In this document: one piece after another, positions 1-64,000 of the stretch
Position numbering within the stretch: position 1 is the stretch's first letter
How the letters are laid out: the number at the start of each line of letters is the position of its first letter
NCBI GenBank assembly: GCA_032718475.1
Contig: JAUCBJ010006844.1
Location: 1 to 64,000, forward strand
Direction of reading: 5' to 3'
From: Nemertoderma westbladi
Taxonomy: Eukaryota; Animalia; Xenacoelomorpha
DNA: 64,000 bases
Made by a program: the position numbers and the translations under genes
Notes under the pieces: model-generated
What the model was told of the DNA's origin: nothing
Seen by the model: only the letters and a program-made list of their open reading frames with translations
The model's database searches: none

Positions 1-149
1 CAACACCATTACTATGTATATAACAATAATTGATGCAACTACAATATTAGAGTACTGTATATTTAATTAACATACGACGCCACTACAGTATGTGACGCTC
101 GCTGCAGCAAAAGGTGCTATTTCCAATTATAGTATAGACTGATGTAATT

Positions 150-602
150 TCAAGCATGGTGAGCATCTTTATACGCGAAATAATGATAGGTAACATCGGC
201 GGATTGGAAATCACTTCCCGAAAATTTCGCGCTAATGATTTTTTTATGTTCGCTGCTAAAAAAATAAGGAATATAGTAGCAACAGCGTCGTACTACGTTT
301 CTATAAAAAATATTCTCCAATATTGTAAATAAATCTCCCGGATCATTACTTTTCGCAGAAATATAAGTTATATTGCGAAGCTCTTTCCAATAATAGGGTT
401 GGTATCTTGTCAACTTTATATTAAACTTAGATATGGGTGCGCGACAAATAGGACAAATTTTAGAACAATAATTATTCATTTCGGAATATTGTACAATACA
501 TTGTACGCAAGTTGCATGTTTATTTTCACATTTATAATAATCTCGATGTTGTTGCAACAACTTAGAATAGCAAACTGGACATTTTTCATTTAAAATATCC
601 AT
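150..602 (-). CDS. Small intronless C3HC4 RING-finger protein (putative E3 ligase), 150 aa
   Basis: N-terminal CPVC-x13-C-ENK-H-AT-CVQC-x13-ICPICR pattern fits a C3HC4 RING; open ATG-to-stop ORF in AT-rich DNA. Confidence 0.7.
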   Translation of the reverse strand: MDILNEKCPVCYSKLLQQHRDYYKCENKHATCVQCIVQYSEMNNYCSKICPICRAPISKFNIKLTRYQPYYWKELRNITYISAKSNDPGDLFTILENIFYRNVVRRCCYYIPYFFSSEHKKIISAKFSGSDFQSADVTYHYFAYKDAHHA

Positions 603-770
603 TTTCCAAATTTTAAAGTAAATTGAAAATAATTACCACAATACACAACAACAACAACAACAAACAAAACTGTTATACTGTATATACAAATACTACTACA
701 ATTTTCGATTATTTAAAAACAACAAAATTTTATATATAATCATAAAATATTTATAATATAGAGGGAAAAG

Positions 771-1217
771 TCAAGAATCAATGATATTATCAACATATTC
801 AACATTATCCGCTGATTCTTCAGGTTCGACAAAGGATTCTTTTGAAATCATTACAATAAAGAAAGACATAATTTCGTAGGGGCTATGCCGATTTAGCCGT
901 ATTTCAAACTTTTCACCAGCTTCGTTGTATTGTGTAATAACAATAAATCCCTCTATCATGGATAATAGTAAAATGTTGCTTAATTTTCCTCCCCCATGCT
1001 CAGCTTTCAGGTTGTAATCTAAAAGATGAATACTATTATCAGAAGCATCAATATCAATTGAGCTTAAAACTTTCCTGGCTTTTTCAGAAAATTCAATTTT
1101 ATATTTATCATCTCCCTGACGGTAAATTGTATAATCAATAACAATATAGGCTTGACCATCTTCTGCAAAAAATGAATGCCTTACCATTGGCATAACCATA
1201 TTGGAATCAGAAGACAT
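771..1217 (-). CDS. Hypothetical protein, 148 aa, acidic C-terminus
   Basis: Uninterrupted ATG ORF of protein-like composition in very AT-rich DNA, co-oriented with the RING ORF; no recognised motif. Confidence 0.5.
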   Translation of the reverse strand: MSSDSNMVMPMVRHSFFAEDGQAYIVIDYTIYRQGDDKYKIEFSEKARKVLSSIDIDASDNSIHLLDYNLKAEHGGGKLSNILLLSMIEGFIVITQYNEAGEKFEIRLNRHSPYEIMSFFIVMISKESFVEPEESADNVEYVDNIIDS

Positions 1218-1597
1218 TATTTAATTTATTTTATTGTAAATCAAACAAACAAAGTAAAAACTTTTAAACTAAAACCATTACAAATGATTAATTGCGATTA
1301 AAGCAAGAGATTATATATAAGATATTTTCAAAAATAATACAGGTCTTCAACTGAAAAGATGCGCGTAGTTGGTGGTCACGTCGTCACCATATACAGTATA
1401 CAGTGGTGGTGGTAACGTGGCAGTGGTGGTAACGTGGTGAAAAGGTGAATAACCGTAGGGTTAGGCAAACATCGCTGTTGATTGGTTGGTTGGTGGGTGG
1501 TTGGGTGGGTAACAGCTGTGGATTGAGTAGTGATGGGATGGGGGCTAGCCATGCATCGTGAGGTTAGGCTATGTGAAGATGAATATGCAATGGTTGG

Positions 1598-1762
1598 TGA
1601 AAAATAGCGATTTGAAAAATAGTAGAAGTTACCTGTAGACACTCGAACACCTGTAAAATAAAGGTTGGTAAATATGAAAATACTGGTTGCTGAAAAATAG
1701 CGATTTGAAAAATAGTAGAAGTTACCTGTAGACACTCGAACACGTGTAAAATAAAGGTTGGT
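1598..1762. repeat. Direct duplication, 93-bp period
   Basis: TGAAAAATAGCGATTTGAAAAATAGTAGAAGTTACCTGTAGACACTCGAACAC... starts at both 1598 and 1691. Confidence 0.85.
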
Positions 1763-1994
1763 GATTGGACGGAGTACTAGCGATGGGTGACTAATAACGC
1801 CTCTAGCGGAATATGCGGGAACTTGAGAAGTTACCATGGTTACGGATGAAATGCTGACATCTGATTGGTTGAAATAATAACGACCACTGTGAAAGGTTGA
1901 AATGGTGGCTTCTTATTGGATGGAGTACCAGAAATGGACGGTAATGATGGACTACGGGTGACCTCGATGTGAGGTACATGTATCCTATACTACT

Positions 1995-4900
1995 GAGGTG
2001 TACACAACACGGACATGTCCGTAAGGATTGCCCAAACACGGACACCTGTCCTTCATGTGGACGCAATCATGACGCATTGCTCCACACTGATAGTCACACA
2101 CCGACGACACCAGGGAACACCCAGAAGCAGCAGCGAAATGCAACACTGCATACAAGACACGAGAATCGAAAATAACACCAACTTTTGTGATCCATATACG
2201 GGATTGTTTCCCAGAACAATCCGGGTCGTCGGATGAAGAATCCGAAGACGACGACGCATATTTCAACAATGGGGTTGAACAACCATCGATTGCGCTTCTG
2301 ACGCCTGATCAACTGAAAGGATTCAGCGTAATTCCTGTCAAGATTACGGGCACCAAAGGGAGCAAACGCATTTATGCAATTTTGGACTCAGCCTCATCTC
2401 ACAGCTACGTGGATGAGAAGGTAGCTGACGTGGTGACGGACCTTCAACAAGGTAAGAACGTCAGATATACCATAAGTAGTATGCATGGACAACGTGCAAT
2501 ACCAGTGACAAGAGTTAAATTGAACTTAGACACCCTTCTTCCAAAATAGCAACATAGCGAAGAGGAGAGGTCTTTGCTACCTTTTAAGGATTTAACCTTT
2601 GCGGCAACGAAGGACTTTAGTAACCTACTAGGTCCAGTGCCAGAACAATCCTTGGAGGACCGTAAGTATTTTAGACACCTTGGTGTACCAGAATTTCCTG
2701 TTAATTACAGATCAGTAGCAATGCTGATCGGGACAGACCAATTCAACTTACATCAAGTGTGGGAAACCAGACCATCGGTAGTCGTAGCAGGAAACGCTTA
2801 CGCCTGTAGAACTCCGATAGGTTGGTATACTCGAGCGCCTGTGCGCACTCTGGATATAAGTGACGAGGAAGACGATATACAAAGTACATGTAGTTTATTA
2901 ACTACAACTTCGACTCATTCCTTTTCACACGACGTAGACCATACTACACTACATTCGACAAATCATGACACGACATGTGTAGCTAGTATGATAAGTCACA
3001 AGGAGCAGCTAATCCACCAGGTGAGTTTAGAACTTGAGGAGAAGACGAGTCAGCCAGAGATTACATCGACGACAGATGATAACGCCGGAAGGCTTGCGAG
3101 TCTACCTACACCAATAACCTCAACAATGCCCGTCGATATCGATGACGACGCGTTAAGAAATCATCAAGTGGAACAAGCTGCATTGGACAAAGAATTAACG
3201 GAGAAGACTATCAGGTGGTTAGAACAAGATACAGCTGAACCTGGTAGCTACGAACCATGTATGTCGGAACAAGAGAAACAATCTTTGAAGATCATGGAAG
3301 ATACTATCCGCCAGACGAAAGACGGACATTATGAGGTAGGGATGTTATGGCGTAACCAATGTCCTAAACTTATAAATAACTATCCACTAGCCTTAAAACG
3401 TTTAAACTCAATATGCCAACGTTTATTAAAGGACGAGAAAGCCCATTTACAGTACAATACTCAAATGGAGACGTATTTGACAAAGGGGTACGCTATCAGA
3501 ATGACAAACCCAGAGATTGTGACTGACCAGACTTACTATTTACCACATCACTACGTGAGACACCCCGACAAACCTGACAAAGTATGTGTAGTTAATGACT
3601 GCGCGGCTCTGTTCGAGGGAATGTCTCTCAATAGTGAGCTGATGGATGGACCAAACATGAATAATTATCTCATGGGGGTGATTATGCGCTTCCGTCAACG
3701 CCAAGTAGCATTTACTTGCGACGTCGAAGCTATGTTTCACCAAGTGCGAGCATTAGAGCGAGACAGAGACAGACTGAGGTTCCTCTGATACCCGGATGGA
3801 GACTTAAGTCAACCACCGGCGACTTACCAAATGCAAGTTCGCGTATTCGGTGCCAGGAGATAGCCCAAATTGTACTATGTACACACTAAAACAGACCGCT
3901 AGGGACCAGAAACATAAATATGACCCAGAGGTAATCCAAATTGTAGAACGAGACTTTTATGTCGATGATGGATTACAAAGTTGTGACACAGTAGAACGTG
4001 CTATAACAGTAGCACATCAATTACGGGACTGTTTAGCGGGTGGAGGTTTTAACCTCACCAAGTTTGCTTCAAACAGCACCGAATTGGTAAATTCATTCGA
4101 AACGACTGAGCGTGGAGGTGGTGACATAGACCTAGAATTTGAACCACTACCGACGACCAAGGTGTTGGGACTATTTTGGGACCCGAACACAGACAACTTT
4201 CGTGTGAAAGTAAGACTGGACGCTCAAGGAGATTCTCTGACAAAGAGGTCTTGCTTGTCAAAACTGAGTCGATTGTTCGATCCATTAGGTTTTATCAGCC
4301 CAATAATACTGCAAGCAAGAATATACATGCGCAGTATCTGGAAAGATGGACTGACATGGGACGAACCGATCTCATCCGAACAAGTGGACTTATGGAAAAC
4401 TTGGGAGGCACAATTATCTTAATCAATCAATCATCAACTCAATTATCTTTATTATTCCATACTCTGGGTGTATTTTCCATTACAGACGACATTTCCTGAC
4501 GACTTAGAATTACATTGTTTTTCCGACGCCAGTGACAATGGCTTTGGAGTGACAGCGTATCTGCGTAGACAAGTAGGCACAGATGAGTTTGACGTATCGC
4601 TCATTACTTCTAAGGCTAAGACCATGCCTAATAAGTATATGACGACACCACGCGCTGAGCTACAAGCAGCAACCTTGTCAACTACAATTGTAAACCTTAT
4701 ACAGACTGAACTACAATCAAGTTTACAGATCTTTTATTGGACTGACGCGACGTTAGTTTTGTTTTATATAAACAATGACAAACTTGAATTTAAGACATTT
4801 GTAGCTAACCATCGTGCGGAAATTCTAGACCATTCAATAAAGGAAGATTGGCGACATTGTCCAGGGCCACAAAATCCAGCTGATATTGCGTCGCGAGGAA

Positions 4901-5499
4901 TGATGCCAGAGGAATTCTGTAAACCGGAAAACAATAAATTTTGGCAACACGGACCACAATTCTTACAAAGATCATCACAACATTGGCCGCCACTATACGA
5001 TAATAAGTCTAACACTATCCCTAAAGACGCTGAAATTAAAAAACCAAAGAAAGGGAAGACAAAAAAAAAGATGACGGCAAAACTAAAGAAGAAACCGAAG
5101 GCGAAAATGAAAAATATAACTTACATAGTTAAAAACGGAAGACTTGCGAGCCTTTCTTCACCAGACATATCGCTAGACGGTCAACCAGACATGTTACTAG
5201 ACGGTCAACCAGACACGTTACTAGACGATCAACCAGACACGTTACCAGACGGTCAACCAGACGCGTTACTAGATGGTCAACCAGACATGTTACTAGACAA
5301 TCAACCAGACATTTTGCCAGATATGTCACTAGATGTTTCGCCGGATTTTCCGCGAAACATTTTACCAGACATGTCACAAGATGTTCTACCAGACATTAGT
5401 AATGTATTGACACGTAGTAAAGCCGCAGTTTCCCTATTGGAGCGGCCTTCTGTTGACAAACTATGTAACAGCGTACAAAATTTGACACTCTTGAGTCAG
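1995..5499 (+). mobile_element. BEL/Pao element A: decayed gag(C-term)-PR-RT-RNase H fragment, close relative of element C
   Basis: Gag knuckles GHVRKDC..CPSCGRNHDALLH; protease ILDSAS; RT YYLPHH, FTCDVEAMF, FYVDDG; RNase H FSDAS, ELQAA, WTDA, NPADIASRG. Stops at 2547 and 3786 plus frameshifts. Shares HPDKPDKV and SELMDGPN with 46183..53172. Confidence 0.92.
5160..5396 (+). repeat. 24-bp coding tandem repeat (PDMLLDGQ-like) in the RNase H-integrase linker
   Basis: Repeated CCAGACAYGTTACTAGACGGTCAA-like units, degenerating toward 5396. Confidence 0.85.
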
Positions 5500-5642
5500 G
5501 CTTTTTCTCAACCGCAATCTTGCATTTAAGAACATTCCTTCTCCACAATCAATATCCGGTGACTGGCCGGGATTCCGTGGTCTGTAAAGTTCCGCCTCCT
5601 GCATCTGCGTTTTCCCCCATGGTGTCGGGAATAACGGCAACA
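5500..5642 (+). repeat. 3' part (U5) of the 5' LTR of element B
   Basis: 143-bp match to 18074-18216 with 2 mismatches seen; ends ...ACGGCAACA. Confidence 0.9.
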
Positions 5643-6075
5643 AAATTGAGAATAAAACGGTCAATTTTGACAGGGTGTCAAAATTGAGAATAAAACACGG
5701 CCAACTTCAACTGGTGGAAGTTGGGAATCCTACAATACTCTTCAAACTCTCTCCGTGCTTACCCAGCACCAACTACGGGAAACTCTGGTATTTGAGTTAA
5801 GACAAAGCCGTGGTTTAATCAATCGACAAACTCGATATAACAAACTCGTAGTCGGTAGATCACATATAAGAGAGTCGTTAACAGGGAATGGAAGTATCGA
5901 TCACACCCATTGACATAATTCAAGTTGAGCCAGGAATCTGGCATGTCGAGGTTGAAGTACAAGGAACGAACGTCGGATGATTTAGGATTACCATCCGAGT
6001 AATCCAAGCCGAGTACGAGAGCTACGAAGAACTATTCTACGACATCGCATATCTCACTATCAACGAGGCGCTAGA

Positions 6076-9000
6076 ATGACAACGAACAACGTCTCCGAAA
6101 CCGACGAGATGGACACCCACAGACTCGGAAGCCGACGAGGTACCAAATGTCAAGAACATGACCCGTCGACTAGGCGCTCTCAAAGGCGGCATCACTCGAG
6201 CGTATCAACGTATAGAGAAACAACTCAAGAGAGTCGAAACTCCCCTCAATGAGATACAAACTCAGCTTCAGAATATCCGAAGTATCTTACAACGATATGA
6301 GAGGATGATACAGGCGTATCAAGAACTCGTTCCCTCCACCGATCAGGTAAACTACCCCAGGTTAGAAGAACATGTTGTACATCTAGATGAGTTCCGCAAA
6401 CAACACTGGAGAAGCCTAAGCCTTGTGAGAGGCTACGAAGAACAGTACTACAAGAGAGCGGAAAGAACAGATGCAGAATCAGTGCGAACCTCCAGCACCA
6501 GGACAGCAACACATCGAAAGAGAACGGGGTCCTCCAGGAACCAGCACTCCAGTGCTAGGAGCGCGGTGTCCGGTTCAGCACACAGCTCTCAAGGTCAGCC
6601 ACTCCGAGACCAGCTACGAGAACAGAAGGCATTAGCCCTCAAAGCTCGGATGGAAGATGAGTATGTTCAACTGCGCAAGATATATTAGCCGCCGAAACGC
6701 AAAAGCGAGAGGCCGAACAAGCGGCCGAACGGCAGGTCGAACAACGCAAACAGGAGGCTGAACAACATAGACGAGAGGCCGAACAACGTGAACAGGAAGC
6801 TGAACAACGTGGACGAGAGGCCAAACAAGAGATCGAACAATGTAAATGGGAAGCAGAAATACGTAAACAACACGCCGAGGCCCAAGCGATTCTCATCCAC
6901 AAAAAGAATGTGGATATTGCAAAACTCGCGGACTACGAAGCCATGCTTTTAGAACGAGATATTTAACTGTACGAGGACTGGGAAAGGGATATAGATCAGA
7001 ACTATGAACCAATACCGATACCAGAATTAGAGAAGTCATTAACGATACCGACGGTGAAACCTCCAAAACCCGAGTTCCCGCCTACCATACAGTCTACGTT
7101 ATCGGCACAAGCACCGGTATTCCATCCCCCACCGGTTACGCTGAAGAATGAGGAACCTTATATCCCAGCCACTCCAACGGTCCCGAGCGTCCCCAAGTAC
7201 GAGCCTGAAAAGGACTCGGAACGGATTGCCACTCCCCGATCCAACAACCCGTTTACATCCACACCACAAATCCGTAGCCGCTTCATCATTAAAACTCCAC
7301 CTATCATCGATCCATCGTGTATGGGAGAGAGTGCCGATAATTATAACCCTCCTAGTCATTCCGGTTCAGACAACGTTGGCATTATCCGGGCATTAGAAAA
7401 CCGACTGGCCATGCCCAAGATGGAGATCCGCACCTTCAAAGGAGATCTCCTTCGAAGGAGATCCCGTCGATTACCTCAGATTCAAGAAACGGTTTTTCGC
7501 GCAGATTGGATCAACGGACATAGCCGACGCACAAAAGTTAGTATATTTATCCCAATACCTGGGCGATAAACCACGCCGGTTTACTATGATGCATGGAAAA
7601 CTCTAGATAAAAGATACGGAAATATCGGGACTATAATTAATAAAACTCTCGAGAAACTGATACAGGACGCGGGATCCCTAGGGGACCCACAGAATATCCA
7701 AGAATTCTCAGATTCGATGAAAGATGCCTACTACACTCTAAAACCATTAAATAAGGAGGAACAAGTAAACAACATTCTAAACCTCTGACAGATCGCCCGG
7801 AAGTTCCCCGGATGGCTACAAAGTAAGTCGGCGTATAAATGCGTAGATCTCCGGCGCAGACACCCAGATCGAGATCCCAGGTTCCTCGAAATGTCGGCAT
7901 TCCTAGACGATATCTCCGAAGCCATGAATGACTCGATGTTTTCGAAACAGAGTCTCGCCAAGTTAGACGGAATAGAAAGCAACTCCAGGAGTAAGACGCC
8001 CACTCAGAAACCGAGATTCCGTCCCCCTCCGGTGAGTACGATGGCCATCACCATGGCCGAGGATTCCGATGATGAAGACTACGAGGAACTGACATCAGCC
8101 GAGGAATGGGCGTGTTACCTTGCGAATTGGGCACCCGAGAGGGAAGGCATCACAAACTCCCTTCTCTGTCTCTTCTGTGGAGAGAAACATAAAGTGGAAT
8201 TCTGCAGGAAGTTCCAGTTCGCCGAACTCGTCCCACGCTTCGAGGCGATAATGAAACACCGAGGATGCTTCCGGTGTCTTGGAACAGGTCACTCTGTTCG
8301 GGATTGCGACCAAAGATCGTGCTGTGCGGTCTGTAACGACCTACGTCATCACACGCTCCTCCACATCCCCGCGAACTTTGACTTCACCACCCTCCCCTTT
8401 CGGATTGAAGCCAAGCGAAGAGGAGAAACGAACCACGTTTCTAAAGGAACCCGGACAACCCAACGGAGAGAAACCAACCCGTTTAAAACCTCCACCGATG
8501 CATCACAAGTGACAAATATCTCAGCCACGATCAACCTTATAAATCGCCGTTACATGGTCTTCGCCAAAGTAATCCCAGTAAGAATTCAAGGGGTCGGTAA
8601 ATCCTTGACGACGCTCGCGTTCCTTGATAACGGGTCGGACGGAACCATCATCGACCGGGATTTCCTCGAGCAACTCGGCCTAGACTATGAACCTTGCAAA
8701 CGGCCCATACAAACTATCACCGACCACAGAGAGGTAGAATCCGGGGAGGTGCAGCTCCAGATGGAAGGAGTAATTGAAGGGCTACGAGACAGTTAAGCTG
8801 ACCATCAAGAACGCCTTGGTACACACAGACCTCCGAGTGCGGTTCCGACAATCAGCCGAGTACGCCCCCCTCATACAGTTGGACCGAGACGATGTAGACC
8901 TAAGGTGCCCGCCGTTGGATGTAAACCGCATCACCCTACTGATCGGACTTGATACACCGGAATTACACATACCCACCGGAGACGTCGCCCGATCTATAAA

Positions 9001-12000
9001 GCAGGATGACGGCTTTTACGCTGAACGAACAATAATGGGATGGACACTCTGCGGCATCAAGGAAGAGACTACTGACACCTATACATACCTTCCTAAATGT
9101 CAGATTAAAGAGAATGCAACATCCGTGGGTTATTGTTCAGCTACAGACCTTGACGAGGATTTGTTTCTTGAGACCGAGAAAACCCAGCAAGAGATGACTA
9201 AATACTTTAATCTAGAGACCCAAGAGTTCGCTGAAAAGGACGAAAACCCGTCCGAGGAGGATCAATATTGTATGGACGTCCTTGACCAGGCCACGTTCAA
9301 AGACGGACACTGGTGTTCACCCATGTTATGGAAGGACCCAAATAAACCAATGGCGAATAACGCCAACATGGCCCTTAGGCGACTTAAGGGGATCCTATGC
9401 CGGCTGAATGACCAACCCGAGATAAAGGAGAAATATAATACTGTAATCAAAGGATATCTCGAAGATGGATTAGCAGAAATGGTACCCCGGAATGAACTGC
9501 AAGGGGGTAAAAGAACATATTATCTTCCAACCCACTATGTGGTAGAAGCCCGGAAGGGTGGTAAAATCCGAGTAGTCAATGATGCCGCCGCTATGTATCA
9601 AGGCGAATCCCTGAACAGCCAGCTTTACACGGGGCCCAACATATACAGTACACTCATTGGCGTGTTGATCAGGTTCAGGGAAAACCGGATAGCATTCACC
9701 TGCGACATCAAAGCCATGTTTCACCAGGTCCGTACGCTACCAAGAGACTCAGACTGTCTACGTATACTATGGACGGATAAAACATTAACTCAACAGGAGA
9801 TTAGTCAACTTACAATGAAGGATGTAGACGTAATGCGCATGATCGTCAGGATCTTCGGCGCTAAGGACTCGCCGGTAGCATGTAGTGACATGCTGAAGAA
9901 AACGGCAACTATGTGCGAAAACGAGTTCCCTCCAACCGTCATAGAAACCATCCGACGATGCTTCTACGTGGACGACGGATGCGCCGGCGCAGATAATGTC
10001 GACGAGGCATATCGGCTAGCAATGGGGATGGTAGAATGTTTAAAGAAAGGAGGTTTTCCGCTCGTGAAGTTCAGATCCCATGACAAAAAACTTATGGAAA
10101 AGTTTCCGGAGGACATCCGACTGGACAACAACAAAATGTACTCCGAGGATGCGGAACACCAGTGTACTCGGTATTGAATGGGACATAGAATCAGACGAAT
10201 TCATTTTCAAATATAACCCCCTACCCAAGCCTATGACGAAAAGGGGATGTTTGTCAATAAAAAGTGCAATATTCGACCCACTAAATTTCATATCTCCGGT
10301 AACCTTGGCCGGAATGAATCTGATTAAGGAAATGTGGATAGAAGGACTGGGATGGGATGAAGAACTCCCCCCACACCTCAGTGTCAAATGGAGAAAATGG
10401 ACGGAACAGCTCGAACACCTACATCTTATGCGGATCCCTCGACCGTTCTTCCTCGATAAACTACCCACCGATATCTTCCAGCTCCATACCTTCTCGGATG
10501 CTTCGAATACCGGAATCGGCGTAGTCACCTTCTTAAGAAGACTAAGTAACGATGGAAACGGCGATACGAGCTTCTTATTTTCTAAAGCTAAGACAGTATC
10601 CGGGGAATTCGTAGCAACGATTCCAAGACTTGAGCTACAGGCCGCAGTTTGGGCAGTGAGACAGAACCGCATGGTCATGCGGAACCTACGAATCCCCATC
10701 GAATCTCAACACTTCTGGGTCGATTCGAGTATCGTTCTCTACTATCTCCACTCTCCATCACGGCGTCACACCACGTTTGTAGCGAACCGAGCCACGGAGA
10801 TAAAACAGTGTACCGGCCGAGAACAGTGGCACCACGTGAACGGGAAAGAAAATCCAGCGGACTTATCAAGCCGAGGCGCCACCCCAAAACAACTCGGTAA
10901 AAGTAAACTCTGGCTTACAGGCCCGGAATTCCTACAGCAGCCACAATTAACCTGGAGTACCCGATTCGATCCCGAACTCGATAGCGGAAAATACTCCGAG
11001 GACGACAAGGAGATCCGTAAAGTCCATAGAAGCAACGCAGTGGAAATTTATAGTTGTCTGACCGAGCCTGCAAAGGACTCGGGCAGGCACTATAACGTCG
11101 CGACGATCACTCAACCAGCGGTGTCTTTACACCTGTTGATCGAGCGAACTTCATCAATGAGACGTCTCATCCACCACGTTATAACCCTTCGCAACTTCCT
11201 ACGGTGGAAAGACAACAAGCCGATAGTTCAACGGAGTATACAAGAACTCATTATCGCGGAGAAGTGTATTGTTGGATATGTCCAGAGAGAAAGTTTCCCC
11301 GATGAGTGGGAACAACTCAGTGCGGGCAAGACCTTGAAACCGGACAGCCCAGTCTACCAACTGAGACCAATGATGGGAGAGGACGGACTGATCCGACTGA
11401 ATACCCGGATGGCAAACGCCCCGGTTGAATATGAGGTTAAATACCCAGCGCTTCTGCCCGGAACGTCGACACTAGCCAAGCTATTAATTCAACAGTGTCA
11501 CGAGGAAAACCACCACGCGGGACAGAACTGGATTATAGCTAATATACGACAAAGGTATTGGATCACCCACATCCAGCCACTGATCCGGAAAGTGTTAAAA
11601 CGTTGCTTTCCCTGCAGAAGATATCTAGCGCCACCACTCACACAAAAGATGGCCGACTTACCAGCCACCCGTCTACAGTCCGATTCCCCACCGTTCTATG
11701 TAACCGGAGTAGACTGTTTCGGACCGTTTACAGTCATCGAGCGACGATCCAACATCAAATGCTGGGGAGCCATCTTTACCTGCCTTAGGTCTAGGGCAAT
11801 CTACCTAGATATCGTGGTGAACCTTACGCAACACGCATTCATCAACGCCCTGCGTCGGTTCGTGGCGAACAATGGGACATGTCGTCATATGTACTCCGAT
11901 AACGGTACAAACTTTGTGGGAGGAGAAAGAGAACTTAGAGAGGCGATCGAGGGATGGTTTACCGAGGACACCGCATCCCAAGTCTGGAGGGACCACCACA

Positions 12001-12671
12001 TACAGTGGCACTTCCAAACACCCTTAGCACCCCATACGAGCGGGGTATGGGAGAAGCTGATCGACTTAGTAAAACGATCCATGCGCGTCGCATTAGGAGA
12101 CACCCGGGTAACCCATGACACCCTCCGCACAACATTCTGCGAGATCACGGCTACCCTGAACAACCGGCCCATTGTCCCTATCCGCGACGACCCCACAGAC
12201 CTGGAGCCCCTCACTCCTAACCACCTACTGGGAAGACCTAAAACCCATATTCTCCCAGAGACGATGTTTCCGGATCCCGACGATATCGCGAGACATACTA
12301 ACTGGAAGAAGGCCCAAGCGTTGGCAGCGCATTGGTGGAGAATCTGGGCCCAGGAGTACCTCATAACCCTCCGGACCAGGAGGAAGTGGAACAACACCTA
12401 CAGGAATGTCGCAGTTGGCGACATGGTGCTGGTGAAAGAAGACCTCAAAGACCGCGTCCACTGGCCTGTGGCGCGAGTCGTGGCAATACAACCGAGCAAA
12501 GACGGACTTGCGAGGACTGTGACGATACGAACGGCAAAGGGCCACTACCAACGCCCTATCCAGAGGCTGTGCCTTCTTGAAGGCAATGACAGCGGTGACT
12601 CTACGAGAGGTGATAAGTTCCCTACTCAGGATCCTGCTGCAGACATTGGTGACAATTACAAATGCGTTTAA
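6076..12671 (+). pseudogene. Frameshifted gag-pol of element B
   Basis: BEL-type triple knuckle (CLFC..H..C; CFRCLGTGHSVRDC; CAVC..HHTLLH); protease FLDNGS; RT FTCDIKAMF, FYVDDG; RNase H FSDAS, ELQAA; integrase HEENHH..CFPC, GVDCFGP, SDNGTNF, WEKLI. Split over ORFs 6158, 7054, 7891, 8774 and 10080. Confidence 0.92.
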
Positions 12672-12944
12672 ACCCTTCTCATCCTGTTGACAAACTCTTT
12701 ATAACTGTGATTTACTCGACAATGATAAATGGACCCCCCTTAAACCAACTGTAACCACGCAATGGTATTTGTGTTTCCTCGTGTGTTATGTGGAGTCCAG
12801 CGTCACCCTGCAGATGTTTCGACTGACGCAGGGTCGTTTATGTATTGTTTACCCTGATTTTGGTCATCGGGACCAACGATATTGGATTATTGGAAATGGT
12901 AAAGATTTGAAGTGGAATTCATTGTATCCATTGTAGTATGTTAT

Positions 12945-13371
12945 GTTGTCCGTTGCGTGCGCAGTTCGGGGCGTAGGCGGTGTAACTAGTCCAGCTGTAG
13001 ATCCCGGATTGCCGCTGCAACACCCCCTCTATCCCGTTATTCTGGTGGGTCCATGGTGCATCCACATGACTTCGACGATAGAGGGTTTTATGTTTCTCAG
13101 TCGCGTTATTCTGGTGGGACCGTTGCGTGGATTTTGGGGCGTAGGCGGTGTAACTAGTCCAGCTGTAGATCCCAGAATGTTGCGTAACCCCATCCCACAT
13201 GACTTCGTCGACTGAGCTTTATGTTGTTGGGAGTGTTATTCTGGTGGGTCCCTGGTGCATTCCACGTGACTTCACTTCCAGCGTCTTCATTGTCCGTTAC
13301 GTGTGCAGTTTGGGGCGTAGGCGGTGTAACTAGCCCAGCTGTAGATCCCAGATTGCCGCGTAACACCCCTT
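12945..13371 (+). repeat. Three-copy ~170-190 bp repeat between pol and ORF3 of element B
   Basis: Core GGGGCGTAGGCGGTGTAACTAG(T/C)CCAGCTGTAGATCCC at ~12968, ~13136 and ~13312; GTTATTCTGGTGGG also recurs. Confidence 0.85.
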
Positions 13372-13920
13372 CCACAACGAAAATTTCCCAAAGAAGATGA
13401 TTGAATGTAGTTGGAAATGATGAAAAGAAACAGACGACCTTACTATAAACCGAATGATGACGCGTATGATGATGAAAATGTAATGATGCGCACCCTGGTG
13501 CTGCGCTTATAACAAATGATGATAGCCGGGGGGCTATAACCCCAATGATAATGTGGAAATAAATGAAATGAAATGTGAAATAAAGTGGAACTAAATGATG
13601 AAATGTGTTGAAATAAATGAAATGTGATGAAATAATAATGAGAAATGAAAAAAGACAAAAAAATGTATAAAAATGTCTAAAGAAAAGAATTGGAAAAAAA
13701 GAAGAGGACATAAAAAGTCAAAACTGGTTGGATATTAATGTATAGCTATAGTAACTGTAAATGCTGAATGTATTAGCAATAAGATGGTAGATGCCTATAT
13801 AGCAATGTTATTTAATAAACTGAATTAAAAATAAAACTGAACTATTCTGCAATCACTATAGTTTCAGACTTTCTGGATTTATAATTAACTGATATAATTT
13901 GCAACGGACATAATTTAAAT

Positions 13921-16521
13921 ATGGACCCAAATCGCCAAATTATCGGCGAATTACGTAATACGATAGATCTACTGGAATATCCACAACCTGGATCCCCTAA
14001 CTTTGATACAAATTGGAGCACCCTGATAAATGAGAATGTGCGAGTCGTCAAATTCTCCGGGCGAGAGGGACCGGATTCCCGGAATCTACGAGCCCTCCGG
14101 TTGGCCGATGCTAGTACGAGACTGAAAAGAACTCGGAACGCAAAGGCTACCGGAGGGGATGAGTTGTCGTATTGGGAAACGTTTCGGCAAAGCGTCTACA
14201 GATCCCGATGTTTGATATACGACAACGAGGGAAACGCGACGCCCACCTCGAAAGCGATGACGTTGGCGCGATGTCAAAGTTTCGTCGACGACAAGAGTAC
14301 GTACCTCGCCCACTGGGGAAACCTAGCGGAGTGTACGGCAACGCTACGAGAGGAACGTATATCGATCATCCAGAATCGCGACGACTACCAGGAAAAGTAC
14401 GGGGCGAAAGAATACGGTCGATCCTTGGTCGTCGTCCTCGGAACCCTGGACGGTTTGGTATTGGTGTGTCGAATATTCCCGACACCCAGACAGGAAGTGC
14501 AGGCAGCCGGAGCGATCTGGTTGCTACCTCCGGAAATCCAAAAGATCCTCTTCGACTTCGACGTCATTAAAATCGGGTCGGATATAAAAGCGGACGTCCG
14601 GAACGACTACGCGAACGCTCCTTTAGGAAGAGACCGTAAAGGAGATCTCAATGCCATTAGTCATTGCATCGACACCCAGACACTACTAGCCTGGTTACGA
14701 TCCGCCGAATTCATGCGAGGATTCCGCGAGGTGAGACAGACGAAATCCGGGATCGGCTACCTCGCTGTACTAAACGGCGGCATCGACTTTAAACCTCAGA
14801 AATTCCAGGACTATAATAAGATATATGGTGGATACCCGGGATTGGAAATAAAGAGCGAGCGAGAGGGTCGATGGAAGGACGTTGACAGGAGGTGGACGAT
14901 ACACCAAAGGTGGGAAAATCCCGATCGACGGAACTACATCTACGTCGTTATGGAGTCCTACACCGTTGCTAAGTTTATATGTAAAACTCTCGATAACCTC
15001 ATTACGGCGGTTCCTCTTTCCTTTGTCGACTACGACTGGAACGAGGTTATAAACCACGCGTTCAAAGCGGTCGAGAACATTACACCGGGAGAGACGAAAA
15101 CACTCACCGTTATCGATTCCTGGGACGAGAACGGACCTTACGACATCCCCACGATTACCGATCTTCTCGGTGCGGAGGAGCCTCTGATTTCTTCGGAAGG
15201 GGAAGAACTATGGCTACATGAGGGCGTTCTACTGTCTACCCCAAAGCGACCACTCGAGCCGGAAGCTGCATACGAACCGGCCGCCAAACGGGTTGCCTCG
15301 GCCGAACCTGCGACGGAAGCAGGTGCTTCCACCCCACTCGGCTCTGGTAGCCCTGCGAGGGAGTTAGTCACTACCTCCGCGTTGAGCGACTTCGGCGACA
15401 TATGCCAAAGGTTATCCCCATATCCTTTCCCGGGCGGCGAAGACTGGTCTTCGGAGATTCCGAGTACCAGCAATCAACGGACCCGCTCAGCGATACTGGT
15501 CGAGAAGGGTCCCAGCGCTGCGCCGACCCCCGAAGATCTCCTCGGAATCCCCCAGTCGAAAACCCCGGCACCTCTGCGCCGACCAGCGGTGACAACTACT
15601 CCCTCCATTCCACAGGATCCTATGCGGCTAACCCGATGGTACGCCGAGCAGACCGAATGGATCCACCGCCAGAAACGGTCGTCCGAGATGAGACCGGCAG
15701 GACATAAAGAAGGTTATCGGAGCGAGAACCTACTACGCCAAAGCCCAGCCTTTCGCGGGCTACCGGCCACCGCGAATATTCAAAAGAGCGACCGACGACT
15801 CGAGTATTACGTCGGCGTCCCGATTCCGATATTCCCCGGTCGAGAGATGCAGTTGGAGATATGCGCAAACTGCGGTTCGGAGCAGTGCCCACGCGGTAGA
15901 CGAAATCGGGTTACCGATTCGTGCCTACAGCTCCTCGGGATACTGTATTGCCCATACTGCGCGACATCGGGACATGATGTCTCGGTTTGTCCAATCCTTT
16001 ATAACCTCTGCACAACTTGCGGTTTCCGTGGACATTCCGCTAGCCCCCGCTGCTATATAAAATGTCCTACAAAAGACGTTACCGCTATGGGAAATATGGT
16101 CATGTTCGAAACATACGCAAACAGCCACATAAGGACCAAAGTGCGGAGAAACGCTCGGAATATCGCGCAGGAAATGGCATGCGGGTACTTTTCCTTCCCG
16201 GAACGCCTCCACACGACAGCGACGTTACCTTTCCACTACGTGGATCTGTTGCTGAGCGCCGGATTATTCGGCCCATTCGAAGTCCTTCGACGCTTATATT
16301 CGTATAAGGAGGAGTTTGGTGACGGAAAGTGGTTCCTAGAGGCGCGCAACACCGAGTTGGAAAGACGAACCGACATGATCCCGTTGCCATCGAAAGGAAG
16401 AGCCGCCAGGAGACAAGCCGAAACGTTGCTCACGATGGATATCGATGCTCCCCTACCAGCTCTAGCGATCGACGAGAGTCGACGGGCGAAGAGGAGAAAG
16501 GCGTATCAGAGAAAGAAATAG
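13921..16521 (+). CDS. Element B ORF3: DEDDy-like 3'-5' exonuclease + CCHC zinc knuckles, 866 aa
   Basis: ExoI-like IYDNEG; LPPEIQKILFDFDVIKIGSDIKAD (ExoII, WRN/EXD/RNase D-like); IDTQTL; SGIGYL; ExoIII-like YVVME; knuckles CPYCATSGHDVSVC and CTTCGFRGHSASPRC. Confidence 0.8.
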   Translation: MDPNRQIIGELRNTIDLLEYPQPGSPNFDTNWSTLINENVRVVKFSGREGPDSRNLRALRLADASTRLKRTRNAKATGGDELSYWETFRQSVYRSRCLIYDNEGNATPTSKAMTLARCQSFVDDKSTYLAHWGNLAECTATLREERISIIQNRDDYQEKYGAKEYGRSLVVVLGTLDGLVLVCRIFPTPRQEVQAAGAIWLLPPEIQKILFDFDVIKIGSDIKADVRNDYANAPLGRDRKGDLNAISHCIDTQTLLAWLRSAEFMRGFREVRQTKSGIGYLAVLNGGIDFKPQKFQDYNKIYGGYPGLEIKSEREGRWKDVDRRWTIHQRWENPDRRNYIYVVMESYTVAKFICKTLDNLITAVPLSFVDYDWNEVINHAFKAVENITPGETKTLTVIDSWDENGPYDIPTITDLLGAEEPLISSEGEELWLHEGVLLSTPKRPLEPEAAYEPAAKRVASAEPATEAGASTPLGSGSPARELVTTSALSDFGDICQRLSPYPFPGGEDWSSEIPSTSNQRTRSAILVEKGPSAAPTPEDLLGIPQSKTPAPLRRPAVTTTPSIPQDPMRLTRWYAEQTEWIHRQKRSSEMRPAGHKEGYRSENLLRQSPAFRGLPATANIQKSDRRLEYYVGVPIPIFPGREMQLEICANCGSEQCPRGRRNRVTDSCLQLLGILYCPYCATSGHDVSVCPILYNLCTTCGFRGHSASPRCYIKCPTKDVTAMGNMVMFETYANSHIRTKVRRNARNIAQEMACGYFSFPERLHTTATLPFHYVDLLLSAGLFGPFEVLRRLYSYKEEFGDGKWFLEARNTELERRTDMIPLPSKGRAARRQAETLLTMDIDAPLPALAIDESRRAKRRKAYQRKK

Positions 16522-16686
16522 AGGACCAGGATATTCCAGGAACATTTATATTGGACATTTATTTTTATATATATATTGAACTCTAGGCCAAATTAATCAA
16601 GACTATGCAATATTAAAATTTTGGGTTTTTTATATGGGAATGACCTACGCAAACTCAATCTACCGATAGACCTCACGAAGGTCATT

Positions 16687-16695
16687 GGGGGGGAC
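16687..16695 (+). promoter_or_regulatory. Polypurine tract of element B
   Basis: GGGGGGGAC immediately before the LTR start TGTTCGCGG. Confidence 0.75.
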
Positions 16696-18216
16696 TGTTC
16701 GCGGTATTTCAACTTTTCATAACGCGAGTTGAATATTTTTTGTATTTATTTAAAATGATTATTCCGATATCACTACTGGGTGCGGGACAGTGGGTTTTGG
16801 GCACACTCAATGAACTGGGGGCGATTTATGGGCGAATATTGGGGCGACTTACAGGGTACGGGACTCATTTCATGTATATAAGGGCCAGGGGGGGGAAGGA
16901 AAAGTTAAGCAGTATTCAGGTTTACCTGACTACTATTAGGCCTAGCCAACTTCCTGCTGCCTGTAGAGGTGGATTTGGTAACTCGCTAGGTCTAAAGGAC
17001 AAGGACTGCCCTTAGCGGTCCCTGGCAAACAGCAGTTATTACGAGCCTGAAAAGGACATCGGAAAGTCTGCTGCTTGTGTCAGGGATTTGCGACGGGAAA
17101 CGATGACAGACCCCGTAGCCAAGCCGTACTGGTTCTCGATGATCGTTCCCTTCGGGGTTCGTGAGGGGTGGGACGGACACGCAAAAGGGTCGACCGACTT
17201 ACAGAGGAAGGGTTTGACGAGGACTGCCCTTAGCGGTCTCTGGTCAACAACAGTTATTACGAGCCTGAAAAGGACATCGGAAAGTCTGCTGCTTGTGCAA
17301 GGGATTTGCAACGGGAACCGACGACAGACCCCTTAGCCAAGCCGTACTGGTTCTCGATGATCGTTCCCTTCGGGGTTCGTGAGGGGTGGGACGGACACAC
17401 GACAGGGTCGAAAGACAGAGGACTGGACTCTACTGGCCTACCGACTGTTCGGAGCAGTTTCTCGGCCGCCGAAGCGACTACGAGCCTGAATAAGGACTCA
17501 GAAAGCCTAGGTGGTTGGGTCTCTGCGATGAACCGACGGACCCCTAGCCAAGCCGTACTGTACTGGTTCTCGATGATCGTTCCCTTCGGGGTTCGTGAGG
17601 GGTGGGACGGACAAGCGAACGGGTCCACCGACACGACAGACTCCTAACCAAGCCGTACTGGTTCTCGATGACCGATCCCTTCGGGGTTCGAGAGGGGTGG
17701 TACGGATACGCGACAGAGTCTACAGACTGGACCGACCCTTAGCCAAGCCGTACTGGTTCTCGATGATCGATCCCTTCGGGGTTCGGGAGGGGTGGTACGG
17801 ACACGCAACAGGGTCGACCGACACCGACACTACGGCATCAAGACTAGGACCAAGGGAAAATCTGGGGAACATTAGTTAGGCTAAAATCTGAGCGATTTTT
17901 GGGTAATTAAATAATTTACTGTAGGGATTTATATTGTCGTGTATTATTATTGTGAATAATTTGGTGTATATTGGTTTGGGGAAGCCCAATTTATTCTCAA
18001 TCAAGGTTCAGTGAGATTAGCTCAAGGTTAAACCGTAGGGAAGTTACATTAAAGCGTATATCCAACCAATGCAGCTTTTTCTCAACCGCAATCTTGCATT
18101 TAAGAACATTCCTTCTCCACAATCAATATCCGGTGACTGGCCGGGATTCCGTGGTCTGTAAAGTTCCGCCTCCAGCATCGGCGTTTTCCCCCATGGTGTC
18201 GGGAATAACGGCAACA
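16696..18216 (+). repeat. 3' LTR of element B (1521 bp)
   Basis: Starts TGTTCGCGGTATT after the PPT, ends AATAACGGCAACA (imperfect terminal inverted repeat); last 143 bp match 5500-5642. Confidence 0.85.
17117..17801 (+). repeat. Five-copy hairpin repeat in the LTR (CCC-TTCG-GGG core)
   Basis: CCAAGCCGTACTGGTTCTCGATGA..CCCTTCGGGGTTCG.GAGGGGTGG.ACGGA at ~17117, 17335, 17546, 17648 and 17741. Confidence 0.9.
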
Positions 18217-21200
18217 GATAGATTTATTTATACATTATGTAAAAACAATAACAAATACACCAAACAATGTATGTCGGTATTGTCCAACATAACATATAGG
18301 ATTACCCCTAAAGCTTTGCAGCATATTTCCAAGGGGGTCCTTTATGTTACTTGGTTACAAATACAATATTACACTACGGTAACCTAAAACCCATATAAAA
18401 CGTAATTACACTATGTACATGTACAACTTTACCGAGAGCGTGACAATGTCCGACTCAACGATAAAGATGTAATGTACAGAACAATTTAATATAAAATGTA
18501 ATTACAGTATAAATAGTAAATAATTAATAAACTAATAACTTACTGTAGGACTATTGTACCTATTTTTACATTGCACACGGAGGTGAGATTTAACTGCAGA
18601 TTTAAAAGAATGTTGATTATCTAGGTTTTTAATTTCATTAGGCAGAGCGTTCCAATTTTTAATGCCGTTAAAAAAGAAAGTATAAGATTCAAAGGATTTA
18701 CAATTCGGGAGGTAGAAGTTTGAAGCACTAGCTCTGGTACTGTAAGAGTGTGTATCGCGTACTCTGTTGAATTTTTGTTTTAGTTAATTGGGACATTTAC
18801 CATTATACACTTTATGCACATGGTTAAGGCGTAGCTGCTTAACTCTACTATCTAAGTTAAGTAGTCCAGATTCAGAAAAGTCATCTGGAGTTAGGTGGTG
18901 CCTAGGGTTGTAGTCTTTAATAAATCGTACTACTTTATTCTGAGCTACTTGTAATTTACATTTAAGCTGTTTGGTTAAGCCTTCATACCACGAAGAGCAT
19001 GCATAGTCCATGTGACACTGTATTAAAGCAGAGCAAAGTAACTTGCGGGAGTCGGTGGTTAAACTATTTTTATTTCTGTATAGAAACCTAAGCCTACTGT
19101 TAACTTTCGAGAAAATATTTTTCACTGTGCTTTCTCCTGATAAGCAGTTATCCAATGTGGCGCCTAAATATTTAACTTCCTTTTTATTTTCAATCTTATG
19201 TCCATTACTAGTGACTTCAAACTTAGTTACCTTCTTTAACTTTCTTTTGGAACCAAACAAAATACTTTCAGTCTTACCGTAGTGAATGGATAGCTTATTA
19301 TCAACCAGCCACTCATTACAGGATTCTAGAACTGAACTTAACTTTTGGGAAATATGGATAGGGTCTTTATGAGAGAAAATAAGAGCACTATCGTCGGCAT
19401 ATAAAATGAGTTTAAAATCGGGATCTATACTACTTATCATATCATTTACATAGCATACAAAAAGCAGAGGACCTAATATACTACCTTGCGGTACACCACA
19501 GGTAATCTCGTGTACAGTAGACTGCGATTTGCTAATGACTACAGTTTGACTTCTGTCTGACAGGTAGGACTTGAACCAGTCTATAGAACCTACACCCATC
19601 AGGCCTAACTTACCAAGCAGAATTTCGTGATCTACAGTATCGAAAGCCATACATTACCATACCAGTATATAAACCCTTTGCGTTATTACATCTAATTGTA
19701 TCAGTTAAGTTAATAAGACAGGTGTCTGTAGAATATGATTTACGAAAACCGGACTGAAGTTCATAGATCAGATTTAGCCTACTAAGATGTGCTTCCAGCT
19801 GTAGAAAAACAGAACGTTCTAGAATTTTAGATACAATACTTAAGATACTAACAGGTCTGTAATTACAGGGTTCAACTTTACTATTCTTTTTATACAGAGG
19901 AACAACCTTAGCTAATTTCAGTTCGTCTGGTACTACATTATCTACGATAGAGTAATTAATAATAAAAGTAATAGGCACTTTAAGTACTTCAGCACCATCC
20001 TTAAGAAAACGGGCAGGTATTAGGTCTAGACCGGTACTTTTTGAGGCTGATAGGCTAAGTAGATTTTGAAAAACGAAATCCTCAGAAACGGGTTTTAAAA
20101 ACAACTTCTCTGAATTTTGTAACTTTTCTAAATAAAAATTATTTAGAGTTTCGGACTCTATTCTATATTTATTACTTGATAAAGGTAACATCTTAACTAA
20201 ATTAGAGGCAACATTAGTAAAATAATTATAAAATAAATTACTAACTAGAGTATGATCATGAATCAGCTCACCGTTATCTTGCAGAACAATATTCGATTTA
20301 GATTTAAGGTTTTTATAACCTAAAGATTTTAGGGTAGACCATTGACTTTTAGGATTATCTTTATTCTCACTTATTTTGTTGTACAAATATTCAGATTTAG
20401 CTTTTTTATCTCCCGTTGGACAAGGTTTCTATATTTGCAGATATTATTATAATCAGCTAAAACACGGTATTTCCTATATTTATACAAATAGTTATCTCTT
20501 TCTCTGATATTACTAAGAATACCCGAGGTCATCCAGGGCTCAGTGCGTTGTTTAAGACTAATTTCTTTAATTGGTGCTACAGTATTAAGTGCCTTTAAAA
20601 ATATATCTTTAAAAACAGTGTACGCAAGGTTAATGTCAGCGGCCTTAAAACAGGGTTCCCATTCGGAATTAACTAACAAACTTAAAAAGCGTTCCTTGCT
20701 GTAATTTTTCATAGACCTAACTGTTACTGTTTTATGATCCCCGAAAAAAGATTTTTGTGTCTTTCTAGTGCAAAAAACTATAAAATGATCGCTTAGACCT
20801 ATAGGTAAAACCCCAGATTGAGAAATAATATCGGTATTATTACAAAGGATGTGATCTAGTAAAGTAGAAGTTTTACTGGTAATTCTGGTAGAATCTCGAA
20901 TAATTTGTTTTAAACCAAACAAATTTAAAATACTTTGGTACTGTTTACAGATGGGGGATGCTTTGTGATGGTAACAGATATTAAAATCACCTAAGAAATA
21001 TATTTCACAGTCTGACCTAAGATCACATAAAATTGTATTTTCAAAATTTTGCAAAAAATCTGATTGTTTAGGGGGCCGATATAAAGTACCGATTAAAATA
21101 GGTTTAGTTTTAGGAAGTAAAAGTTCCACCAGTAAAACTTCGTCACAAGACTCTAAATCTTCCCTACGATTAAAAGCTAATCACATCGAATGTAAGTACA

Positions 21201-22300
21201 GACACCACCACCGTGTCTATCCCTATCCTTATGTAAAACTACGTAATTATCAATATAAATTTCTCCATCAGAAACGCTATCATCGAGCCAAGTTTCAGAT
21301 ATTGTTAAAACTGCTGGGTTGGATTTATTGATTAAAATACGAATTTCGGAAAGTTTGGGAAGCAGAGATCGTGCATTTAAATGCAAAAAATGCAGACCTT
21401 TTTTCTTAAAAAATTTAAAAGTTTCACTCTCAGCATCACTTGGAGTTTGCAGAGGCGATGTGAGGAATGAATCGTCGGTTTCTGATTCTAAAATAGTATC
21501 ATGAAAGGGAAGTTCGGTAAAAATACAGCTATTGCAGAGAAAACTTGGCTCAAGATTGTTTCTGGTGGAGAATAAATTACTGCTTTTCCTACGGTAACAT
21601 TTTAAATGTACAAATGTGTCACAACTCTCGCATTGGACGATCTTACTCCGAGAGTTTGTTCCTCGTTGACAGACGGGACAGTTGATCTTCGGGGCCCGCG
21701 TCCTGCTGGGTCCAGGGTTGGTCTCAATATCCCCAGCCAGAGACAGAGTTTCGCTATTAGGCCTCTAGTTCGTGGAGCGGAGACCCAAGATCTTCTTCCC
21801 CGACGAGAGCAGTACAACAGTAGAGGCTAAATGCACTCGTCGACCACATCTCCGTCGATTCGGCGCGGCAGTTCGAAACGGTAGCGACAGGGTGTTCGGT
21901 AAACCAGTCCAATACGGGTATTGGGTGGGTTGCAGGGTTACCCCGCGGATCGGATGGTTCTGCCACAACGAAACGGCCCAGAACGATGACAACTGTGGAG
22001 ATTAAGAGCGGTGACATTGTGCTATCTGGCTGTAGTCTGACTTAAAGATAAAAACTGTATAGGCCTAGTACCGGTATCTTTCTTGGTCTTATTGTCGGCA
22101 GGCCTACAGTTGTTCGCGTTGTTATTGAAACTACCGAGATGAAAGTACCGAGATAACTTTAGCTCGTTACTAAGTTCTCAGTTTTATCTCTGGACTATGA
22201 AGAAACGGTGTTCTTGGAAAAATCAATAAGATTAGTACCGGTACTAATACTAAATAAACACCTTAGTCTATCAGCCTTCATGAATACCATTCTAACTTGG
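18217..22300 (-). mobile_element. CR1/L2-group LINE (2A-PHD-APE-RT), frameshifted; 5' boundary approximate
   Basis: GDIETNPGP then PHD (CPVC..CESC..HLKC..CNSC); APE (HLNARSL, ISETWL, GDFN, LDH, SDH); RT (NYRPVS, AFDTVDH, GVPQGSILGP, YADD, YLG); AATAAA and short tail next to 18217. Confidence 0.9.
21708..21734 (-). other. 2A-like (StopGo) ribosomal skipping motif GDIETNPGP
   Basis: Minus strand GGGGATATTGAGACCAACCCTGGACCC, in frame with the downstream PHD finger; matches D(V/I)ExNPGP. Confidence 0.85.
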
Positions 22301-22363
22301 TGCTAAATAGCGATAGTACTAAATATATGGCTCCTAACTTTGAAGTTATTTCAGTACTACTGT

Positions 22364-22619
22364 AAGTTTATATGGCATAGATTGTGGAATGGTGAGTTTA
22401 TATGGCAGAGATTGTGGAATGGTGAGTTTATATGGCAGAGATTGTGGAATGGGGAGTTTATATGGCAGAGATTGTGGAATGGGGAGTTTATATGGCAGAG
22501 GTTGTGGAATGGGAAGTTTATATGGCAGAGATTATGGAATGATGAGTTTATATGGCAGAGATTGTGGAATGGGAAGTTTATATGTCAGAGATTGTGGCAT
22601 GGTGAGTTTATATGGCAGA
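22364..22619. repeat. 30-bp minisatellite, ~8.5 copies
   Basis: Unit GAGTTTATATGGCAGAGATTGTGGAATGG(G/T). Confidence 0.95.
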
Positions 22620-24495
22620 CACTGCAGGTACCACTTTGCAGCGTTGCGGCCTATAGGTCGGAATGCTGCAAAGTAATCAATGACATGGAAACAACTTCAA
22701 TTACCATATTCCAGAATGTATTATTTCCATTTATGTTAATTGAGTGCTGCTTTATTATCCAGTTTGCAGTGACGGGACTACAGGACTAGCATGTAAATAA
22801 TTGTTTAATGTGTTCTGTATTCCTTTATGACGAAACATCCAATAGACGACACTTCAGAGAAAATGAACAAAGAAAATGGTGACAGTGTTCAGTAAAACTG
22901 AACGGACACAGACGATGACTCAGATTACTTCAGTCGACTATAGTCAAGATGGATTTATGATTTACTACATCCAGGCAGGAGATAACTTTCAATAAACTTT
23001 AATTATTAGATTTAAATGTATAATTAATACTGTGTACCTGTTGATAAATTTCACTTCATCATCGTCGTCATTCATTAGGGAGTTGTTGAGTCATTCATTG
23101 GGGGTTTAGATTGCTTTGTAAACACAATGGAAATTTAATGTAAATCGAAAAAGTTATTATTTCGTGAAAATTATAATAAAAATTTCCTTTTTTTGGACCT
23201 CAAGCCGTACCGCAGTTAACCAATAACTTTATATGTTATTAAATTATTAAATGTGAGAAATAACAAGAGCAACGCCCTTAAAAATAACAAACCACCCTGA
23301 AATTTTAGATCAACCAGATCCTCCTGTACAGTATTAAAAACTCAAACTCCAAATTTCTGGCCTATGTAAAGTTATACCAAACTTTCTGTTCCTGTTATAT
23401 TCCACTTTGCAGTTTACCACCATGTGAAGAATACCAGGTTTTCACCAAAACTACAATTTGCAGAAGGGCTGAATCTAACCAAAACAACAAACTAATTAGT
23501 ATATGTACAGGCTATACAATAGAAATAAGCGCTATAAAACACTTAATTAAGGAGAAATTTGGAGAAAATACAAATTATTAATATATAAAATTCCAGTAGA
23601 ATTTCGACCGAAATGTGAAATCCTGGTATATATTATTCAAATGGGCGAAATTCATGGATTCACAACCCACGTGATTGTCAAGTTTGTCCAGTTCCATTTA
23701 GCAAACAATTCCATACAATTACAAATAGCAAAACGTTCCAGAATAATGTATCAACGTCCAGATGAAACGGACGATTTAAAATGCCATCAAACAATCGATT
23801 ATTAGTTTGCAAAACTCGTCTCCCTATGTCAATTCTTTACCAAAATTGGTGAGATATAAAGCCAAAATTTGACACTAGCTAATATTCTAGAACATTTTAA
23901 CTTTAGTAAATTTGTAGGGGTGCTGCGGGGGAAAACAATTTCCACAGTGTTTAAGTATGTAATCTATACTAGTTCTGGCCTGATGTTTAAGACGCCTCGG
24001 TTTGAACTATTATGTATTACTTTTAGTCCACAATATATAACGTGAAAAAAGTTCACAATATATAACGGGAAAAAAGTTTAAAAAGATTCCTATAATTGGC
24101 CATTACTGGAGATTTTACCCCAATAATTTTCCATCAATAAAATATTTCAAGGTATTTAGCTGGTGTTTTTCAATAGCAGGGCGGTTTTGCAACGGGTAAA
24201 CTTTATGTTGAGATAAATAATATCCTTCCGGGAAATATATAAAAACTAAATCATTTAATTTATATGGCCGTTTTCAACTACCGTGATCCTATCTACTTGT
24301 ACTGCTGCTACTTCCCTCGCTACGCTCGATGCTGTCGCTGTACCATTCATACGGACCTGGCGGCGAAACCGTCGCGTTCCTTCTGTAATAAGGAAGTACC
24401 AGATCCGAGTTGGTACAGGCCACGGATTCCTTGTCAGAATTATCCCCACAAACATCCACGACAATGTCCTCAATAACATCATCAAACATGGATGA

Positions 24496-24676
24496 GAGTA
24501 AAAATATCGAGTGTTGAAAAATATCGAGTGTTGAAAAATATCGAGTGTTGAAAAATATCGAGTGTTGAAAAATATCGAGTGTTGAAAAATATCGAGTGTT
24601 GAAAAATACCGAGTGTTGAAAAATATCGAGTGTTGAAAAATATCGAGTGTTGAAAAATATCGAGAGTAAAAATATT
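24496..24676 (+). repeat. 17-bp tandem array (AAAAATATCGAGTGTTG), left arm of an inverted pair
   Basis: About 10 units, with GAGTAAAAATAT variants at the ends. Confidence 0.9.
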
Positions 24677-24994
24677 GCATTTTACTTGAGCATTTTATTT
24701 AGAATTATGGAACAATATTGCAGTGCATGGGTTACAACAGTGCAAGTGAATGGCATTATGTAGTCACCTTGGGTACCCATTTACCAGATTTATTATACTA
24801 GCTAGTTTTTGCTATTTTTTTAATAAATATTATAAAAGAAGTACTAGCTATAAATTTTGATAAATATTATAAATATTGTTAAATATTATATTAGAACACG
24901 TACTGTATAAGCTACCAAATGTTGATAAATATTGTTGTTCTAGAACATTTTTAGTAAAAAAAATTATCATACAACCCTTATTTAAAAAAATTGT

Positions 24995-25470
24995 TACTAT
25001 CGATATTTTTACTCTCGATATTTTTCAACATTCTATATTTTTCAACACTCGATATTTGTACTCTCGATATTTTTCAACACTCGATATTTTTACTCTCGAT
25101 ATTTTTCAACACTCGATATTTTTACTCTCGATATTTTTCAACACTCAATATTTTTACTCTCGATATTTTTCAACACTCGATATTTTTACTCTCGATATTT
25201 TTCAACACTCGATATTATTACTCTCGATATTTTTCAACACTCGATATTTTTACTCTCAATATTTTTCAACACTCGATATTTTTACTCTCGATATTTTTAC
25301 TCTCGATATTTTTCAACACTCGGTATTTTTACTCTCGATATTTTTACCCTCGATATTTTTACTCTCGATATTTTTTGAACTCTCGATATTATCGTTATTT
25401 TTCAACACTCGATGTTTTTACTCGCGTTATTTTTATTCTCGATATTTTTCATGTCTCGATATTTTTCAAT
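24995..25470 (-). repeat. Mixed 17/15-bp array, reverse complement of the 24496-24676 array
   Basis: Alternating CTCGATATTTTTCAACA and CTCGATATTTTTACT units. Confidence 0.9.
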
Positions 25471-25479
25471 ATAACCGAC

Positions 25480-26400
25480 TGAAGTGCTTCAAAGCGGTTT
25501 TGAACTTCTACTGTATATGCATGCATCCTTTATAGCATTGTCAGTTCTGAGTTTTTCCCAGTCATATTTGATTTGCTTGCTTGTCCTGGGTTTGCTGGCT
25601 CTCAAACTGAGTCTGATCTCTGCAGTCACAATTCTGTGGTCCGAACCAATTAGGTTGAACGAGCTGTATGCCTCGCAGTTGATCATGCTGTTTCTCCACT
25701 TTTTGTTTATGAGGATGTAATCCAGTTGTGCTTTGGTTCCATTAGGGTATTGAAAGGTCCATAGCTTCCCCTTACTCTTTTCGAATGTGTTGTTTGTTGG
25801 TATCAATTCACATTCTTCCATTAGGTCTAAAAGTAAGTACCCATTTCTGTTAGAACTGGTGTTATAGGTGTAACCCTTGATGTCTTCTGGGCCAATTTGG
25901 GCAATCAATGAATTTAACATTGTGTTTCGGAATGTCCTTTATAAGTCCAGTCAGTTCTTCATAAAACTTGACTGCTTGTTCTGGCTCTGAGGCATTGGTT
26001 GGACTGTAGCAACATATAACTGTTGCCTTGGGATTCCCATCAAATGTTGCGATCATAACCCTGGAATTTATAGATTTGTTGTTTAGAGATTTGTAGTTGT
26101 TTAGGGTCTTAAGTGCAAATGGGCTTAGCAGAATTCCTACTCCACCAATTGATGCATTGGCCGAGTTTCTTACTGCTGAGCTTGTTACTAACGTCCATCC
26201 ATTTCCAATGTCATTGTACTTCATGGCAGTGTCTTCATGACAAATCCGATGTTCTTGGATGCAGATGATGTCGATGTTATATTCCATTGCCAGAGCGACC
26301 ATGTCACCCTGTTTGGATCTACTTTTCTGGCAAACACCACGTCAACACGTAGATGTCCCTGTGGACGACTGGCTAGGATAATTAAATTTAGAGTAACATT
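25480..26400 (-). pseudogene. RTE-like LINE AP-endonuclease fragment
   Basis: IDIICIQEHR, GGVGILL, CYSPTN, LDYILIN, GSDHRIV; frameshifted. Confidence 0.85.
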
Positions 26401-27139
26401 GAATTGTATGAGTGGATAATGACAGATTGGTATATATATTATATATATATTATCTTTATAAACATATGAACACATGTCATGTTCGCAACAGTGCAGGTTT
26501 GGGCAGATTTACCAAGAATATATTAAAGTATAATATTGAAATTAATTATGATTTTGTTGCAGCATTATTTCTGATATAATTGATATCTTTGAACAAGTTC
26601 TAAATATTACATAATCGTATAAGTATATACAAGAACTTAAAAATATATATATTCAAGAACTTAAAACCAGTCCATTGATGTATTTATGATGGCCAGGACT
26701 ACCATATGCTCTGCTGCCTATAAGTAATACTTATTAAATTATAATTTGAATGGGAGAGTAAATTGGTTCTGTTTCAAATATAATTGAATTTTATTACTAT
26801 TTGGTAAAATATCGGAGGGGGGGTGGGGGCATGTTCCTGAATTAAGGGACTTTTTCATGAGATGGTGTAAGCCAATCCCCCCCCCCCCCCCCCCCTCTTT
26901 TCTGGATGTTACCTAGATTCTTACTTCGAAGGTTTATCACTCCTTCACTATCCAACTTTTTTACTCCCCCAATATAATATCCTCAATTAAGACATTATGT
27001 ATTACAGTAGTAGCACGAGAACAAAATATAGGTATATAATTTACTTGTTTCCAATCTAGTATCCCCAGCAACAAATGCGTGTTATTAAATTAACAAAATG
27101 ACGATGACGATGAGCCCTCGCGTTACTAACACGAGTACT

Positions 27140-28410
27140 GACCCCTAGCCGAGACCATTGAGAGACTGCTCCGTGGAAATCAGAATGGGTTCCGTAAAGA
27201 TCGTGGGACCATGGGGCCCATTTTGGCACTTAGAAGGATAATTGAAGAGTTATCAAAAGAGAAAGACAGGCATCTGGCTGTTATCTTTGCTGACTTCTTC
27301 AAGGCCTTTGATTCAGTCTCTCGCTCACGTAAGTTCAGCATACTTTCATTATATGGGATTCCTGATGAAATTATTGCAGCAATCAGATCAGTATGCGATG
27401 GTTAACAACATTTGTGTCTACTGTTGACGGTGACACAGAACCATTTGAAGTGTTATGGGGCGTCTTCCAGGGAGACACACTTGCACCATTCTTGTTCATA
27501 ATTGTGGTTGACTATGTTCTACGCACGTCCTTAGATCATCATAATGATGATGGGGTGTTGATAACTCCACCTACTGGCGCCAGAATTCGAGGAAATCCTG
27601 CCAAGTACCGGTACCTAACTGATCTATCTAGACTTTGCTGATGACTTAGGAGTACTCTCAGAATCACTAGAGGGAGCCCAACGGCTCCTCAGCTCATTAG
27701 AACATGCTGCTTCTAGTGTTGGTCTTTTTATTAACATCAGGAAGACCAAAATTTTGACAGTTAACTTTGAAAGTCATCAGCAAGTCTCTGATCGGTTGAG
27801 CATAAGCTCAAAAGATGGTATTCTTGAGCATGTGGACGACTTCTGTTACCTGGGATCATGGAACCGGAAGTCAGGTGAGGACCTTTGAATACGTAAGGGA
27901 AAGGCATGGGCAGCCTTGAATAGGCTTTCCAGGATTTGGAAGTAACCGAGAATTAATCAGAACCTTAAGGTCCGATTATTTAGAGCAGCAGTAGTTCCAG
28001 TACTCCTCTATGGGAGTCAATGCTGGGCTCTAACTGCTGAGGACACCAAATCTCTGGATGGCACATTCACAAGAATGCTACGCCGGGTTCATTGTGTCAA
28101 GTACAATGCACACATCTCCAACCAGACACTATATAACATTGGAGGTGTCTCATTGGTTCCCCCAAGCTTGACACTAGAACAAAATCGCCTCCGCTTTGCA
28201 GGACATTGCTTTCGCCGTGAGGACCAGCCAGTGCATAATCTTGTACTTTGGCAGCCTCATGGAGTGAATAAGCAAGGTGGACAGCCCATGACTTTCTTGA
28301 GACGCATCTTATAGGACACTGGCCTTGAAGATGCGGATGATCTAGCAAATGTCATGGGTGATAGGGAGTTGTGGTGGCGCAATTTTGTCGACCAGCCGGC
28401 ACAGCATTCT
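27140..28410 (+). pseudogene. RTE-like LINE RT/C-terminal fragment
   Basis: QNGFRKDR, FADFFKAFDSV, GVFQGDTLAPFLF, DFADD, YLGS, LRFAGHCFR; several stops. Confidence 0.85.
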
Positions 28411-28835
28411 TAAAAATGCAGCTGCAATGCAGCATGCCGATCCTAGTAGTAGTCTACATACTGTATGGTATAATTGAGTTAGGTAAGTTACACAGGATTA
28501 TAAGATATCTATCTAAATTTTAGTGTTGTAGTTTTTATCATCCATACACTAATTCAAAGAGTTAATAGGGCAAACACACACAAACACCACAAACACCAAA
28601 CATGTGTTTAGTTTGTTAAATAGTTAATGTCCTAGAAATGTGACATTAAGGGATAGGATCAGGTTACAGGGGCGTTGTTTTCTAACCAAAACAACAAACC
28701 TAACTTTATTTTATATACGACCATTATAAACGATAAAAGCGTGAGGAATAAATTATTATTCTGATAGAGTTTGCATTCATGTTGATATCAGATAAGTAGA
28801 TAGCGGGACAATGAATTGCAATAATTATTTAATTA

Positions 28836-28877
28836 TCACAATATTTCAACTGCCTTGCGGAGGCCTTCCTCAGGTGA
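28836..28877 (-). ncRNA. Second, more degenerate minimal hammerhead-like motif
   Basis: Minus strand TCAC CTGAGGA AGGCCTCCGCAAGGCAGTT GAAA TATT GTGA. Confidence 0.5.
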
Positions 28878-29214
28878 GGAATTTAATCAACTACTGTCAT
28901 TATTTACCAATTTGTTCCCTATTTGGTAAATTTGATGTAGGGTGGATGCGGGCGGGTTTATTATACAGTATTTATTTATCTCTTTAATTGTCTAAAAACT
29001 AAAAAACTGTATTTATTCCTTCTGCATTCTCTTTGTAATTATTGATTTAATAACTTGCGGAAAATGTGCCTATTCATCTTTGTTTTATTGGAATTAGCTT
29101 GGTTTTGGGTAGGCGGGAACTTTGAATTTTAACTTGTACATTATTATTGTTATATTTTATGCAATTATTCCGGTAGTTTAGGGTTTCTCCGTAAACAGTA
29201 GTTGATTAAATTAC

Positions 29215-29257
29215 TCACCTGAGGAAGGCTCCCGCAAGGGGAGTTGAAATATTGTGA
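29215..29257 (+). ncRNA. Minimal type I hammerhead-like ribozyme
   Basis: UCAC-CUGAGGA-A-GGCUCCC(GCAAG)GGGAGUU-GAAA-UA-UU-GUGA: core boxes, stem I UCAC/GUGA, palindromic AAUAUU stem III. Confidence 0.6.
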
Positions 29258-29987
29258 TTTATCCCGCTATCTACTTATATAAATTATTATTTTATTTTAT
29301 TTATTTCTTAAGGTCAAGAAAGAAGTAAATAACTTATCATTACGTATGTAAAACCAACAAACCAAAAAGCAACCGTGACGATGACTTGCTTGCAATTGTT
29401 AGACAGTCTTATTATATATACCACCTCACCTTACAACAGAACAAGATGATATAATATTAAAATAAATTATGATTTGTGGGTCGAGCCACAAAGCTGGCAA
29501 TGCTGCGCTTTTAGGGGGTTGGGTAAATTTTGTAAAATAGTTGTCATTGTCGGTGTTACCATTTTGTCATGCTAATTATTGCTGAATGCAACCAAATGCT
29601 GAATCATTCTTTATAAAGGTGATTCATCTACAGTTCTCCAGTCTACCGCTAGATGGCGAACATATGAAAGTGATAATAACGTTGTCCATTTCGTTGATCT
29701 TAATATGTATAAGCTGATTCTTGGAGTATAATATACTCCAAGTTATTATGAGAGTTATGTAGATTGTTATGTAACATAACAAATGCTGCGTCTTTTTGAG
29801 AAATGCATGTAGTTGAGCTGTTGGGTTGCATGCAGTTGAGCTGTCTTATTAATACCTAGCAAAGTCAATGTAGCAATATGGCCTGTCGGCCAATCAAAGG
29901 GAAGATCATGTGTTGAGCAATTTATTATATTGTCATACAGTAAACGGGTTTCACACACACATATATATATAGATATACGTTCGGGCT

Positions 29988-30540
29988 GAAGGGCCACTTT
30001 TGTATATCAAAAGTGGCCCTATTGCGACTTGGGGGGTATTAAAAAGTGGCCCTTTAGCCCCTTTTTGGCCCTTTAGCCCGAAACCGCAAACGGGCTTGGA
30101 TGGCCCTTTGTGTATATCCTTCCTCTAAAAAGTTATGCACCTTCACTTTATTACTAAATGAAAACACAATTTTCGGCCCACTTACCAAAATGTATAAAAT
30201 GGAATTAGGGCCAAAAAAGTCAAAAGGGCCAAAATTTGCCAAAATTGGCCCTCTTACTGTCTGGAATAATATATCATTGGCCCGAACTGAGCTTACTATA
30301 TAGTGAAGAAAGAAAGGGCCATAATAGGCCCTATTTGATCTGACTTCATATGAAATTTATCAAATTAGTTGAGAAGGAAACGGGCCGAACTGAAAATGTG
30401 ATAAATAACATTAGGGCCATTATACAGTGGCCCTTTTGAATTCAATTTGATCCTACAAATAAACTGAGCTGAGAATTTGAGTGGCCCACTTGTTTCAAAA
30501 TTGATTTATTAAATAAAATGACCCGAAGAAGGGGCCATTT
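29988..30540. repeat. GGCCC/GGGCC-rich repetitive segment, probable non-autonomous element
   Basis: More than a dozen GGCCC/GGGCC sites in AT-rich DNA; 13-bp hairpin AGGGCCACTTTTG-TATAT-CAAAAGTGGCCCT at the left edge. Confidence 0.5.
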
Positions 30541-30780
30541 TTACCATCCCACGTGTACTGTGCCTTGGCCGCGTTCTATCGATATTATAGTGTATATTGT
30601 ACTGTGTTTCATTAAGCATATAAAACTACTTATAATGATCTAATGCAAATAAGTCATACTGTCATACACTCAAAGTAGTTGCAATCAGTGACTCACCAAC
30701 AAACCGTGAAAGCAAGGCAAAATACGTCGGATTTTAAAAGTTTTTTACGTAGTTACTAATATACAAATAGCTACCTAACA

Positions 30781-31783
30781 GTGAAATATTTCCACCAGGA
30801 CCACTTCAGGGAGATGCACGAGAGACGAGTGGTCGGGACCTACAGGACGCCGTCGCTGGACAACTCGATCCTCGAGCATTTTCGCTACGTAGTGAAGGGA
30901 GATGAAGCGAAGTTCGGGATACCAAAGTATCTGAGGCAACCACCGAGAAAGGAATGGAGGAGGTTTGAGGAGTCTGAGTAGGGGCGGATACATGGTCCTA
31001 GACGACGAGGGGACTGTGGAGGACGACAAGGGCTCGAGAAGAGGGTCAGCGGGATCGGCAAGAACCATACTACTGCATTTGGCTGCACCAAATGGAGACA
31101 TCTTTCTCTTCGATCTAGGAACCTACGGGAAGAAGAGCGGGCCGAAGTTAAACTGGTTGCCAAGGGTGGTGCAGGACCTAGTGAGGGAGAAGACTACGGT
31201 GAAGGTGGGATCGGCGATCCACGACGATGCGGAGATGATCGTCGGACCGGAGACCCCCAACCTCCTGGACATGCAAGCAGTCTATATGGCCATAATGGGG
31301 CCAGACGGGTTGGGATTGGTAGAGAACACAGGACATTGCGGAGCAGTGGCGATGGGTCAGCTCATGGGGCTCGTCTGCCACAAGCCGATGGACTGGGGTA
31401 AGTTCCGGGAGGAGTACGGAGTGGAGCTGGGGAACTCACTAAAATGGGGAGCGAGGCCAGGGAAACAGGAAGTGTATCAGTTCCAAAAGGGAGCGATAAA
31501 GATATATCAGAAGATATATATCCTACAGGAGGATTGGATAATGATAGGTTTACTAAACCTATTCATGGCCGTGGTTATCGGAAGAGAGCCAATGGCGTTT
31601 CTGCTATCAGGAGCACCTCTAAACTACAGAAGAGCCTTTAAGGTGGCCTTCACATGTCTGGTAGACCACCCGGGGCTGAAGGCCGAGTCGGTGTACTACG
31701 ACAGCCGGCACCTAGTAGACAGAGAGGTGGATACACCATACAAGAGATGGGAGAATATGAGATGGTCCTTCGTCGTTTGGTAG
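30781..31783 (+). pseudogene. Third homolog of the ORF3 exonuclease, frameshifted and 3'-truncated
   Basis: WRRFEES/(frameshift)LSRGGYMVLDDEG; LPRVVQDLVREKTTVKVGSAIHDD; LDMQAV; YILQED. Motif spacing identical to ORF3 of elements B and C. Confidence 0.75.
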
Positions 31784-33672
31784 GCTCGCAAGCCTTCCAT
31801 GAAGTCGTAGGTTTTGGTGTGTCTCGTTCTAACTTGTGGGTACTGCCCACAAGGTTTGCTTGTCTTTCGGTAGGCTCGCAAGCCTTCCGCGAAGTTATAG
31901 GTTTGAACAGATAGCATAGTTATAGGTTGAACAATGTGTCAACGGTTGTGTAAAGTCAGGTTTAATCGTAGTCAGTCTGTAAATGACTGGGTTCACGCAG
32001 CACGTCACAGGTTTAACTGGTAACGGCTTACTCACCTGTTTGATTGTCATAAATATAGGTTTGTCTCTCTTTACAAGTAAACTACGGCTTACTGTAGGTG
32101 GACTACTTATCTTACCTGTGAGAATCGGCGATGAAGTCGCTCGTGGCTGCAGAATTGATTCCGATATAACAAACCTGTTACCTCGCACGGGTGATATTTC
32201 CATCAGCTTCGCAACTATGATCAGTTTTACTGGAGTTGTGGGTTTGAGCATAGGAATAACTTGGGGAAAACGTTGACAGTAATCCTCGACAAACTCCTCT
32301 CCTCGATCTATCGCTCCTACACTTCCTTCCTTGATTCGCTTCTGAATTCCGCAATATCGAGTCTCCATGCGATCCAGGGCAGACAAGTCATGTCCAGCTC
32401 GAGACCTTATAGATCTATCTCTCGCGTCGAGTTCGAGGTCTTCCTTTGCGTTCGCGACCTCGCGCGATCTACGATTCAGTTCGAACTGAAGCTGCATCTC
32501 TCTTTCGCGTTGATCGTCCTGCTGCTGTTGCGCGGCTAACTACGCTTCCCGTAGAGCTAAACGAGCGTTTATCTGTCGCACTTCTAGTTTGGCACGTGCA
32601 TCAGAAGCCGCCTTGTTTCGTGCTAACTCGGCTGCCGCTGTTTGTCACGCCAACTCCTCCTCCAATTTGCACATTTCTGATGCTTCAAATTCGGCTTGGG
32701 CATGAAGTTTAACGATTTTTGCTTCATCTTCCCGGCGTTGCCTTTCTCCTTCGATGGCAACTTGTGCCATCTGCCGTTGCGCTTCCTCCTCGGCGACTTG
32801 TTGTTGGCGTGTGATCTCCTATTGTTGAGTAATCACCGACATCGTCCTACTAATGTCAGCTTGTGCGCTAACCGTACGCTAATGAACGATCTATCCAGTT
32901 GTGGAATTTGGTAGGCTCGCGAGCCTTCCATAGTTAGAACTTCCATCGTCCCACGCGGTTCAACTTCTGGTTCTTCGATCGGTACGCCACATCTATGAAG
33001 CAAATTGGTGAGCGTCTCTAACCTCCCGTCCAGACAGTATAGTTCTTCTTCATCTTCGGGTTGCAACAACGCGTCGGAAACAGACTCACCCATCAGCTGG
33101 TCGAGTTGCTCTCATTGAGCCGATCCTACAACTTACTTAAACTGAATGAGGCTTTCCCTCGCACTTACCAACTTATCAATTATCCTTACCTGGGTAAAGT
33201 TGTCACCATGCAACTCTGCGAGTTCGTGTAAACCTTTAAGTTTATCTACGGAGGAATTAACCCTACTTTATATTCTTACTTGTAAGGTGTAGAACTCGTA
33301 TCTCGACATCGGGGTGGTTAATTCGCGCAAAACACGAAAACCTTCTCCGAAATTTCGAGTAATCTGGGCCATGTATCCTCCTATACTCCTAATAACATTC
33401 TCTTGGCTTCCAGCCAAACTTACCATGTCCGGTTCACGCGATCTGGTCTGCAGGATGGTAAGGAAATCTTCGATTCTGCTGTCGCTACGCGTTGTGGCCT
33501 CTGGTATTTCCATTCGGGGTACCGGCGACGCACGCGGTTTGACATCGGTAGAATCTTGGGTTCTCCTTCTCGGTTCATCTACTGTCGATCTGTCCGGGTC
33601 GCACGAGTCATAGTCGGTAGGTGGGTATCGAGTCGAATGTGGTGTATCACTCATGTCTATTATATACGTCAT
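31770..33672 (-). pseudogene. Decayed gag-like N-terminal region of a probable fourth LTR element
   Basis: IGGYMAQITRNF resembles LRAHAGHITRTA (element C gag) and LGALKGGITRAY (element B gag), followed by coiled-coil-like segments; broken into several ORFs. Confidence 0.5.
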
Positions 33673-35399
33673 GTATGGGTAATAAATGTCAAAGTGTCAG
33701 AATGTTGAAATGTCAAACTTACCTTAATATATATATATACTATATATATACCCTAACCGGTACAAATAAAATCAAAAGTATATAATAAAATATAATAATC
33801 TAGCCTACCGGCTAAATTTGTACGAATAAGTGAGAAAATGGATACCCGGCTTCTAACCGGTGAGGCAGATGTACAGTCTACGGTGACAGACCAAACTCAC
33901 GAGGAAACAATCCCCGCGCAGCGAATCCTAACTATTGCTAACGGACCTAAATACCGTAAACTTGCCGCAGTGTGATTTATATGGTTTATATACGAGCTAG
34001 TGGATTAACAGACTAGCGTAACAATACTGACAGTGCCAATCAGTCAAAAGGGGGTAGTGCCTAAAGTAACAATACTGTTTACAGATAAAAACAGTCAAAT
34101 AAGTAAATGCTCCCTTGCCGTAAAACTAAATATCAATTATCTCCCAAATTTAAAACTACGAATGGTTGAACTGCAGAATAGATCCTACTGAAAAGCAATC
34201 TAAAGTAAGCTAGTAAATAGTAGGTCTTGAAAGGGGGTGTGTGTGTGTGTGTTACGAATGAAACAATTTTGGTGTACTCCATTGTACTAGGTTTTAGTGA
34301 TTTCTGACCAAAACAATACTGGGCGCTAGCTACTAAAATAAGCTAGTCGCGCTCTGAAGGGCATAATACTTACAAACTGACGTCAAAACTCTCTCCTTCT
34401 TATCCACAACTTAACCAGGCAATTACGGTGTTAGTAACTACACCTGTGATCGGCACTAATACCAGATTCTGGTTGTAAGATAAGAAAATAGGTGTTAATT
34501 GTTACTGTACGTTAGCTGATCTGGTATACTAATTTGATTCTAGAACTTTGTTACTGCGGTGGTTAGCAGTAAATACCTATCATTACGTGGCAAGGCGCAG
34601 TAGGATATTAGTAACCTCCCTAGGCCAAGCATGTGCCGGTAGCAGAAATGCTCCTTGCCTGATCAAATATCTCGGGCTCAGACAGGGGGGGGGGGGGGGG
34701 GGGTGCTAATGTATAAACTACAAAGTGAACCGGTACCGAACTGTCAGTACTACAAATCACCAAATTATAGAACATGTGCTATCCGCACCTAAAGTGTACT
34801 TGCGCGTACTGACGAACAGCAATAGTGCACACCTGTAGGGAATACAGGTTAATCCGGGGATTTGGCACTGAATCTGTCGAAATCTTAGATAATTTATCCT
34901 AAATTTTACGGCATCCCAGGACGGCGTCACACTTACCCTGATATATAGGTCTTACGGCAGGCAAGGGGGTCAAACAAAGTCTTACCTTCCTCTGAAGTGG
35001 GCGCTGTATGGCAAGAGTGGAGCATTTCGAATGGGCGCGCGGGCGAATCTAAAGTGGGCGCTTAGAAGAGTGTTGTGGACATCTTTTCCCTGCGTTGCTG
35101 ACGGCCTAACGGTTTAGGCAGCCATTTCCCAAATGTTTGGCTGTCCCAAAGGTGGACTGTTAGAAATATACATGTTCAAGAGTTTACAGTATATTTACGT
35201 AATTTACAAAACCTATCACTTCACTTTACAAATAATAACTAAACTAAGCAAAGAGATATCGGAAAGTTTAGATCAGAAAACAAGGATTGTAAGTGGTGAT
35301 AACCGAAGGTTCTCTAAGCAGTTCTATAAGCCTCCGACCATGCTGGTTAACGGCACCTGTCTTAGAAACTCTGTGTACCTGAACATTAAACATTAAAAT

Positions 35400-35570
35400 A
35401 CATTAGTAAATTCATCAATATCAAATACATAATCATCTGGCACAATTTAGACCATTGGCACTTTTATCCAAAACTATGTAATCAGGTAATGTAGCAGTTT
35501 TTGCATTTAAATCACCCACCATAAGCACCTCACATTACTAAACTGGGCTATGTTATTCTATAAATTGTCA
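35400..35570 (-). pseudogene. Small LINE AP-endonuclease remnant
   Basis: Minus-strand LMVGDLNAK motif at ~35500-35525; boundaries approximate. Confidence 0.4.
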
Positions 35571-35788
35571 AACATGCCAATAGTGTTATTATTGTTAGTA
35601 CTTGTCTACATGTACTATTAATACCATTAACTCCAATTCAACTCCCCTACAGCATTATTGGTATGTAATATTTAAACACAAAACTAAAATAAATTGACAA
35701 AATACCATTACCACAAACATCTAGACTGACAACAAAGTATGAGTTGCCAAAATGCTTCATTCACAGTGGATGTATCTACTTCTCAATA

Positions 35789-37102
35789 TCACATCTCACT
35801 AACCTGACATCTAAAAGCGAACACTGCAATCAGACCGAATATAAATGGTAACCCAAACAAACTGAGAAGCGAGGAAGCAACTTCCATACCAAAATAATCA
35901 TTGAAGAATCCACCAAGAACAGGACCTGTAATAGCACCAATAGATTGTGCAATTCTAAACATTTGTTGGAGAAGTGATCTGGTATCAACATTATCGTTAT
36001 AACCACAAATATTAATCGTTAGTTGTGTTTGTGTTTCCACCCCAGGTGTTTCGTTTAGTCCATTACCGAATCCAAGGAGAGCACATCCAGTGACAGAGAT
36101 GGAGAGAACATGAGATAAACCCAATAGCTCTGTAGGACCAATTAGTTGCATTGACACTGCTAGTAAAATTGCACCAAATACAGTTGGTATGATGGTCTTC
36201 AATTTATTCATCATTAAGGACATTATTAGACCAGTAGAAGCATAAAGACCTGGAAATATCATATAAATACGACCAATATTGTACTGGTTAACATTGTAGT
36301 TGTGGTGAATGTAGGCAGCATAGTTTGCAAAGGTGAAGGATGACAATAGTCTGGAATATATATTCAAAATAAATATAAGTGAAATAGCAGGATTTCTCAG
36401 AAGCCCAATATAAGTTGGTCTATCTTTCGATTCAGATCTGTCGTAAATATAACGTGGCGACTCAAACCAGCAGTAAAGGAGAATAATAAGAAACATCAAA
36501 CCCGATATTATAAAGGGGAACTCAAATCCCAATGAAACAAAAATGGTTGAACCAAAAACTGGTGAAACCATAACTCCCACAGTGCCAGAAACCATAGCTA
36601 AACTGGCTAATAAAGTTCTTTGTTCAGGCCACAACTCCATCAATAGACTGTATGAATACATATAACTGATGTTGAGTCCAACTGCTTCTAAGGTGCGCAG
36701 AGAAAAACAAGCAAATATATATAATCCATCGTTGTCTTTTGGAATGTATTCTACAAACCCGAATGCCAACTGCGAAACTGCCCCAATAATTCCAAATAGG
36801 CCCAAAGAGATACGAATTCCCCAATTCTTTATAGAATGAGGGCAACTAATGTATATTATAAGTCTGACCATAGAAAACATTGCCAATAATGCACCAATAA
36901 GAGTCTTCGACCAACCACGCTCTTCTACAACAATTGGGAAGAATGTTTCCAGTAGATTCTGACACCAACCTGGTATCATTTGATACATTAACAACATGGC
37001 GACCAACATGTAAAGTCGCCAGCCCTTTCGCTGGCTAGTCTGATTATTATTTGTTTCATCACATGATATAAAGGAAGCAGCTCCTCCTGACATCTTGTAC
37101 AT
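35789..37102 (-). CDS. Intronless MFS transporter, SLC18B1-like, 437 aa
   Basis: About 12 hydrophobic segments; MFS-type motifs LRTLEAVG, GVMVSPVFGS..F..LGFEFPF, IGAITGPVLGG. Subfamily assignment is by resemblance only. Confidence 0.8.
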   Translation of the reverse strand: MYKMSGGAASFISCDETNNNQTSQRKGWRLYMLVAMLLMYQMIPGWCQNLLETFFPIVVEERGWSKTLIGALLAMFSMVRLIIYISCPHSIKNWGIRISLGLFGIIGAVSQLAFGFVEYIPKDNDGLYIFACFSLRTLEAVGLNISYMYSYSLLMELWPEQRTLLASLAMVSGTVGVMVSPVFGSTIFVSLGFEFPFIISGLMFLIILLYCWFESPRYIYDRSESKDRPTYIGLLRNPAISLIFILNIYSRLLSSFTFANYAAYIHHNYNVNQYNIGRIYMIFPGLYASTGLIMSLMMNKLKTIIPTVFGAILLAVSMQLIGPTELLGLSHVLSISVTGCALLGFGNGLNETPGVETQTQLTINICGYNDNVDTRSLLQQMFRIAQSIGAITGPVLGGFFNDYFGMEVASSLLSLFGLPFIFGLIAVFAFRCQVSEM

Positions 37103-37600
37103 CTACTTCAATTGAATTTAGTATTTCATATCGTATAACAAGTATTTCATACAGACTTTATGAGTAAGATTTTATCCTGTGTGTACATTTTCATTTCAAT
37201 ATTTAAAATTGATACAGTATGTTAGGTGTATGTAATCAAATATATGCAAGCTATTGATCCATGAATATATAGAAGCTATTTTTATATTATTATTTTCTTG
37301 TAACCTTTTCTAATTTTCCAATATCTTAAATACATTTAGTTTACTATGTTGCCCAGATCAATAACATTTTCATGACCTAATTGTAATTGATAGATCTTAA
37401 CATTGACTACGAAGTAAAAACCGAACAACCAAAACGAATAACGAAACGCAACCATTTTTTTGATAAATTAATTATTTTTGCCCTACATGGGGCAAAAATA
37501 ATTTTTAGGACAAAAAGTTTTGTCCTAAAATGGCATAAATATGACTAAAAAAATGTCATCTATATACAGTATAGATATATAAGCCTGTCTCTAAGAAAGG

Positions 37601-39779
37601 TGATAAACAACCGCGACCTCTATACTAACAGCAGAACTGTTGAACAGACCAATACCCGTTAATATCCTTCTGCCAACCTAATAAGTTCTCGTCTAACCAA
37701 TAAGACACAAAGACTGCTCTACTGTTAAGTAAAGGGGCTCAGGAGCGTGATATTACTAAATTGTAAGGGTTGCTAAATACAAAACCGCTACTTACCGTTA
37801 GATGGCGCTAATCTGCCGTCCACTAATATATTTTACTAATTTTACACAACTCCTGCAAAATCGCTTGTTCCTTTCTCTACCGATTGCTCAATAGAGAGCT
37901 AACTGTTCGAATCTATGAGCCACGCGGGAATAACCAAAACAATAAACCCGAGTCGGCTCCCTAAGCTTACTTAAGACGAGTGCGAGAGGCCTTGCACTCA
38001 GAGTATTCTTACGCCTAATTTTATCACTATTAAAGCACGCTATTACCTACGTCTTTCTAATCGCGAATACTGGAGGTTCCCTAACGTAATGTGTGAATGC
38101 GAGAATATTTAAAATATCAAAATGGTACAGTATCTGTTTCTACGTGGATAATACCACTCCGAGTCTAAAACTGCCCGCGACTGGCTTTAGGCCAGCAAAA
38201 TTACTAGCGTATCGTGCGTACCGAATAGTGCGTTCTAGCTGATTGCCCGCTAATGCAAATAACCGCTCAGCGTGAATAGTTTACAGTACACTAATTATTA
38301 CCTTAGCTACTCTCCGCTATGCTGCGTACTAATTCTTAATTTTTTACTAATTAATTACAGTCACAAATATTTAACAGCGTACTAATTACTAAGAGTTCCA
38401 GAATACGTAATTCTAATTTATCACGCAACAGGTTTCGCTAGTAATAGCCTAAATTGCCGTATTACTTTGACCTAATCAATAACTAATTATTGTAACTAAG
38501 AAATAGAAATCAATCAAAGGAAAAAGAGCGCCTATCTAAGCATTCGTAATCTTAGGCACACTTCAATAACACACCAATCAGCGTTAGAAATCACAGTTTA
38601 CAATTGTGCAATTCACTACTCGTACTCCACACTCAACGTTTTAATACGCGCAGGCCTCTCCCGGGTACATCTAGGATTCCTAACTAACCCAATTCCTGCC
38701 CCCCTAATACTAAATAGAGACAAAACCTGGATCATCAGCCCCCTAGATACTGTACCGGCGATCGGTCTGCGTGCCGCAGTGCAAGATACCCGCCCGCAAC
38801 GGTGACCCTGGCCAGCGTTGCCCGCTTTGAATCCTCCGCTCTCTCCTAGTCGCTCAACCCCCCGATGCGCCCACCGCCCACTGGCACCTTAGCCCTCCAT
38901 GATGCTAATAGCTACCGTAGCGGCGCATGCAAATCACAAAGTCTGACAGTCTCAGGAATCCCTTGGGATTATTGCGCAGAAAAGAATCACATAGAACCAT
39001 CAATCAAAGGTAGAAATCATAGTTCGATTGTAATTTGCAGTAATCGAAGGAATTATTGAGAAACACAAGCAAAGTAATCGCACTAGCAAATCATTCCAAG
39101 AAATTAATCAAAATTAGCAAATTGCAGAAAATACGATATCCTAATACAAAATTAGAGACAGCTCAGCAAGTAAATTGTAACAGGGGTGTGTCATGTGATA
39201 AGGCATGAACATATGAACAAATATATGAACAACAATATGAACAACAAAAGGCCCTACCGGCACACCGCCAATTTATAGGTGATCCGGATGGGGTGATGCA
39301 ATAAGGTGACTCAATCGCTCTCCCATTGGCTCTCCAGTCCATGCTAGCATTAAACCAACCTGGAAGCAGTTAATCCAATAAGGAGACCGGATTGTAGCCC
39401 TATGCCCTCAAATTATTACCATATATGGTAATGGATCACGTCTCTGGCTGCTGAATGGCCAGGACAGCGTCCCTATATGCTAGCCCTATCAAACTAATAT
39501 CAGCAAGCACAAAATCCAGGGTCCGAGTAAACTCGCTACCCTGGAACTATCTACATATATCCTAATACAAAATTACGTAGGTAGGGCTACATACTATACA
39601 AAATGAATGGATGCAAAATATATGGGCGTTTTAACTTCCTTACCTAAATGTCACCACACTGCGCCTTATCTAAATAATTATACTGCACAACAGACTAATA
39701 TTACGTACAGTATAACGGACTAATACTGCATACTGCATAATGGACTAATACTGTGGATACAGCGCCATATACCGTAACA
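37601..39779 (-). repeat. 3' LTR of element C
   Basis: Direct repeat of 54448-56626; I noticed only two C/T differences (~37690, ~39252). Weak purine tract GGAGCGG precedes it on minus. Confidence 0.97.
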
Positions 39780-40269
39780 CCGCTCCAAGGGAAATCATAT
39801 AATGTTTCCCTCCAATTGTAGAAGAGTATAAGGTGATGTATACAAAACAAAATAATTTTCTTCCAACCAATCTAAATAACATAATAATTCTACTATTTAC
39901 AAATATTGCCATAGATATTGCATAATGAATTACATACAAATTAAGTTTACAAAATATTATCTCTCTCACTGTTTAACGATTATTACATACAAATTAAATT
40001 TACAAAATATTGTTTCTCGTTCATTCTTACTACATAATGATTACTACATACAAAATCAAATATAAAATTTTTGCTAGGGCAAGTGAAAGGAGTAAGCCAA
40101 ACCCGCAGGTTTGTCTCCCCAATCACTTCCTTCGCCTCTTTCATAATATAAATTCAAAATAACTCAACTAGTGTATACGAGTCTAGTCGAAAATTTTCAA
40201 ATGCTACAATATACATCAGAGCGACGATGATGTATATATCTAGAGTCTGTCGCCCTGTGCTATAATGTA

Positions 40270-43200
40270 TTATCGACCCGCTCCTGGGTTCTTTGGGCTC
40301 GCTCCTCTCTTCCGCCCCCTTCCCAGATACACTAATCGTCCTCTAGTCGACTCCGTTGACGGCGTCCGTGAGGCGTCACTCCCCGGAACCGGCGACGACG
40401 TTCCCTGAGCCCCGACAGATTCTCGGCTCGAACTTCTCCCTCGGCCTCGTCCCAATTGTCGCGCTCCCGTGGTCGCTTCCGCCAACTCTTCCTTCTGCAG
40501 TTGCACACGCGCTTTCTCAGACGCCCCCTGCGCCTTGCGCTGCAACCGTTGCGCTTCTATAATAGAGTGGTAGTGGTCGTCCTTGACTTGACGCTTGTCT
40601 TGGACCCCTCCTCCTGGTTCTTTCCGCGAGCCTTGAGCTCCAGCGGTCGTCGCTGTGGTCGCTGCGATCCTTTGTTCCTGTATCCTCTCGGCGGTCAATG
40701 AACCCACTGGCACATGAGTCAACAAGAATTCGTTGCGGTATTGTATAGCCGCCATCCTCCAATCACCTCGCGCGCGTACCACTTTTCTAGTCTCCGTAAA
40801 TACACCCTTCGTGATGCGATCGCAAATAGCAACGAAGTTCCATGTGTACTTATTGTCCATGTTCAATTGTCTGAAGTATTCTCGGACTACGATAACTCCA
40901 GTGTTCTGTGGAAGGTCTTGAGAAGTTAGGATGAGCTCCTGATATTGTGGTAGCGATTGAAGATATGGCTCGTACGCAACATGCGATGGGTCTACCGCCC
41001 AAAACCCATATCCCGCTTTAAATGGTAACCAACGCATCTGCGCTTGAATATGGTAATCCGCCACACTCTCCCACTTATCTAACATCTCCCGAAGTAGGTT
41101 AGCGCTATGGTTTTGAAAGGAATCATCTCGCAGCTGACATCTCGCGCTACGGTGTCCTTTTACTCCACAATATCCACATTGAGAAATGAAGACGGTGCAC
41201 GTGTGAAACGAATGGTCGGTCTCATTGCACCAACGACAGACCTTATGCGCCGCCTCTATTACCGCGTCGCACGACTTTAGATTGTGCCTTGTGCTGCCGC
41301 ACAATTTGCACCTACGCGCTTGTGGAAACCAGGCCCTCTCGTATATGAGGTCTCCAATCGGTTTCGCACTTCCTTCCTTCCCAATGTCTAATACGATGTC
41401 GTCCTCTCCGGTCAACGGTTGTCGATCCGGAACAAAGTAAACATCCTCGCCCTTGTCCTCTATCTCCAATATTTCCTCCCGCGTTCGTTTCGGATATGTC
41501 TTCTCCACCGGAAGATCTACTCCGAACACCTCTACTAAAGTCTCCGGCCAGCCCTCCTTAACAGGTCTATCAGCCTCCGAGTGGAAGGGAGTACCAAACC
41601 CGCGGGTTTGATTCCCGAACCACTTCTCCAAAGCTTCTGGCGTCGGATATTCCATCGACGGTCGGTCTCCCAAATCTCCGATGTTCTGTCGATATACTCC
41701 TTCGAATATCGCTAATCCTCTCCTCACCATCGACGTATTCTCTAACGACTGGTTGAAGAACGGGGTTAAGAAACGCTTCATCACGTCGGATTGGATTCCC
41801 CCTTTCGAGCGAACGTATTGATCTCCTCCGAATACCAATGGATGACGCTTCAAAACTCGCGCAACGATATCCGCTAATAAACAAGTCACCGTGTTCGACT
41901 CAAGCACCAAATAATATTGTAGCGACGCACGGGGTGGCGCGCAAATGTTCCAATACACTAACGCTTGCCGCTTGAAGTGGGATTTGAACTCCGCTCCCGG
42001 TGGCGTGTTGTATTCGCCATACGCCTCCTCGTACTTCTTTTGCGTCTTCAACTTAAAGTCCCAATTATACAACAAGTGTGCTATAAAGCCCATACCAGTC
42101 TTGGCAGAGTTGGGATACTCCCTATAAATTCCAATATCCTGTGCCCATAGCAACAATAGCTTGGTGTCGACAAACGGTCTCGGCAATCTATCTTCCAGAT
42201 CAGTCATGGCGTTGAAGTCGCTCTCCAAATCGCTCTGGACTCCCGATCCCACCTTGACGTAATCTTGGTTGAGAATAGCCTCTCTAACCTTCTTTGGGTA
42301 ACATCCTGGCGTCGATACGCTCCGCTCCGTGCATACCTCCTCGCCTGCATACCTCCAAAATCTGTTCCCTAGGATCCTTCCCCTTCCGATATTGTGTCGT
42401 TATGATGGGCTCCGGTCTCTCTCTATCCGCCCTCACAAGCATAAACACATGAGTCACACCATCGGCCGCACGAATTTGAATACACTTGCTGGTCAAACAT
42501 TCTTGATGGGACCCTCCTTCATTGTCGTAGAACATCACCCTCCAATCCTGCAGTGATTCCTCCGTTTTCCTCCACTGACGCTGAATCTCATCTGATGGGG
42601 TCCACATGCGCTCGATCGCCTTGTGGTCATCATATCGGGTATAAGAACCCTTCCTCCTCAGCCACGTCTGGTCTACCTCCTCGTCGTCTGGGAATGTAGC
42701 CACCGCGACCCATACCTTGATGTACTTATCCAACCATCCGAATAACTTACTCTCCTTCCCCGGAGCTCCAATCTTGTCCAAAGTGTCGTAATCTGTGATC
42801 TGCATTGGGACATCATGCAAGAACTTCGCGCATAAAACTTCCCGTAGACAGTCAACGTTCCAATGGTCCGCCATTCTTACCATCGGCAAGAATCGTATCG
42901 CTTCTCGCGACTCCGGATGATCTACTAATATCGCAGGTTCGGTACCGTCGGAATAATACACCGGTCCGGGTTGAGATACGACCTGTGGAACAAATCCGGT
43001 CACTCTCCTCGTCTCCTCTTGATGTCTATCCGCGGTCTTATTATACTCCGCTATCCTGTTCTCAAATAACTCCTTCGCCTTCGCCGCTCGCTCCTCCTGC
43101 CGCAACGCGTCTATGTCGTCCTGATGCTCAGGCGTGAGGCTTCTCACTCGGTGAGGTGAAGTAAACGCAGTCCAGGGACTCGAGAGCTCCAAACCCGCGG

Positions 43201-43978
43201 GTTTGGTACCCGAGTCCCGCGCCGCTTCGCGCCGCGCCTCTAGATCCTTGTAGGCTCGGTACAGCGAAATGGCCGCTGCCGTCTCTATCAAACTGGGTGT
43301 CGAACAGGGTTTAATCTCCGTATACGGATCTAATGTCGTAACGGTCGGCGTAATGGGTCTCGGAGGTCGCTTTCCGCTGAAGTCGATACTGATCATCGGG
43401 TTGCTCATCGGGTAACCTCCCTCGTTGTATCTAAGGAATTGGTGAGCTGGACATCGCGTTAATATCGGTTCCGGATGTTGCTCGTCTAGTCGGTCGGGAA
43501 TCGCCACGTCCTGTTTATTCATGCATTCACCACACTTGTAGAAGAGCTTGTATACGCTGAAGACTTTCGGCGTCTCCTGATCCTCGCCTCGAGTCCTCCG
43601 ATACAGGTGCATTCCGTCGAACTGGTCTCGGACTGCAGGTAGAGGCTCCTCGTGTCGTAAATACATATTCATATGGTATAGTCGTGCGATTTCCTCGTCC
43701 GGATCTGCGCTAATGTCGCACACGTCCAAAGCAAAGTCGTAGGGATACCGCGTGCGATACTCTCTCCGCAAGACTTCCATCCGGTCCCCCAACGCTCTCA
43801 TTCTTTCTCTCCGTAATTCTTTATCATAACTTGGTTTATACTTCCCGTTCGGCTCCATCACGGACCGCCCATGGTAGTAAACGTTAGAGTCTTTACATCC
43901 TGGTCGCGCGAATGGTAGCTCCGCCTCCTCTCTGGCAGTAAATCCTCTGCGCGGTTGCGCTCTAATATCCCTCTCCAT
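40270..43978 (-). CDS. Element C ORF3: 3'-5' exonuclease + three CCHC knuckles (~1235 aa if one extra base at ~42293 is removed)
   Basis: WRKTEESLQDWRVMFYDNEG; repaired LPKKVREAILNQDYVKVGSGVQSD; VDTKLL; TGMGFI; YLVLE; knuckles CKLCGSTRHNLKSC, CRWCNETDHSFHTC, CGYCGVKGHRSARC. Confidence 0.8.
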
Positions 43979-44733
43979 TATGTTACGCGTATATACATAT
44001 ATATATATCCCAATAAGTGCCGTTACGTAACCAACTACACTGTGGGTAAATCAGTTAGATGCCGCCGAAGGACAGACCTCCCGAACCCCCCCGCCTTCCA
44101 GCAGTTCAGGTTCGACTCTCTAGATCCCGTCTCTTCCTAACTAACTATCCTCTAACCTATTCCCATGCATAGCGCAAAACTTTGGAGATAAACTGGCCGT
44201 GACCAACTCACTTTTTGATGCCCAAACTACTCCCATTACTCCTACTAAACTACAGTAGTTAGAAAGGACCATAGCCACAATACTCGACTATACCAAACCC
44301 ACAGGTTTGATAATCGAACATCACACATCCTGCAAACTACTGAGTGGGGTCCATGTACGCCTCTGGTGCTACTAACCTTTAGCACCCTAGTTGCACTGTT
44401 GGCACCAATCTGTGGAAGTTGCTAAACTCAATTTACACTCCTACGTAATATAGCCGTCACCATGGTTTCTAAATGCTATTTTCCAGGCTTCACGACTTTT
44501 CAAATTACTGTTATCTATAGACGAATTCTAAAACGCGTCTATACCCAGCGTCTGGAATTGTCTTGGGTTCACTTCTAATTTTTAAAATTTTCTAATTTTC
44601 CAAAATTTTGAAAATAAAATTTTGTTTTGATACCCACCAGACAAAACTCAACGCAAATCACCACAACCCCGCTCCTATGCATTTCCTTGTATTTGCATAC
44701 GAGGAATGCATACGAAGTGAGTTGCGTCCAACA

Positions 44734-46173
44734 CTAATTCTGTTTTGAGGCAGGAGACAAATTATAATCTCCCGTCTCGATACGTGTCTCCTCTAATAAC
44801 ACAATATCTTGGACCGGTCGGTCCAAGGTGTGTAAACCATTAGTTTTACACTTTTTTGGGTGCGGACACTTGCACCTAATTTTCACAGTGACTGTGCGCA
44901 CTATGTTTTGCACGTCTGGGTGTGTGTGCAAGATCACTCCCGTCTCCCAATACTTTCTCTTGACAATGGGTTCGGTTATCAACACGTAATCTCCCCTTTG
45001 GAGACTCCGAACCGTTTTGTACCACTTTGTTCTGGTGGATATGGTGGGAAGATAGTATTCCCGCCAATATTCCCAGAATGTGTACGCCACTAACTGTGTT
45101 ACTTTCCAGCTCTTACGACTATATAGGTCGGCACTAATGGGTTCTGATGCCGGCACAAGAAATGCTGGACTCTGCATTAGCAAATGATTCGGCGTTAATG
45201 CAACACCGTCTGGCAACATAGCTATCGGCCTCGAGTTTAGGGTATGCTCGATTTCAATGAAAGCTCTGACCAGTTCGTCGTCGGTAAGTTGTTTGTTCAC
45301 AGGCAATGTTTTGGCAATGGCCTGTTTTACAGAGCGAACTAAACGCTCCCAACTTCCTCCTCTCCAAGGACTTTCTGGAGTATTAAATCTCCACTCTACT
45401 CGTTGCGGCAAAAGTGCTGCAGAAATTTCCTTATTCTGTGCTGCTTTATGAGCCGCGTTCAACTCGCTATTCCCTCCGACAAAGTTTGTACCCTTGTCAG
45501 AGTAGAACGCCTTTACTAGTCCTCTCCTGGCCATAAATCTCTTTAAGGCCAGGAGCAGAGATTTAGTCGACATGTCTGCCACACGCTCGATGTGTATGGC
45601 TCTACTCGCCATACATGTCAGTAGCAGACCCCATCGTTTGTGGGTCAGCCGTCCACTCTTTGCTTCAATCGGACCAAAACAGTCCACCCCTGTGTTCGTA
45701 AAGGGTGGGTCATATGCCTGCACTCTCGCTTCCGGGAGTTCAGCCATCTCCTGTTCCAATACTCTGGCGTTCACCCTCTTGCAAACCAGACAGGCGTCGT
45801 ACATAGTGCCGACTGCCCTGCTTGGCTGCAATAGAATGAATCGCTGTCTCGCTGCCGACAGACAGTGTAACTTTCCCGCGTGATGCAACCTCTTGTGTAT
45901 ATCCCATAGAATCGCTCTTTGCAATTCTATTGGGTGACTAGGGATTATCACTGGGAACCGAAACTGTGAGTTTATGTCGACAGTCTGGATTCTCGATCTA
46001 TGACAAATCAAACCCTTATGGATTAACGGACTCCATTTTCTAAGGGGTTTATAGAGAACTGGTCGTTGAGCCGATAATAGATGGAATTCTTTCGGGAAGG
46101 CACACATTTGATAATGCTTCAAATGCTTTAATTCCGCTTGATCAATCTCATCCTCTGTCAGAGGTTGTTTCAA
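44734..46173 (-). CDS. Integrase portion of element C pol (same frame as gag-pol, after one TGA)
   Basis: HKRLHH..CLVC; GVDCFGP; SDKGTNF; WERLV; LNSRP; TPNHLL. Confidence 0.92.
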   Translation of the reverse strand: MKQPLTEDEIDQAELKHLKHYQMCAFPKEFHLLSAQRPVLYKPLRKWSPLIHKGLICHRSRIQTVDINSQFRFPVIIPSHPIELQRAILWDIHKRLHHAGKLHCLSAARQRFILLQPSRAVGTMYDACLVCKRVNARVLEQEMAELPEARVQAYDPPFTNTGVDCFGPIEAKSGRLTHKRWGLLLTCMASRAIHIERVADMSTKSLLLALKRFMARRGLVKAFYSDKGTNFVGGNSELNAAHKAAQNKEISAALLPQRVEWRFNTPESPWRGGSWERLVRSVKQAIAKTLPVNKQLTDDELVRAFIEIEHTLNSRPIAMLPDGVALTPNHLLMQSPAFLVPASEPISADLYSRKSWKVTQLVAYTFWEYWREYYLPTISTRTKWYKTVRSLQRGDYVLITEPIVKRKYWETGVILHTHPDVQNIVRTVTVKIRCKCPHPKKCKTNGLHTLDRPVQDIVLLEETRIETGDYNLSPASKQN

Positions 46174-46182
46174 TTTCCGAAT

Positions 46183-49100
46183 TCACTCACTATTGGCGCT
46201 CGATGGTTCTCTCAAATGTTTCGAATGTTTTAAACAAAGGTACGAAACGTATCGGCTCAACCACGCAGTTCTTTTACAAATTGTCAGCCAAGAGGCAGAC
46301 GAATTTAGTAATTTGTCATAAACACTGCATGACTCTAATGCCAGCGACGGTTGTCCGCTAACCAATGGAAGTTTCGAATCCAAACCCGCAGGTTTGGAAA
46401 CCAAAGGCTCCATTGTGTCGGTCATTTTCTGTCCGTCACTTACCAATTGTGACTGTCGTCCAGTCTGTAAGGGTGGTTTTATGTCATAACTTACCCTTCC
46501 TGACCTAGTAGTCACGTAAGTCTGTTGGTCTGACAGGTCTCCGGGCCGCTCCAATAACTCTTCAGGCCGCTCCAATGACTCTTCAGGCCGCTCCAATGAC
46601 TTAAGTTTGGCTTTAGACTTTGACTTAGAGACTTTCTCCACTTTGACTTCTGCATCTTCAGGCATCGGATTGGTCACTATCTTTAGTCGCTCTGGCCAAT
46701 GTTCCTGTGTCCTCGTTAGAAAATTAGGTCCATGTAACCAAAACTCCTGCGACTCTTCCTGACAGAATTCCGCTGGCATTGCAACTCTCGAAGTTATGTC
46801 GGCCGGGTTCAACACTCCCGGACAATGTCTCCATTGTTCCTTCGTCGAAAAATCAACGATCTGAGCGCGTCTATTGGCCACAAATGTCTTTAGTGCAATA
46901 TTGTCGGCCGCAATGTATACTAACACCAAGGATGCGTCCGTCCAATAGAATAAGGTCAATGTCGTATCTAATTCCTCAGTTATCTGCTTACTTACCTCGA
47001 CTGAAACTACAGCCGCCTGTAACTCTGCACGAGGGACAGTCATGTATTTGACCGGCATTGTCTTTGATCTAGAAGTCACAAAGGCCGTCTCAAATTTGTC
47101 CTGACTTACCTCTCGGCGAAGGTAGGCTACCATACCAAAGCCGGTGTCACTTGCGTCACTGAACAGATGCAGCTCTAAATCAGTTGGAAATACCAGCTGA
47201 TTCGGAAAGTAGGAACGGGGTACATCTATATTTTTCAACAGATGCAACTCGGCTTCCCACTCCCTCCACTGCTTTGCATGTATAGGAGATATTGGTTCGT
47301 CCCACTCTAAGTCGGACAACCAAATTTTCCTCATGCACGCTCGTGCCTGTAATATAACCGGACTGATAAAGTTCATCGGGTCAAATAGTCTACTTAAAGT
47401 CGATAAGCAAATTCTCTTTGTCAAAACTTTGTCTGGGCTACTGGGCTCAAATCTAACTCTTACCTGGAACTTATCCGAATTCGGATTCCAAGCGAGTCCC
47501 AGTACTCGCGCCATGGGGATTGGTTCTACCCCCAATTCTATGTCTCCGCTCCCGCGATCTTTTACCGGGAACGATTCTAATAGGGCCTCCGAATTAGTAG
47601 TGAACTTGGTCAGAGGAAATCCCCCTGTAGCCAAGCACTCTTGCAGGCCGTGAGCCACTTCTATGGCTTGTTCCGCCGTGTCCTTGGACACCAATCCGTC
47701 GTCCATATAGAAGTTTCTCAAGATAGACTCGATTACTTCTACTGGATACTTACCAATCTGGGCTGTTGCCGTTTTCTTTAGAACGAACAGCGTGCCATTC
47801 GGACTATCGCGGGCGCCAAATATCCTAACGTACATTTGGTATATAACCACTGGGCCGGATAAGTCTTCATTCTCAAACCAGAGAAAGCGAAGGCTATCCT
47901 GGTCTGCCTTACAGGCTCTTACCTGGTGGAACATCGCCTCGATGTCACAAGTAAATGCGAATCGCCGCTGTCTAAAACGCAACAGTATTCCTATCAAATA
48001 GTTATTCAGGTTGGGACCATCCATCAACTCTGAATTCAGGGACATACCTCTATAGACTGCTGCGCAGTCGTTGACTACTCGGACTTTGTCAGGTTTGTCA
48101 GGGTGAGTCACATAGTGGTGTGGAAGGTAATAAGTCTGGTCTGTCACTAAGTCAGGGTCCTCTACCTTCCCAGCAAATCCCTTGGCGAAATAGTTGTTGA
48201 TCTGGGCGCAATACTTCTCCCTAATGTCTGGATTCTTCAACAACCGAGCCCTTACTCCGTTTAATCTTTTCAAGGCTAAGTTGTAGTTGTTCTCCAACTT
48301 AGGTGGTTGTCGACGCCACAACATTCCAACTTCAAAATGTCCAGTCGGTAGCAGACGTATGGTGTCTTCCATCATCTCCAACGACCGTTTTTCATCAGTA
48401 GACATGGCTAGGTCATATCCACCGGGTTCCATTGCGTCCCTATCCAGCCATTCGACGGTTCTGGCTCCTGTCTCGAGGTCCTGGCGTATCAATTCCTTCT
48501 GTAATTCCTCCTCACTGTATTGGAAAATGTCTAGGTCTCGATATTTAGCCACTTGACCCTCCACTATGTCTGTATAAGTCAAAACGTTAGTCAAATAAGT
48601 AGCGTGGGCCGCTGAACCAGACCCACGGGTCTGATAACAGTAGTCCTCGGGTTCACTATCTGTCCGGTCGTTATGAAGTGGTTCCGACAACCTAACATTA
48701 TCGGGAATCAACTCCTCGTCCGACTCGCTAAAGTCACTATAGTGGTCAATACAGGTTCTCCTAAACTCGTCTATGTCTGGTGGTTCTACTAACGGTGGTT
48801 GAGTTATAGGCTGTAATTCGTCGTATCTGTTCATTGGCTTGTCGCCACCTGTAAACTCATAAGACATAGGTACTCTTGTATACCAACCTAGTATGGTCCT
48901 ATGGGCATGTGGTCCATTGACATGCGGCTCAGCTGGTCTCGTTTCCCATATTTGGTGTGCGATCAGCTGTTCTGCACCAATCAACATAGAAACATTCCTA
49001 TAACCTACCTGGTGTCTTGGTACTCTGAGCTTGTCAAAATACTCCTGTGCTATGGGACTCATCGGCGGCACCTTACCTAACTGCCTGCCGAATCCCTTCA

Positions 49101-52100
49101 TAGCTAGACACTTAAATCCGTCCAATGGCAAAGCTTTCCGTTCTTGTCGAGTGTGTTGGTCTCTCGGAAGTAGGGAATCTAGTTCTACCGAAATTCTGTG
49201 TCCCTTGAGGTCTCCTACCCCGTGCATAGACTTCAACTCTATTTGGATCTCCTCGGCGTCCTGGAAGCTAGAAACGGCTCTCGCCACTTCCTCGTCGATA
49301 TACGATAATGTGGACGCAGTGTCCAACATCACATATATTCGCTTTGATCCCTTATCGCCAGTAAGTTTCACCGGAATCACGCTAAATATTTCCGACGTGG
49401 CCGATGATAAATACGTCCGTGCGCTGGTCGATGAACTATCCGCGGTGAAACCTTGGCAGGTCACTTCTCTCGCGCTCGACTCGCCATCCTCGTCCGACGA
49501 ACCTGGTTGGTAACCATCGTCCTGAATGCCGGTATACGTATTCCTCCTTATCGATACGGGTTCTTTGCTCCCCTTCCTTTGAGGATTTCGCTGTAAGTAA
49601 CGGTCCGTCGGGGTGTGGAAATCCGCATGTAGCAACTTGTGATGTAGTCTGCCGCATTCCATGCATCCGTCCTTGCTGTTCGGGCACTGCCGCCGTACAT
49701 GACCTGGCGCAAGACATGCCCAACAGGTGTCCAACGTCCGCACTTGAACTCTTCTCTGTTCCGAATTTAATTCTTTGAACCGTCTGCAACTATCTAACTT
49801 ATGGTCGTCAGATCTTACCTCCTTTAGTAAACAGTATTGGCAACCTACAAATCCATCCGGCAACTCCTGTTGCTTTAACCTAGGTCTATCTAACCGCTCA
49901 CCTGACCATACTCGCGAGTCTGATCTAAAGGCTGGGGTACTCGAATTATATCTGTCTACTGAGTTAAATGTCACAGTGGTCCTGTCATCGTCAAAACTTA
50001 CCATAGACTTACCGGTAACAGGTTTAGACTCCCTCATATTCTCTTCTGAGAAGTTTGATTTCATCTCTGCTACTGCGTCTGTGGCTATCATGTCATGAAT
50101 ATGCTGAAGTGTCAATACTTTACCTTGGCCCTCCAACTTATTCTCTAATTTACGCCATTTCTGTCGATAACGCATGTTTAAACGTCTTATTACGCTTTTC
50201 AAAACTTCGGCGTGATCACCATGATGAGGTAGATTCACCGTCCTCAAGATGTCCAATGCGTTCGAAATAGCGTTCGCTAAGTTCAACAGCTCTAACGGAG
50301 TTGTAATCCTTCCGCCCTTACCCAAGTCTTCTACTATCGACTGCGCCATCTTCGTTTTATTCCCGTAGATGTCACTAAGCGTCTTCATCGCTAACTCGAA
50401 TGCCCTTTCATTGCCGACGAAGTTATCAGCAATGGCTCTAGGTTCTCGATGGAGCATCTGAAGCAAATAGTTGAACTTCTCGTTGGGAGTAAAGGTGCTG
50501 TTGGTTAGCTGCTCGTCGACATAGGTTTTGAAGGTCCTCCAGTGCTTGTGGTTGCCCATAAACTTCTGGGGTTGTTGCGTCGGCAGTCCTTGCCTAGCAG
50601 CAAACTTACCTATGTCCCTAAGGGTTGCGTCGTTCCGGGTTAACAAATGGTTTAGTTCCGCAGGGTTGTTAAGTCTGGTCCTTTCCCGGTGGTTCCAACT
50701 TACCTGCTCCGCGTCGGTCCTTCTTTCCTTATAGTTTCGGGACTTCTGACGTCTCATGTCTTCCTCTTCATCACTCGATTCTGTGTCAGTCCTTAGCACT
50801 CGCGATGGTTTGCGCGCTGAGGCCCTGACCCAAGCGTCCTGAATAAATTTCTCGGCCGAATTTTCGAAATTGGGATTAGAGATGTTCGGGACAGGCGTCC
50901 TTACCTGAGGTCTATGTGGTATAGTCTCCTCCGATATGCGTACTCGTTGACTAGGCTGGACTTTATCTAACTCAGGCCTGCTAGGATTTGAATTACTTCT
51001 TACCTGGGCTGCTTCCTTTAACCGTAGGTTGCTAAGCATGTCCGTTATAGGTTGGATGTGCGGCGATATAGCTTGCGCTAAACTAGCACTTAACTCATCC
51101 CTCGTAATAAATTCCTGGCTAGGGTTCTGTTGTATAGTCGGCTCTATCTGAGTAATCCGCTGTCTCTCATATGATCCCTCTTCCGGTTTAACCCGGAAGT
51201 TCTCCGTCGAACTGGGTCGGCGCTCCGTCCGCGTATTCCAAACCCGCGGGTTCGGTTCGCCCAATACTCGGCCCGTCGGAGTTTCTTCTCTAAATTCTTC
51301 GTTGTCGCGTTCGGTGTATAGTGGTGCGGTGTTCTGATGCCGTGGATTCTGCGCGATAGGTGAAGCACTAATACCAACTGGCGTGCGATATGTAGAGAAT
51401 GGTTTAGCGATCCGTGTACTCGTAATAGCTGGACCGGGTATAGGAATTCTGGTCGTCGTCGACTCGCGTATGGTCGGAGTTCTCGCTTCCTGTTCGGCCT
51501 TCTGCAGTGCGAACAGTTCTCGCAACTCTGTCCCTACACTCGCCCCACATTCTTCGATCATTCGCATCCCCTTCTCGGCGATTTCGTTCGCCTTCCTAGT
51601 CCGTTCTTCGCTCTCTAAACTTAATCTCGCACTTTCCAACTGCGCCAGTTTACGCTCTTCTTCTTCCCTCGCTCGTCTCGCTGCGCTCTCTTCTTCCACT
51701 CGCGCCTTTTCTTCATACAATGCGCGTCTTCTTTTCTCGATCTCGAGTTCGCGTTCCTTGCGTCCGCGTTCGAGTTGAAGCTCGCGCTCCTTCTGTTCAC
51801 GATCGAGTTTCTTGCGCTCGCGTTCGGCTTGGAGTTCGCGTTTCTTCGCTTCCTGTTCGCGTTCGAGTTGGAGTTCGCGTTTCTTCGCTTCCCGTTCGCA
51901 TTCAAGTTGGAGTTCGCGTTTCTTCGCTTCCCGTTCGCGTTCTCTCTGTTCGCGTTCGAGTTCCTCGCGCTCGCGCTCGGCTTGGAGTTCACGTTCCCTT
52001 TGCTCGCGTTCCGCTCGCTCGCGCTTACTTATCTCTTCCAACTCTCGTAACTCTGCGTCCAACTTACGTGTGCGCTCCCGTTCCCGCTCGGCTTCCTTCC

Positions 52101-53172
52101 GTGCTTCCTGTGCACGCAAAACTTCCGCCTGCTGTTCGTCTAGTCGGCGTCTTCTCTCCTCCGCCGAGTTGTGAGAAACAAGGGATCTAGCACATATTAC
52201 CTTACCTCGCGCGTGACTAACCTGGGAATCGCCGCTGTCTCTAGATGCGTCGTCGGGTGGAGTCAACGTCCTCTGTTGAATGTTCTCCGTCGTCGGTAGC
52301 ACCTGGCCTGGTACCACCACTCCATTCTGCATCAGCCAGCTAGTAACTTCCCTCTGATAACGGCGCTCTTCCTTATCTTGGATCTCTTCTCGCTCCACTA
52401 ACTCTCTCAACTCTGCGTCACTCACTTGAGTCGCCTGCGCTTGTGATGCCCATAGCAGCCAGTTCTCCGTCCTAACTCGTCGGAATCGCTCCGATAACTC
52501 GCGGTGCTCCAACAAGGCTGCTAAAACCCTGTCGTAAATCCTCGTCGCCACGTCGCTCGACTGAGACTCTACTGCCTTCTTCGCTAGGACTGCAAGCTCC
52601 TCCGTCTGCTTGAATAACGCTGAGTTATATCCTCTTCTAATCTCTACTAACTCTACCCTCCCGATGTTCGCTGGGTCAGCTAACATCTTCCTTACCTTGT
52701 CCGCCGTCCGGGTTATATGTCCGGCATGCGCGCGAAGTTTCTTCTTTATCGCGATATCGAACTCTCTATCACTCACCTGACTTACGCTCGGTGGACTTGA
52801 AGGATTATTTCGGGAACTACGGGTACTCCTAACAGCCGTCGGGACCACGGCACTTACCATACCCACAGGTCTGGAAACCGGGCTCCGGGCTCTCGCTTCT
52901 GCTACACTACCCTCCCTATCACTCACCTCTGTCCGGGCTGCTGTACAGTCCTTCCTTACAGTAGCGGTAGGGGATCCTAATACTATTACTTGAGGTTGTT
53001 GTTCTTCCTCACTAGTCACTGTCTCGTCCTCCTGTTCACTTACGTCAGCGTCGCTCGCTGCGTCGTCATAGTCGGCATTGTCATCAACAGTAATGTTTAC
53101 GCTATCGTCAGTCGGCGGTCCAGCCGCCGTCTCGTAGCTGTCCTCTAGTGCCTCCTTGTCTGAGACACTCAT
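46183..53172 (-). CDS. Element C Gag-PR-RT-RNase H polyprotein, 2329 aa
   Basis: Coiled-coil gag; knuckles CQYC..H..C, CWACLAPGHVRRQC, CMECGRLHHKLLH; MLDTAS; FTCDIEAMF; FYMDDG; FSDAS, ELQAA, WTDA. Confidence 0.95.
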   Translation of the reverse strand: MSVSDKEALEDSYETAAGPPTDDSVNITVDDNADYDDAASDADVSEQEDETVTSEEEQQPQVIVLGSPTATVRKDCTAARTEVSDREGSVAEARARSPVSRPVGMVSAVVPTAVRSTRSSRNNPSSPPSVSQVSDREFDIAIKKKLRAHAGHITRTADKVRKMLADPANIGRVELVEIRRGYNSALFKQTEELAVLAKKAVESQSSDVATRIYDRVLAALLEHRELSERFRRVRTENWLLWASQAQATQVSDAELRELVEREEIQDKEERRYQREVTSWLMQNGVVVPGQVLPTTENIQQRTLTPPDDASRDSGDSQVSHARGKVICARSLVSHNSAEERRRRLDEQQAEVLRAQEARKEAERERERTRKLDAELRELEEISKRERAEREQRERELQAEREREELEREQREREREAKKRELQLECEREAKKRELQLEREQEAKKRELQAERERKKLDREQKERELQLERGRKERELEIEKRRRALYEEKARVEEESAARRAREEEERKLAQLESARLSLESEERTRKANEIAEKGMRMIEECGASVGTELRELFALQKAEQEARTPTIRESTTTRIPIPGPAITSTRIAKPFSTYRTPVGISASPIAQNPRHQNTAPLYTERDNEEFREETPTGRVLGEPNPRVWNTRTERRPSSTENFRVKPEEGSYERQRITQIEPTIQQNPSQEFITRDELSASLAQAISPHIQPITDMLSNLRLKEAAQVRSNSNPSRPELDKVQPSQRVRISEETIPHRPQVRTPVPNISNPNFENSAEKFIQDAWVRASARKPSRVLRTDTESSDEEEDMRRQKSRNYKERRTDAEQVSWNHRERTRLNNPAELNHLLTRNDATLRDIGKFAARQGLPTQQPQKFMGNHKHWRTFKTYVDEQLTNSTFTPNEKFNYLLQMLHREPRAIADNFVGNERAFELAMKTLSDIYGNKTKMAQSIVEDLGKGGRITTPLELLNLANAISNALDILRTVNLPHHGDHAEVLKSVIRRLNMRYRQKWRKLENKLEGQGKVLTLQHIHDMIATDAVAEMKSNFSEENMRESKPVTGKSMVSFDDDRTTVTFNSVDRYNSSTPAFRSDSRVWSGERLDRPRLKQQELPDGFVGCQYCLLKEVRSDDHKLDSCRRFKELNSEQRRVQVRTLDTCWACLAPGHVRRQCPNSKDGCMECGRLHHKLLHADFHTPTDRYLQRNPQRKGSKEPVSIRRNTYTGIQDDGYQPGSSDEDGESSAREVTCQGFTADSSSTSARTYLSSATSEIFSVIPVKLTGDKGSKRIYVMLDTASTLSYIDEEVARAVSSFQDAEEIQIELKSMHGVGDLKGHRISVELDSLLPRDQHTRQERKALPLDGFKCLAMKGFGRQLGKVPPMSPIAQEYFDKLRVPRHQVGYRNVSMLIGAEQLIAHQIWETRPAEPHVNGPHAHRTILGWYTRVPMSYEFTGGDKPMNRYDELQPITQPPLVEPPDIDEFRRTCIDHYSDFSESDEELIPDNVRLSEPLHNDRTDSEPEDYCYQTRGSGSAAHATYLTNVLTYTDIVEGQVAKYRDLDIFQYSEEELQKELIRQDLETGARTVEWLDRDAMEPGGYDLAMSTDEKRSLEMMEDTIRLLPTGHFEVGMLWRRQPPKLENNYNLALKRLNGVRARLLKNPDIREKYCAQINNYFAKGFAGKVEDPDLVTDQTYYLPHHYVTHPDKPDKVRVVNDCAAVYRGMSLNSELMDGPNLNNYLIGILLRFRQRRFAFTCDIEAMFHQVRACKADQDSLRFLWFENEDLSGPVVIYQMYVRIFGARDSPNGTLFVLKKTATAQIGKYPVEVIESILRNFYMDDGLVSKDTAEQAIEVAHGLQECLATGGFPLTKFTTNSEALLESFPVKDRGSGDIELGVEPIPMARVLGLAWNPNSDKFQVRVRFEPSSPDKVLTKRICLSTLSRLFDPMNFISPVILQARACMRKIWLSDLEWDEPISPIHAKQWREWEAELHLLKNIDVPRSYFPNQLVFPTDLELHLFSDASDTGFGMVAYLRREVSQDKFETAFVTSRSKTMPVKYMTVPRAELQAAVVSVEVSKQITEELDTTLTLFYWTDASLVLVYIAADNIALKTFVANRRAQIVDFSTKEQWRHCPGVLNPADITSRVAMPAEFCQEESQEFWLHGPNFLTRTQEHWPERLKIVTNPMPEDAEVKVEKVSKSKSKAKLKSLERPEESLERPEELLERPGDLSDQQTYVTTRSGRVSYDIKPPLQTGRQSQLVSDGQKMTDTMEPLVSKPAGLDSKLPLVSGQPSLALESCSVYDKLLNSSASWLTICKRTAWLSRYVSYLCLKHSKHLREPSSANSE

Positions 53173-54447
53173 AGTCTAAATAATGTTTGCCTTCCGGCAA
53201 AATATCTCGCAAAAGTTCGAGATATAATTATAATTTAACCGAAATACGGTCAAATTATTTGTCAAATAATCAGTTGGTCCAAATGTCAAAAATAAATTCG
53301 CAATGCAATATTGTGAATTTAATGGGGTATATAGTTATAGCAAATACTAACACAATATTTAAACAAAATATTATTATATAGCTACTATATAATATTAAAT
53401 ACCGGTATAGCACAAAATAACTTTTGAATCTAATACAAAATATTCAAAATAAACTTGCCACCCGAATATTTCTAATTTTATATATAGCTCTAATCAACGT
53501 AATTTTAATTTCAAATATTATATGTATCCACTAGCGCGTGGCTACATCTTCGGGTTGCGACTCTCTCTAACTCTCTCTCTAACTTGAGCGATTCAAAAAA
53601 CCATGGCCGGCTAAACCTAAATATCCTAACTAATAAATTGAGTTCAGCTTCGCAGTTAAACAACCGGTAATTTTTTACTGCTTCCACAAACACAGTGGTG
53701 CCAACAGAACAACTAACCTTGTTTGCTGTGAGATTCCACGTCCGCGTCCAAAGATTCAGGCCCTTCGCTGATTGCAAACCGAACCCGCAGACCCACACGA
53801 ACCCCAAACTCAGAAGTTCCGTCTTGCCATGTATCTCCAGATGGTATAAAATAACTAAGCGGTTACCTAACATACCGGTACAAAACTCTAGAATTTTACA
53901 AAATAATTTTGACCGAAAACTGAATTCTCGCAAACCTAGCTAAAATTTTCAAAAAACTTACTAATTACTGTTTGCCCTAAGGCCTAAGGAACTGCTGTAT
54001 TCGCAATTAGCAAAACGCACTACCGTACATCCACTGTATGCAGTACAGTAAGTAAAACAGTACACCAACCTAACAGCCTAATGATACTGTGTGTGGTACG
54101 GCAAACAAATGTCCCTTCTACCGTACGCAGTAACAACAATCAGCCTAATGTACTACTGTACTATTGTACGCAGCCAGTGAATACAGTAATCTAAACTAAC
54201 AGCCTAAAAGAATATACTCAATGTTCTACCGTACGCTAGCCTATAGCCTACAGCAGACGATCACGTGCTCTAACTTATTACTTAATACTGTGATACTACT
54301 ATCAGCCTAAGAATACTATATTGACCGCTGCAAGCAACAGCCAATAACGCGTATTACTGATACGAAGTATCAGTAATCTAAACTAACAGCCTAAGAATAC
54401 TCTATTTACTGTACGCTACAGCCTACAGCAAACAGTGCGCGTATTAC

Positions 54448-56626
54448 TGATAAACAACCGCGACCTCTATACTAACAGCAGAACTGTTGAACAGACCAAT
54501 ACCCGTTAATATCCTTCTGCCAACCTAATAAGTTCTTGTCTAACCAATAAGACACAAAGACTGCTCTACTGTTAAGTAAAGGGGCTCAGGAGCGTGATAT
54601 TACTAAATTGTAAGGGTTGCTAAATACAAAACCGCTACTTACCGTTAGATGGCGCTAATCTGCCGTCCACTAATATATTTTACTAATTTTACACAACTCC
54701 TGCAAAATCGCTTGTTCCTTTCTCTACCGATTGCTCAATAGAGAGCTAACTGTTCGAATCTATGAGCCACGCGGGAATAACCAAAACAATAAACCCGAGT
54801 CGGCTCCCTAAGCTTACTTAAGACGAGTGCGAGAGGCCTTGCACTCAGAGTATTCTTACGCCTAATTTTATCACTATTAAAGCACGCTATTACCTACGTC
54901 TTTCTAATCGCGAATACTGGAGGTTCCCTAACGTAATGTGTGAATGCGAGAATATTTAAAATATCAAAATGGTACAGTATCTGTTTCTACGTGGATAATA
55001 CCACTCCGAGTCTAAAACTGCCCGCGACTGGCTTTAGGCCAGCAAAATTACTAGCGTATCGTGCGTACCGAATAGTGCGTTCTAGCTGATTGCCCGCTAA
55101 TGCAAATAACCGCTCAGCGTGAATAGTTTACAGTACACTAATTATTACCTTAGCTACTCTCCGCTATGCTGCGTACTAATTCTTAATTTTTTACTAATTA
55201 ATTACAGTCACAAATATTTAACAGCGTACTAATTACTAAGAGTTCCAGAATACGTAATTCTAATTTATCACGCAACAGGTTTCGCTAGTAATAGCCTAAA
55301 TTGCCGTATTACTTTGACCTAATCAATAACTAATTATTGTAACTAAGAAATAGAAATCAATCAAAGGAAAAAGAGCGCCTATCTAAGCATTCGTAATCTT
55401 AGGCACACTTCAATAACACACCAATCAGCGTTAGAAATCACAGTTTACAATTGTGCAATTCACTACTCGTACTCCACACTCAACGTTTTAATACGCGCAG
55501 GCCTCTCCCGGGTACATCTAGGATTCCTAACTAACCCAATTCCTGCCCCCCTAATACTAAATAGAGACAAAACCTGGATCATCAGCCCCCTAGATACTGT
55601 ACCGGCGATCGGTCTGCGTGCCGCAGTGCAAGATACCCGCCCGCAACGGTGACCCTGGCCAGCGTTGCCCGCTTTGAATCCTCCGCTCTCTCCTAGTCGC
55701 TCAACCCCCCGATGCGCCCACCGCCCACTGGCACCTTAGCCCTCCATGATGCTAATAGCTACCGTAGCGGCGCATGCAAATCACAAAGTCTGACAGTCTC
55801 AGGAATCCCTTGGGATTATTGCGCAGAAAAGAATCACATAGAACCATCAATCAAAGGTAGAAATCATAGTTCGATTGTAATTTGCAGTAATCGAAGGAAT
55901 TATTGAGAAACACAAGCAAAGTAATCGCACTAGCAAATCATTCCAAGAAATTAATCAAAATTAGCAAATTGCAGAAAATACGATATCCTAATACAAAATT
56001 AGAGACAGCTCAGCAAGTAAATTGTAACAGGGGTGTGTCATGTGATAAGGCATGAACATATGAACAAATATATGAACAACAATATGAACAACAAAAGGTC
56101 CTACCGGCACACCGCCAATTTATAGGTGATCCGGATGGGGTGATGCAATAAGGTGACTCAATCGCTCTCCCATTGGCTCTCCAGTCCATGCTAGCATTAA
56201 ACCAACCTGGAAGCAGTTAATCCAATAAGGAGACCGGATTGTAGCCCTATGCCCTCAAATTATTACCATATATGGTAATGGATCACGTCTCTGGCTGCTG
56301 AATGGCCAGGACAGCGTCCCTATATGCTAGCCCTATCAAACTAATATCAGCAAGCACAAAATCCAGGGTCCGAGTAAACTCGCTACCCTGGAACTATCTA
56401 CATATATCCTAATACAAAATTACGTAGGTAGGGCTACATACTATACAAAATGAATGGATGCAAAATATATGGGCGTTTTAACTTCCTTACCTAAATGTCA
56501 CCACACTGCGCCTTATCTAAATAATTATACTGCACAACAGACTAATATTACGTACAGTATAACGGACTAATACTGCATACTGCATAATGGACTAATACTG
56601 TGGATACAGCGCCATATACCGTAACA
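54448..56626 (-). repeat. 5' LTR of element C
   Basis: 2179-bp near-identical copy of 37601-39779; TATAAAT on minus at ~56118-56124 is a candidate TATA box. Confidence 0.97.
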
Positions 56627-57350
56627 AAAGGAGATTTCGGTATACCAACAAACTATCGTGGGATCTGTCTGCTTGTGGTAATTGCAAAAATATACAACAA
56701 CAATGATTCTATATAGGATTAGGCCTCACATAGCAGCAGAAACTACTGCGTAAGAGCCAAAACCGATTTCGACCAAGTAGATCAACAATAGCTCAGATAC
56801 TTGCACTACGGAGAATGAATGAGGGACTTAAATCAAACGATCTCCCCAGTCCTGAAATTTGTGGACTTTAAGAAATCATTGGACTCCATCCATAGAGGTA
56901 AAATGATGGGAATCCTATGACCTTATGGAATACCATAAATAATTGTCGCTGGCATATGATTGTTATATTGTGACACAGAATCTCAGGTACTCTCACTAGA
57001 TGTTGAAACAGGGTTCTTCTCAATCCTGGCGGGTGTACTGCAATGTAACATATTGGTGCCATTACTATTTGTAATTGTACTGGATTATGCAATGAGGATG
57101 GAAATAAATGGTGAAGATCTGGGATTCACACAACAAGAATGTAGAAGTAGCAGATATCCGGCAACTACAGTCAACCGACTTCGCAGATGACATCATACCA
57201 CTCTATAATAATGCAGGATTGCATATGAATGCTACTACGATCAAATTAATAACTTTTAATGTTGATGGAAACTTGACAAAAATCGATAATAATCAACTAA
57301 GGAAGGTCAACGATTTCCAGTACCTTGAGTGATGGATAGAGAGTAGCAAA
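56627..57350 (+). pseudogene. Decayed RTE-like RT fragment, split by element C (left stub 37584-37600)
   Basis: Joining across the TSD reads PVSKKGDFGIPTNYRGICLL; later GVLQ..LVPLLF, DFADD, FQYL. Confidence 0.85.
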
Positions 57351-57689
57351 AATGATATAGAAATGTTGCTGCAGATGTGTTTTCTGCAGTCTCGATTTAC
57401 TTATTTTGAGTATTCTAGATTTAAAGTCCATGATTTGTTTAGTTAATTAATTTACGGACAGATTTATTTTGTGTTACTGGTTAGTAGTTAATTTCTATTA
57501 AAGGCTACACCCAGGCCTGATTTAGTTGATTGAGACACCACCTAGTGTTGTTATGCGCATATTTGTTGTATAGTATTAGGTGCTTCTTTAAACCGCACAG
57601 TGGTGCCTGAATGCCATTAGTTGTTTCTCTAGCCTTCCATATATATAGCGGCAGTTAGTGAACATGCTTTATCATATTTTAACGTAGAA

Positions 57690-57900
57690 ATGAGATCCTT
57701 CCAGGCTTCCCGATTCTCCATAGTTGTCTCAATTTCGTTTCTATCAAATTGTTATGGCCGGTTGTCCACGGCTACGCTTTCCATGAGTTGGTTGCCAGAA
57801 AAGTAGATCTGGTTTGACCTCGTCTTTACTTCGCCAGCAGTGCCCACTGAATCATAATCTGCATTCATGGAGGGTGGTTGGTACAAGTGGTATTGTACCA
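57690..57900 (-). pseudogene. RTE-like LINE 3' fragment
   Basis: FSGHCWRSK..LLFWQPTHGKRSRGQP resembles the C-terminus at 28190-28290. Confidence 0.6.
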
Positions 57901-59589
57901 TAAAACTTATAAAAACTGAAACTTATAAAACTATATATATATATAAAACTTATAAAATCTATTAATGTTCTTACCAGAACATTAAACAAAGTATATTTAT
58001 GGCCTACTGTGCAATCGAGAAACTGAAATCTATTAATGTGCGCGCTTTTAGACTTTTAGCAGTTTAACCTGCCAATTTTAGTTGTCCTCTTGTTTATAAA
58101 TCGACTTTAGCCTATATCAATTACTTAGTGTACTGAAGTTACATCAGCCGAAGCCAGTCTGTGCGCGACCTTTCACCCACGGTTTTGGGAGACTGGATTC
58201 GGATTCCTTGAGAGTTATTGCAGTCTAGACCTACTGTATTATTTGATTGATATTTACGATATAATCTCTGACAATATATTTACTTTCGGGGAAATATTAA
58301 CAGTTCCTTTAGGACGTGGCGCTTTAAGTATAAAAACAGAGTTATGACTTATACTAATCACAACTAGATGGCCACAGAGTTTCGTAAATAGCGCATTCTT
58401 TAGGAGATGATTTATTAACCTTCACACTACTTCACACTGCTTCACACTACTTCACACTACTTCGCACTGATCTGCCGACCGTCACTGAATTTGATCATAT
58501 ATAAGGAGGATCACAACTGACACATGTAGGGATTATGAAATAGCATTTAATTCACACAAAACCAATATTATGTAAGTTGCAGTTGCTACCGGTAAACCTG
58601 TTCCTCTTACCTCAGTAATCAATAAGATTGGGGTGTTTATGATTATTTATCGGTATTCTCCAAATATAACAGCAATATCCATTAATATAACAACAATTAA
58701 TAACAGAAGTAAAATAATACGGTGAACAGTCAGTATGTGTTACTTATGCAGGTAAAAACCATAATGTTCAGTAGAATGACAAGTAAGTAATAATCCAGGT
58801 AGGTGAGTTAAGTTAATAGATTTATGTTCTTATAATCAAGGCCATCTGATGTTTCCTAGGCCAAAGTCTGAAACTTCTACACCGAAGCACAGAAGATTCC
58901 GAGCCGGTTCTGATGCTCAGAAAAAAGTAAACAAAGACCGTAATGCATTGCGTGAGTTTCCATAGGCCTCTGTTAGACATAAAGGGAAAATCGCTCTGAT
59001 TGGCTGAATAGGCAGAACAAAGAGGTTCCACGTCCACAAGAAATCAGCTGACAGATTTCGTCATCTGGGCTCTAATTCCTTCCCGTCACGCAGTTGGATA
59101 AATTTAGGGCTATTTTAGAGTATTCTGCGCATTGCGGAAAAATGACTTGTTATGTCCGCAAAAGCTTTTACACCTATCCTAGCTTTGAATTTCATGGCTG
59201 AGCCCACCCCTTGTTTGTTGTATTTAAAGCATGATACTAAATACACAAGATTGTTGCGTCAAATGTCATGTTACATCTAATTAATTGTACACTGTTTATT
59301 TTATCCCTAGTATTTTATAGGTATATAGGTTTATTTATAGGTAACATCGCCTTACATAGTACACATGTAGATCTTTTGCAGTTTGTTGCTTCCCCTATTG
59401 TTTACAGTTTATTGTAATGATTCTCTTTATATTTTGAAGGCGCTAGTATGATGTGTAAAGTTGGTTTAAACGCTGTGCTGACAGTGTCAGCATAACATTG
59501 TGCTGACAGTGTGCAGCTAATGTGCTGTCAATTTGCCGACAGTGTTGGCAATACGTTGTGCCGACAGTGTTGGCATTATGTTATACTGA

Positions 59590-59980
59590 GTGTCGGCGTT
59601 GCATTACCCCCCCTCTCAAAATGACCGAACAAATGTTTCCAAGATGCTGAGCGAATTCGGCATAAAGTCCAACTCTATCGATGTTTTCCATCGTTTTGGT
59701 CCTGTTAAGGGCCTTGGCACTCACCCTATTATCGTGAAATTCTTGGGTCACGCTCATCACATCACTATACTGCCTTTGCGAACAAAGCGAAGCTTCCAGA
59801 CCATGTGTACGTAACCGAACATTTAACTCACCTTTCTTTGTGCGGAACTAATCATGCTGCAACTGAAATAAAAAAAAATTCAACTTGGGTTCAGCCTACT
59901 CCTTCAATGGGAATGTTTGTATTTGTATTACGAAAGGAGGGAATCCAGAATCGATTACCAACCACTCTGATTTGGTAGCC
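59590..59980 (+). pseudogene. Remnant of a non-LTR ORF1 (RRM-like)
   Basis: IDVFHRFG..PIIVKF and downstream YVTEHLT resemble LINE ORF1p motifs; frameshifted. Confidence 0.45.
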
Positions 59981-59989
59981 ATATAACAG

Positions 59990-62900
59990 TAGGGTGGATC
60001 GAATTTTGCCAAAGTTGGAAATCAAAGAATGGCTAGTGCTAAAAAGTGGCACATGGGCTTAAGAACTATGCATGCAAAATATTTTTTAATTTGGTTAAGT
60101 CCTTGCTCCCCCCCAAAGCCTCTGAATTTTGATAAAGATAGGCGCGATAAGGTGGTAGTAAATCGGCTAGACTATATGAAGGTTATGGCACTTGTAGTCA
60201 CTCCCTTGAGCTCACTTTGGGCTCATTCAAAGCGCATTGGTCGATTTAGTTATTCAATATTTCGTTTCTGGGCATGGCAGCCACTATTTTCCTCACTCTG
60301 CTCATTTTTGTGCTTTTGGATGTATAAAATAAATATATTCATATATTCCACTTCTATATTGTGGCAAATTGAAAGTATTATATTTGTATTACAATTGTTC
60401 CATTCAGGCAATCGTGTAATGAATTCAGGCAGTACCAGTATAGGAGTGTTGAGGCCCAGCACTGTTCATTGTTGGATTATTACTACCGTATGTCAGTAGT
60501 GTATGGTATGATTTCCCTGTTCAGTATTGGATTACTACAACTACAGTCAGACTGTCTGTAGACAATGTCAGTAGCGTAGGGTATGGTTGCCCTGTTCATT
60601 GTTGCATTACTACAGTCAGACAGTCTGTAGACAATGTCAGTATAGTAGTTTAGGGTAGACTTATTGTGAATTAGTAAACAGTAATGCCTGATGCAGTTTT
60701 ACTCAATGTTAGGCATATTGAGAGAAGTGGGTACTATCAGACAGTAGATTCAGGGCTGTAGGTCAATGGTACTTTCATAGGTAAGAAGTATGGAGATAGT
60801 AGTGTCACTGTCATGTCAATAGGCCTACATTACCCAATGTACTAATGTTTCTGTACTCTGTACTAGTCTAGTCTTTTAGTGATGGCACTTCTTAGAACAC
60901 AAACAGCCTGCCCAGTAATTGGAGCACCTGCTGATCTCCCAACAACATGTTTGCCAACCCATGGCGACGTTTTGAGGTACTATCAGTACATAAGGAAATT
61001 GGATACAACGACTGGAGTTACAAAAACAATGCCATCATTGGATATATATAAAATGGTCGCTGGTCAATTAGAGAAACTGTGGACTAGAGCATCATTACCT
61101 TACAACTCCCATAAGAGGATTGTGGACAAGCTTCTTGCTTACCATGCAAATTACATAAAGATTCTCAAGCATGTTGATAGAAAGCAACAGCTTGCTAAGT
61201 TTAGACAACATGCAGATTCAACACTCTTTGATATAACAACGTGTAAATGTAAAGACTTTTTGACATGCTCTTGCGCCAGAGAACTTAGAGTGCCAGAAGA
61301 AGAACAGTCGTTTTTGTTAGACCAACGTGGCGACCGTCAAATGATGATAGCAGGTGTTGATGTACCACTAACTAATCAAATTGAACAGAAGCGCAAGCGA
61401 AAACTCTCTAGACAACTTCAATTTGTCCCACATCAGGTCTCTCCAATTGTGAATTCAGTAACTGATGTTGATTATACTTCTTCAGATGATGATGCTGAAT
61501 CAAAGGCTCCCATGGTTGAGTATGATCCAATACCATCAACTTCATGGTCGGATGTTAGTTGTAGGCCTGATTCTGAAAGTGCTGTCCAACAATCTGTTCA
61601 CCAAATGAGACGTGAATTACCAACATTATCCCGTGAATGCGATAGACATGGGGTATCTGATAGAGCTGCTGCATCTATTGCTACAGCAGTGTTGCAGGAT
61701 TTTGGAATTGTACACACTGAGGATACTACTAGTGTCATTGACCGAATGAAAATTCGGCGTGAGAGAGAGAAACAGCGAAATATAGAAATTAACACACCTG
61801 ACACTGATCTCTATGGATTATATTTTGATGGTCGCAAAGATTTAACCATAATGCAGGAGATGATTGGTAACAAATATTACTATCGGACTGCAAAAGAAGA
61901 ACATATATCATTATTATCAGAGCCTGGCTCTACTTATATTGGCCATATCACTCCAGATGGTGGGGATGCAGTTAGTATCTCTGTAGCAATAAGTAAATAT
62001 CTTCTGGAGAGAGATATTGCAACTGAAAAGTTGGTGGCTGTGGGGTCAGATGGGACTGCAGTTAATACTGGTCATCTTGGAGGCATTATTAGGTTATTGG
62101 AAGTTACTTATGGTCGTCCATTGCAGTGGTTTATATGCCAACTACATTTAAATGAACTTCCACTACGACATATTCTGGTTCACCTGGATGGAGTCACTTC
62201 AGGGCCAAAATCATTTACTGGTGTAATTGGCAAGTCATTGGCATTTGTTAGTCTACCTGACCTGGTCTCCTTTAAACCCATTCCAGCACCAAACCTACCA
62301 GTTGTTCCTGCTAAAGTCAGACATGACCTCAGTGATGATCAGCGATATTTGTATGATATGTGTATTGCCATACAGTCTGGTGTTTGCTCTTCAGATCTTG
62401 CAAAGAAGCTTCCAGTAGATGATTGGTAACAAATATTACTATCGGACTTCCAGGAGATGATTGGTAACAAATATTACTATCGGACTGCAAAAGAAGAACA
62501 TATATCATTATTATCAGAGCCTGGCTCTGCTTATATTGGCCATATCACTCCAGATGGTGGGGATGCAGTTAGTATCTCTGTAGCAATAAGTAAATATCTT
62601 CTGGAGAGAGATATTGCAACTGAAAAGTTGGTGGCTGTGGGGTCAGATGGGACTGCAGTTAATACTGGTCATCTTGGAGGCATTATTAGGTTATTGGAAG
62701 TTACTTATGGTCGTCCATTGCAGTGGTTTATATGCCAACTACATTTAAATGAACTTCCACTACGACATATTCTGGTTCACCTGGATGGAGTCACTTCAGG
62801 GCCAAAATCATTTACTGGTGTAATTGGCAAGTCATTGGCATTTGTTAGTCTACCTGACCTGGTCTCCTTTAAACCCATTCCAGCACCAAACCTACCAGTT

Positions 62901-64000
62901 GTTCCTGCTAAAGTCAGACATGACCTCAGTGATGATCAGCGATATTTGTATGATATGTGTATTGCCATACAGTCTGGTGTTTGCTCTTCAGATCTTGCAA
63001 AGAAGCTTCCAGGACCACTGTCACATTCCAGGTGGTTAACTCTTGGATGTCGTATACTTCGGCTTTATGTATCTTGTAAAGATCCTCACCCGAATCTGGT
63101 TACTCTTACTTCTTACATCCTAAATGCTTATGCACCAATATGGTTCAATATAAAGTGTCAGTGGGAATGCATCTTTGGACCTAAACATCTGCTTTGCCTT
63201 ATACAGTACACCAGATACCTGTCAACTGATTTGCGGGACATTGTAGACACTACTATACAACGGAATGCCTTCTTTGCACATGAAGAAAACGTTCTTCTGT
63301 CTATGTTGTTTGACGAGGATAAGGGAATACAACAACTGGCCTTAAGGAGAATATTAAAGTACAGGTCTTTAGAAGTATCTTCAGCAGAATGTGTCAGGTC
63401 ATTCAGAGTCCCAGTAATAAACTTTAGTTCCGTAGATTACTACGATTTAATTGACTGGACCACAGCCAAGTATGAACCCCCACTTACAAAGCACATACCA
63501 ACTGATTTAATTCGCAATAGTTTAGAAGGAACTGCTGATATAGACTTTCCATTTCCACGGTTTGCTTGCCACACACAAGCTGTAGAGAGGATTGTTAAAC
63601 TTGTCACTGAGGTTTCAGTGGCCGTGTGTGGATTTACAAGACGAGATGGAGCAATTCGCAACAAGCTGAGATCTTACTCTAAGATGAAGAGCTTCGAAAG
63701 CAAGAAAGACTACACGGTCTAATCTAATATACTTTAACTGTGCTCTCTGACAGATACCACACAAACCTACTGTATATACTAGAATATTTACTTTGGGTTT
63801 TAAACAAACATTGATATTATAATACTTTAGTTAACTCTTAAATATGTTTCCCTATTTAGTTTATATAAAGGGATTGAAACATGAAATATTCAACAAACAA
63901 TTAACATATTAACAAATTTTTTATACCTTGGAATTTCAACAGCAAATCATGCTTATCATTCATTCTACCCCATGTAAATCGACCATTATGATTTAAAAGA
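59990..64000 (+). mobile_element. hATm-like DNA transposon; right terminus beyond the window
   Basis: Left end TAGGGTGGATCG and a transposase with YFDGRKD, EEHISL..EPGS.YIGH, SDGTAVNTG, ICQLHLNELPLRH, CHTQAVER. The hATm label is from memory of the family's termini and motifs. Confidence 0.7.
60879..63722 (+). pseudogene. Transposase disrupted by a 597-bp internal duplication (about 748 aa when removed)
   Basis: 61854-62415 is repeated at 62451-63012; both ORF halves are in the same frame with a stop in the junction insert. Confidence 0.88.

Follow-up and report, generated by a model that had tools for sequence, protein, structure and literature searches.

BEL/Pao retrotransposons that match their own LTR at the primer binding site: a case for likely self-priming

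The window considered here, the whole stretch of 64,000 nucleotides analysed from a contig of Nemertoderma westbladi (GCA_032718475.1, JAUCBJ010006844.1, positions 1 to 64,000), carries two large LTR retrotransposons, designated B and C (Table 1). Element B is a broken + strand copy that retains its 3' LTR and polypurine tract and whose 5' end is cut. What remains of its 5' LTR is fused to the pol relic of another element (A), so that in this copy the LTR complement described below is visible only in the 3' LTR. Element C lies on the - strand and is complete, with a length of 19 kb. A PBS-like word at 34809 falls in a region that is only a candidate LTR element and has no complement, with a best match of 5 nt in the 2,781 nt upstream. 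No tRNA genes were found within the window, and a search of the window against Rfam returned five weak hits, all below the gathering score and none inside the LTR repeats. Repeats in the LTR of B and before its ORF3 form hairpins and are present in few copies.

Table 1. Positions of the features of elements A, B and C in the window
Feature	Position	Strand	Basis
BEL/Pao pol relic of another element (A), joined to the cut 5' LTR of B	2094..5499	+	Peptidase_A17 hits; 3' LTR repeat begins at 5500
B 5' LTR remnant, last 143 nt, CA end	5500..5642	+	98.6% to 18074-18216
B primer binding site, ATTGAGAATAAA, +3..+14, no TGG	5645..5656	+	unpaired in local fold of 5561-5760
B leader hairpin, 11 bp, overlapping the second PBS copy over its first 5 nt	5661..5687	+	sequence, predicted fold
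B 12-nt PBS word, second copy (+41)	5683..5694	+	contigs from two studies bridge both copies
B gag-pol, five broken frames	6080..12671	+	Asp_protease_2, Peptidase_A17, Integrase_H2C2, DUF5641
B ORF3, open, 878 codons	13885..16521	+	DEDD-exonuclease-like part and Cys/His knuckles (weak assignment)
B polypurine tract, G-rich	16687..16695	+	sequence
B 3' LTR, 1,521 nt, TG..CA	16696..18216	+	sequence
B LTR, best TATA-like word, TATATAAG, candidate promoter	16875..16882	+	sequence
B 12-nt PBS complement, putative self-primer	17990..18001	+	exact match; duplex -11.1 kcal/mol
B candidate poly(A) signal ATTAAA, downstream of the putative primer	18048..18053	+	sequence
C 5' LTR, 2,179 nt (3' LTR 37601-39779, 99.9%)	54448..56626	-	repeat, 5-nt target duplication
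C 11-nt PBS complement (copy at 38642-38652)	55489..55499	-	duplex -15.4 kcal/mol
C primer binding site, +2..+12, no TGG	54436..54446	-	sequence
C ORF3, two frames, homologous to B ORF3	40270..44050	-	26% over 170 aa, E 1e-11

Both elements belong to BEL/Pao, as their gag-pol is Pao-type, with the integrase behind RT and RNase H and with the domains Peptidase_A17, Integrase_H2C2 and DUF5641 in B and additionally DUF1759 in C. The same domains are carried by 1,565 pol homologues. The closest pol relatives are 34-39% identical, those with a name coming from a ribbon worm, echinoderms, fish, a brachiopod and crustaceans; viral contigs gave no relative. B and C further share an ORF3 behind pol, a relic of which lies at 30935. 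Outside the window, one search for ORF3 homologues gave a single true homologue, P0122, among three hits, another returned P0122 only and another returned none. The acidic motifs D-x-E, D and Y-xxx-E occur in B, in the relic and in P0122, and in C across its two frames, together with Cys/His knuckles; a DEDDy exonuclease is defined by ExoI D-x-E, ExoII D and ExoIII Y-xxx-D on an RNase H-like fold. The best database matches are weak (E 0.19 to EXD2; E 0.2 to DNA_pol_A_exo1, from P0122), and the structure model, with a pLDDT of 38, is unusable.

As an earlier note on this DNA had described, the LTR of B ends in GGCAACA and is followed by AA and then by ATTGAGAATAAA, with no TGG. The same note placed a perfect 12-nt complement at 17990-18001 and gave its distance to the LTR end as 215 nt, and both the match and the distance hold: the reverse complement of ATTGAGAATAAA occurs once in the window, at position 1295-1306 of the 1,521-nt LTR. 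The match is AT-rich. Scoring against shuffled controls, which the note had proposed, was carried out by taking the longest complement from starts +1 to +4 behind the LTR, with 1,000 dinucleotide-shuffled LTRs as the control. None of the 1,000 reached the 12 nt of B. Among internal positions of B, 5 of 2,756 reach at least 12 nt, and two of these five coincide in position with the site and its copy. The copy also bears on the note's proposal that equally good matches at leader positions would speak against the idea. One such match does exist, at +41, but it arises from duplication of the LTR-end/PBS word and is not an unrelated match. Local folding of B predicts hairpins in U5 and the leader and leaves the PBS free, its pairing with the LTR piece being predicted from the duplex energy.

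In four DNA contig sets, contigs of three studies cover B in many variants, 40 of 2,025 variant rows being listed. Between 5520 and 5730, runs X2 and X3 span the LTR-PBS junction, while X4 is without 5648-5655. None of the 13 listed substitution rows falls inside 5643-5656, the listed indels begin behind 5655, and no TGG start was found for the family of B among the listed variant rows of this region. Given that 211 nt hold 13 variant places, a stretch of 14 nt free of variants is not significant. A joint in X4 from 17989 to 18105 resembled a deletion of the LTR site but was not taken for one, since the contig continues with diverged LTR letters.

Element C shows the same kind of relation in other letters. 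Its 11-nt match is reached by 2 of 1,000 shuffled LTRs and by 3 of 3,660 internal positions, itself included. The geometry is not that of B, contrary to what the earlier note had supposed: the piece lies 1,041 nt rather than 215 nt before the LTR end, the PBS starts at +2 rather than +3, and no TATA-like word lies within 30 nt of the piece in C. When the two PBS words are placed against nine other LTRs, that of B finds at most 8 nt and that of C at most 7 nt. Both native matches are contiguous; a primer built by splicing was also considered for the two elements and rejected, as 4 and 24 candidate junctions gain nothing. For C, the native 1,147-nt fold gives the helix between site and PBS a probability of only 0.05, and this low predicted pairing would either count against self-priming or call for chaperoning.

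A scan of metagenome contigs extends the relation beyond the window. Of 80 loci kept, 19 were dropped as short and 61 were searched for LTR pairs; 13 had an apparent LTR end, and ten were scored after exclusion of L002 and L046 (unclear ends) and of L060 (a cut sister of L061). In the scored relatives the LTR end is fixed by the direct repeat. Two of the ten, L001 and L003, have a TGG site, and there the own-LTR matches are only 4-5 nt. Among the eight that lack TGG, seven have own-LTR matches of 10-15 nt, and in each case none of 585 control positions is as good under the same rule. Two of these matches are contiguous (L015, 11 nt; L051, 10 nt), whereas five appear only across a predicted GT(A/G)AG..AG intron in the LTR (L018, 12 nt; L020, 11 nt; L025, 12 nt; L067, 15 nt; L073, 13 nt), under a splice rule that was formulated after the loci had been read. 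The eighth, L061, matches by 6 nt under the main splice rule and by 10 nt (0/585) under a looser acceptor rule. Because L018, L020 and L073 share one PBS core, they are counted once, which gives eight different letter pairs including B and C. When LTR and PBS were swapped between elements (n = 90), six swaps among these three reach 11-12 nt, while 4 of 84 swaps between unrelated families, with junctions allowed, reach 10 nt and none more; the 10-nt cases are thus weak when taken alone. Among 18 further loci without a defined LTR end, seven match by at least 10 nt within 4 nt behind a CA, a count made with no control and including two sisters of scored relatives; two more have the CA 5-6 nt away, and one has a TGG site. 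The native folds of L051 and L015 give a pairing probability of 0.95 and extended pairing.

The pairing is family-specific, measures 10-15 nt and, in every scored element that lacks TGG, begins no more than 4 nt from the LTR end. The earlier note had spoken of covariation, and this is borne out: complementarity beyond chance appears anew, each time in unrelated letters, both in C and among distant relatives, which amounts to covariation between families. The LTR-PBS complementarity in B is real and part of a wider pattern. In a quick integrase tree of 82 rows, all eight matching relatives fall into one clade of 67 rows (support 97), with the TGG pair outside. B and C sit on long branches of unsure place, also outside this clade, and such a tree would lend no support to a common origin of their pairing with that of the matching relatives. 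The link to ORF3 that the earlier note had drawn did not survive this comparison. In 8/8 matching relatives only 113-375 nt separate the integrase match from the 3' LTR, so they have no ORF3, and ORF3 as a requirement for the pairing is ruled out.

The combination of a missing tRNA site with own-LTR pairing in B, C and distant relatives, each time in other letters, makes it likely that the group is self-primed. Judged from sequence, B and C likely prime their minus-strand DNA with a piece of their own LTR RNA and not with a tRNA, in a manner like that of Tf1, and the pairing would be the primer duplex. The RNA would begin within the 5' LTR, either at the piece or upstream of it, and the piece would fold onto the PBS 1-2 nt behind the LTR end. 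Cleavage at the duplex 3' end, for which the RNase H of the element is the most likely agent, as in Tf1, would create a new RNA 3' end that primes DNA synthesis; U5 would be copied back to the cut, followed by transfer to the 3' end of the RNA. The piece is probably internal in the RNA and not at the cap. Many relatives would have it only once an LTR intron has been spliced out, while B and C carry it ready-made.

The promoter words are consistent with such an internal position. In B, a TATATT begins at 17967, 23 nt before the piece. The usual spacing from TATA to start in metazoans is about 28-33 nt, so that an RNA set by this word would begin inside the match. The earlier note, which gave the distance as about 20 nt, was thus right about the position of its GTATATT; a role in setting the start site fits poorly, both in spacing and because TATATAAG, the best of five TATA-like words in the LTR, lies far upstream. 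From the best TATA word to the piece the distance is 1,115 nt in B and 625 nt in C; in L018 and L067 the splice donor follows a TATA word at about 140 nt. These words would favour an RNA start upstream of the piece, and the misplaced TATATT together with the distant words in all four elements favours an internal primer.

It is also conceivable, at rather long odds, that the pairing is real but regulatory or structural, serving packaging, translation or protection of the site, and that a host RNA, for example an internal fragment of a tRNA, is the primer. The low predicted pairing in C fits this reading, as do the half-tRNA primers known from Ty1/copia lineages (available sections of PMC6317226) and the tRNA priming that ICTV lists for the family (PMC8742986). 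Each of the eight PBS words would, however, require a tRNA fragment of its own and, besides, an LTR piece to match it, the two relatives with TGG lack such pairing, and all matches begin within 4 nt of the LTR end.

The arrangement around the poly(A) signal admits a second alternative, in which the RNA 3' end is the primer: the piece in the 3' LTR would pair with the PBS after the tail has been trimmed as far as the duplex, a step for which the exonuclease-like ORF3 protein, with its acidic motifs in place, may serve in B and C. In 9/10 elements the piece sits upstream of a poly(A) hexamer, at a distance of 0-105 nt, which suits such trimming. Priming from a piece cut inside the RNA would likewise need the poly(A) site downstream of the piece, as follows from the transfer step of that model, and AATAAA or ATTAAA lies wholly downstream in 8/10 elements, overlaps the end of the piece in C and is absent in L015. 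Trimming by ORF3 meets the difficulty that all matching relatives lack this frame and that its exonuclease assignment is weak. The splice-built cases, moreover, still inherit their intron, which would fit splicing in the 5' copy and copying from the unspliced 3' copy. Priming from the 3' end is accordingly a little less probable still than a host primer, while ORF3 may have a trimming role in B and C. Least credible of all is a chance match or a template-switching scar in B, for which the AT-rich word, the duplicated and inverted copies in the leader (+41 and the hairpin) and a contig with ten other letters in place of 5656-5701 could be cited, given that chance would produce such a match about once in 1,000, that the same relation holds in C and in 8/8 relatives without TGG, and that contigs of two studies carry the duplicated leader.

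Self-priming as the preferred reading can be stated more broadly, though only tentatively and at somewhat less than even confidence: in a broad part of BEL/Pao, tRNA priming would have given way to a primer that is cut from within the element's own RNA, far away from the cap; host splicing of the LTR intron would in many families build the primer and thereby act as a switch for reverse transcription, and the ORF3-bearing giants B and C would represent the intron-free form. BEL/Pao is a major animal LTR superfamily. If the reading is correct, it would be the third superfamily with the Tf1 strategy, which would explain elements without a findable PBS. Such elements would be freed from tRNA supply and plausibly from silencing by tRNA fragments at the PBS, and in relatives the splice-spanning form would couple host splicing to the onset of reverse transcription. 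Self-priming predicts that RNA ends and strong-stop DNA map to one named piece of 11-12 nt.

Among the titles and abstract openings listed, no paper on self-priming in BEL/Pao turned up in the literature; such a note may exist in Repbase reports, supplements or subscription journals, which lay outside this scope. In a survey of BEL/Pao (PMC3118150), term look-ups in the accessible text gave no mention of priming; in the Sinbad paper (PMC554778) the only primers they gave were those for PCR or sequencing, and the portions at hand of four further papers (PMC8220671, PMC3601003, PMC5445492, PMC5443660) do not link BEL/Pao to self-priming. ICTV calls the replication of BEL/Pao poorly understood and describes the family, Belpaoviridae, as tRNA-primed, with an 18-nt PBS complementary to the tRNA-Arg or tRNA-Gly 3' end, LTRs 0.2-1.2 kb long and genomes that measure 4.2-10 kb (PMC8742986). 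B and C share with this family the pol order of protease, RT, RNase H region and integrase, TG..CA LTRs, a polypurine tract and the metazoan relatives mentioned above. They differ in that neither has an 18-nt site for tRNA-Arg or tRNA-Gly or any TGG, in LTRs of 1.5 and 2.2 kb and, for C, in total length, while their pol still places both in BEL/Pao.

The extra frame behind pol recalls the rotifer elements Juno and Vesta, which carry a DEDDy-type ORF3 with exonuclease-like acidic motifs in the same place (PMC5408684, consulted in part). The ORF3 of B and C differs in occurring within BEL/Pao and in its added Cys/His knuckles, and the likeness is one of motifs, under a weak assignment. As for priming, the excerpts consulted describe self-priming for Tf1/sushi, Tj1 and Tcn1 and predict it for plant TAR copia elements (PMC6317226, PMC4600332, PMC5341516, PMC7175516). 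In the Ty1/copia elements TAR, Houba and Osr-1 the prediction uses a complement of at least 10 bp that starts 0-5 bp behind the LTR (PMC6317226, in the part consulted), a rule that B and C satisfy; these plant elements belong to another superfamily and another kingdom, and a link to splicing is absent from the TAR description as far as that part goes. In Tf1 itself, the RNA's initial 11 bases anneal to the PBS, and RNase H cleaves between bases 11 and 12 (PMC7175516, in excerpt). Tf1/Tf2 and Tj1 of Schizosaccharomyces, Tf1/sushi and Tcn1, all Ty3/gypsy, lack a tRNA site and have an LTR piece of 11-12 nt that is the exact complement of the PBS (sections consulted of PMC7175516 and PMC4600332). 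B and C share these traits, their PBS lacking a complement to the tRNA CCA and their own LTR holding an exact complement of at least 10 nt, 12 nt in B and 11 nt in C. Their pol is Pao-type and not that of a Ty3/gypsy chromovirus, which sets them outside Tf1/sushi. The piece, which in Tf1 consists of the first RNA bases, lies in B, C, L018 and L067 at the distances behind the best TATA word given above; it spans a predicted intron in six relatives, and its loop to the PBS reaches 1 kb in C.

Within the primer-binding site (PBS), the stretch that pairs with the element's own LTR starts with G or A, followed by T and then by T or A, in nine elements, which are the broken BEL/Pao retrotransposon B and the metagenome relatives without a TGG site L015, L018, L020, L025, L051, L061, L067 and L073. 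The exception is C, the BEL/Pao retrotransposon on the - strand. This (G/A)-T-(T/A) beginning may point to a site favoured for cutting or for the start. Acceptor-like AG words lie approximately 50-65 nt upstream of the complementary LTR piece, the putative self-primer, in both B (17926, read by eye) and C (55551-55557). An intron ending at such a word could bring the piece closer to the cap in either element; no good donor to pair with these words was found in B or C.

Element B also carries two sets of internal repeats (see table). The predicted fold of the 87-nt unit in its LTR is a long hairpin capped by a UUCG loop, and the unit has no match in Rfam. In the stem of the 70-nt unit, 3 of 25 pairs show changes on both sides among the three copies compared, and this unit could have a role in the expression of ORF3, the extra frame behind pol in B and C.

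A 16-nt near-palindrome occurs at eight sites in element C (40098, 41595, 43190, 44294, 46381, 48618, 51239 and 52858), spaced 1.1-2.6 kb apart, with all eight copies inside the element and most of them in coding frames. Counted strand-wise, its pattern gives 15 matches against 0.05 expected, the pattern having been derived from those same copies. This near-palindrome is possibly a signal for packaging, dimer formation or protein binding. A recurring perfect palindrome was sought in element B and none was found.

Features of elements B and C and of the remaining window
Feature	Position	Strand	Details
70-nt unit, 3 copies	12946-13372		between pol and ORF3 of B; long stem
87-nt unit, 5 copies	16998-17829		LTR of B, between TATA word and primer piece; periods 218, 216, 95, 95
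Broken non-LTR retrotransposon	18784-21764	-	PHD finger, endonuclease, RT
15/17-nt units	24466-25466		two inverted arrays
Third ORF3-like relic, diverged	30935-31783	+	acidic motifs as in ORF3 of B and C
Decayed gag-like frame with long leader	32500-35200	-	PBS-like word at 34809
Major facilitator transporter frame	35789-37102	-	437 codons, uninterrupted; amid repeats
Second occurrence of C's LTR-end/PBS word	54348-54362	-	leader of C, ~90 nt downstream
Transposase-like frame	60867-63722	+	562-nt tandem duplication

The transposase-like frame has no Pfam hit, and the gag-like frame has no protein match to C. The PBS-like word of the latter stands behind CA and is similar to that of C; a search for its LTR complement found none. 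In C itself, the repeat of the PBS word in the leader parallels that of B, which lies at +41.

What the first reader, a model, noticed from the sequence alone, without database searches (positions are those of the whole stretch)
13921..43978. BEL/Pao lineage carrying a conserved accessory 3'-5' exonuclease + zinc-knuckle protein (three divergent homologs)
Seen: ORFs at 13921-16521, 30781-31783 and 40270-43978 are far diverged yet keep identically spaced motifs: W-x15-D-x-E-G (IYDNEG, VLDDEG, FYDNEG), LP-x13-K(I/V)GS-x4-D, a D(T/M) helix and Y-x3-E. In B and C these are followed by CX2CX4HX4-5C knuckles and a shared E-x2-A-x2-H..R..G(Y/F) tail, and the ORF sits between integrase and the 3' LTR where env would be, with no transmembrane segment. 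Established: the motifs match DnaQ/DEDDy exonucleases (RNase D, WRN-exo, EXD, Mut-7/Nibbler); as I recall, DEDDy extra ORFs have been reported in some other LTR elements (e.g. bdelloid rotifers), so novelty needs checking. Inference: an old, selected element-encoded RNA-binding nuclease for primer/3'-end trimming, RT proofreading or countering piRNA silencing.
Basis: partly seen in the sequence, partly recalled or inferred. Interest (0 to 1): 0.88.

Follow-up and report, generated by a model that had tools for sequence, protein, structure and literature searches.

The report
BEL/Pao retrotransposons with own exonuclease gene
Two jumping genes (BEL/Pao retrotransposons) in this window carry, where an envelope gene would sit, an extra gene for a predicted 3'-to-5' exonuclease with zinc knuckles, and both have a primer site that is complementary to their own terminal repeat rather than a typical tRNA site, so the enzyme likely trims the element's own RNA into the primer that would start copying.

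Summary
Three diverged copies of one gene lie in the window. Two (A, 13921-16521; C, 43978-40270) sit between integrase and the 3' LTR of BEL/Pao elements and carry zinc knuckles. B is a truncated, frame-broken fragment without knuckles or proven context; C has one frame break.

A profile of the three exonuclease-like domains found 27 unnamed relatives. Fifteen share the knuckle module, and one is fused to a BEL/Pao Gag-protease. The family profile matches EXD2 (E 8e-13), WRN, Egalitarian and trypanosome RNase D, and a relative's model has the DEDDy fold (Z 15.2). The window copies have Glu, not Asp, as the fourth acid. Differences among copies are mostly synonymous (18 of 23; 21 of 34).

New here: neither element has a tRNA-type primer site; each has an 11-12 nt complement of its own LTR. 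The likeliest role (about 0.35) is trimming the element's RNA into a self-primer; rivals are anti-silencing, proofreading and non-catalytic RNA binding. DEDDy extra genes are known in rotifer LTR elements; I found none reported for BEL/Pao. New variant of a known kind.

The parts
13921..16521 (+). ORF3 of element A, intact, 866 aa: DEDDy-type exonuclease domain (about aa 85-365, with a 52-aa insertion after ExoI), low-complexity linker, zinc-knuckle + tail module (aa 648-759)
14221..14955 (+). Predicted active-site residues of A: D101, E103 (ExoI), D225 (ExoII), Y341 and E345 (ExoIII; Glu in place of Asp)
   Evidence: HMM alignment to 26 outside relatives
15862..16197 (+). Zinc-knuckle module and conserved tail of A
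6080..12671 (+). BEL/Pao gag-pol of element A (several frame breaks): triple Cys-His box, protease, RT (YVDD), RNase H (DAS), integrase
   Evidence: Pfam Peptidase_A17 1e-38, DUF5641 5e-28, Integrase_H2C2, Asp_protease_2; motifs
5500..5642 (+). Truncated 5' LTR of element A (last 143 bp), 98.6% identical to 18074-18216
5645..5656 (+). Primer-site position of element A: no TGG at the LTR edge; 12 nt exactly complementary to 17990-18001
16696..18216 (+). 3' LTR of element A (TG...CA; start inferred from a G-run before TG; end fixed by identity with the 5' remnant); single TATA-like box at LTR position 180
17990..18001 (+). LTR segment of A complementary to its primer site (candidate self-primer)
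30781..31783 (+). Fragment B: exonuclease domain only (D at 31001, ExoII D at 31226, Y/E at 31517/31529), frame break upstream of ExoI, truncated, no knuckles
37601..39779 (-). 3' LTR of element C (2179 bp)
40270..43978 (-). ORF3 of element C (about 1235 codons, one frame break): about 460-aa N-terminal extension of no known family, exonuclease domain (about 42574-41880), linker, three knuckles + tail (41310-40999), low-complexity end
44734..53175 (-). BEL/Pao gag-pol of element C (one in-frame stop before integrase in this copy)
   Evidence: Pfam Peptidase_A17 3e-39, DUF1759 4e-9, DUF5641 2e-17
54436..54446 (-). Primer-site position of element C: no TGG; 11 nt exactly complementary to LTR positions 1128-1138
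54448..56626 (-). 5' LTR of element C; 2 differences from the 3' LTR in 2179 bp; 5-bp target-site duplication flanks the 19,026-bp element; single TATA-like box at LTR position 503, only ATTAAA at 1135
55489..55499 (-). LTR segment of C complementary to its primer site, overlapping the only ATTAAA of the LTR (candidate self-primer)

Best explanation
Elements A and C are BEL/Pao retrotransposons whose third gene encodes a predicted DEDDy-type (EXD2/WRN-like) 3'-5' exonuclease joined to a zinc-knuckle module; both elements have a primer site complementary to their own LTR, and the protein likely binds the element's RNA and trims its 3' end back to the paired region to make a self-primer for reverse transcription. 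Shown: element anatomy, homology, family architecture, the fold of a relative's model, an excess of synonymous differences among copies, and the primer-site complementarity. Inferred: catalytic activity with Glu as the fourth acid, an RNA substrate, that the complementary segment lies near the RNA 3' end, packaging into particles, and the trimming step itself. The confidence given is for this specific mechanism; that the gene is a selected, element-borne DEDDy-fold protein is about 0.93.
For: Family and fold: 27 relatives from a profile of window sequences only. The family profile hits EXD2 at E 7.9e-13, T. brucei RNase D 3e-4, WRN 9e-4 and Egalitarian 4e-3. The AlphaFold model of relative P0002 has pLDDT mostly 80-96 over the exonuclease domain and about 90 over the knuckle module; best structural matches are Nibbler Z 15.2 (rmsd 3.2, 198 aligned), WRN 13.8, EXD1 13.6 and RNase D 13.6. 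ExoI D and E are kept in 26 of 27 relatives and ExoII D in 24 of 27. Knuckles were not in the query, yet 15 of 27 relatives have the C-x6-C-x2-C-x3-G-H unit. In T. brucei RNase D a C-terminal zinc-finger domain boosts RNA binding and trimming (PMC7797062, section 13). Link to BEL/Pao: A and C, and P0024, a BEL-type Gag-protease in one ORF with the exonuclease and knuckles, which fits delivery into the particle. Selection: 18 of 23 and 21 of 34 listed differences are synonymous versus about 0.3 expected (p 2.5e-6, 6e-5). Self-priming signature: no TGG at either LTR edge; an 11-nt (C) and a 12-nt (A) exact complement in each element's own LTR, with different letters in unrelated LTRs; null rates 0.0003-0.006 (C) and 0.0005-0.011 (A). 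The only TATA-like box lies about 600 (C) and 1100 (A) nt upstream of the segment, and in C the segment overlaps the only ATTAAA. This points to the RNA 3' end, where a poly(A) tail and overhang would have to be removed.
Against: No activity, expression or substrate data. All three window copies have Glu at ExoIII, a residue that binds metal directly and is nearly essential in T. brucei RNase D (PMC7797062, section 16); 20 of 27 relatives have Asp, 5 have Glu, 2 lack the site. The fold was modelled on a relative; the window protein folded alone gave pLDDT 32. The outside profile did not align C's ExoI strand; I assign it by identical spacing to A. Only two elements show both traits, which may co-occur by shared ancestry. 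Self-priming is documented in Tf1 (PMC4600332 passages), where, as I recall, RNase H alone releases the primer. Earlier AI notes report self-priming BEL/Pao elements in other genomes without mentioning an exonuclease (unchecked). In A no canonical poly(A) signal sits at the expected distance. Transcript ends are unmapped, so a Tf1-like 5' primer or a purely structural stem remains possible. Only 1 of 27 relatives shows a BEL/Pao link; the context of the other 26 could not be fetched.
Confidence: 0.35

Rival explanations
1. The protein is an active exonuclease that counters host RNA silencing by degrading or over-trimming piRNAs/siRNAs or element-derived duplex RNA.
For: The closest folds include small-RNA pathway proteins Nibbler and EXD1. 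Both families are present in many divergent copies (10,430 and 6,600 contigs laid in run X1). The gene is a separate ORF like viral accessory genes. A silencing role was entertained for rotifer DEDDy ORF3 (PMC5408684).
Against: Best sequence match is EXD2, not Nibbler or EXD1. It does not explain the Gag-protease fusion in P0024 or the self-complementary primer sites. Mature piRNAs are 2'-O-methylated (recalled), which usually hinders such enzymes.
Confidence: 0.25
2. The exonuclease works on DNA during reverse transcription, either proofreading for RT on an unusually long template (element C is 19 kb) or polishing cDNA ends before integration.
For: The DEDDy fold includes Pol I proofreading domains and WRN. 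EXD2 acts on both DNA and RNA depending on the metal (PMC6648332 abstract). Element C is longer than the 2-15 kb range used for full-length BEL/Pao in PMC3118150.
Against: Retroviral-type knuckles (weak Lin28/nucleocapsid matches) and the RNase D analogy point to RNA. The gene is not fused to RT in any sequence seen; P0024 has no Pfam hit to RT.
Confidence: 0.15
3. The domain is a non-catalytic RNA-binding adaptor, like EXD1, Maelstrom or Egalitarian, that localises or packages the element's RNA.
For: ExoIII is Glu in all window copies. Top Foldseek hits are Egalitarian-BicD complexes on localised RNAs, one of them I-factor mRNA. EXD1 and Maelstrom are described as inactive DEDD derivatives (PMC5408684).
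Against: Four acids and the Tyr are kept across sequences only about 20% identical. The Asp-to-Glu change is conservative, and the seven Glu-bearing sequences in question fall on one side of one branch even with that column removed (SH-aLRT 83, bootstrap 31: weak), which looks more like a retained variant than decay.
Confidence: 0.15
4. The gene is a host exonuclease fragment captured by chance and carried neutrally.
For: Two of three window copies are broken. Rotifer env- and GDSL-type ORF3s showed mostly neutral variation within the genome (PMC5408684).
Against: Synonymous excess in both families. The same two-domain architecture is kept at 29% identity between A and C, while RT is 41% and integrase 34% identical, and in at least 15 outside relatives. 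Contigs of other copies in two DNA runs show a length difference inside C's overlap, so the break is not fixed in the family.
Confidence: 0.04

Closest known systems
DEDDy ORF3 of bdelloid rotifer LTR retrotransposons Juno and Vesta, and of Athena/Terminon elements (Rodriguez et al. 2017, PMC5408684)
   Same: Extra ORF downstream of pol in the env position; RNase D-like DEDDy homology; acidic residues retained; no transmembrane segment; function untested, 3'-end processing proposed.
   Different: Those carriers are the Juno and Vesta clades with dUTPase, not BEL/Pao. Their motif variant is DEED, whereas here it is D-E-D-E. No triple-knuckle + tail module is described there (only a Cys-His-Cys motif in two families). 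Sequence relationship to this family was not tested.
EXD2 (PDB 6k17) and the WRN-exo / Nibbler / EXD1 / Egalitarian group of DEDDy domains
   Same: Best profile match (E 7.9e-13), including the N-terminal strand-Trp-helix lead-in and the W...Y-x3-D end; same fold.
   Different: No N-terminal membrane anchor (EXD2 has one, PMC6648332 abstract); an extra insert between ExoII and ExoIII; appended knuckle module; element-borne.
Trypanosoma brucei RNase D (TbRND, PDB 7c45; PMC7797062)
   Same: DEDDy exonuclease plus C-terminal CCHC zinc fingers; both parts hit by the family profile. Best functional analogue: the fingers hold RNA for 3' trimming.
   Different: Cellular guide-RNA trimming enzyme with four fingers close to the nuclease domain. 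Here a long disordered linker separates the domains, and a distinct conserved tail follows the knuckles.
Self-priming LTR retrotransposons (Tf1/Tj1, Tf1/sushi group, Tcn1, copia TAR; PMC4600332, PMC6317226)
   Same: No tRNA-type primer site; primer site complementary to a segment of the element's own LTR.
   Different: Those use the 5' end of the transcript. Here the segment lies far downstream of the only TATA-like box and may be near the 3' end. The carriers are BEL/Pao.

Membership tests
BEL/Pao LTR retrotransposons (elements A, C) | Pao-type domains and order PR-RT-RH-IN | tested here: met
   Pfam Peptidase_A17 and DUF5641 in both, DUF1759 in C, in that order; YVDD/YMDD and DAS motifs
BEL/Pao LTR retrotransposons (elements A, C) | Triple Cys-His box in Gag (PMC554778) | tested here: met
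   Read from the translations of both Gag regions
BEL/Pao LTR retrotransposons (elements A, C) | Two LTRs, TG...CA ends, target-site duplication | tested here: met
   Met for C: 2179-bp LTRs and a 5-bp duplication. For A only a 143-bp remnant of the 5' LTR survives and no duplication was found
BEL/Pao LTR retrotransposons (elements A, C) | Placement in an RT tree among named BEL/Pao clades | not tested
   No reference RT set was fetched
BEL/Pao LTR retrotransposons (fragment B) | Linkage to BEL pol and LTR | tested here: inconclusive
   Only an opposite-strand gag-like remnant next to it, weakly like A's Gag start (z 3.1, 4 of 300)
DEDDy 3'-5' exonucleases | RNase H-like DnaQ fold | tested here: met
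   Met for the family through relative P0002 and the profile that includes the window proteins; the window protein alone gave no usable model
DEDDy 3'-5' exonucleases | ExoI D-x-E and ExoII D | tested here: met
   A and B by HMM alignment; C's ExoII by HMM, its ExoI by spacing identical to A
DEDDy 3'-5' exonucleases | ExoIII Y-x3-D | tested here: not met
   Y-x3-E in all three window copies; D in 20 of 27 relatives. So DEDDy-like, not canonical DEDDy
DEDDy 3'-5' exonucleases | Two-metal 3'-5' exonuclease activity | not testable with these tools
   Needs an assay
EXD2 orthologues | N-terminal transmembrane anchor | tested here: not met
   No transmembrane-like stretch outside the beta-hairpin
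EXD2 orthologues | Domain-swapped dimer | not tested
   No complex prediction was run
Rotifer DEDDy ORF3 | ORF after pol without transmembrane segment | tested here: met
Rotifer DEDDy ORF3 | DEED motif; Juno/Vesta or Athena carrier | tested here: not met
   ExoII is Asp; carriers are BEL/Pao
Rotifer DEDDy ORF3 | Shared ancestry of the exonuclease | not tested
Tf1-type self-priming elements | No tRNA primer site at the LTR edge; primer site complementary to own LTR | tested here: met
   Host tRNA set not available, so half-tRNA priming is not excluded
Tf1-type self-priming elements | Complementary segment is the transcript 5' end | tested here: inconclusive
   Only TATA-like box is 600-1100 nt upstream; no raw RNA reads
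env genes | Fusion glycoprotein with transmembrane anchor | tested here: not met

The most novel reading that the evidence does not exclude
A lineage of BEL/Pao retrotransposons has abandoned tRNA priming and encodes its own primer-maturation enzyme: an EXD2-like exonuclease with a knuckle module that folds the RNA 3' end onto the primer site and chews away the poly(A) tail and overhang until it reaches the duplex, giving reverse transcriptase a paired 3'-OH. This would be a third way to start LTR reverse transcription, and the first function for DEDDy accessory genes of retroelements.
Probability: 0.25. Interest if true: 0.88.

Novelty: new variant of a known kind. Interest (0 to 1): 0.66.

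Why it matters
DEDDy accessory genes of retroelements were reported from rotifers with no known function. This shows an apparently separate, widespread and unnamed family (no Pfam model; 27 relatives in clusters under 50% identity) with a fixed exonuclease + knuckle design, under selection in multi-copy BEL/Pao families. It also supplies an intact natural protein and a concrete candidate substrate, the self-complementary primer site. That makes an open question (what do these exonucleases do for the element?) directly testable in vitro. If instead it suppresses silencing, it would be an enzyme-based transposon counter-defence.

Tried and rejected
No whole genome is held, so genome-wide linkage could not be counted. 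Pfam gave no hit for any window ORF3. PDB sequence search with A alone or the three-sequence profile gave nothing meaningful. Word-indexed protein searches found nothing or only the query's first sequence. Phage collection: no match. Single-sequence AlphaFold of A failed (pLDDT 32). The protein atlas held neither sequence.

Locus searches found no relative in viral contigs or prokaryote genomes, and one broken 3.3-kb metagenome fragment with no pol context. No RNA holder was listed; run X4 is only guessed to be RNA. The knuckle + tail module was not folded alone, so its fold is untested; its profile gives only weak knuckle hits (best E 0.009).

MAFFT placed the family's ExoI on a different strand of A. 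I rejected this because HMMER aligns D101/E103 with a 52-aa insertion and the spacing matches B and C. I considered a TGG-starting stretch about 70 nt into A's leader as a tRNA site and rejected it as the primer site, because the repeat with the 3' LTR ends at 5642 in CA. I could not find a paper on Asp-to-Glu tolerance at ExoIII. Env, programmed frameshifting in C's ORF3 and neutral cargo were rejected as above.
Full report
1. What is in the window. The window is eukaryotic repeat-rich DNA with no whole genome held. BEL/Pao elements are described as metazoan only (PMC3601003, passage), so the host is likely an animal. Element C is a complete 19,026-bp minus-strand element: LTRs 37601-39779 and 54448-56626 differ at 2 of 2179 positions, end in TG...CA and are flanked by a 5-bp duplication. 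Its gag-pol has the Pao-type Pfam domains, the triple Cys-His box (defined in PMC554778, passages) and one in-frame stop before integrase. The extra gene starts about 750 nt after pol. Element A is a plus-strand BEL/Pao (6080-12671, several frame breaks) with an intact 866-aa extra gene 1250 nt after pol, a 3' LTR at about 16696-18216, and only the last 143 bp of its 5' LTR. B is a fragment with no pol or LTR beside it.

2. The observation. The two diagnostic motifs each occur exactly three times in six frames, both in each of these genes. A versus the 3' part of C scores z 16.5 and the 3' part of C versus B z 5.4 against 300 shuffles; A versus B alone is not significant (z 1.4). Corrections: the knuckles and tail are in A and C, not B; C is broken into two frames; B is truncated and frame-broken; the env-like position holds for A and C only. 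Contigs from other copies in two DNA runs show a length difference inside C's overlap, so that break is not fixed in the family.

3. What the protein is. Direct searches with the window proteins failed, and a single-sequence fold was unusable. An exhaustive HMMER search with a profile of the window's exonuclease-like domains returned 27 proteins at E up to 0.001 (best 5e-16) from 1.84 billion representatives. None of the 20 I looked up carries a name. Two of 27 hit Pfam DNA_pol_A_exo1 at about 2e-4, below its cut-off. The knuckles were not in the query, yet 15 of 27 have the C-x6-C-x2-C-x3-G-H unit, and 11 of 27 match a strict tail pattern; several of the rest are short and may be partial. The 28-sequence profile hits EXD2 (7.9e-13), T. 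brucei RNase D (3e-4), WRN (9e-4) and Egalitarian (4e-3). AlphaFold of relative P0002 on a 29-row alignment gives two confident domains joined by a disordered linker. Foldseek and VIA-align return DEDD exonucleases at the top: Nibbler Z 15.2, WRN 13.8, EXD1 13.6, RNase D 13.6. The viral library gives the same fold with no close viral donor.

Active-site columns over 27 relatives: D-E-D-D in 19, D-E-D-E in 3, three other variants, two incomplete. All three window copies have Glu at ExoIII. The seven Glu-bearing sequences (three window, four outside) fall on one side of one branch even with that column removed, but support is weak (83/31; P0010 and P0014 left out as short); one further Glu case (P0022) lies elsewhere. 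In T. brucei RNase D this residue binds metal directly, and Ala nearly abolishes activity (PMC7797062, section 16). Whether Glu is tolerated I could not document.

4. Linkage and selection. Besides A and C, relative P0024 joins a BEL-type Gag and protease to the exonuclease and knuckles in one ORF (Gag similarity to A z 23.6 and to C z 15.9). Context for the other 26 relatives was not obtainable. Both families are multi-copy, with thousands of variant contigs covering pol and ORF3 alike (summed depth is not a copy number). Of the 40 best-supported differences shown out of 318 for C, 23 lie in ORF3 and 18 are synonymous. Of 40 shown out of 1070 for A, 34 lie in ORF3 and 21 are synonymous (7 of 13 in the exonuclease domain, p 0.05). 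Expectation is about 0.3. This is a biased sample and not a formal dN/dS, but it argues against neutral cargo.

5. Neither element has TGG at the LTR edge. In C, leader bases 2-12 are the exact complement of LTR positions 1128-1138; in A, leader bases 3-14 are the complement of LTR positions 1295-1306. Three null tests give 0.0003, 0.0045 and 12 of 2000 for C, and 0.001, 0.011 and 1 of 2000 for A. The two LTRs show no BLAST similarity and the words differ, so each matches its own LTR. This is the signature of self-priming known from Tf1/Tj1 and some plant groups (PMC4600332, PMC6317226, passages), where the primer is the transcript's 5' end. I first read it that way. Unchecked AI notes on other genomes raised a 3'-end alternative, which I then tested here. 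Each LTR has one TATA-like box, 600-1100 nt upstream of the segment; in C the segment overlaps the only ATTAAA and is followed by a G/T-rich run; in A no canonical signal is at the expected distance. The start of A's LTR is inferred, and transcript ends are unmapped.

6. Mechanism. Most likely (0.35): the knuckle module binds the element's RNA, the RNA 3' region pairs with the primer site, and the exonuclease removes the unpaired tail up to the duplex edge, leaving a primer for RT. The closest working model is T. brucei RNase D, whose zinc fingers hold RNA for trimming (PMC7797062, section 13). Every step beyond anatomy, fold, selection and complementarity is inferred, and the link rests on two elements. 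Rivals: anti-silencing nuclease (0.25), RT proofreading or cDNA end polishing (0.15), non-catalytic RNA adaptor (0.15), neutral cargo (0.04).

7. Comparison with what is known. DEDDy ORF3s are known from rotifer Juno/Vesta LTR elements and Athena/Terminons, with a DEED motif and untested function (PMC5408684, parts 1-3 of 5 read, through the discussion; PMC6431247, passages; PMC6338049, part 1 of 4). Six searches for an exonuclease in BEL/Pao and two for self-priming in BEL/Pao listed no paper describing either. In one search the word exonuclease did not occur in the BEL/Pao surveys PMC3118150, PMC554778, PMC6238403 or PMC8556966 (listing; passages read for the first two). Passages of PMC8220671, PMC13524379, PMC3601003 and PMC5029228 added nothing on this; of PMC6648332 I saw the abstract only. 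Subscription journals, Repbase, Dfam and GyDB were not searchable and no supplements were read, so an entry there is not excluded. It works like a DEDDy RNase with RNA-binding fingers. It is not a canonical DEDDy member (ExoIII Glu), not an EXD2 orthologue, and not shown to belong to the rotifer family.

8. Verdict. Real, selected and apparently undescribed for BEL/Pao; a new variant of a known kind. Interest 0.66. The boldest reading, an element-encoded primer-maturation nuclease, has probability about 0.25 and would merit 0.88.

Noticed in passing
P0024 (unnamed relative, 1563 aa): One ORF joins a BEL-type Gag (DUF1759, triple Cys-His box), an aspartic protease, then the exonuclease and knuckles, with no Pfam hit to RT or integrase; possibly a non-autonomous element that kept the accessory gene.
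   Followed up: partly
window 54350-54447 (minus) and 5643-5700: Both leaders repeat the LTR-complementary primer-site word a second time about 85 nt (C) and 38 nt (A) downstream.
   Followed up: no
window 42600-43978 (minus): About 460-aa N-terminal extension of C's ORF3 with no Pfam match, open and carrying mostly synonymous differences; A lacks it.
   Followed up: partly
window 14235-14390: 52-aa insertion after ExoI in A that contains a stretch resembling the family's usual N-terminal strand, as if that element had moved.
   Followed up: partly
window 2094-5499: A third, truncated BEL/Pao pol, about 70% identical in DNA to element C over the RT region, interrupted by the remnant of A's 5' LTR.
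   Followed up: partly
window 31800-33660 (minus): Degenerate gag-like coiled-coil remnant abutting fragment B tail to tail; weak similarity to the start of A's Gag.
   Followed up: partly
window 35789-37102 (minus): Intronless 437-aa MFS transporter ORF (Pfam MFS_1; SLC18B1 structure 9d7u, E 3.5e-25) about 500 bp from element C's LTR.
   Followed up: partly
window 18784-21764 (minus): Frame-broken LINE with PHD finger, AP endonuclease and RT (Pfam), starting about 570 bp past the 3' LTR of A.
   Followed up: partly
window 24466-24703 and 24955-25466: Two arrays of a 15/17-nt unit in inverted orientation about 300-400 bp apart (foldback-like).
   Followed up: no
window 60867-63722: Long ORFs with no Pfam hit that look like a DNA transposase by recalled motifs (unverified), containing a 562-bp tandem duplication at 99.8% identity, possibly an assembly artefact.
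   Followed up: no
window 27100-28400: Degenerate non-LTR RT fragment with translated similarity to 56737-57875.
   Followed up: no

Follow-up and report, generated by a model that had tools for sequence, protein, structure and literature searches.

How does a BEL/Pao retrotransposon that carries no tRNA-type primer-binding site (PBS) begin reverse transcription? The question is raised by element C, found in the window (the whole 64-kb stretch of DNA analysed here). BEL/Pao elements are a major retrotransposon group of animals. According to the ICTV their replication is poorly understood and is described as host-tRNA-primed; for the Belpaoviridae (Semotivirus) an 18-nt PBS for tRNA-Arg or tRNA-Gly is specified, and tRNA priming is the only mode given (PMC8742986). 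Self-priming has so far been described only for other retrotransposon groups. In the Ty3/gypsy elements Tf1/Tf2, Tj1 and the Tf1/sushi group, the PBS complements about 11 nt of the element's own LTR and no tRNA is used (available text of PMC7175516 and PMC4600332), while for TAR/Houba/Osr-1 (Copia) and Tcn1 (chromovirus) self-priming has been predicted from sequence complementarity (PMC6317226, available text). A search of the accessible papers found no case in BEL/Pao. If element C does prime itself, tRNA-independent priming would occur in all three LTR superfamilies, which bears on whether it is ancestral or arose repeatedly; tRNA priming has been argued to have arisen late (PMC3601003, available text). 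LTR finders that demand a tRNA PBS would overlook such elements or label them defective.

Element C and its primer-binding site

Element C is, from its sequence, a young BEL/Pao retrotransposon of 19.0 kb with LTRs of 2,179 bp. It lies on the minus strand, and pairwise comparison delimits a 5' LTR (TG...CA) at 54448..56626 and a 3' LTR at 37601..39779, which are 99.9% identical (2 positions differ); a 5-bp target duplication is present at 56627-56631 and 37596-37600. Domain matches identify a gag-pol ORF through RNase H at 46183..53175 (DUF1759, Peptidase_A17) and, beyond an in-frame stop, an integrase part in the same frame at 44734..46182 (Integrase_H2C2, DUF5641), both on the minus strand. 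The Pao-type domains are PF03564, PF05380, PF17921 and PF18701, with the integrase after RT/RNase H; PF05380 is present in all 120 best listed homologues, with a top identity of 43%. The PPT position (39780..39788, minus strand), located by eye, holds a short, weak purine-rich stretch. By its Pol, C is grouped with BEL/Pao, as a variant and not a typical member: the domains are Pao-type and not those of a Ty3/gypsy (chromovirus) Pol. The Pao-type Gag, the order of RT/RNase H and integrase, the TG...CA LTRs and the target duplication are shared with the Belpaoviridae, but C, at 19.0 kb with 2.2-kb LTRs and without a tRNA-type PBS, exceeds that family's stated ranges for LTR length (0.2-1.2 kb) and genome size (4.2-10 kb) (PMC8742986). 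A search of viral contigs yielded nothing, and none of 19 metagenome loci (33-44% identical) had a complete 5' LTR end for PBS comparison.

Read along the minus strand (56626 to 54448), the last bases of the 5' LTR are ...TTTATCA, and G-TAATACGCGCA comes next. There is no TGG at the PBS position (54436..54447, minus strand); the closest lies 105 nt downstream, so the tRNA-type PBS that the ICTV gives for BEL/Pao is lacking over that distance, as the earlier note had claimed. Bases 2-12 of the PBS complement a segment of the element's own LTR (55488..55499, minus strand), which complementarity and variants mark as a candidate self-primer; it sits 1,128 nt into the 2,179-nt LTR, with its 3' end pointing into U5. 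The 3' LTR carries a sequence-matched copy at 38641..38652 (minus strand; 11-mer at 38642). On the plus strand TAATACGCGCA is confined to 55489 and that copy (38642), and its complement has a single occurrence, at 54436. The exact 11-nt complementarity noted previously is thus confirmed, and it is the longest LTR complement of any word starting 0-3 nt past the LTR end; of 5000 dinucleotide-shuffled versions of the LTR, 14 reached at least 11 nt (p about 0.003). Only three of 1268 leader 11-mers have an LTR complement, namely the PBS and two overlapping words of a match between 54392 and 54848, and the caveat that further LTR/leader inverted matches exist is therefore real.

Beside the PBS the leader has strong structure (z -3 to -5) and includes a second copy of the LTR end and PBS (15 nt, 54362-54348), which overlaps the 3' arm of an 11-bp hairpin (54377-54353; whole feature 54348..54377, minus strand). 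In folds ending at 54400 and starting at 55499 or 55532, the PBS duplex was predicted with a core-pair probability of 0.9-1.0, but with 0.0 in folds that extended the leader to 54300 or began at 56095. Besides the PBS, a single leader word 12 nt long has a complement in the LTR. ARAGORN found 0 tRNA genes in the 64-kb window, and Rfam yielded no match in C and only four weak ones elsewhere in the window; on these results an element-encoded tRNA or a known ribozyme was rejected. A splice-junction primer was also rejected: the PBS match is contiguous, and a junction scan gave two 12-nt hits in C, with weak donors, and none in the second family, B, described below.

Matched variation and a second family

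Variants of C were read from short public contigs, on which the PBS and LTR sites fall separately, and their pairing is accordingly between sets and not between molecules; run X4 had no contig cover at either site. The window copy has a mismatch opposite PBS position 1, although it was recently inserted. At 55488, the base differs from the window copy in 31664 of 31706 contig depth in run X1 and in 27417 of 27417 in run X3, and with this variant, present in nearly all the depth, the match in C becomes 12 nt, flush with the LTR end. The compensatory changes predicted from the PBS variants were written down before the LTR-site types were examined. For each of the four non-window PBS types listed there is an LTR type that pairs without mismatch and with no more than one G-U; three of them need 3 or 5 compensatory changes, and against the window-type LTR three PBS types show 2 mismatches and 1-4 G-U pairs. 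The 10 loose-end rows listed at the LTR site are all in register, with the same two bases opposite PBS positions 1-2. Three LTR-site types (four rows, one further base different) had no exact PBS partner among the matches listed. Covariation of the two sites is thus seen among related copies of C, with PBS types and LTR types matched as sets. Downstream of the primer segment, the sequence is hypervariable. The end of one X5 contig resembles what we take to be a template-switch adapter and was not counted as evidence.

Element B, on the plus strand, has the same layout, although its pol is only 32-40% identical to that of C and the LTRs cannot be aligned. Its 3' LTR (1,521 bp, 16696..18216) has its left end set by a TG after a G-run, without a second full copy; LTR comparison identifies the last 143 nt of the 5' LTR at 5500..5642. 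No TGG is found at the PBS position (5643..5656) or within 70 nt, and sequence comparison shows that bases 3-14 complement a 12-nt candidate self-primer segment in the element's own LTR (17990..18001), 215 nt from the LTR end. This match has p = 2/5000 (about 0.0004), and cross-family and wrong-strand controls gave 4-8 nt. The offset of the match from the LTR end is 0-1 in C and 2 in B. Both families also have a second PBS copy in a leader hairpin (in B the copy at 5683-5694 shares bases with the 3' arm of a hairpin of 12 bp at 5661-5687; whole feature 5661..5694) and an ORF combining a DEDDy-like exonuclease with zinc knuckles. The matched site variation and this second family support the proposal that C is primed independently of tRNA by its own RNA, and we consider such self-priming likely.

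The exonuclease ORF and landmarks in the LTR

An exonuclease had been assigned to ORF3 of C (42284..44050, minus strand). This holds for the first motif (YDNEG, also in B), which lies in the tail of ORF3 after an N-terminal 490 aa of no known kind; the remainder of the DEDDy-like domain is found at the start of ORF4 (40270..42399, minus strand), in a different frame, followed by three CCHC knuckles and an RG-rich tail. In B, motifs, profile and fold place exonuclease and CCHC knuckles in a single open frame (13885..16521, plus strand). A profile built from 9 sequences matches EXD2 at E 8e-6, while the Pfam exonuclease match reaches only E 0.2, in 1 of 10 proteins. The top fold matches of the B exonuclease are EXD2, Egalitarian, EXD1, Nibbler and RNase D, and the top ten are all DEDDy-type; the best stands at E 2.4e-3, none reaching E 0.001, for a weak model (mean pLDDT 60). 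We take the DEDDy layout to be four acidic residues and a tyrosine in three motifs. The D-x-E, D and Y residues are present in B and C, with the first motif of B poorly aligned; at the final acidic position B, C and two further sequences (P0122, P0128) carry E, and five more carry D. Homologue searches with C ORF3 and the B exonuclease ORF gave no match. An exonuclease domain in B and C is suggested by sequence, with weak support from the predicted fold.

A word search of the C LTR located its sole CCAAT (56176) and sole TATAAA (56124), a candidate promoter (56119..56176, minus strand) about 600 nt upstream of the primer segment; contig joints begin directly after it, at 56097-56102. Variant contigs reveal a conserved block upstream of the segment (55500..55606, minus strand) of putative function. 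It stands at a fixed distance from the segment, and the GC-rich sequence before it contains the word GGGCGG twice. Within it, a 3' splice acceptor is predicted at 55557, 58 nt upstream of the segment, with a branch-point-like word at 55585-55581. This acceptor scores best among the 98 YAG words of the LTR, and variant contigs retain its terminal TAG and the CTRAY word, with a T-tract of varying length. The block also folds as a hairpin (55606-55508; z -3.6 on the sense strand, -0.1 on the other), a weak candidate for a processing signal: 12 of 106 sense windows fall below -2.5, and two variant bases break predicted pairs. A TATA-like word at 55563, paired with an initiator at 55532, was dropped, as it is not conserved in the variants. 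All C types listed, and B, have a pyrimidine-purine step 9 nt from the segment's 3' end, which presumably resembles an initiator. The B LTR has its sole TATA at 16875 and an ATTAAA at 18048, 47 nt downstream of the segment, near which no good splice acceptor was found. AATAAA is absent from the LTRs of both elements, and close downstream of the C segment the only poly(A) hexamer depends on the window copy's own variant base.

Possible routes of priming

The promoter words, far upstream, suggest that the segment is probably not at the capped 5' end of the transcript; the initiator-like step points to the segment itself. The reading we favour, to which we give not quite an even chance, is self-priming from an internal LTR segment once the 5' portion of the RNA has undergone a predicted cleavage. 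The transcript would begin at the TATA/CCAAT promoter, which precedes the segment by 0.6 kb in C and 1.1 kb in B, and the segment would therefore be internal to R. It would reach the PBS by looping out about 1,040 nt in C and 215 nt in B, and RNase H would cut just 3' of the duplex, as in Tf1, where such a cut provides a precedent (PMC7175516, available text), giving a primer with a long 5' tail. RT could then copy U5 to the cut and jump using the R left downstream of it, about 70 nt in B if the ATTAAA at 18048 is used. Plus-strand synthesis would copy the primer into the new PBS, so that the two sites change together as they drift. An intron kept upstream of the primer would fit a 5'-side cut, since that 5' part would never be copied. 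The exonuclease would clean up unpaired ends or have a role elsewhere. An internal primer would require a processing step other than Tf1's.

We rank this 5'-side cut above trimming of the RNA 3' end, the route proposed in the earlier note, in which the 3' LTR copy of the segment would sit close to the end of R and the exonuclease would remove the poly(A) and a variable tail up to the duplex, leaving a 3' OH. That account is unlikely, as is its corollary of a giant BEL/Pao lineage whose zinc-knuckle exonuclease trims RNA to a 10-12 bp PBS duplex, and it is equally doubtful that RT starts on a self-closed RNA loop, with neither a tRNA nor an RNase H cut. It would give retrotransposon DEDDy ORFs a first concrete, testable role, and it draws on the presence of the exonuclease/knuckle ORF in both of the two families with the match, the EXD2 profile match and DEDDy-type fold matches, the ATTAAA 47 nt downstream in B and the hypervariable sequence beyond the C segment; trimming would also tolerate the window copy's terminal mismatch and the offsets of 0-1 (C) and 2 (B). 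However, the putative exonuclease has a weak model with no fold match at E 0.001 and has E as its last acidic residue in both elements, and the DEDDy ORFs of rotifer LTR and Penelope-like elements have no stated link to priming in the available text of PMC5408684. C lacks a nearby downstream poly(A) hexamer, bar the one dependent on this copy's variant base, and an intron spliced from the 5' R would be expected to vanish from progeny. A Tf1-type start within the segment, at 55496-55499 in C and at 17993 in B, with RNase H removing the first 9-12 bases, would account for the fixed distance to the upstream block, the GC-rich stretch and GGGCGG words before that block, the pyrimidine-purine step, the duplex predicted from a start at 55499 and a match length in agreement with Tf1 (11 nt; PMC7175516, available text). 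We nonetheless regard it as rather doubtful: a TATA box is missing at -30 in C, variants do not retain the TATA-like word at 55563, and the sole TATA/CCAAT pairs are far upstream. The acceptor-like and hairpin features upstream also suggest that this stretch is transcribed, although the 3' LTR copy might be where they act.

Readings in which the segment is not the primer fare worse. Pairing might be structural (packaging, dimerisation or shutting of the PBS) with some other RNA as primer, as the further LTR-leader inverted matches and the strongly structured leader with its hairpin PBS copy would allow; but in each of two unrelated families the match coincides exactly with the primer position and its 3' end faces U5, and five PBS sequences within one family are incompatible with a fixed host primer, making this improbable. 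Still less probable is priming by a host half-tRNA or small RNA with an incidental LTR match. Although half-tRNA priming without TGG is known in Copia lineages (PMC6317226, available text), this would leave the compensatory variation in the element's own LTR and the second family unexplained, and the window encodes no tRNA-like gene. Chance is hardly credible given p values of about 0.003 and 0.0004 in two families and the predicted variants, even allowing for another 12-nt leader word with an LTR complement and for the many elements that any genome scan tests.

C and B resemble the Tf1/sushi group in that the PBS complements about 11 nt of the own LTR with the 3' end facing U5. Unlike that group, they are BEL/Pao elements with an accessory exonuclease ORF. 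They also differ in having the segment 1.1-1.3 kb deep in LTRs of 1.5-2.2 kb, a loop of roughly 1 kb in C and a PBS that drifts among the subfamilies of C; if self-priming is correct, such elements would be freed from the host tRNA supply and from defences against a fixed PBS. The proposals for TAR/Houba/Osr-1 and Tcn1 rest on the same sequence-based inference as ours, for other superfamilies in plant or fungal hosts. Among BEL/Pao elements of C. elegans, Cer7 reportedly has its own tRNA-like primer sequence and Cer13 is said to have an RNase D-like domain; unlike Cer7, no tRNA-like gene was found here, and what matches is an LTR segment of 10-12 nt. DEDDy ORFs are present in rotifer LTR and Penelope-like elements, including an ORF3 with an RNase D-like exonuclease after pol in the bdelloid LTR elements Juno and Vesta, for which a role in 3'-end processing was suggested; in the available text of that paper the words 'PBS' and 'tRNA' are absent and the ORF is not tied to priming (PMC5408684). 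B and C differ from Juno and Vesta in joining the exonuclease domain to three CCHC knuckles, within BEL/Pao.

Elements C and B and their surroundings

Self-comparison of the window revealed a 2,179-bp direct repeat (37601-39779 and 54448-56626) with two differences between its copies. These are the LTRs of element C, a retrotransposon on the minus strand; the two differences, the TG...CA ends and a 5-bp flanking duplication mark the element as a recent insertion of 19,026 bp. DUF1759 and Peptidase_A17 lie in its long ORF; the ORF that follows in frame, set apart by an in-frame stop at 46183-46185, contains the integrase zinc-binding domain and DUF5641. This domain set is that of BEL/Pao, and identity to the closest of 1,145 homologues reaches 43%. 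In ORF3, the N-terminal 490 aa (42600-43978, minus strand) include a Cys/His cluster and gave no Pfam match and no homologue in the homologue search. The upstream part of the LTR (56451-56272) is predicted to form strong hairpins on either strand, with z as low as −6.3 and an 18-nt palindrome near 56270 in this hairpin region, and traces of an old repeat of ~421-426 nt are present inside the LTR.

The putative accessory exonuclease of element C is split over two frames, between ORF3 and ORF4 (40270-42399), with the break near 42284-42399. A full HMMER search with ORF4 yielded eight proteins (P0121-P0128; 514-727 aa, unnamed or ‘hypothetical’), an unnamed exonuclease and zinc-knuckle family in other assemblies. 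Their profile picks up CCHC knuckle proteins, EXD2 (E 8e-6) and, as a weak match, Egalitarian. In element B, a second BEL/Pao family in the window (plus strand), the exonuclease domain occupies one frame and is 26% identical to that of C; its structural model is weak (pLDDT 60), and the first ten fold matches comprise EXD2, Egalitarian and EXD1, none at E 0.001 or better. The accessory ORF of both elements is likely to combine a predicted DEDDy-type 3'-5' exonuclease fold with knuckles.

Several other features lie nearby. A 437-aa open frame for an SLC18B1-like MFS transporter (35789-37102, minus strand) lies 500 bp past the 3' LTR of C, in the same direction, and suggests that the host is an animal. 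Two successive ORFs in one frame, of 520 and 430 aa, lie at 60867-63722; they contain an internal 562-bp duplication at 99.8% identity, have no Pfam match and give the impression of a DNA-transposon transposase. At 18784-21764 (minus strand) are the broken remains of a non-LTR retrotransposon, with a PHD finger as well as endonuclease and RT domains, and two inverted arrays of 15/17-bp units at 24466-25469 are like the subterminal arrays of foldback elements.

Complementarity between PBS and LTR in two families

Downstream of the LTR end, element C continues with G and then TAATACGCGCA (PBS position 54436-54447), the nearest TGG being 105 nt away. The exact complement of TAATACGCGCA occupies LTR positions 1128-1138 (55489-55499, within the LTR segment 55488-55499), and this match, which needs no splicing, is reached or exceeded (at least 11 nt) in 14 of 5000 shuffled LTRs. 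The earlier note had described a PBS with no TGG and an exact complement in the element's own LTR, and the sequence confirms this as stated. Its caveat that further inverted matches exist also holds: another word of the leader, the RNA stretch downstream of the 5' LTR and PBS, has a 12-nt LTR complement, so the weight of the match in C rests on its position.

Element B has a 1,521-bp 3' LTR and a 143-nt remnant of the 5' LTR, both on the plus strand. Its pol is 32-40% identical to that of C, with no alignment between the LTRs, which makes B a separate test. The PBS position of B again lacks TGG, and its bases 3-14 are perfectly complementary to 17990-18001, a length of 12 nt that was reached in 2/5000 shuffles; swapped and wrong-strand controls gave 4-8 nt. 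Of the 427 leader 12-mers of B, none but the PBS and a second copy of it have an LTR complement. Such a second PBS copy is found in the leaders of both B and C, where it lies in the 3' arm of a hairpin of 11-12 bp; it could act as a switch or decoy, or have arisen as a side product of strand transfer. The PBS-LTR match is a real feature.

The 5' remnant of B (window 5500) starts at the equivalent of 18074, just after ATTAAA (18048), ~20 nt and CA, which is the predicted U5 start, and directly abuts pol sequence from element A, a third BEL/Pao element with 45-57% identity to C. The B LTR also contains, at 16998-17830, five 87-nt repeats that carry CTTCGG tetraloop-like hairpins and are arranged in larger units of ~218 and 95 nt; they have no Rfam match.

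Variants among related copies

Parts of element C are present in six of the seven public sequencing runs listed, which were used as contigs; X1 and X2 come from a single sample, and the window may itself derive from one of the runs. Contigs of X1, X3, X4 and X5 were mapped onto 53900-56700. At 55488, nearly all X1 and X3 depth carries a base other than that of the window copy, one that complements PBS position 1; the usual match in C is therefore 12 nt, flush with the LTR end. Six of the 12 listed contig rows with letters between their aligned parts concern the PBS, five of them joining the leader at 54346/7 to 54440-54446. As their shorter side (21-26 nt where given) exceeds the 15-nt leader repeat, these are true LTR-PBS junctions. 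Among the rows listed there are four PBS types beyond that of the window.

A prediction that the LTR segment should show the same types as the PBS was written down before contigs of X1, X2, X3 and X5 were placed on 55484-55570. Loose ends at the segment account for 10 of the 18 rows listed, and all 10 keep the register; the stretch directly downstream is hypervariable. One segment type, seen in X1 and X3, shares changes at PBS positions 5, 6 and 8 with a PBS type, while another, from a single X3 contig, is changed at positions 5-9 as in two PBS types, with one G-U pair in each case. For the fourth PBS type, the partner is the window-type segment, with one G-U pair; three LTR types have no exact PBS partner among the rows listed. 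Matches in the divergent types are 10 nt long. By hand estimate, a random variant would match in ~1/1500 tries for the three-change type and ~1/14000 for the five-change type, perhaps tenfold more often under transition bias. The check for covariation across related copies of C found PBS types matched by segment types, the two sites being compared as sets of contigs (~60-270 nt at the segment among those listed) and not per copy.

Source of the primer and position of the segment

Self-priming by the element's own RNA is very probable for both B and C, since no other reading explains co-varying sites 1 kb apart at the primer position, the lack of a tRNA site and the same layout in B. The tRNA-independent priming suggested in the earlier note is upheld on these grounds. 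If an unremoved primer is copied into the new PBS, as reportedly occurs in Tf1, PBS and segment would be kept in step.

Element C would resemble Tf1 in using its own RNA as primer but is not a member of the Tf1/sushi group. Self-priming has been demonstrated for Tf1 (PMC7175516), proposed for Tj1 (PMC4600332) and predicted for the Tcn1 and TAR lineages (PMC6317226); rotifer LTR elements have DEDDy ORFs, described with no link to priming (PMC5408684). The Belpaoviridae profile specifies priming by tRNA-Arg or tRNA-Gly, LTRs of at most 1.2 kb and genomes of no more than 10 kb (PMC8742986); unlike that profile, C has no tRNA PBS. The terms PBS, primer, tRNA and exonuclease are absent from the BEL/Pao survey PMC3118150. 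Our literature search, with most subscription papers outside its scope, found no paper on BEL/Pao self-priming. In Caenorhabditis elegans, Cer7 is reported to encode a tRNA-like primer of its own, and Cer13 to have an exonuclease domain, which may lower the novelty.

For the 3' OH, we tentatively favour cleavage of the 5' R copy at a point 3' of the duplex. Known chemistry places it first, as does the R sequence that B would have left for strand transfer; moreover, an intron upstream of the primer is most simply inherited if that 5' part is never copied. A capped 5' end of the Tf1 type ranks next and is unlikely, followed by trimming of an RNA 3' end by the exonuclease, also unlikely.

The segment could lie internally in the RNA, with the promoter far upstream, or at its 5' end. 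An internal position is suggested by the sole TATA word of each LTR, which lies upstream of the segment by 625 nt in C and 1,115 nt in B and has a CCAAT word close by in forward or reverse orientation, by the fall in C LTR conservation among contigs directly after this block, and by ATTAAA 47 nt downstream of the B segment, followed by CA and a T-run. It is also suggested by the acceptor-like word at 55557, the best of 98 in the C LTR on a simple consensus and the only one with both a pyrimidine tract of at least 10 and a CTRAY word; variant contigs keep its TAG and CTRAY, and the tract varies. A 5' position is favoured by the fixed distance from segment to conserved block, by upstream GC boxes and, in all types, by a pyrimidine-purine step 9 nt from the segment's 3' end. 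The predicted PBS-segment duplex is supported by folding for some RNA ends only.

An intron-like stretch is present in the U5 of C (54642-54569, minus strand), from the LTR's best donor word at 54642 to a pyrimidine-rich acceptor at 54569, and a further donor word is found at 55148. A contig of X5 at 54138, whose end on the strand opposite to the element resembles a cDNA template-switch adapter, could be a sign of antisense transcription in the leader.
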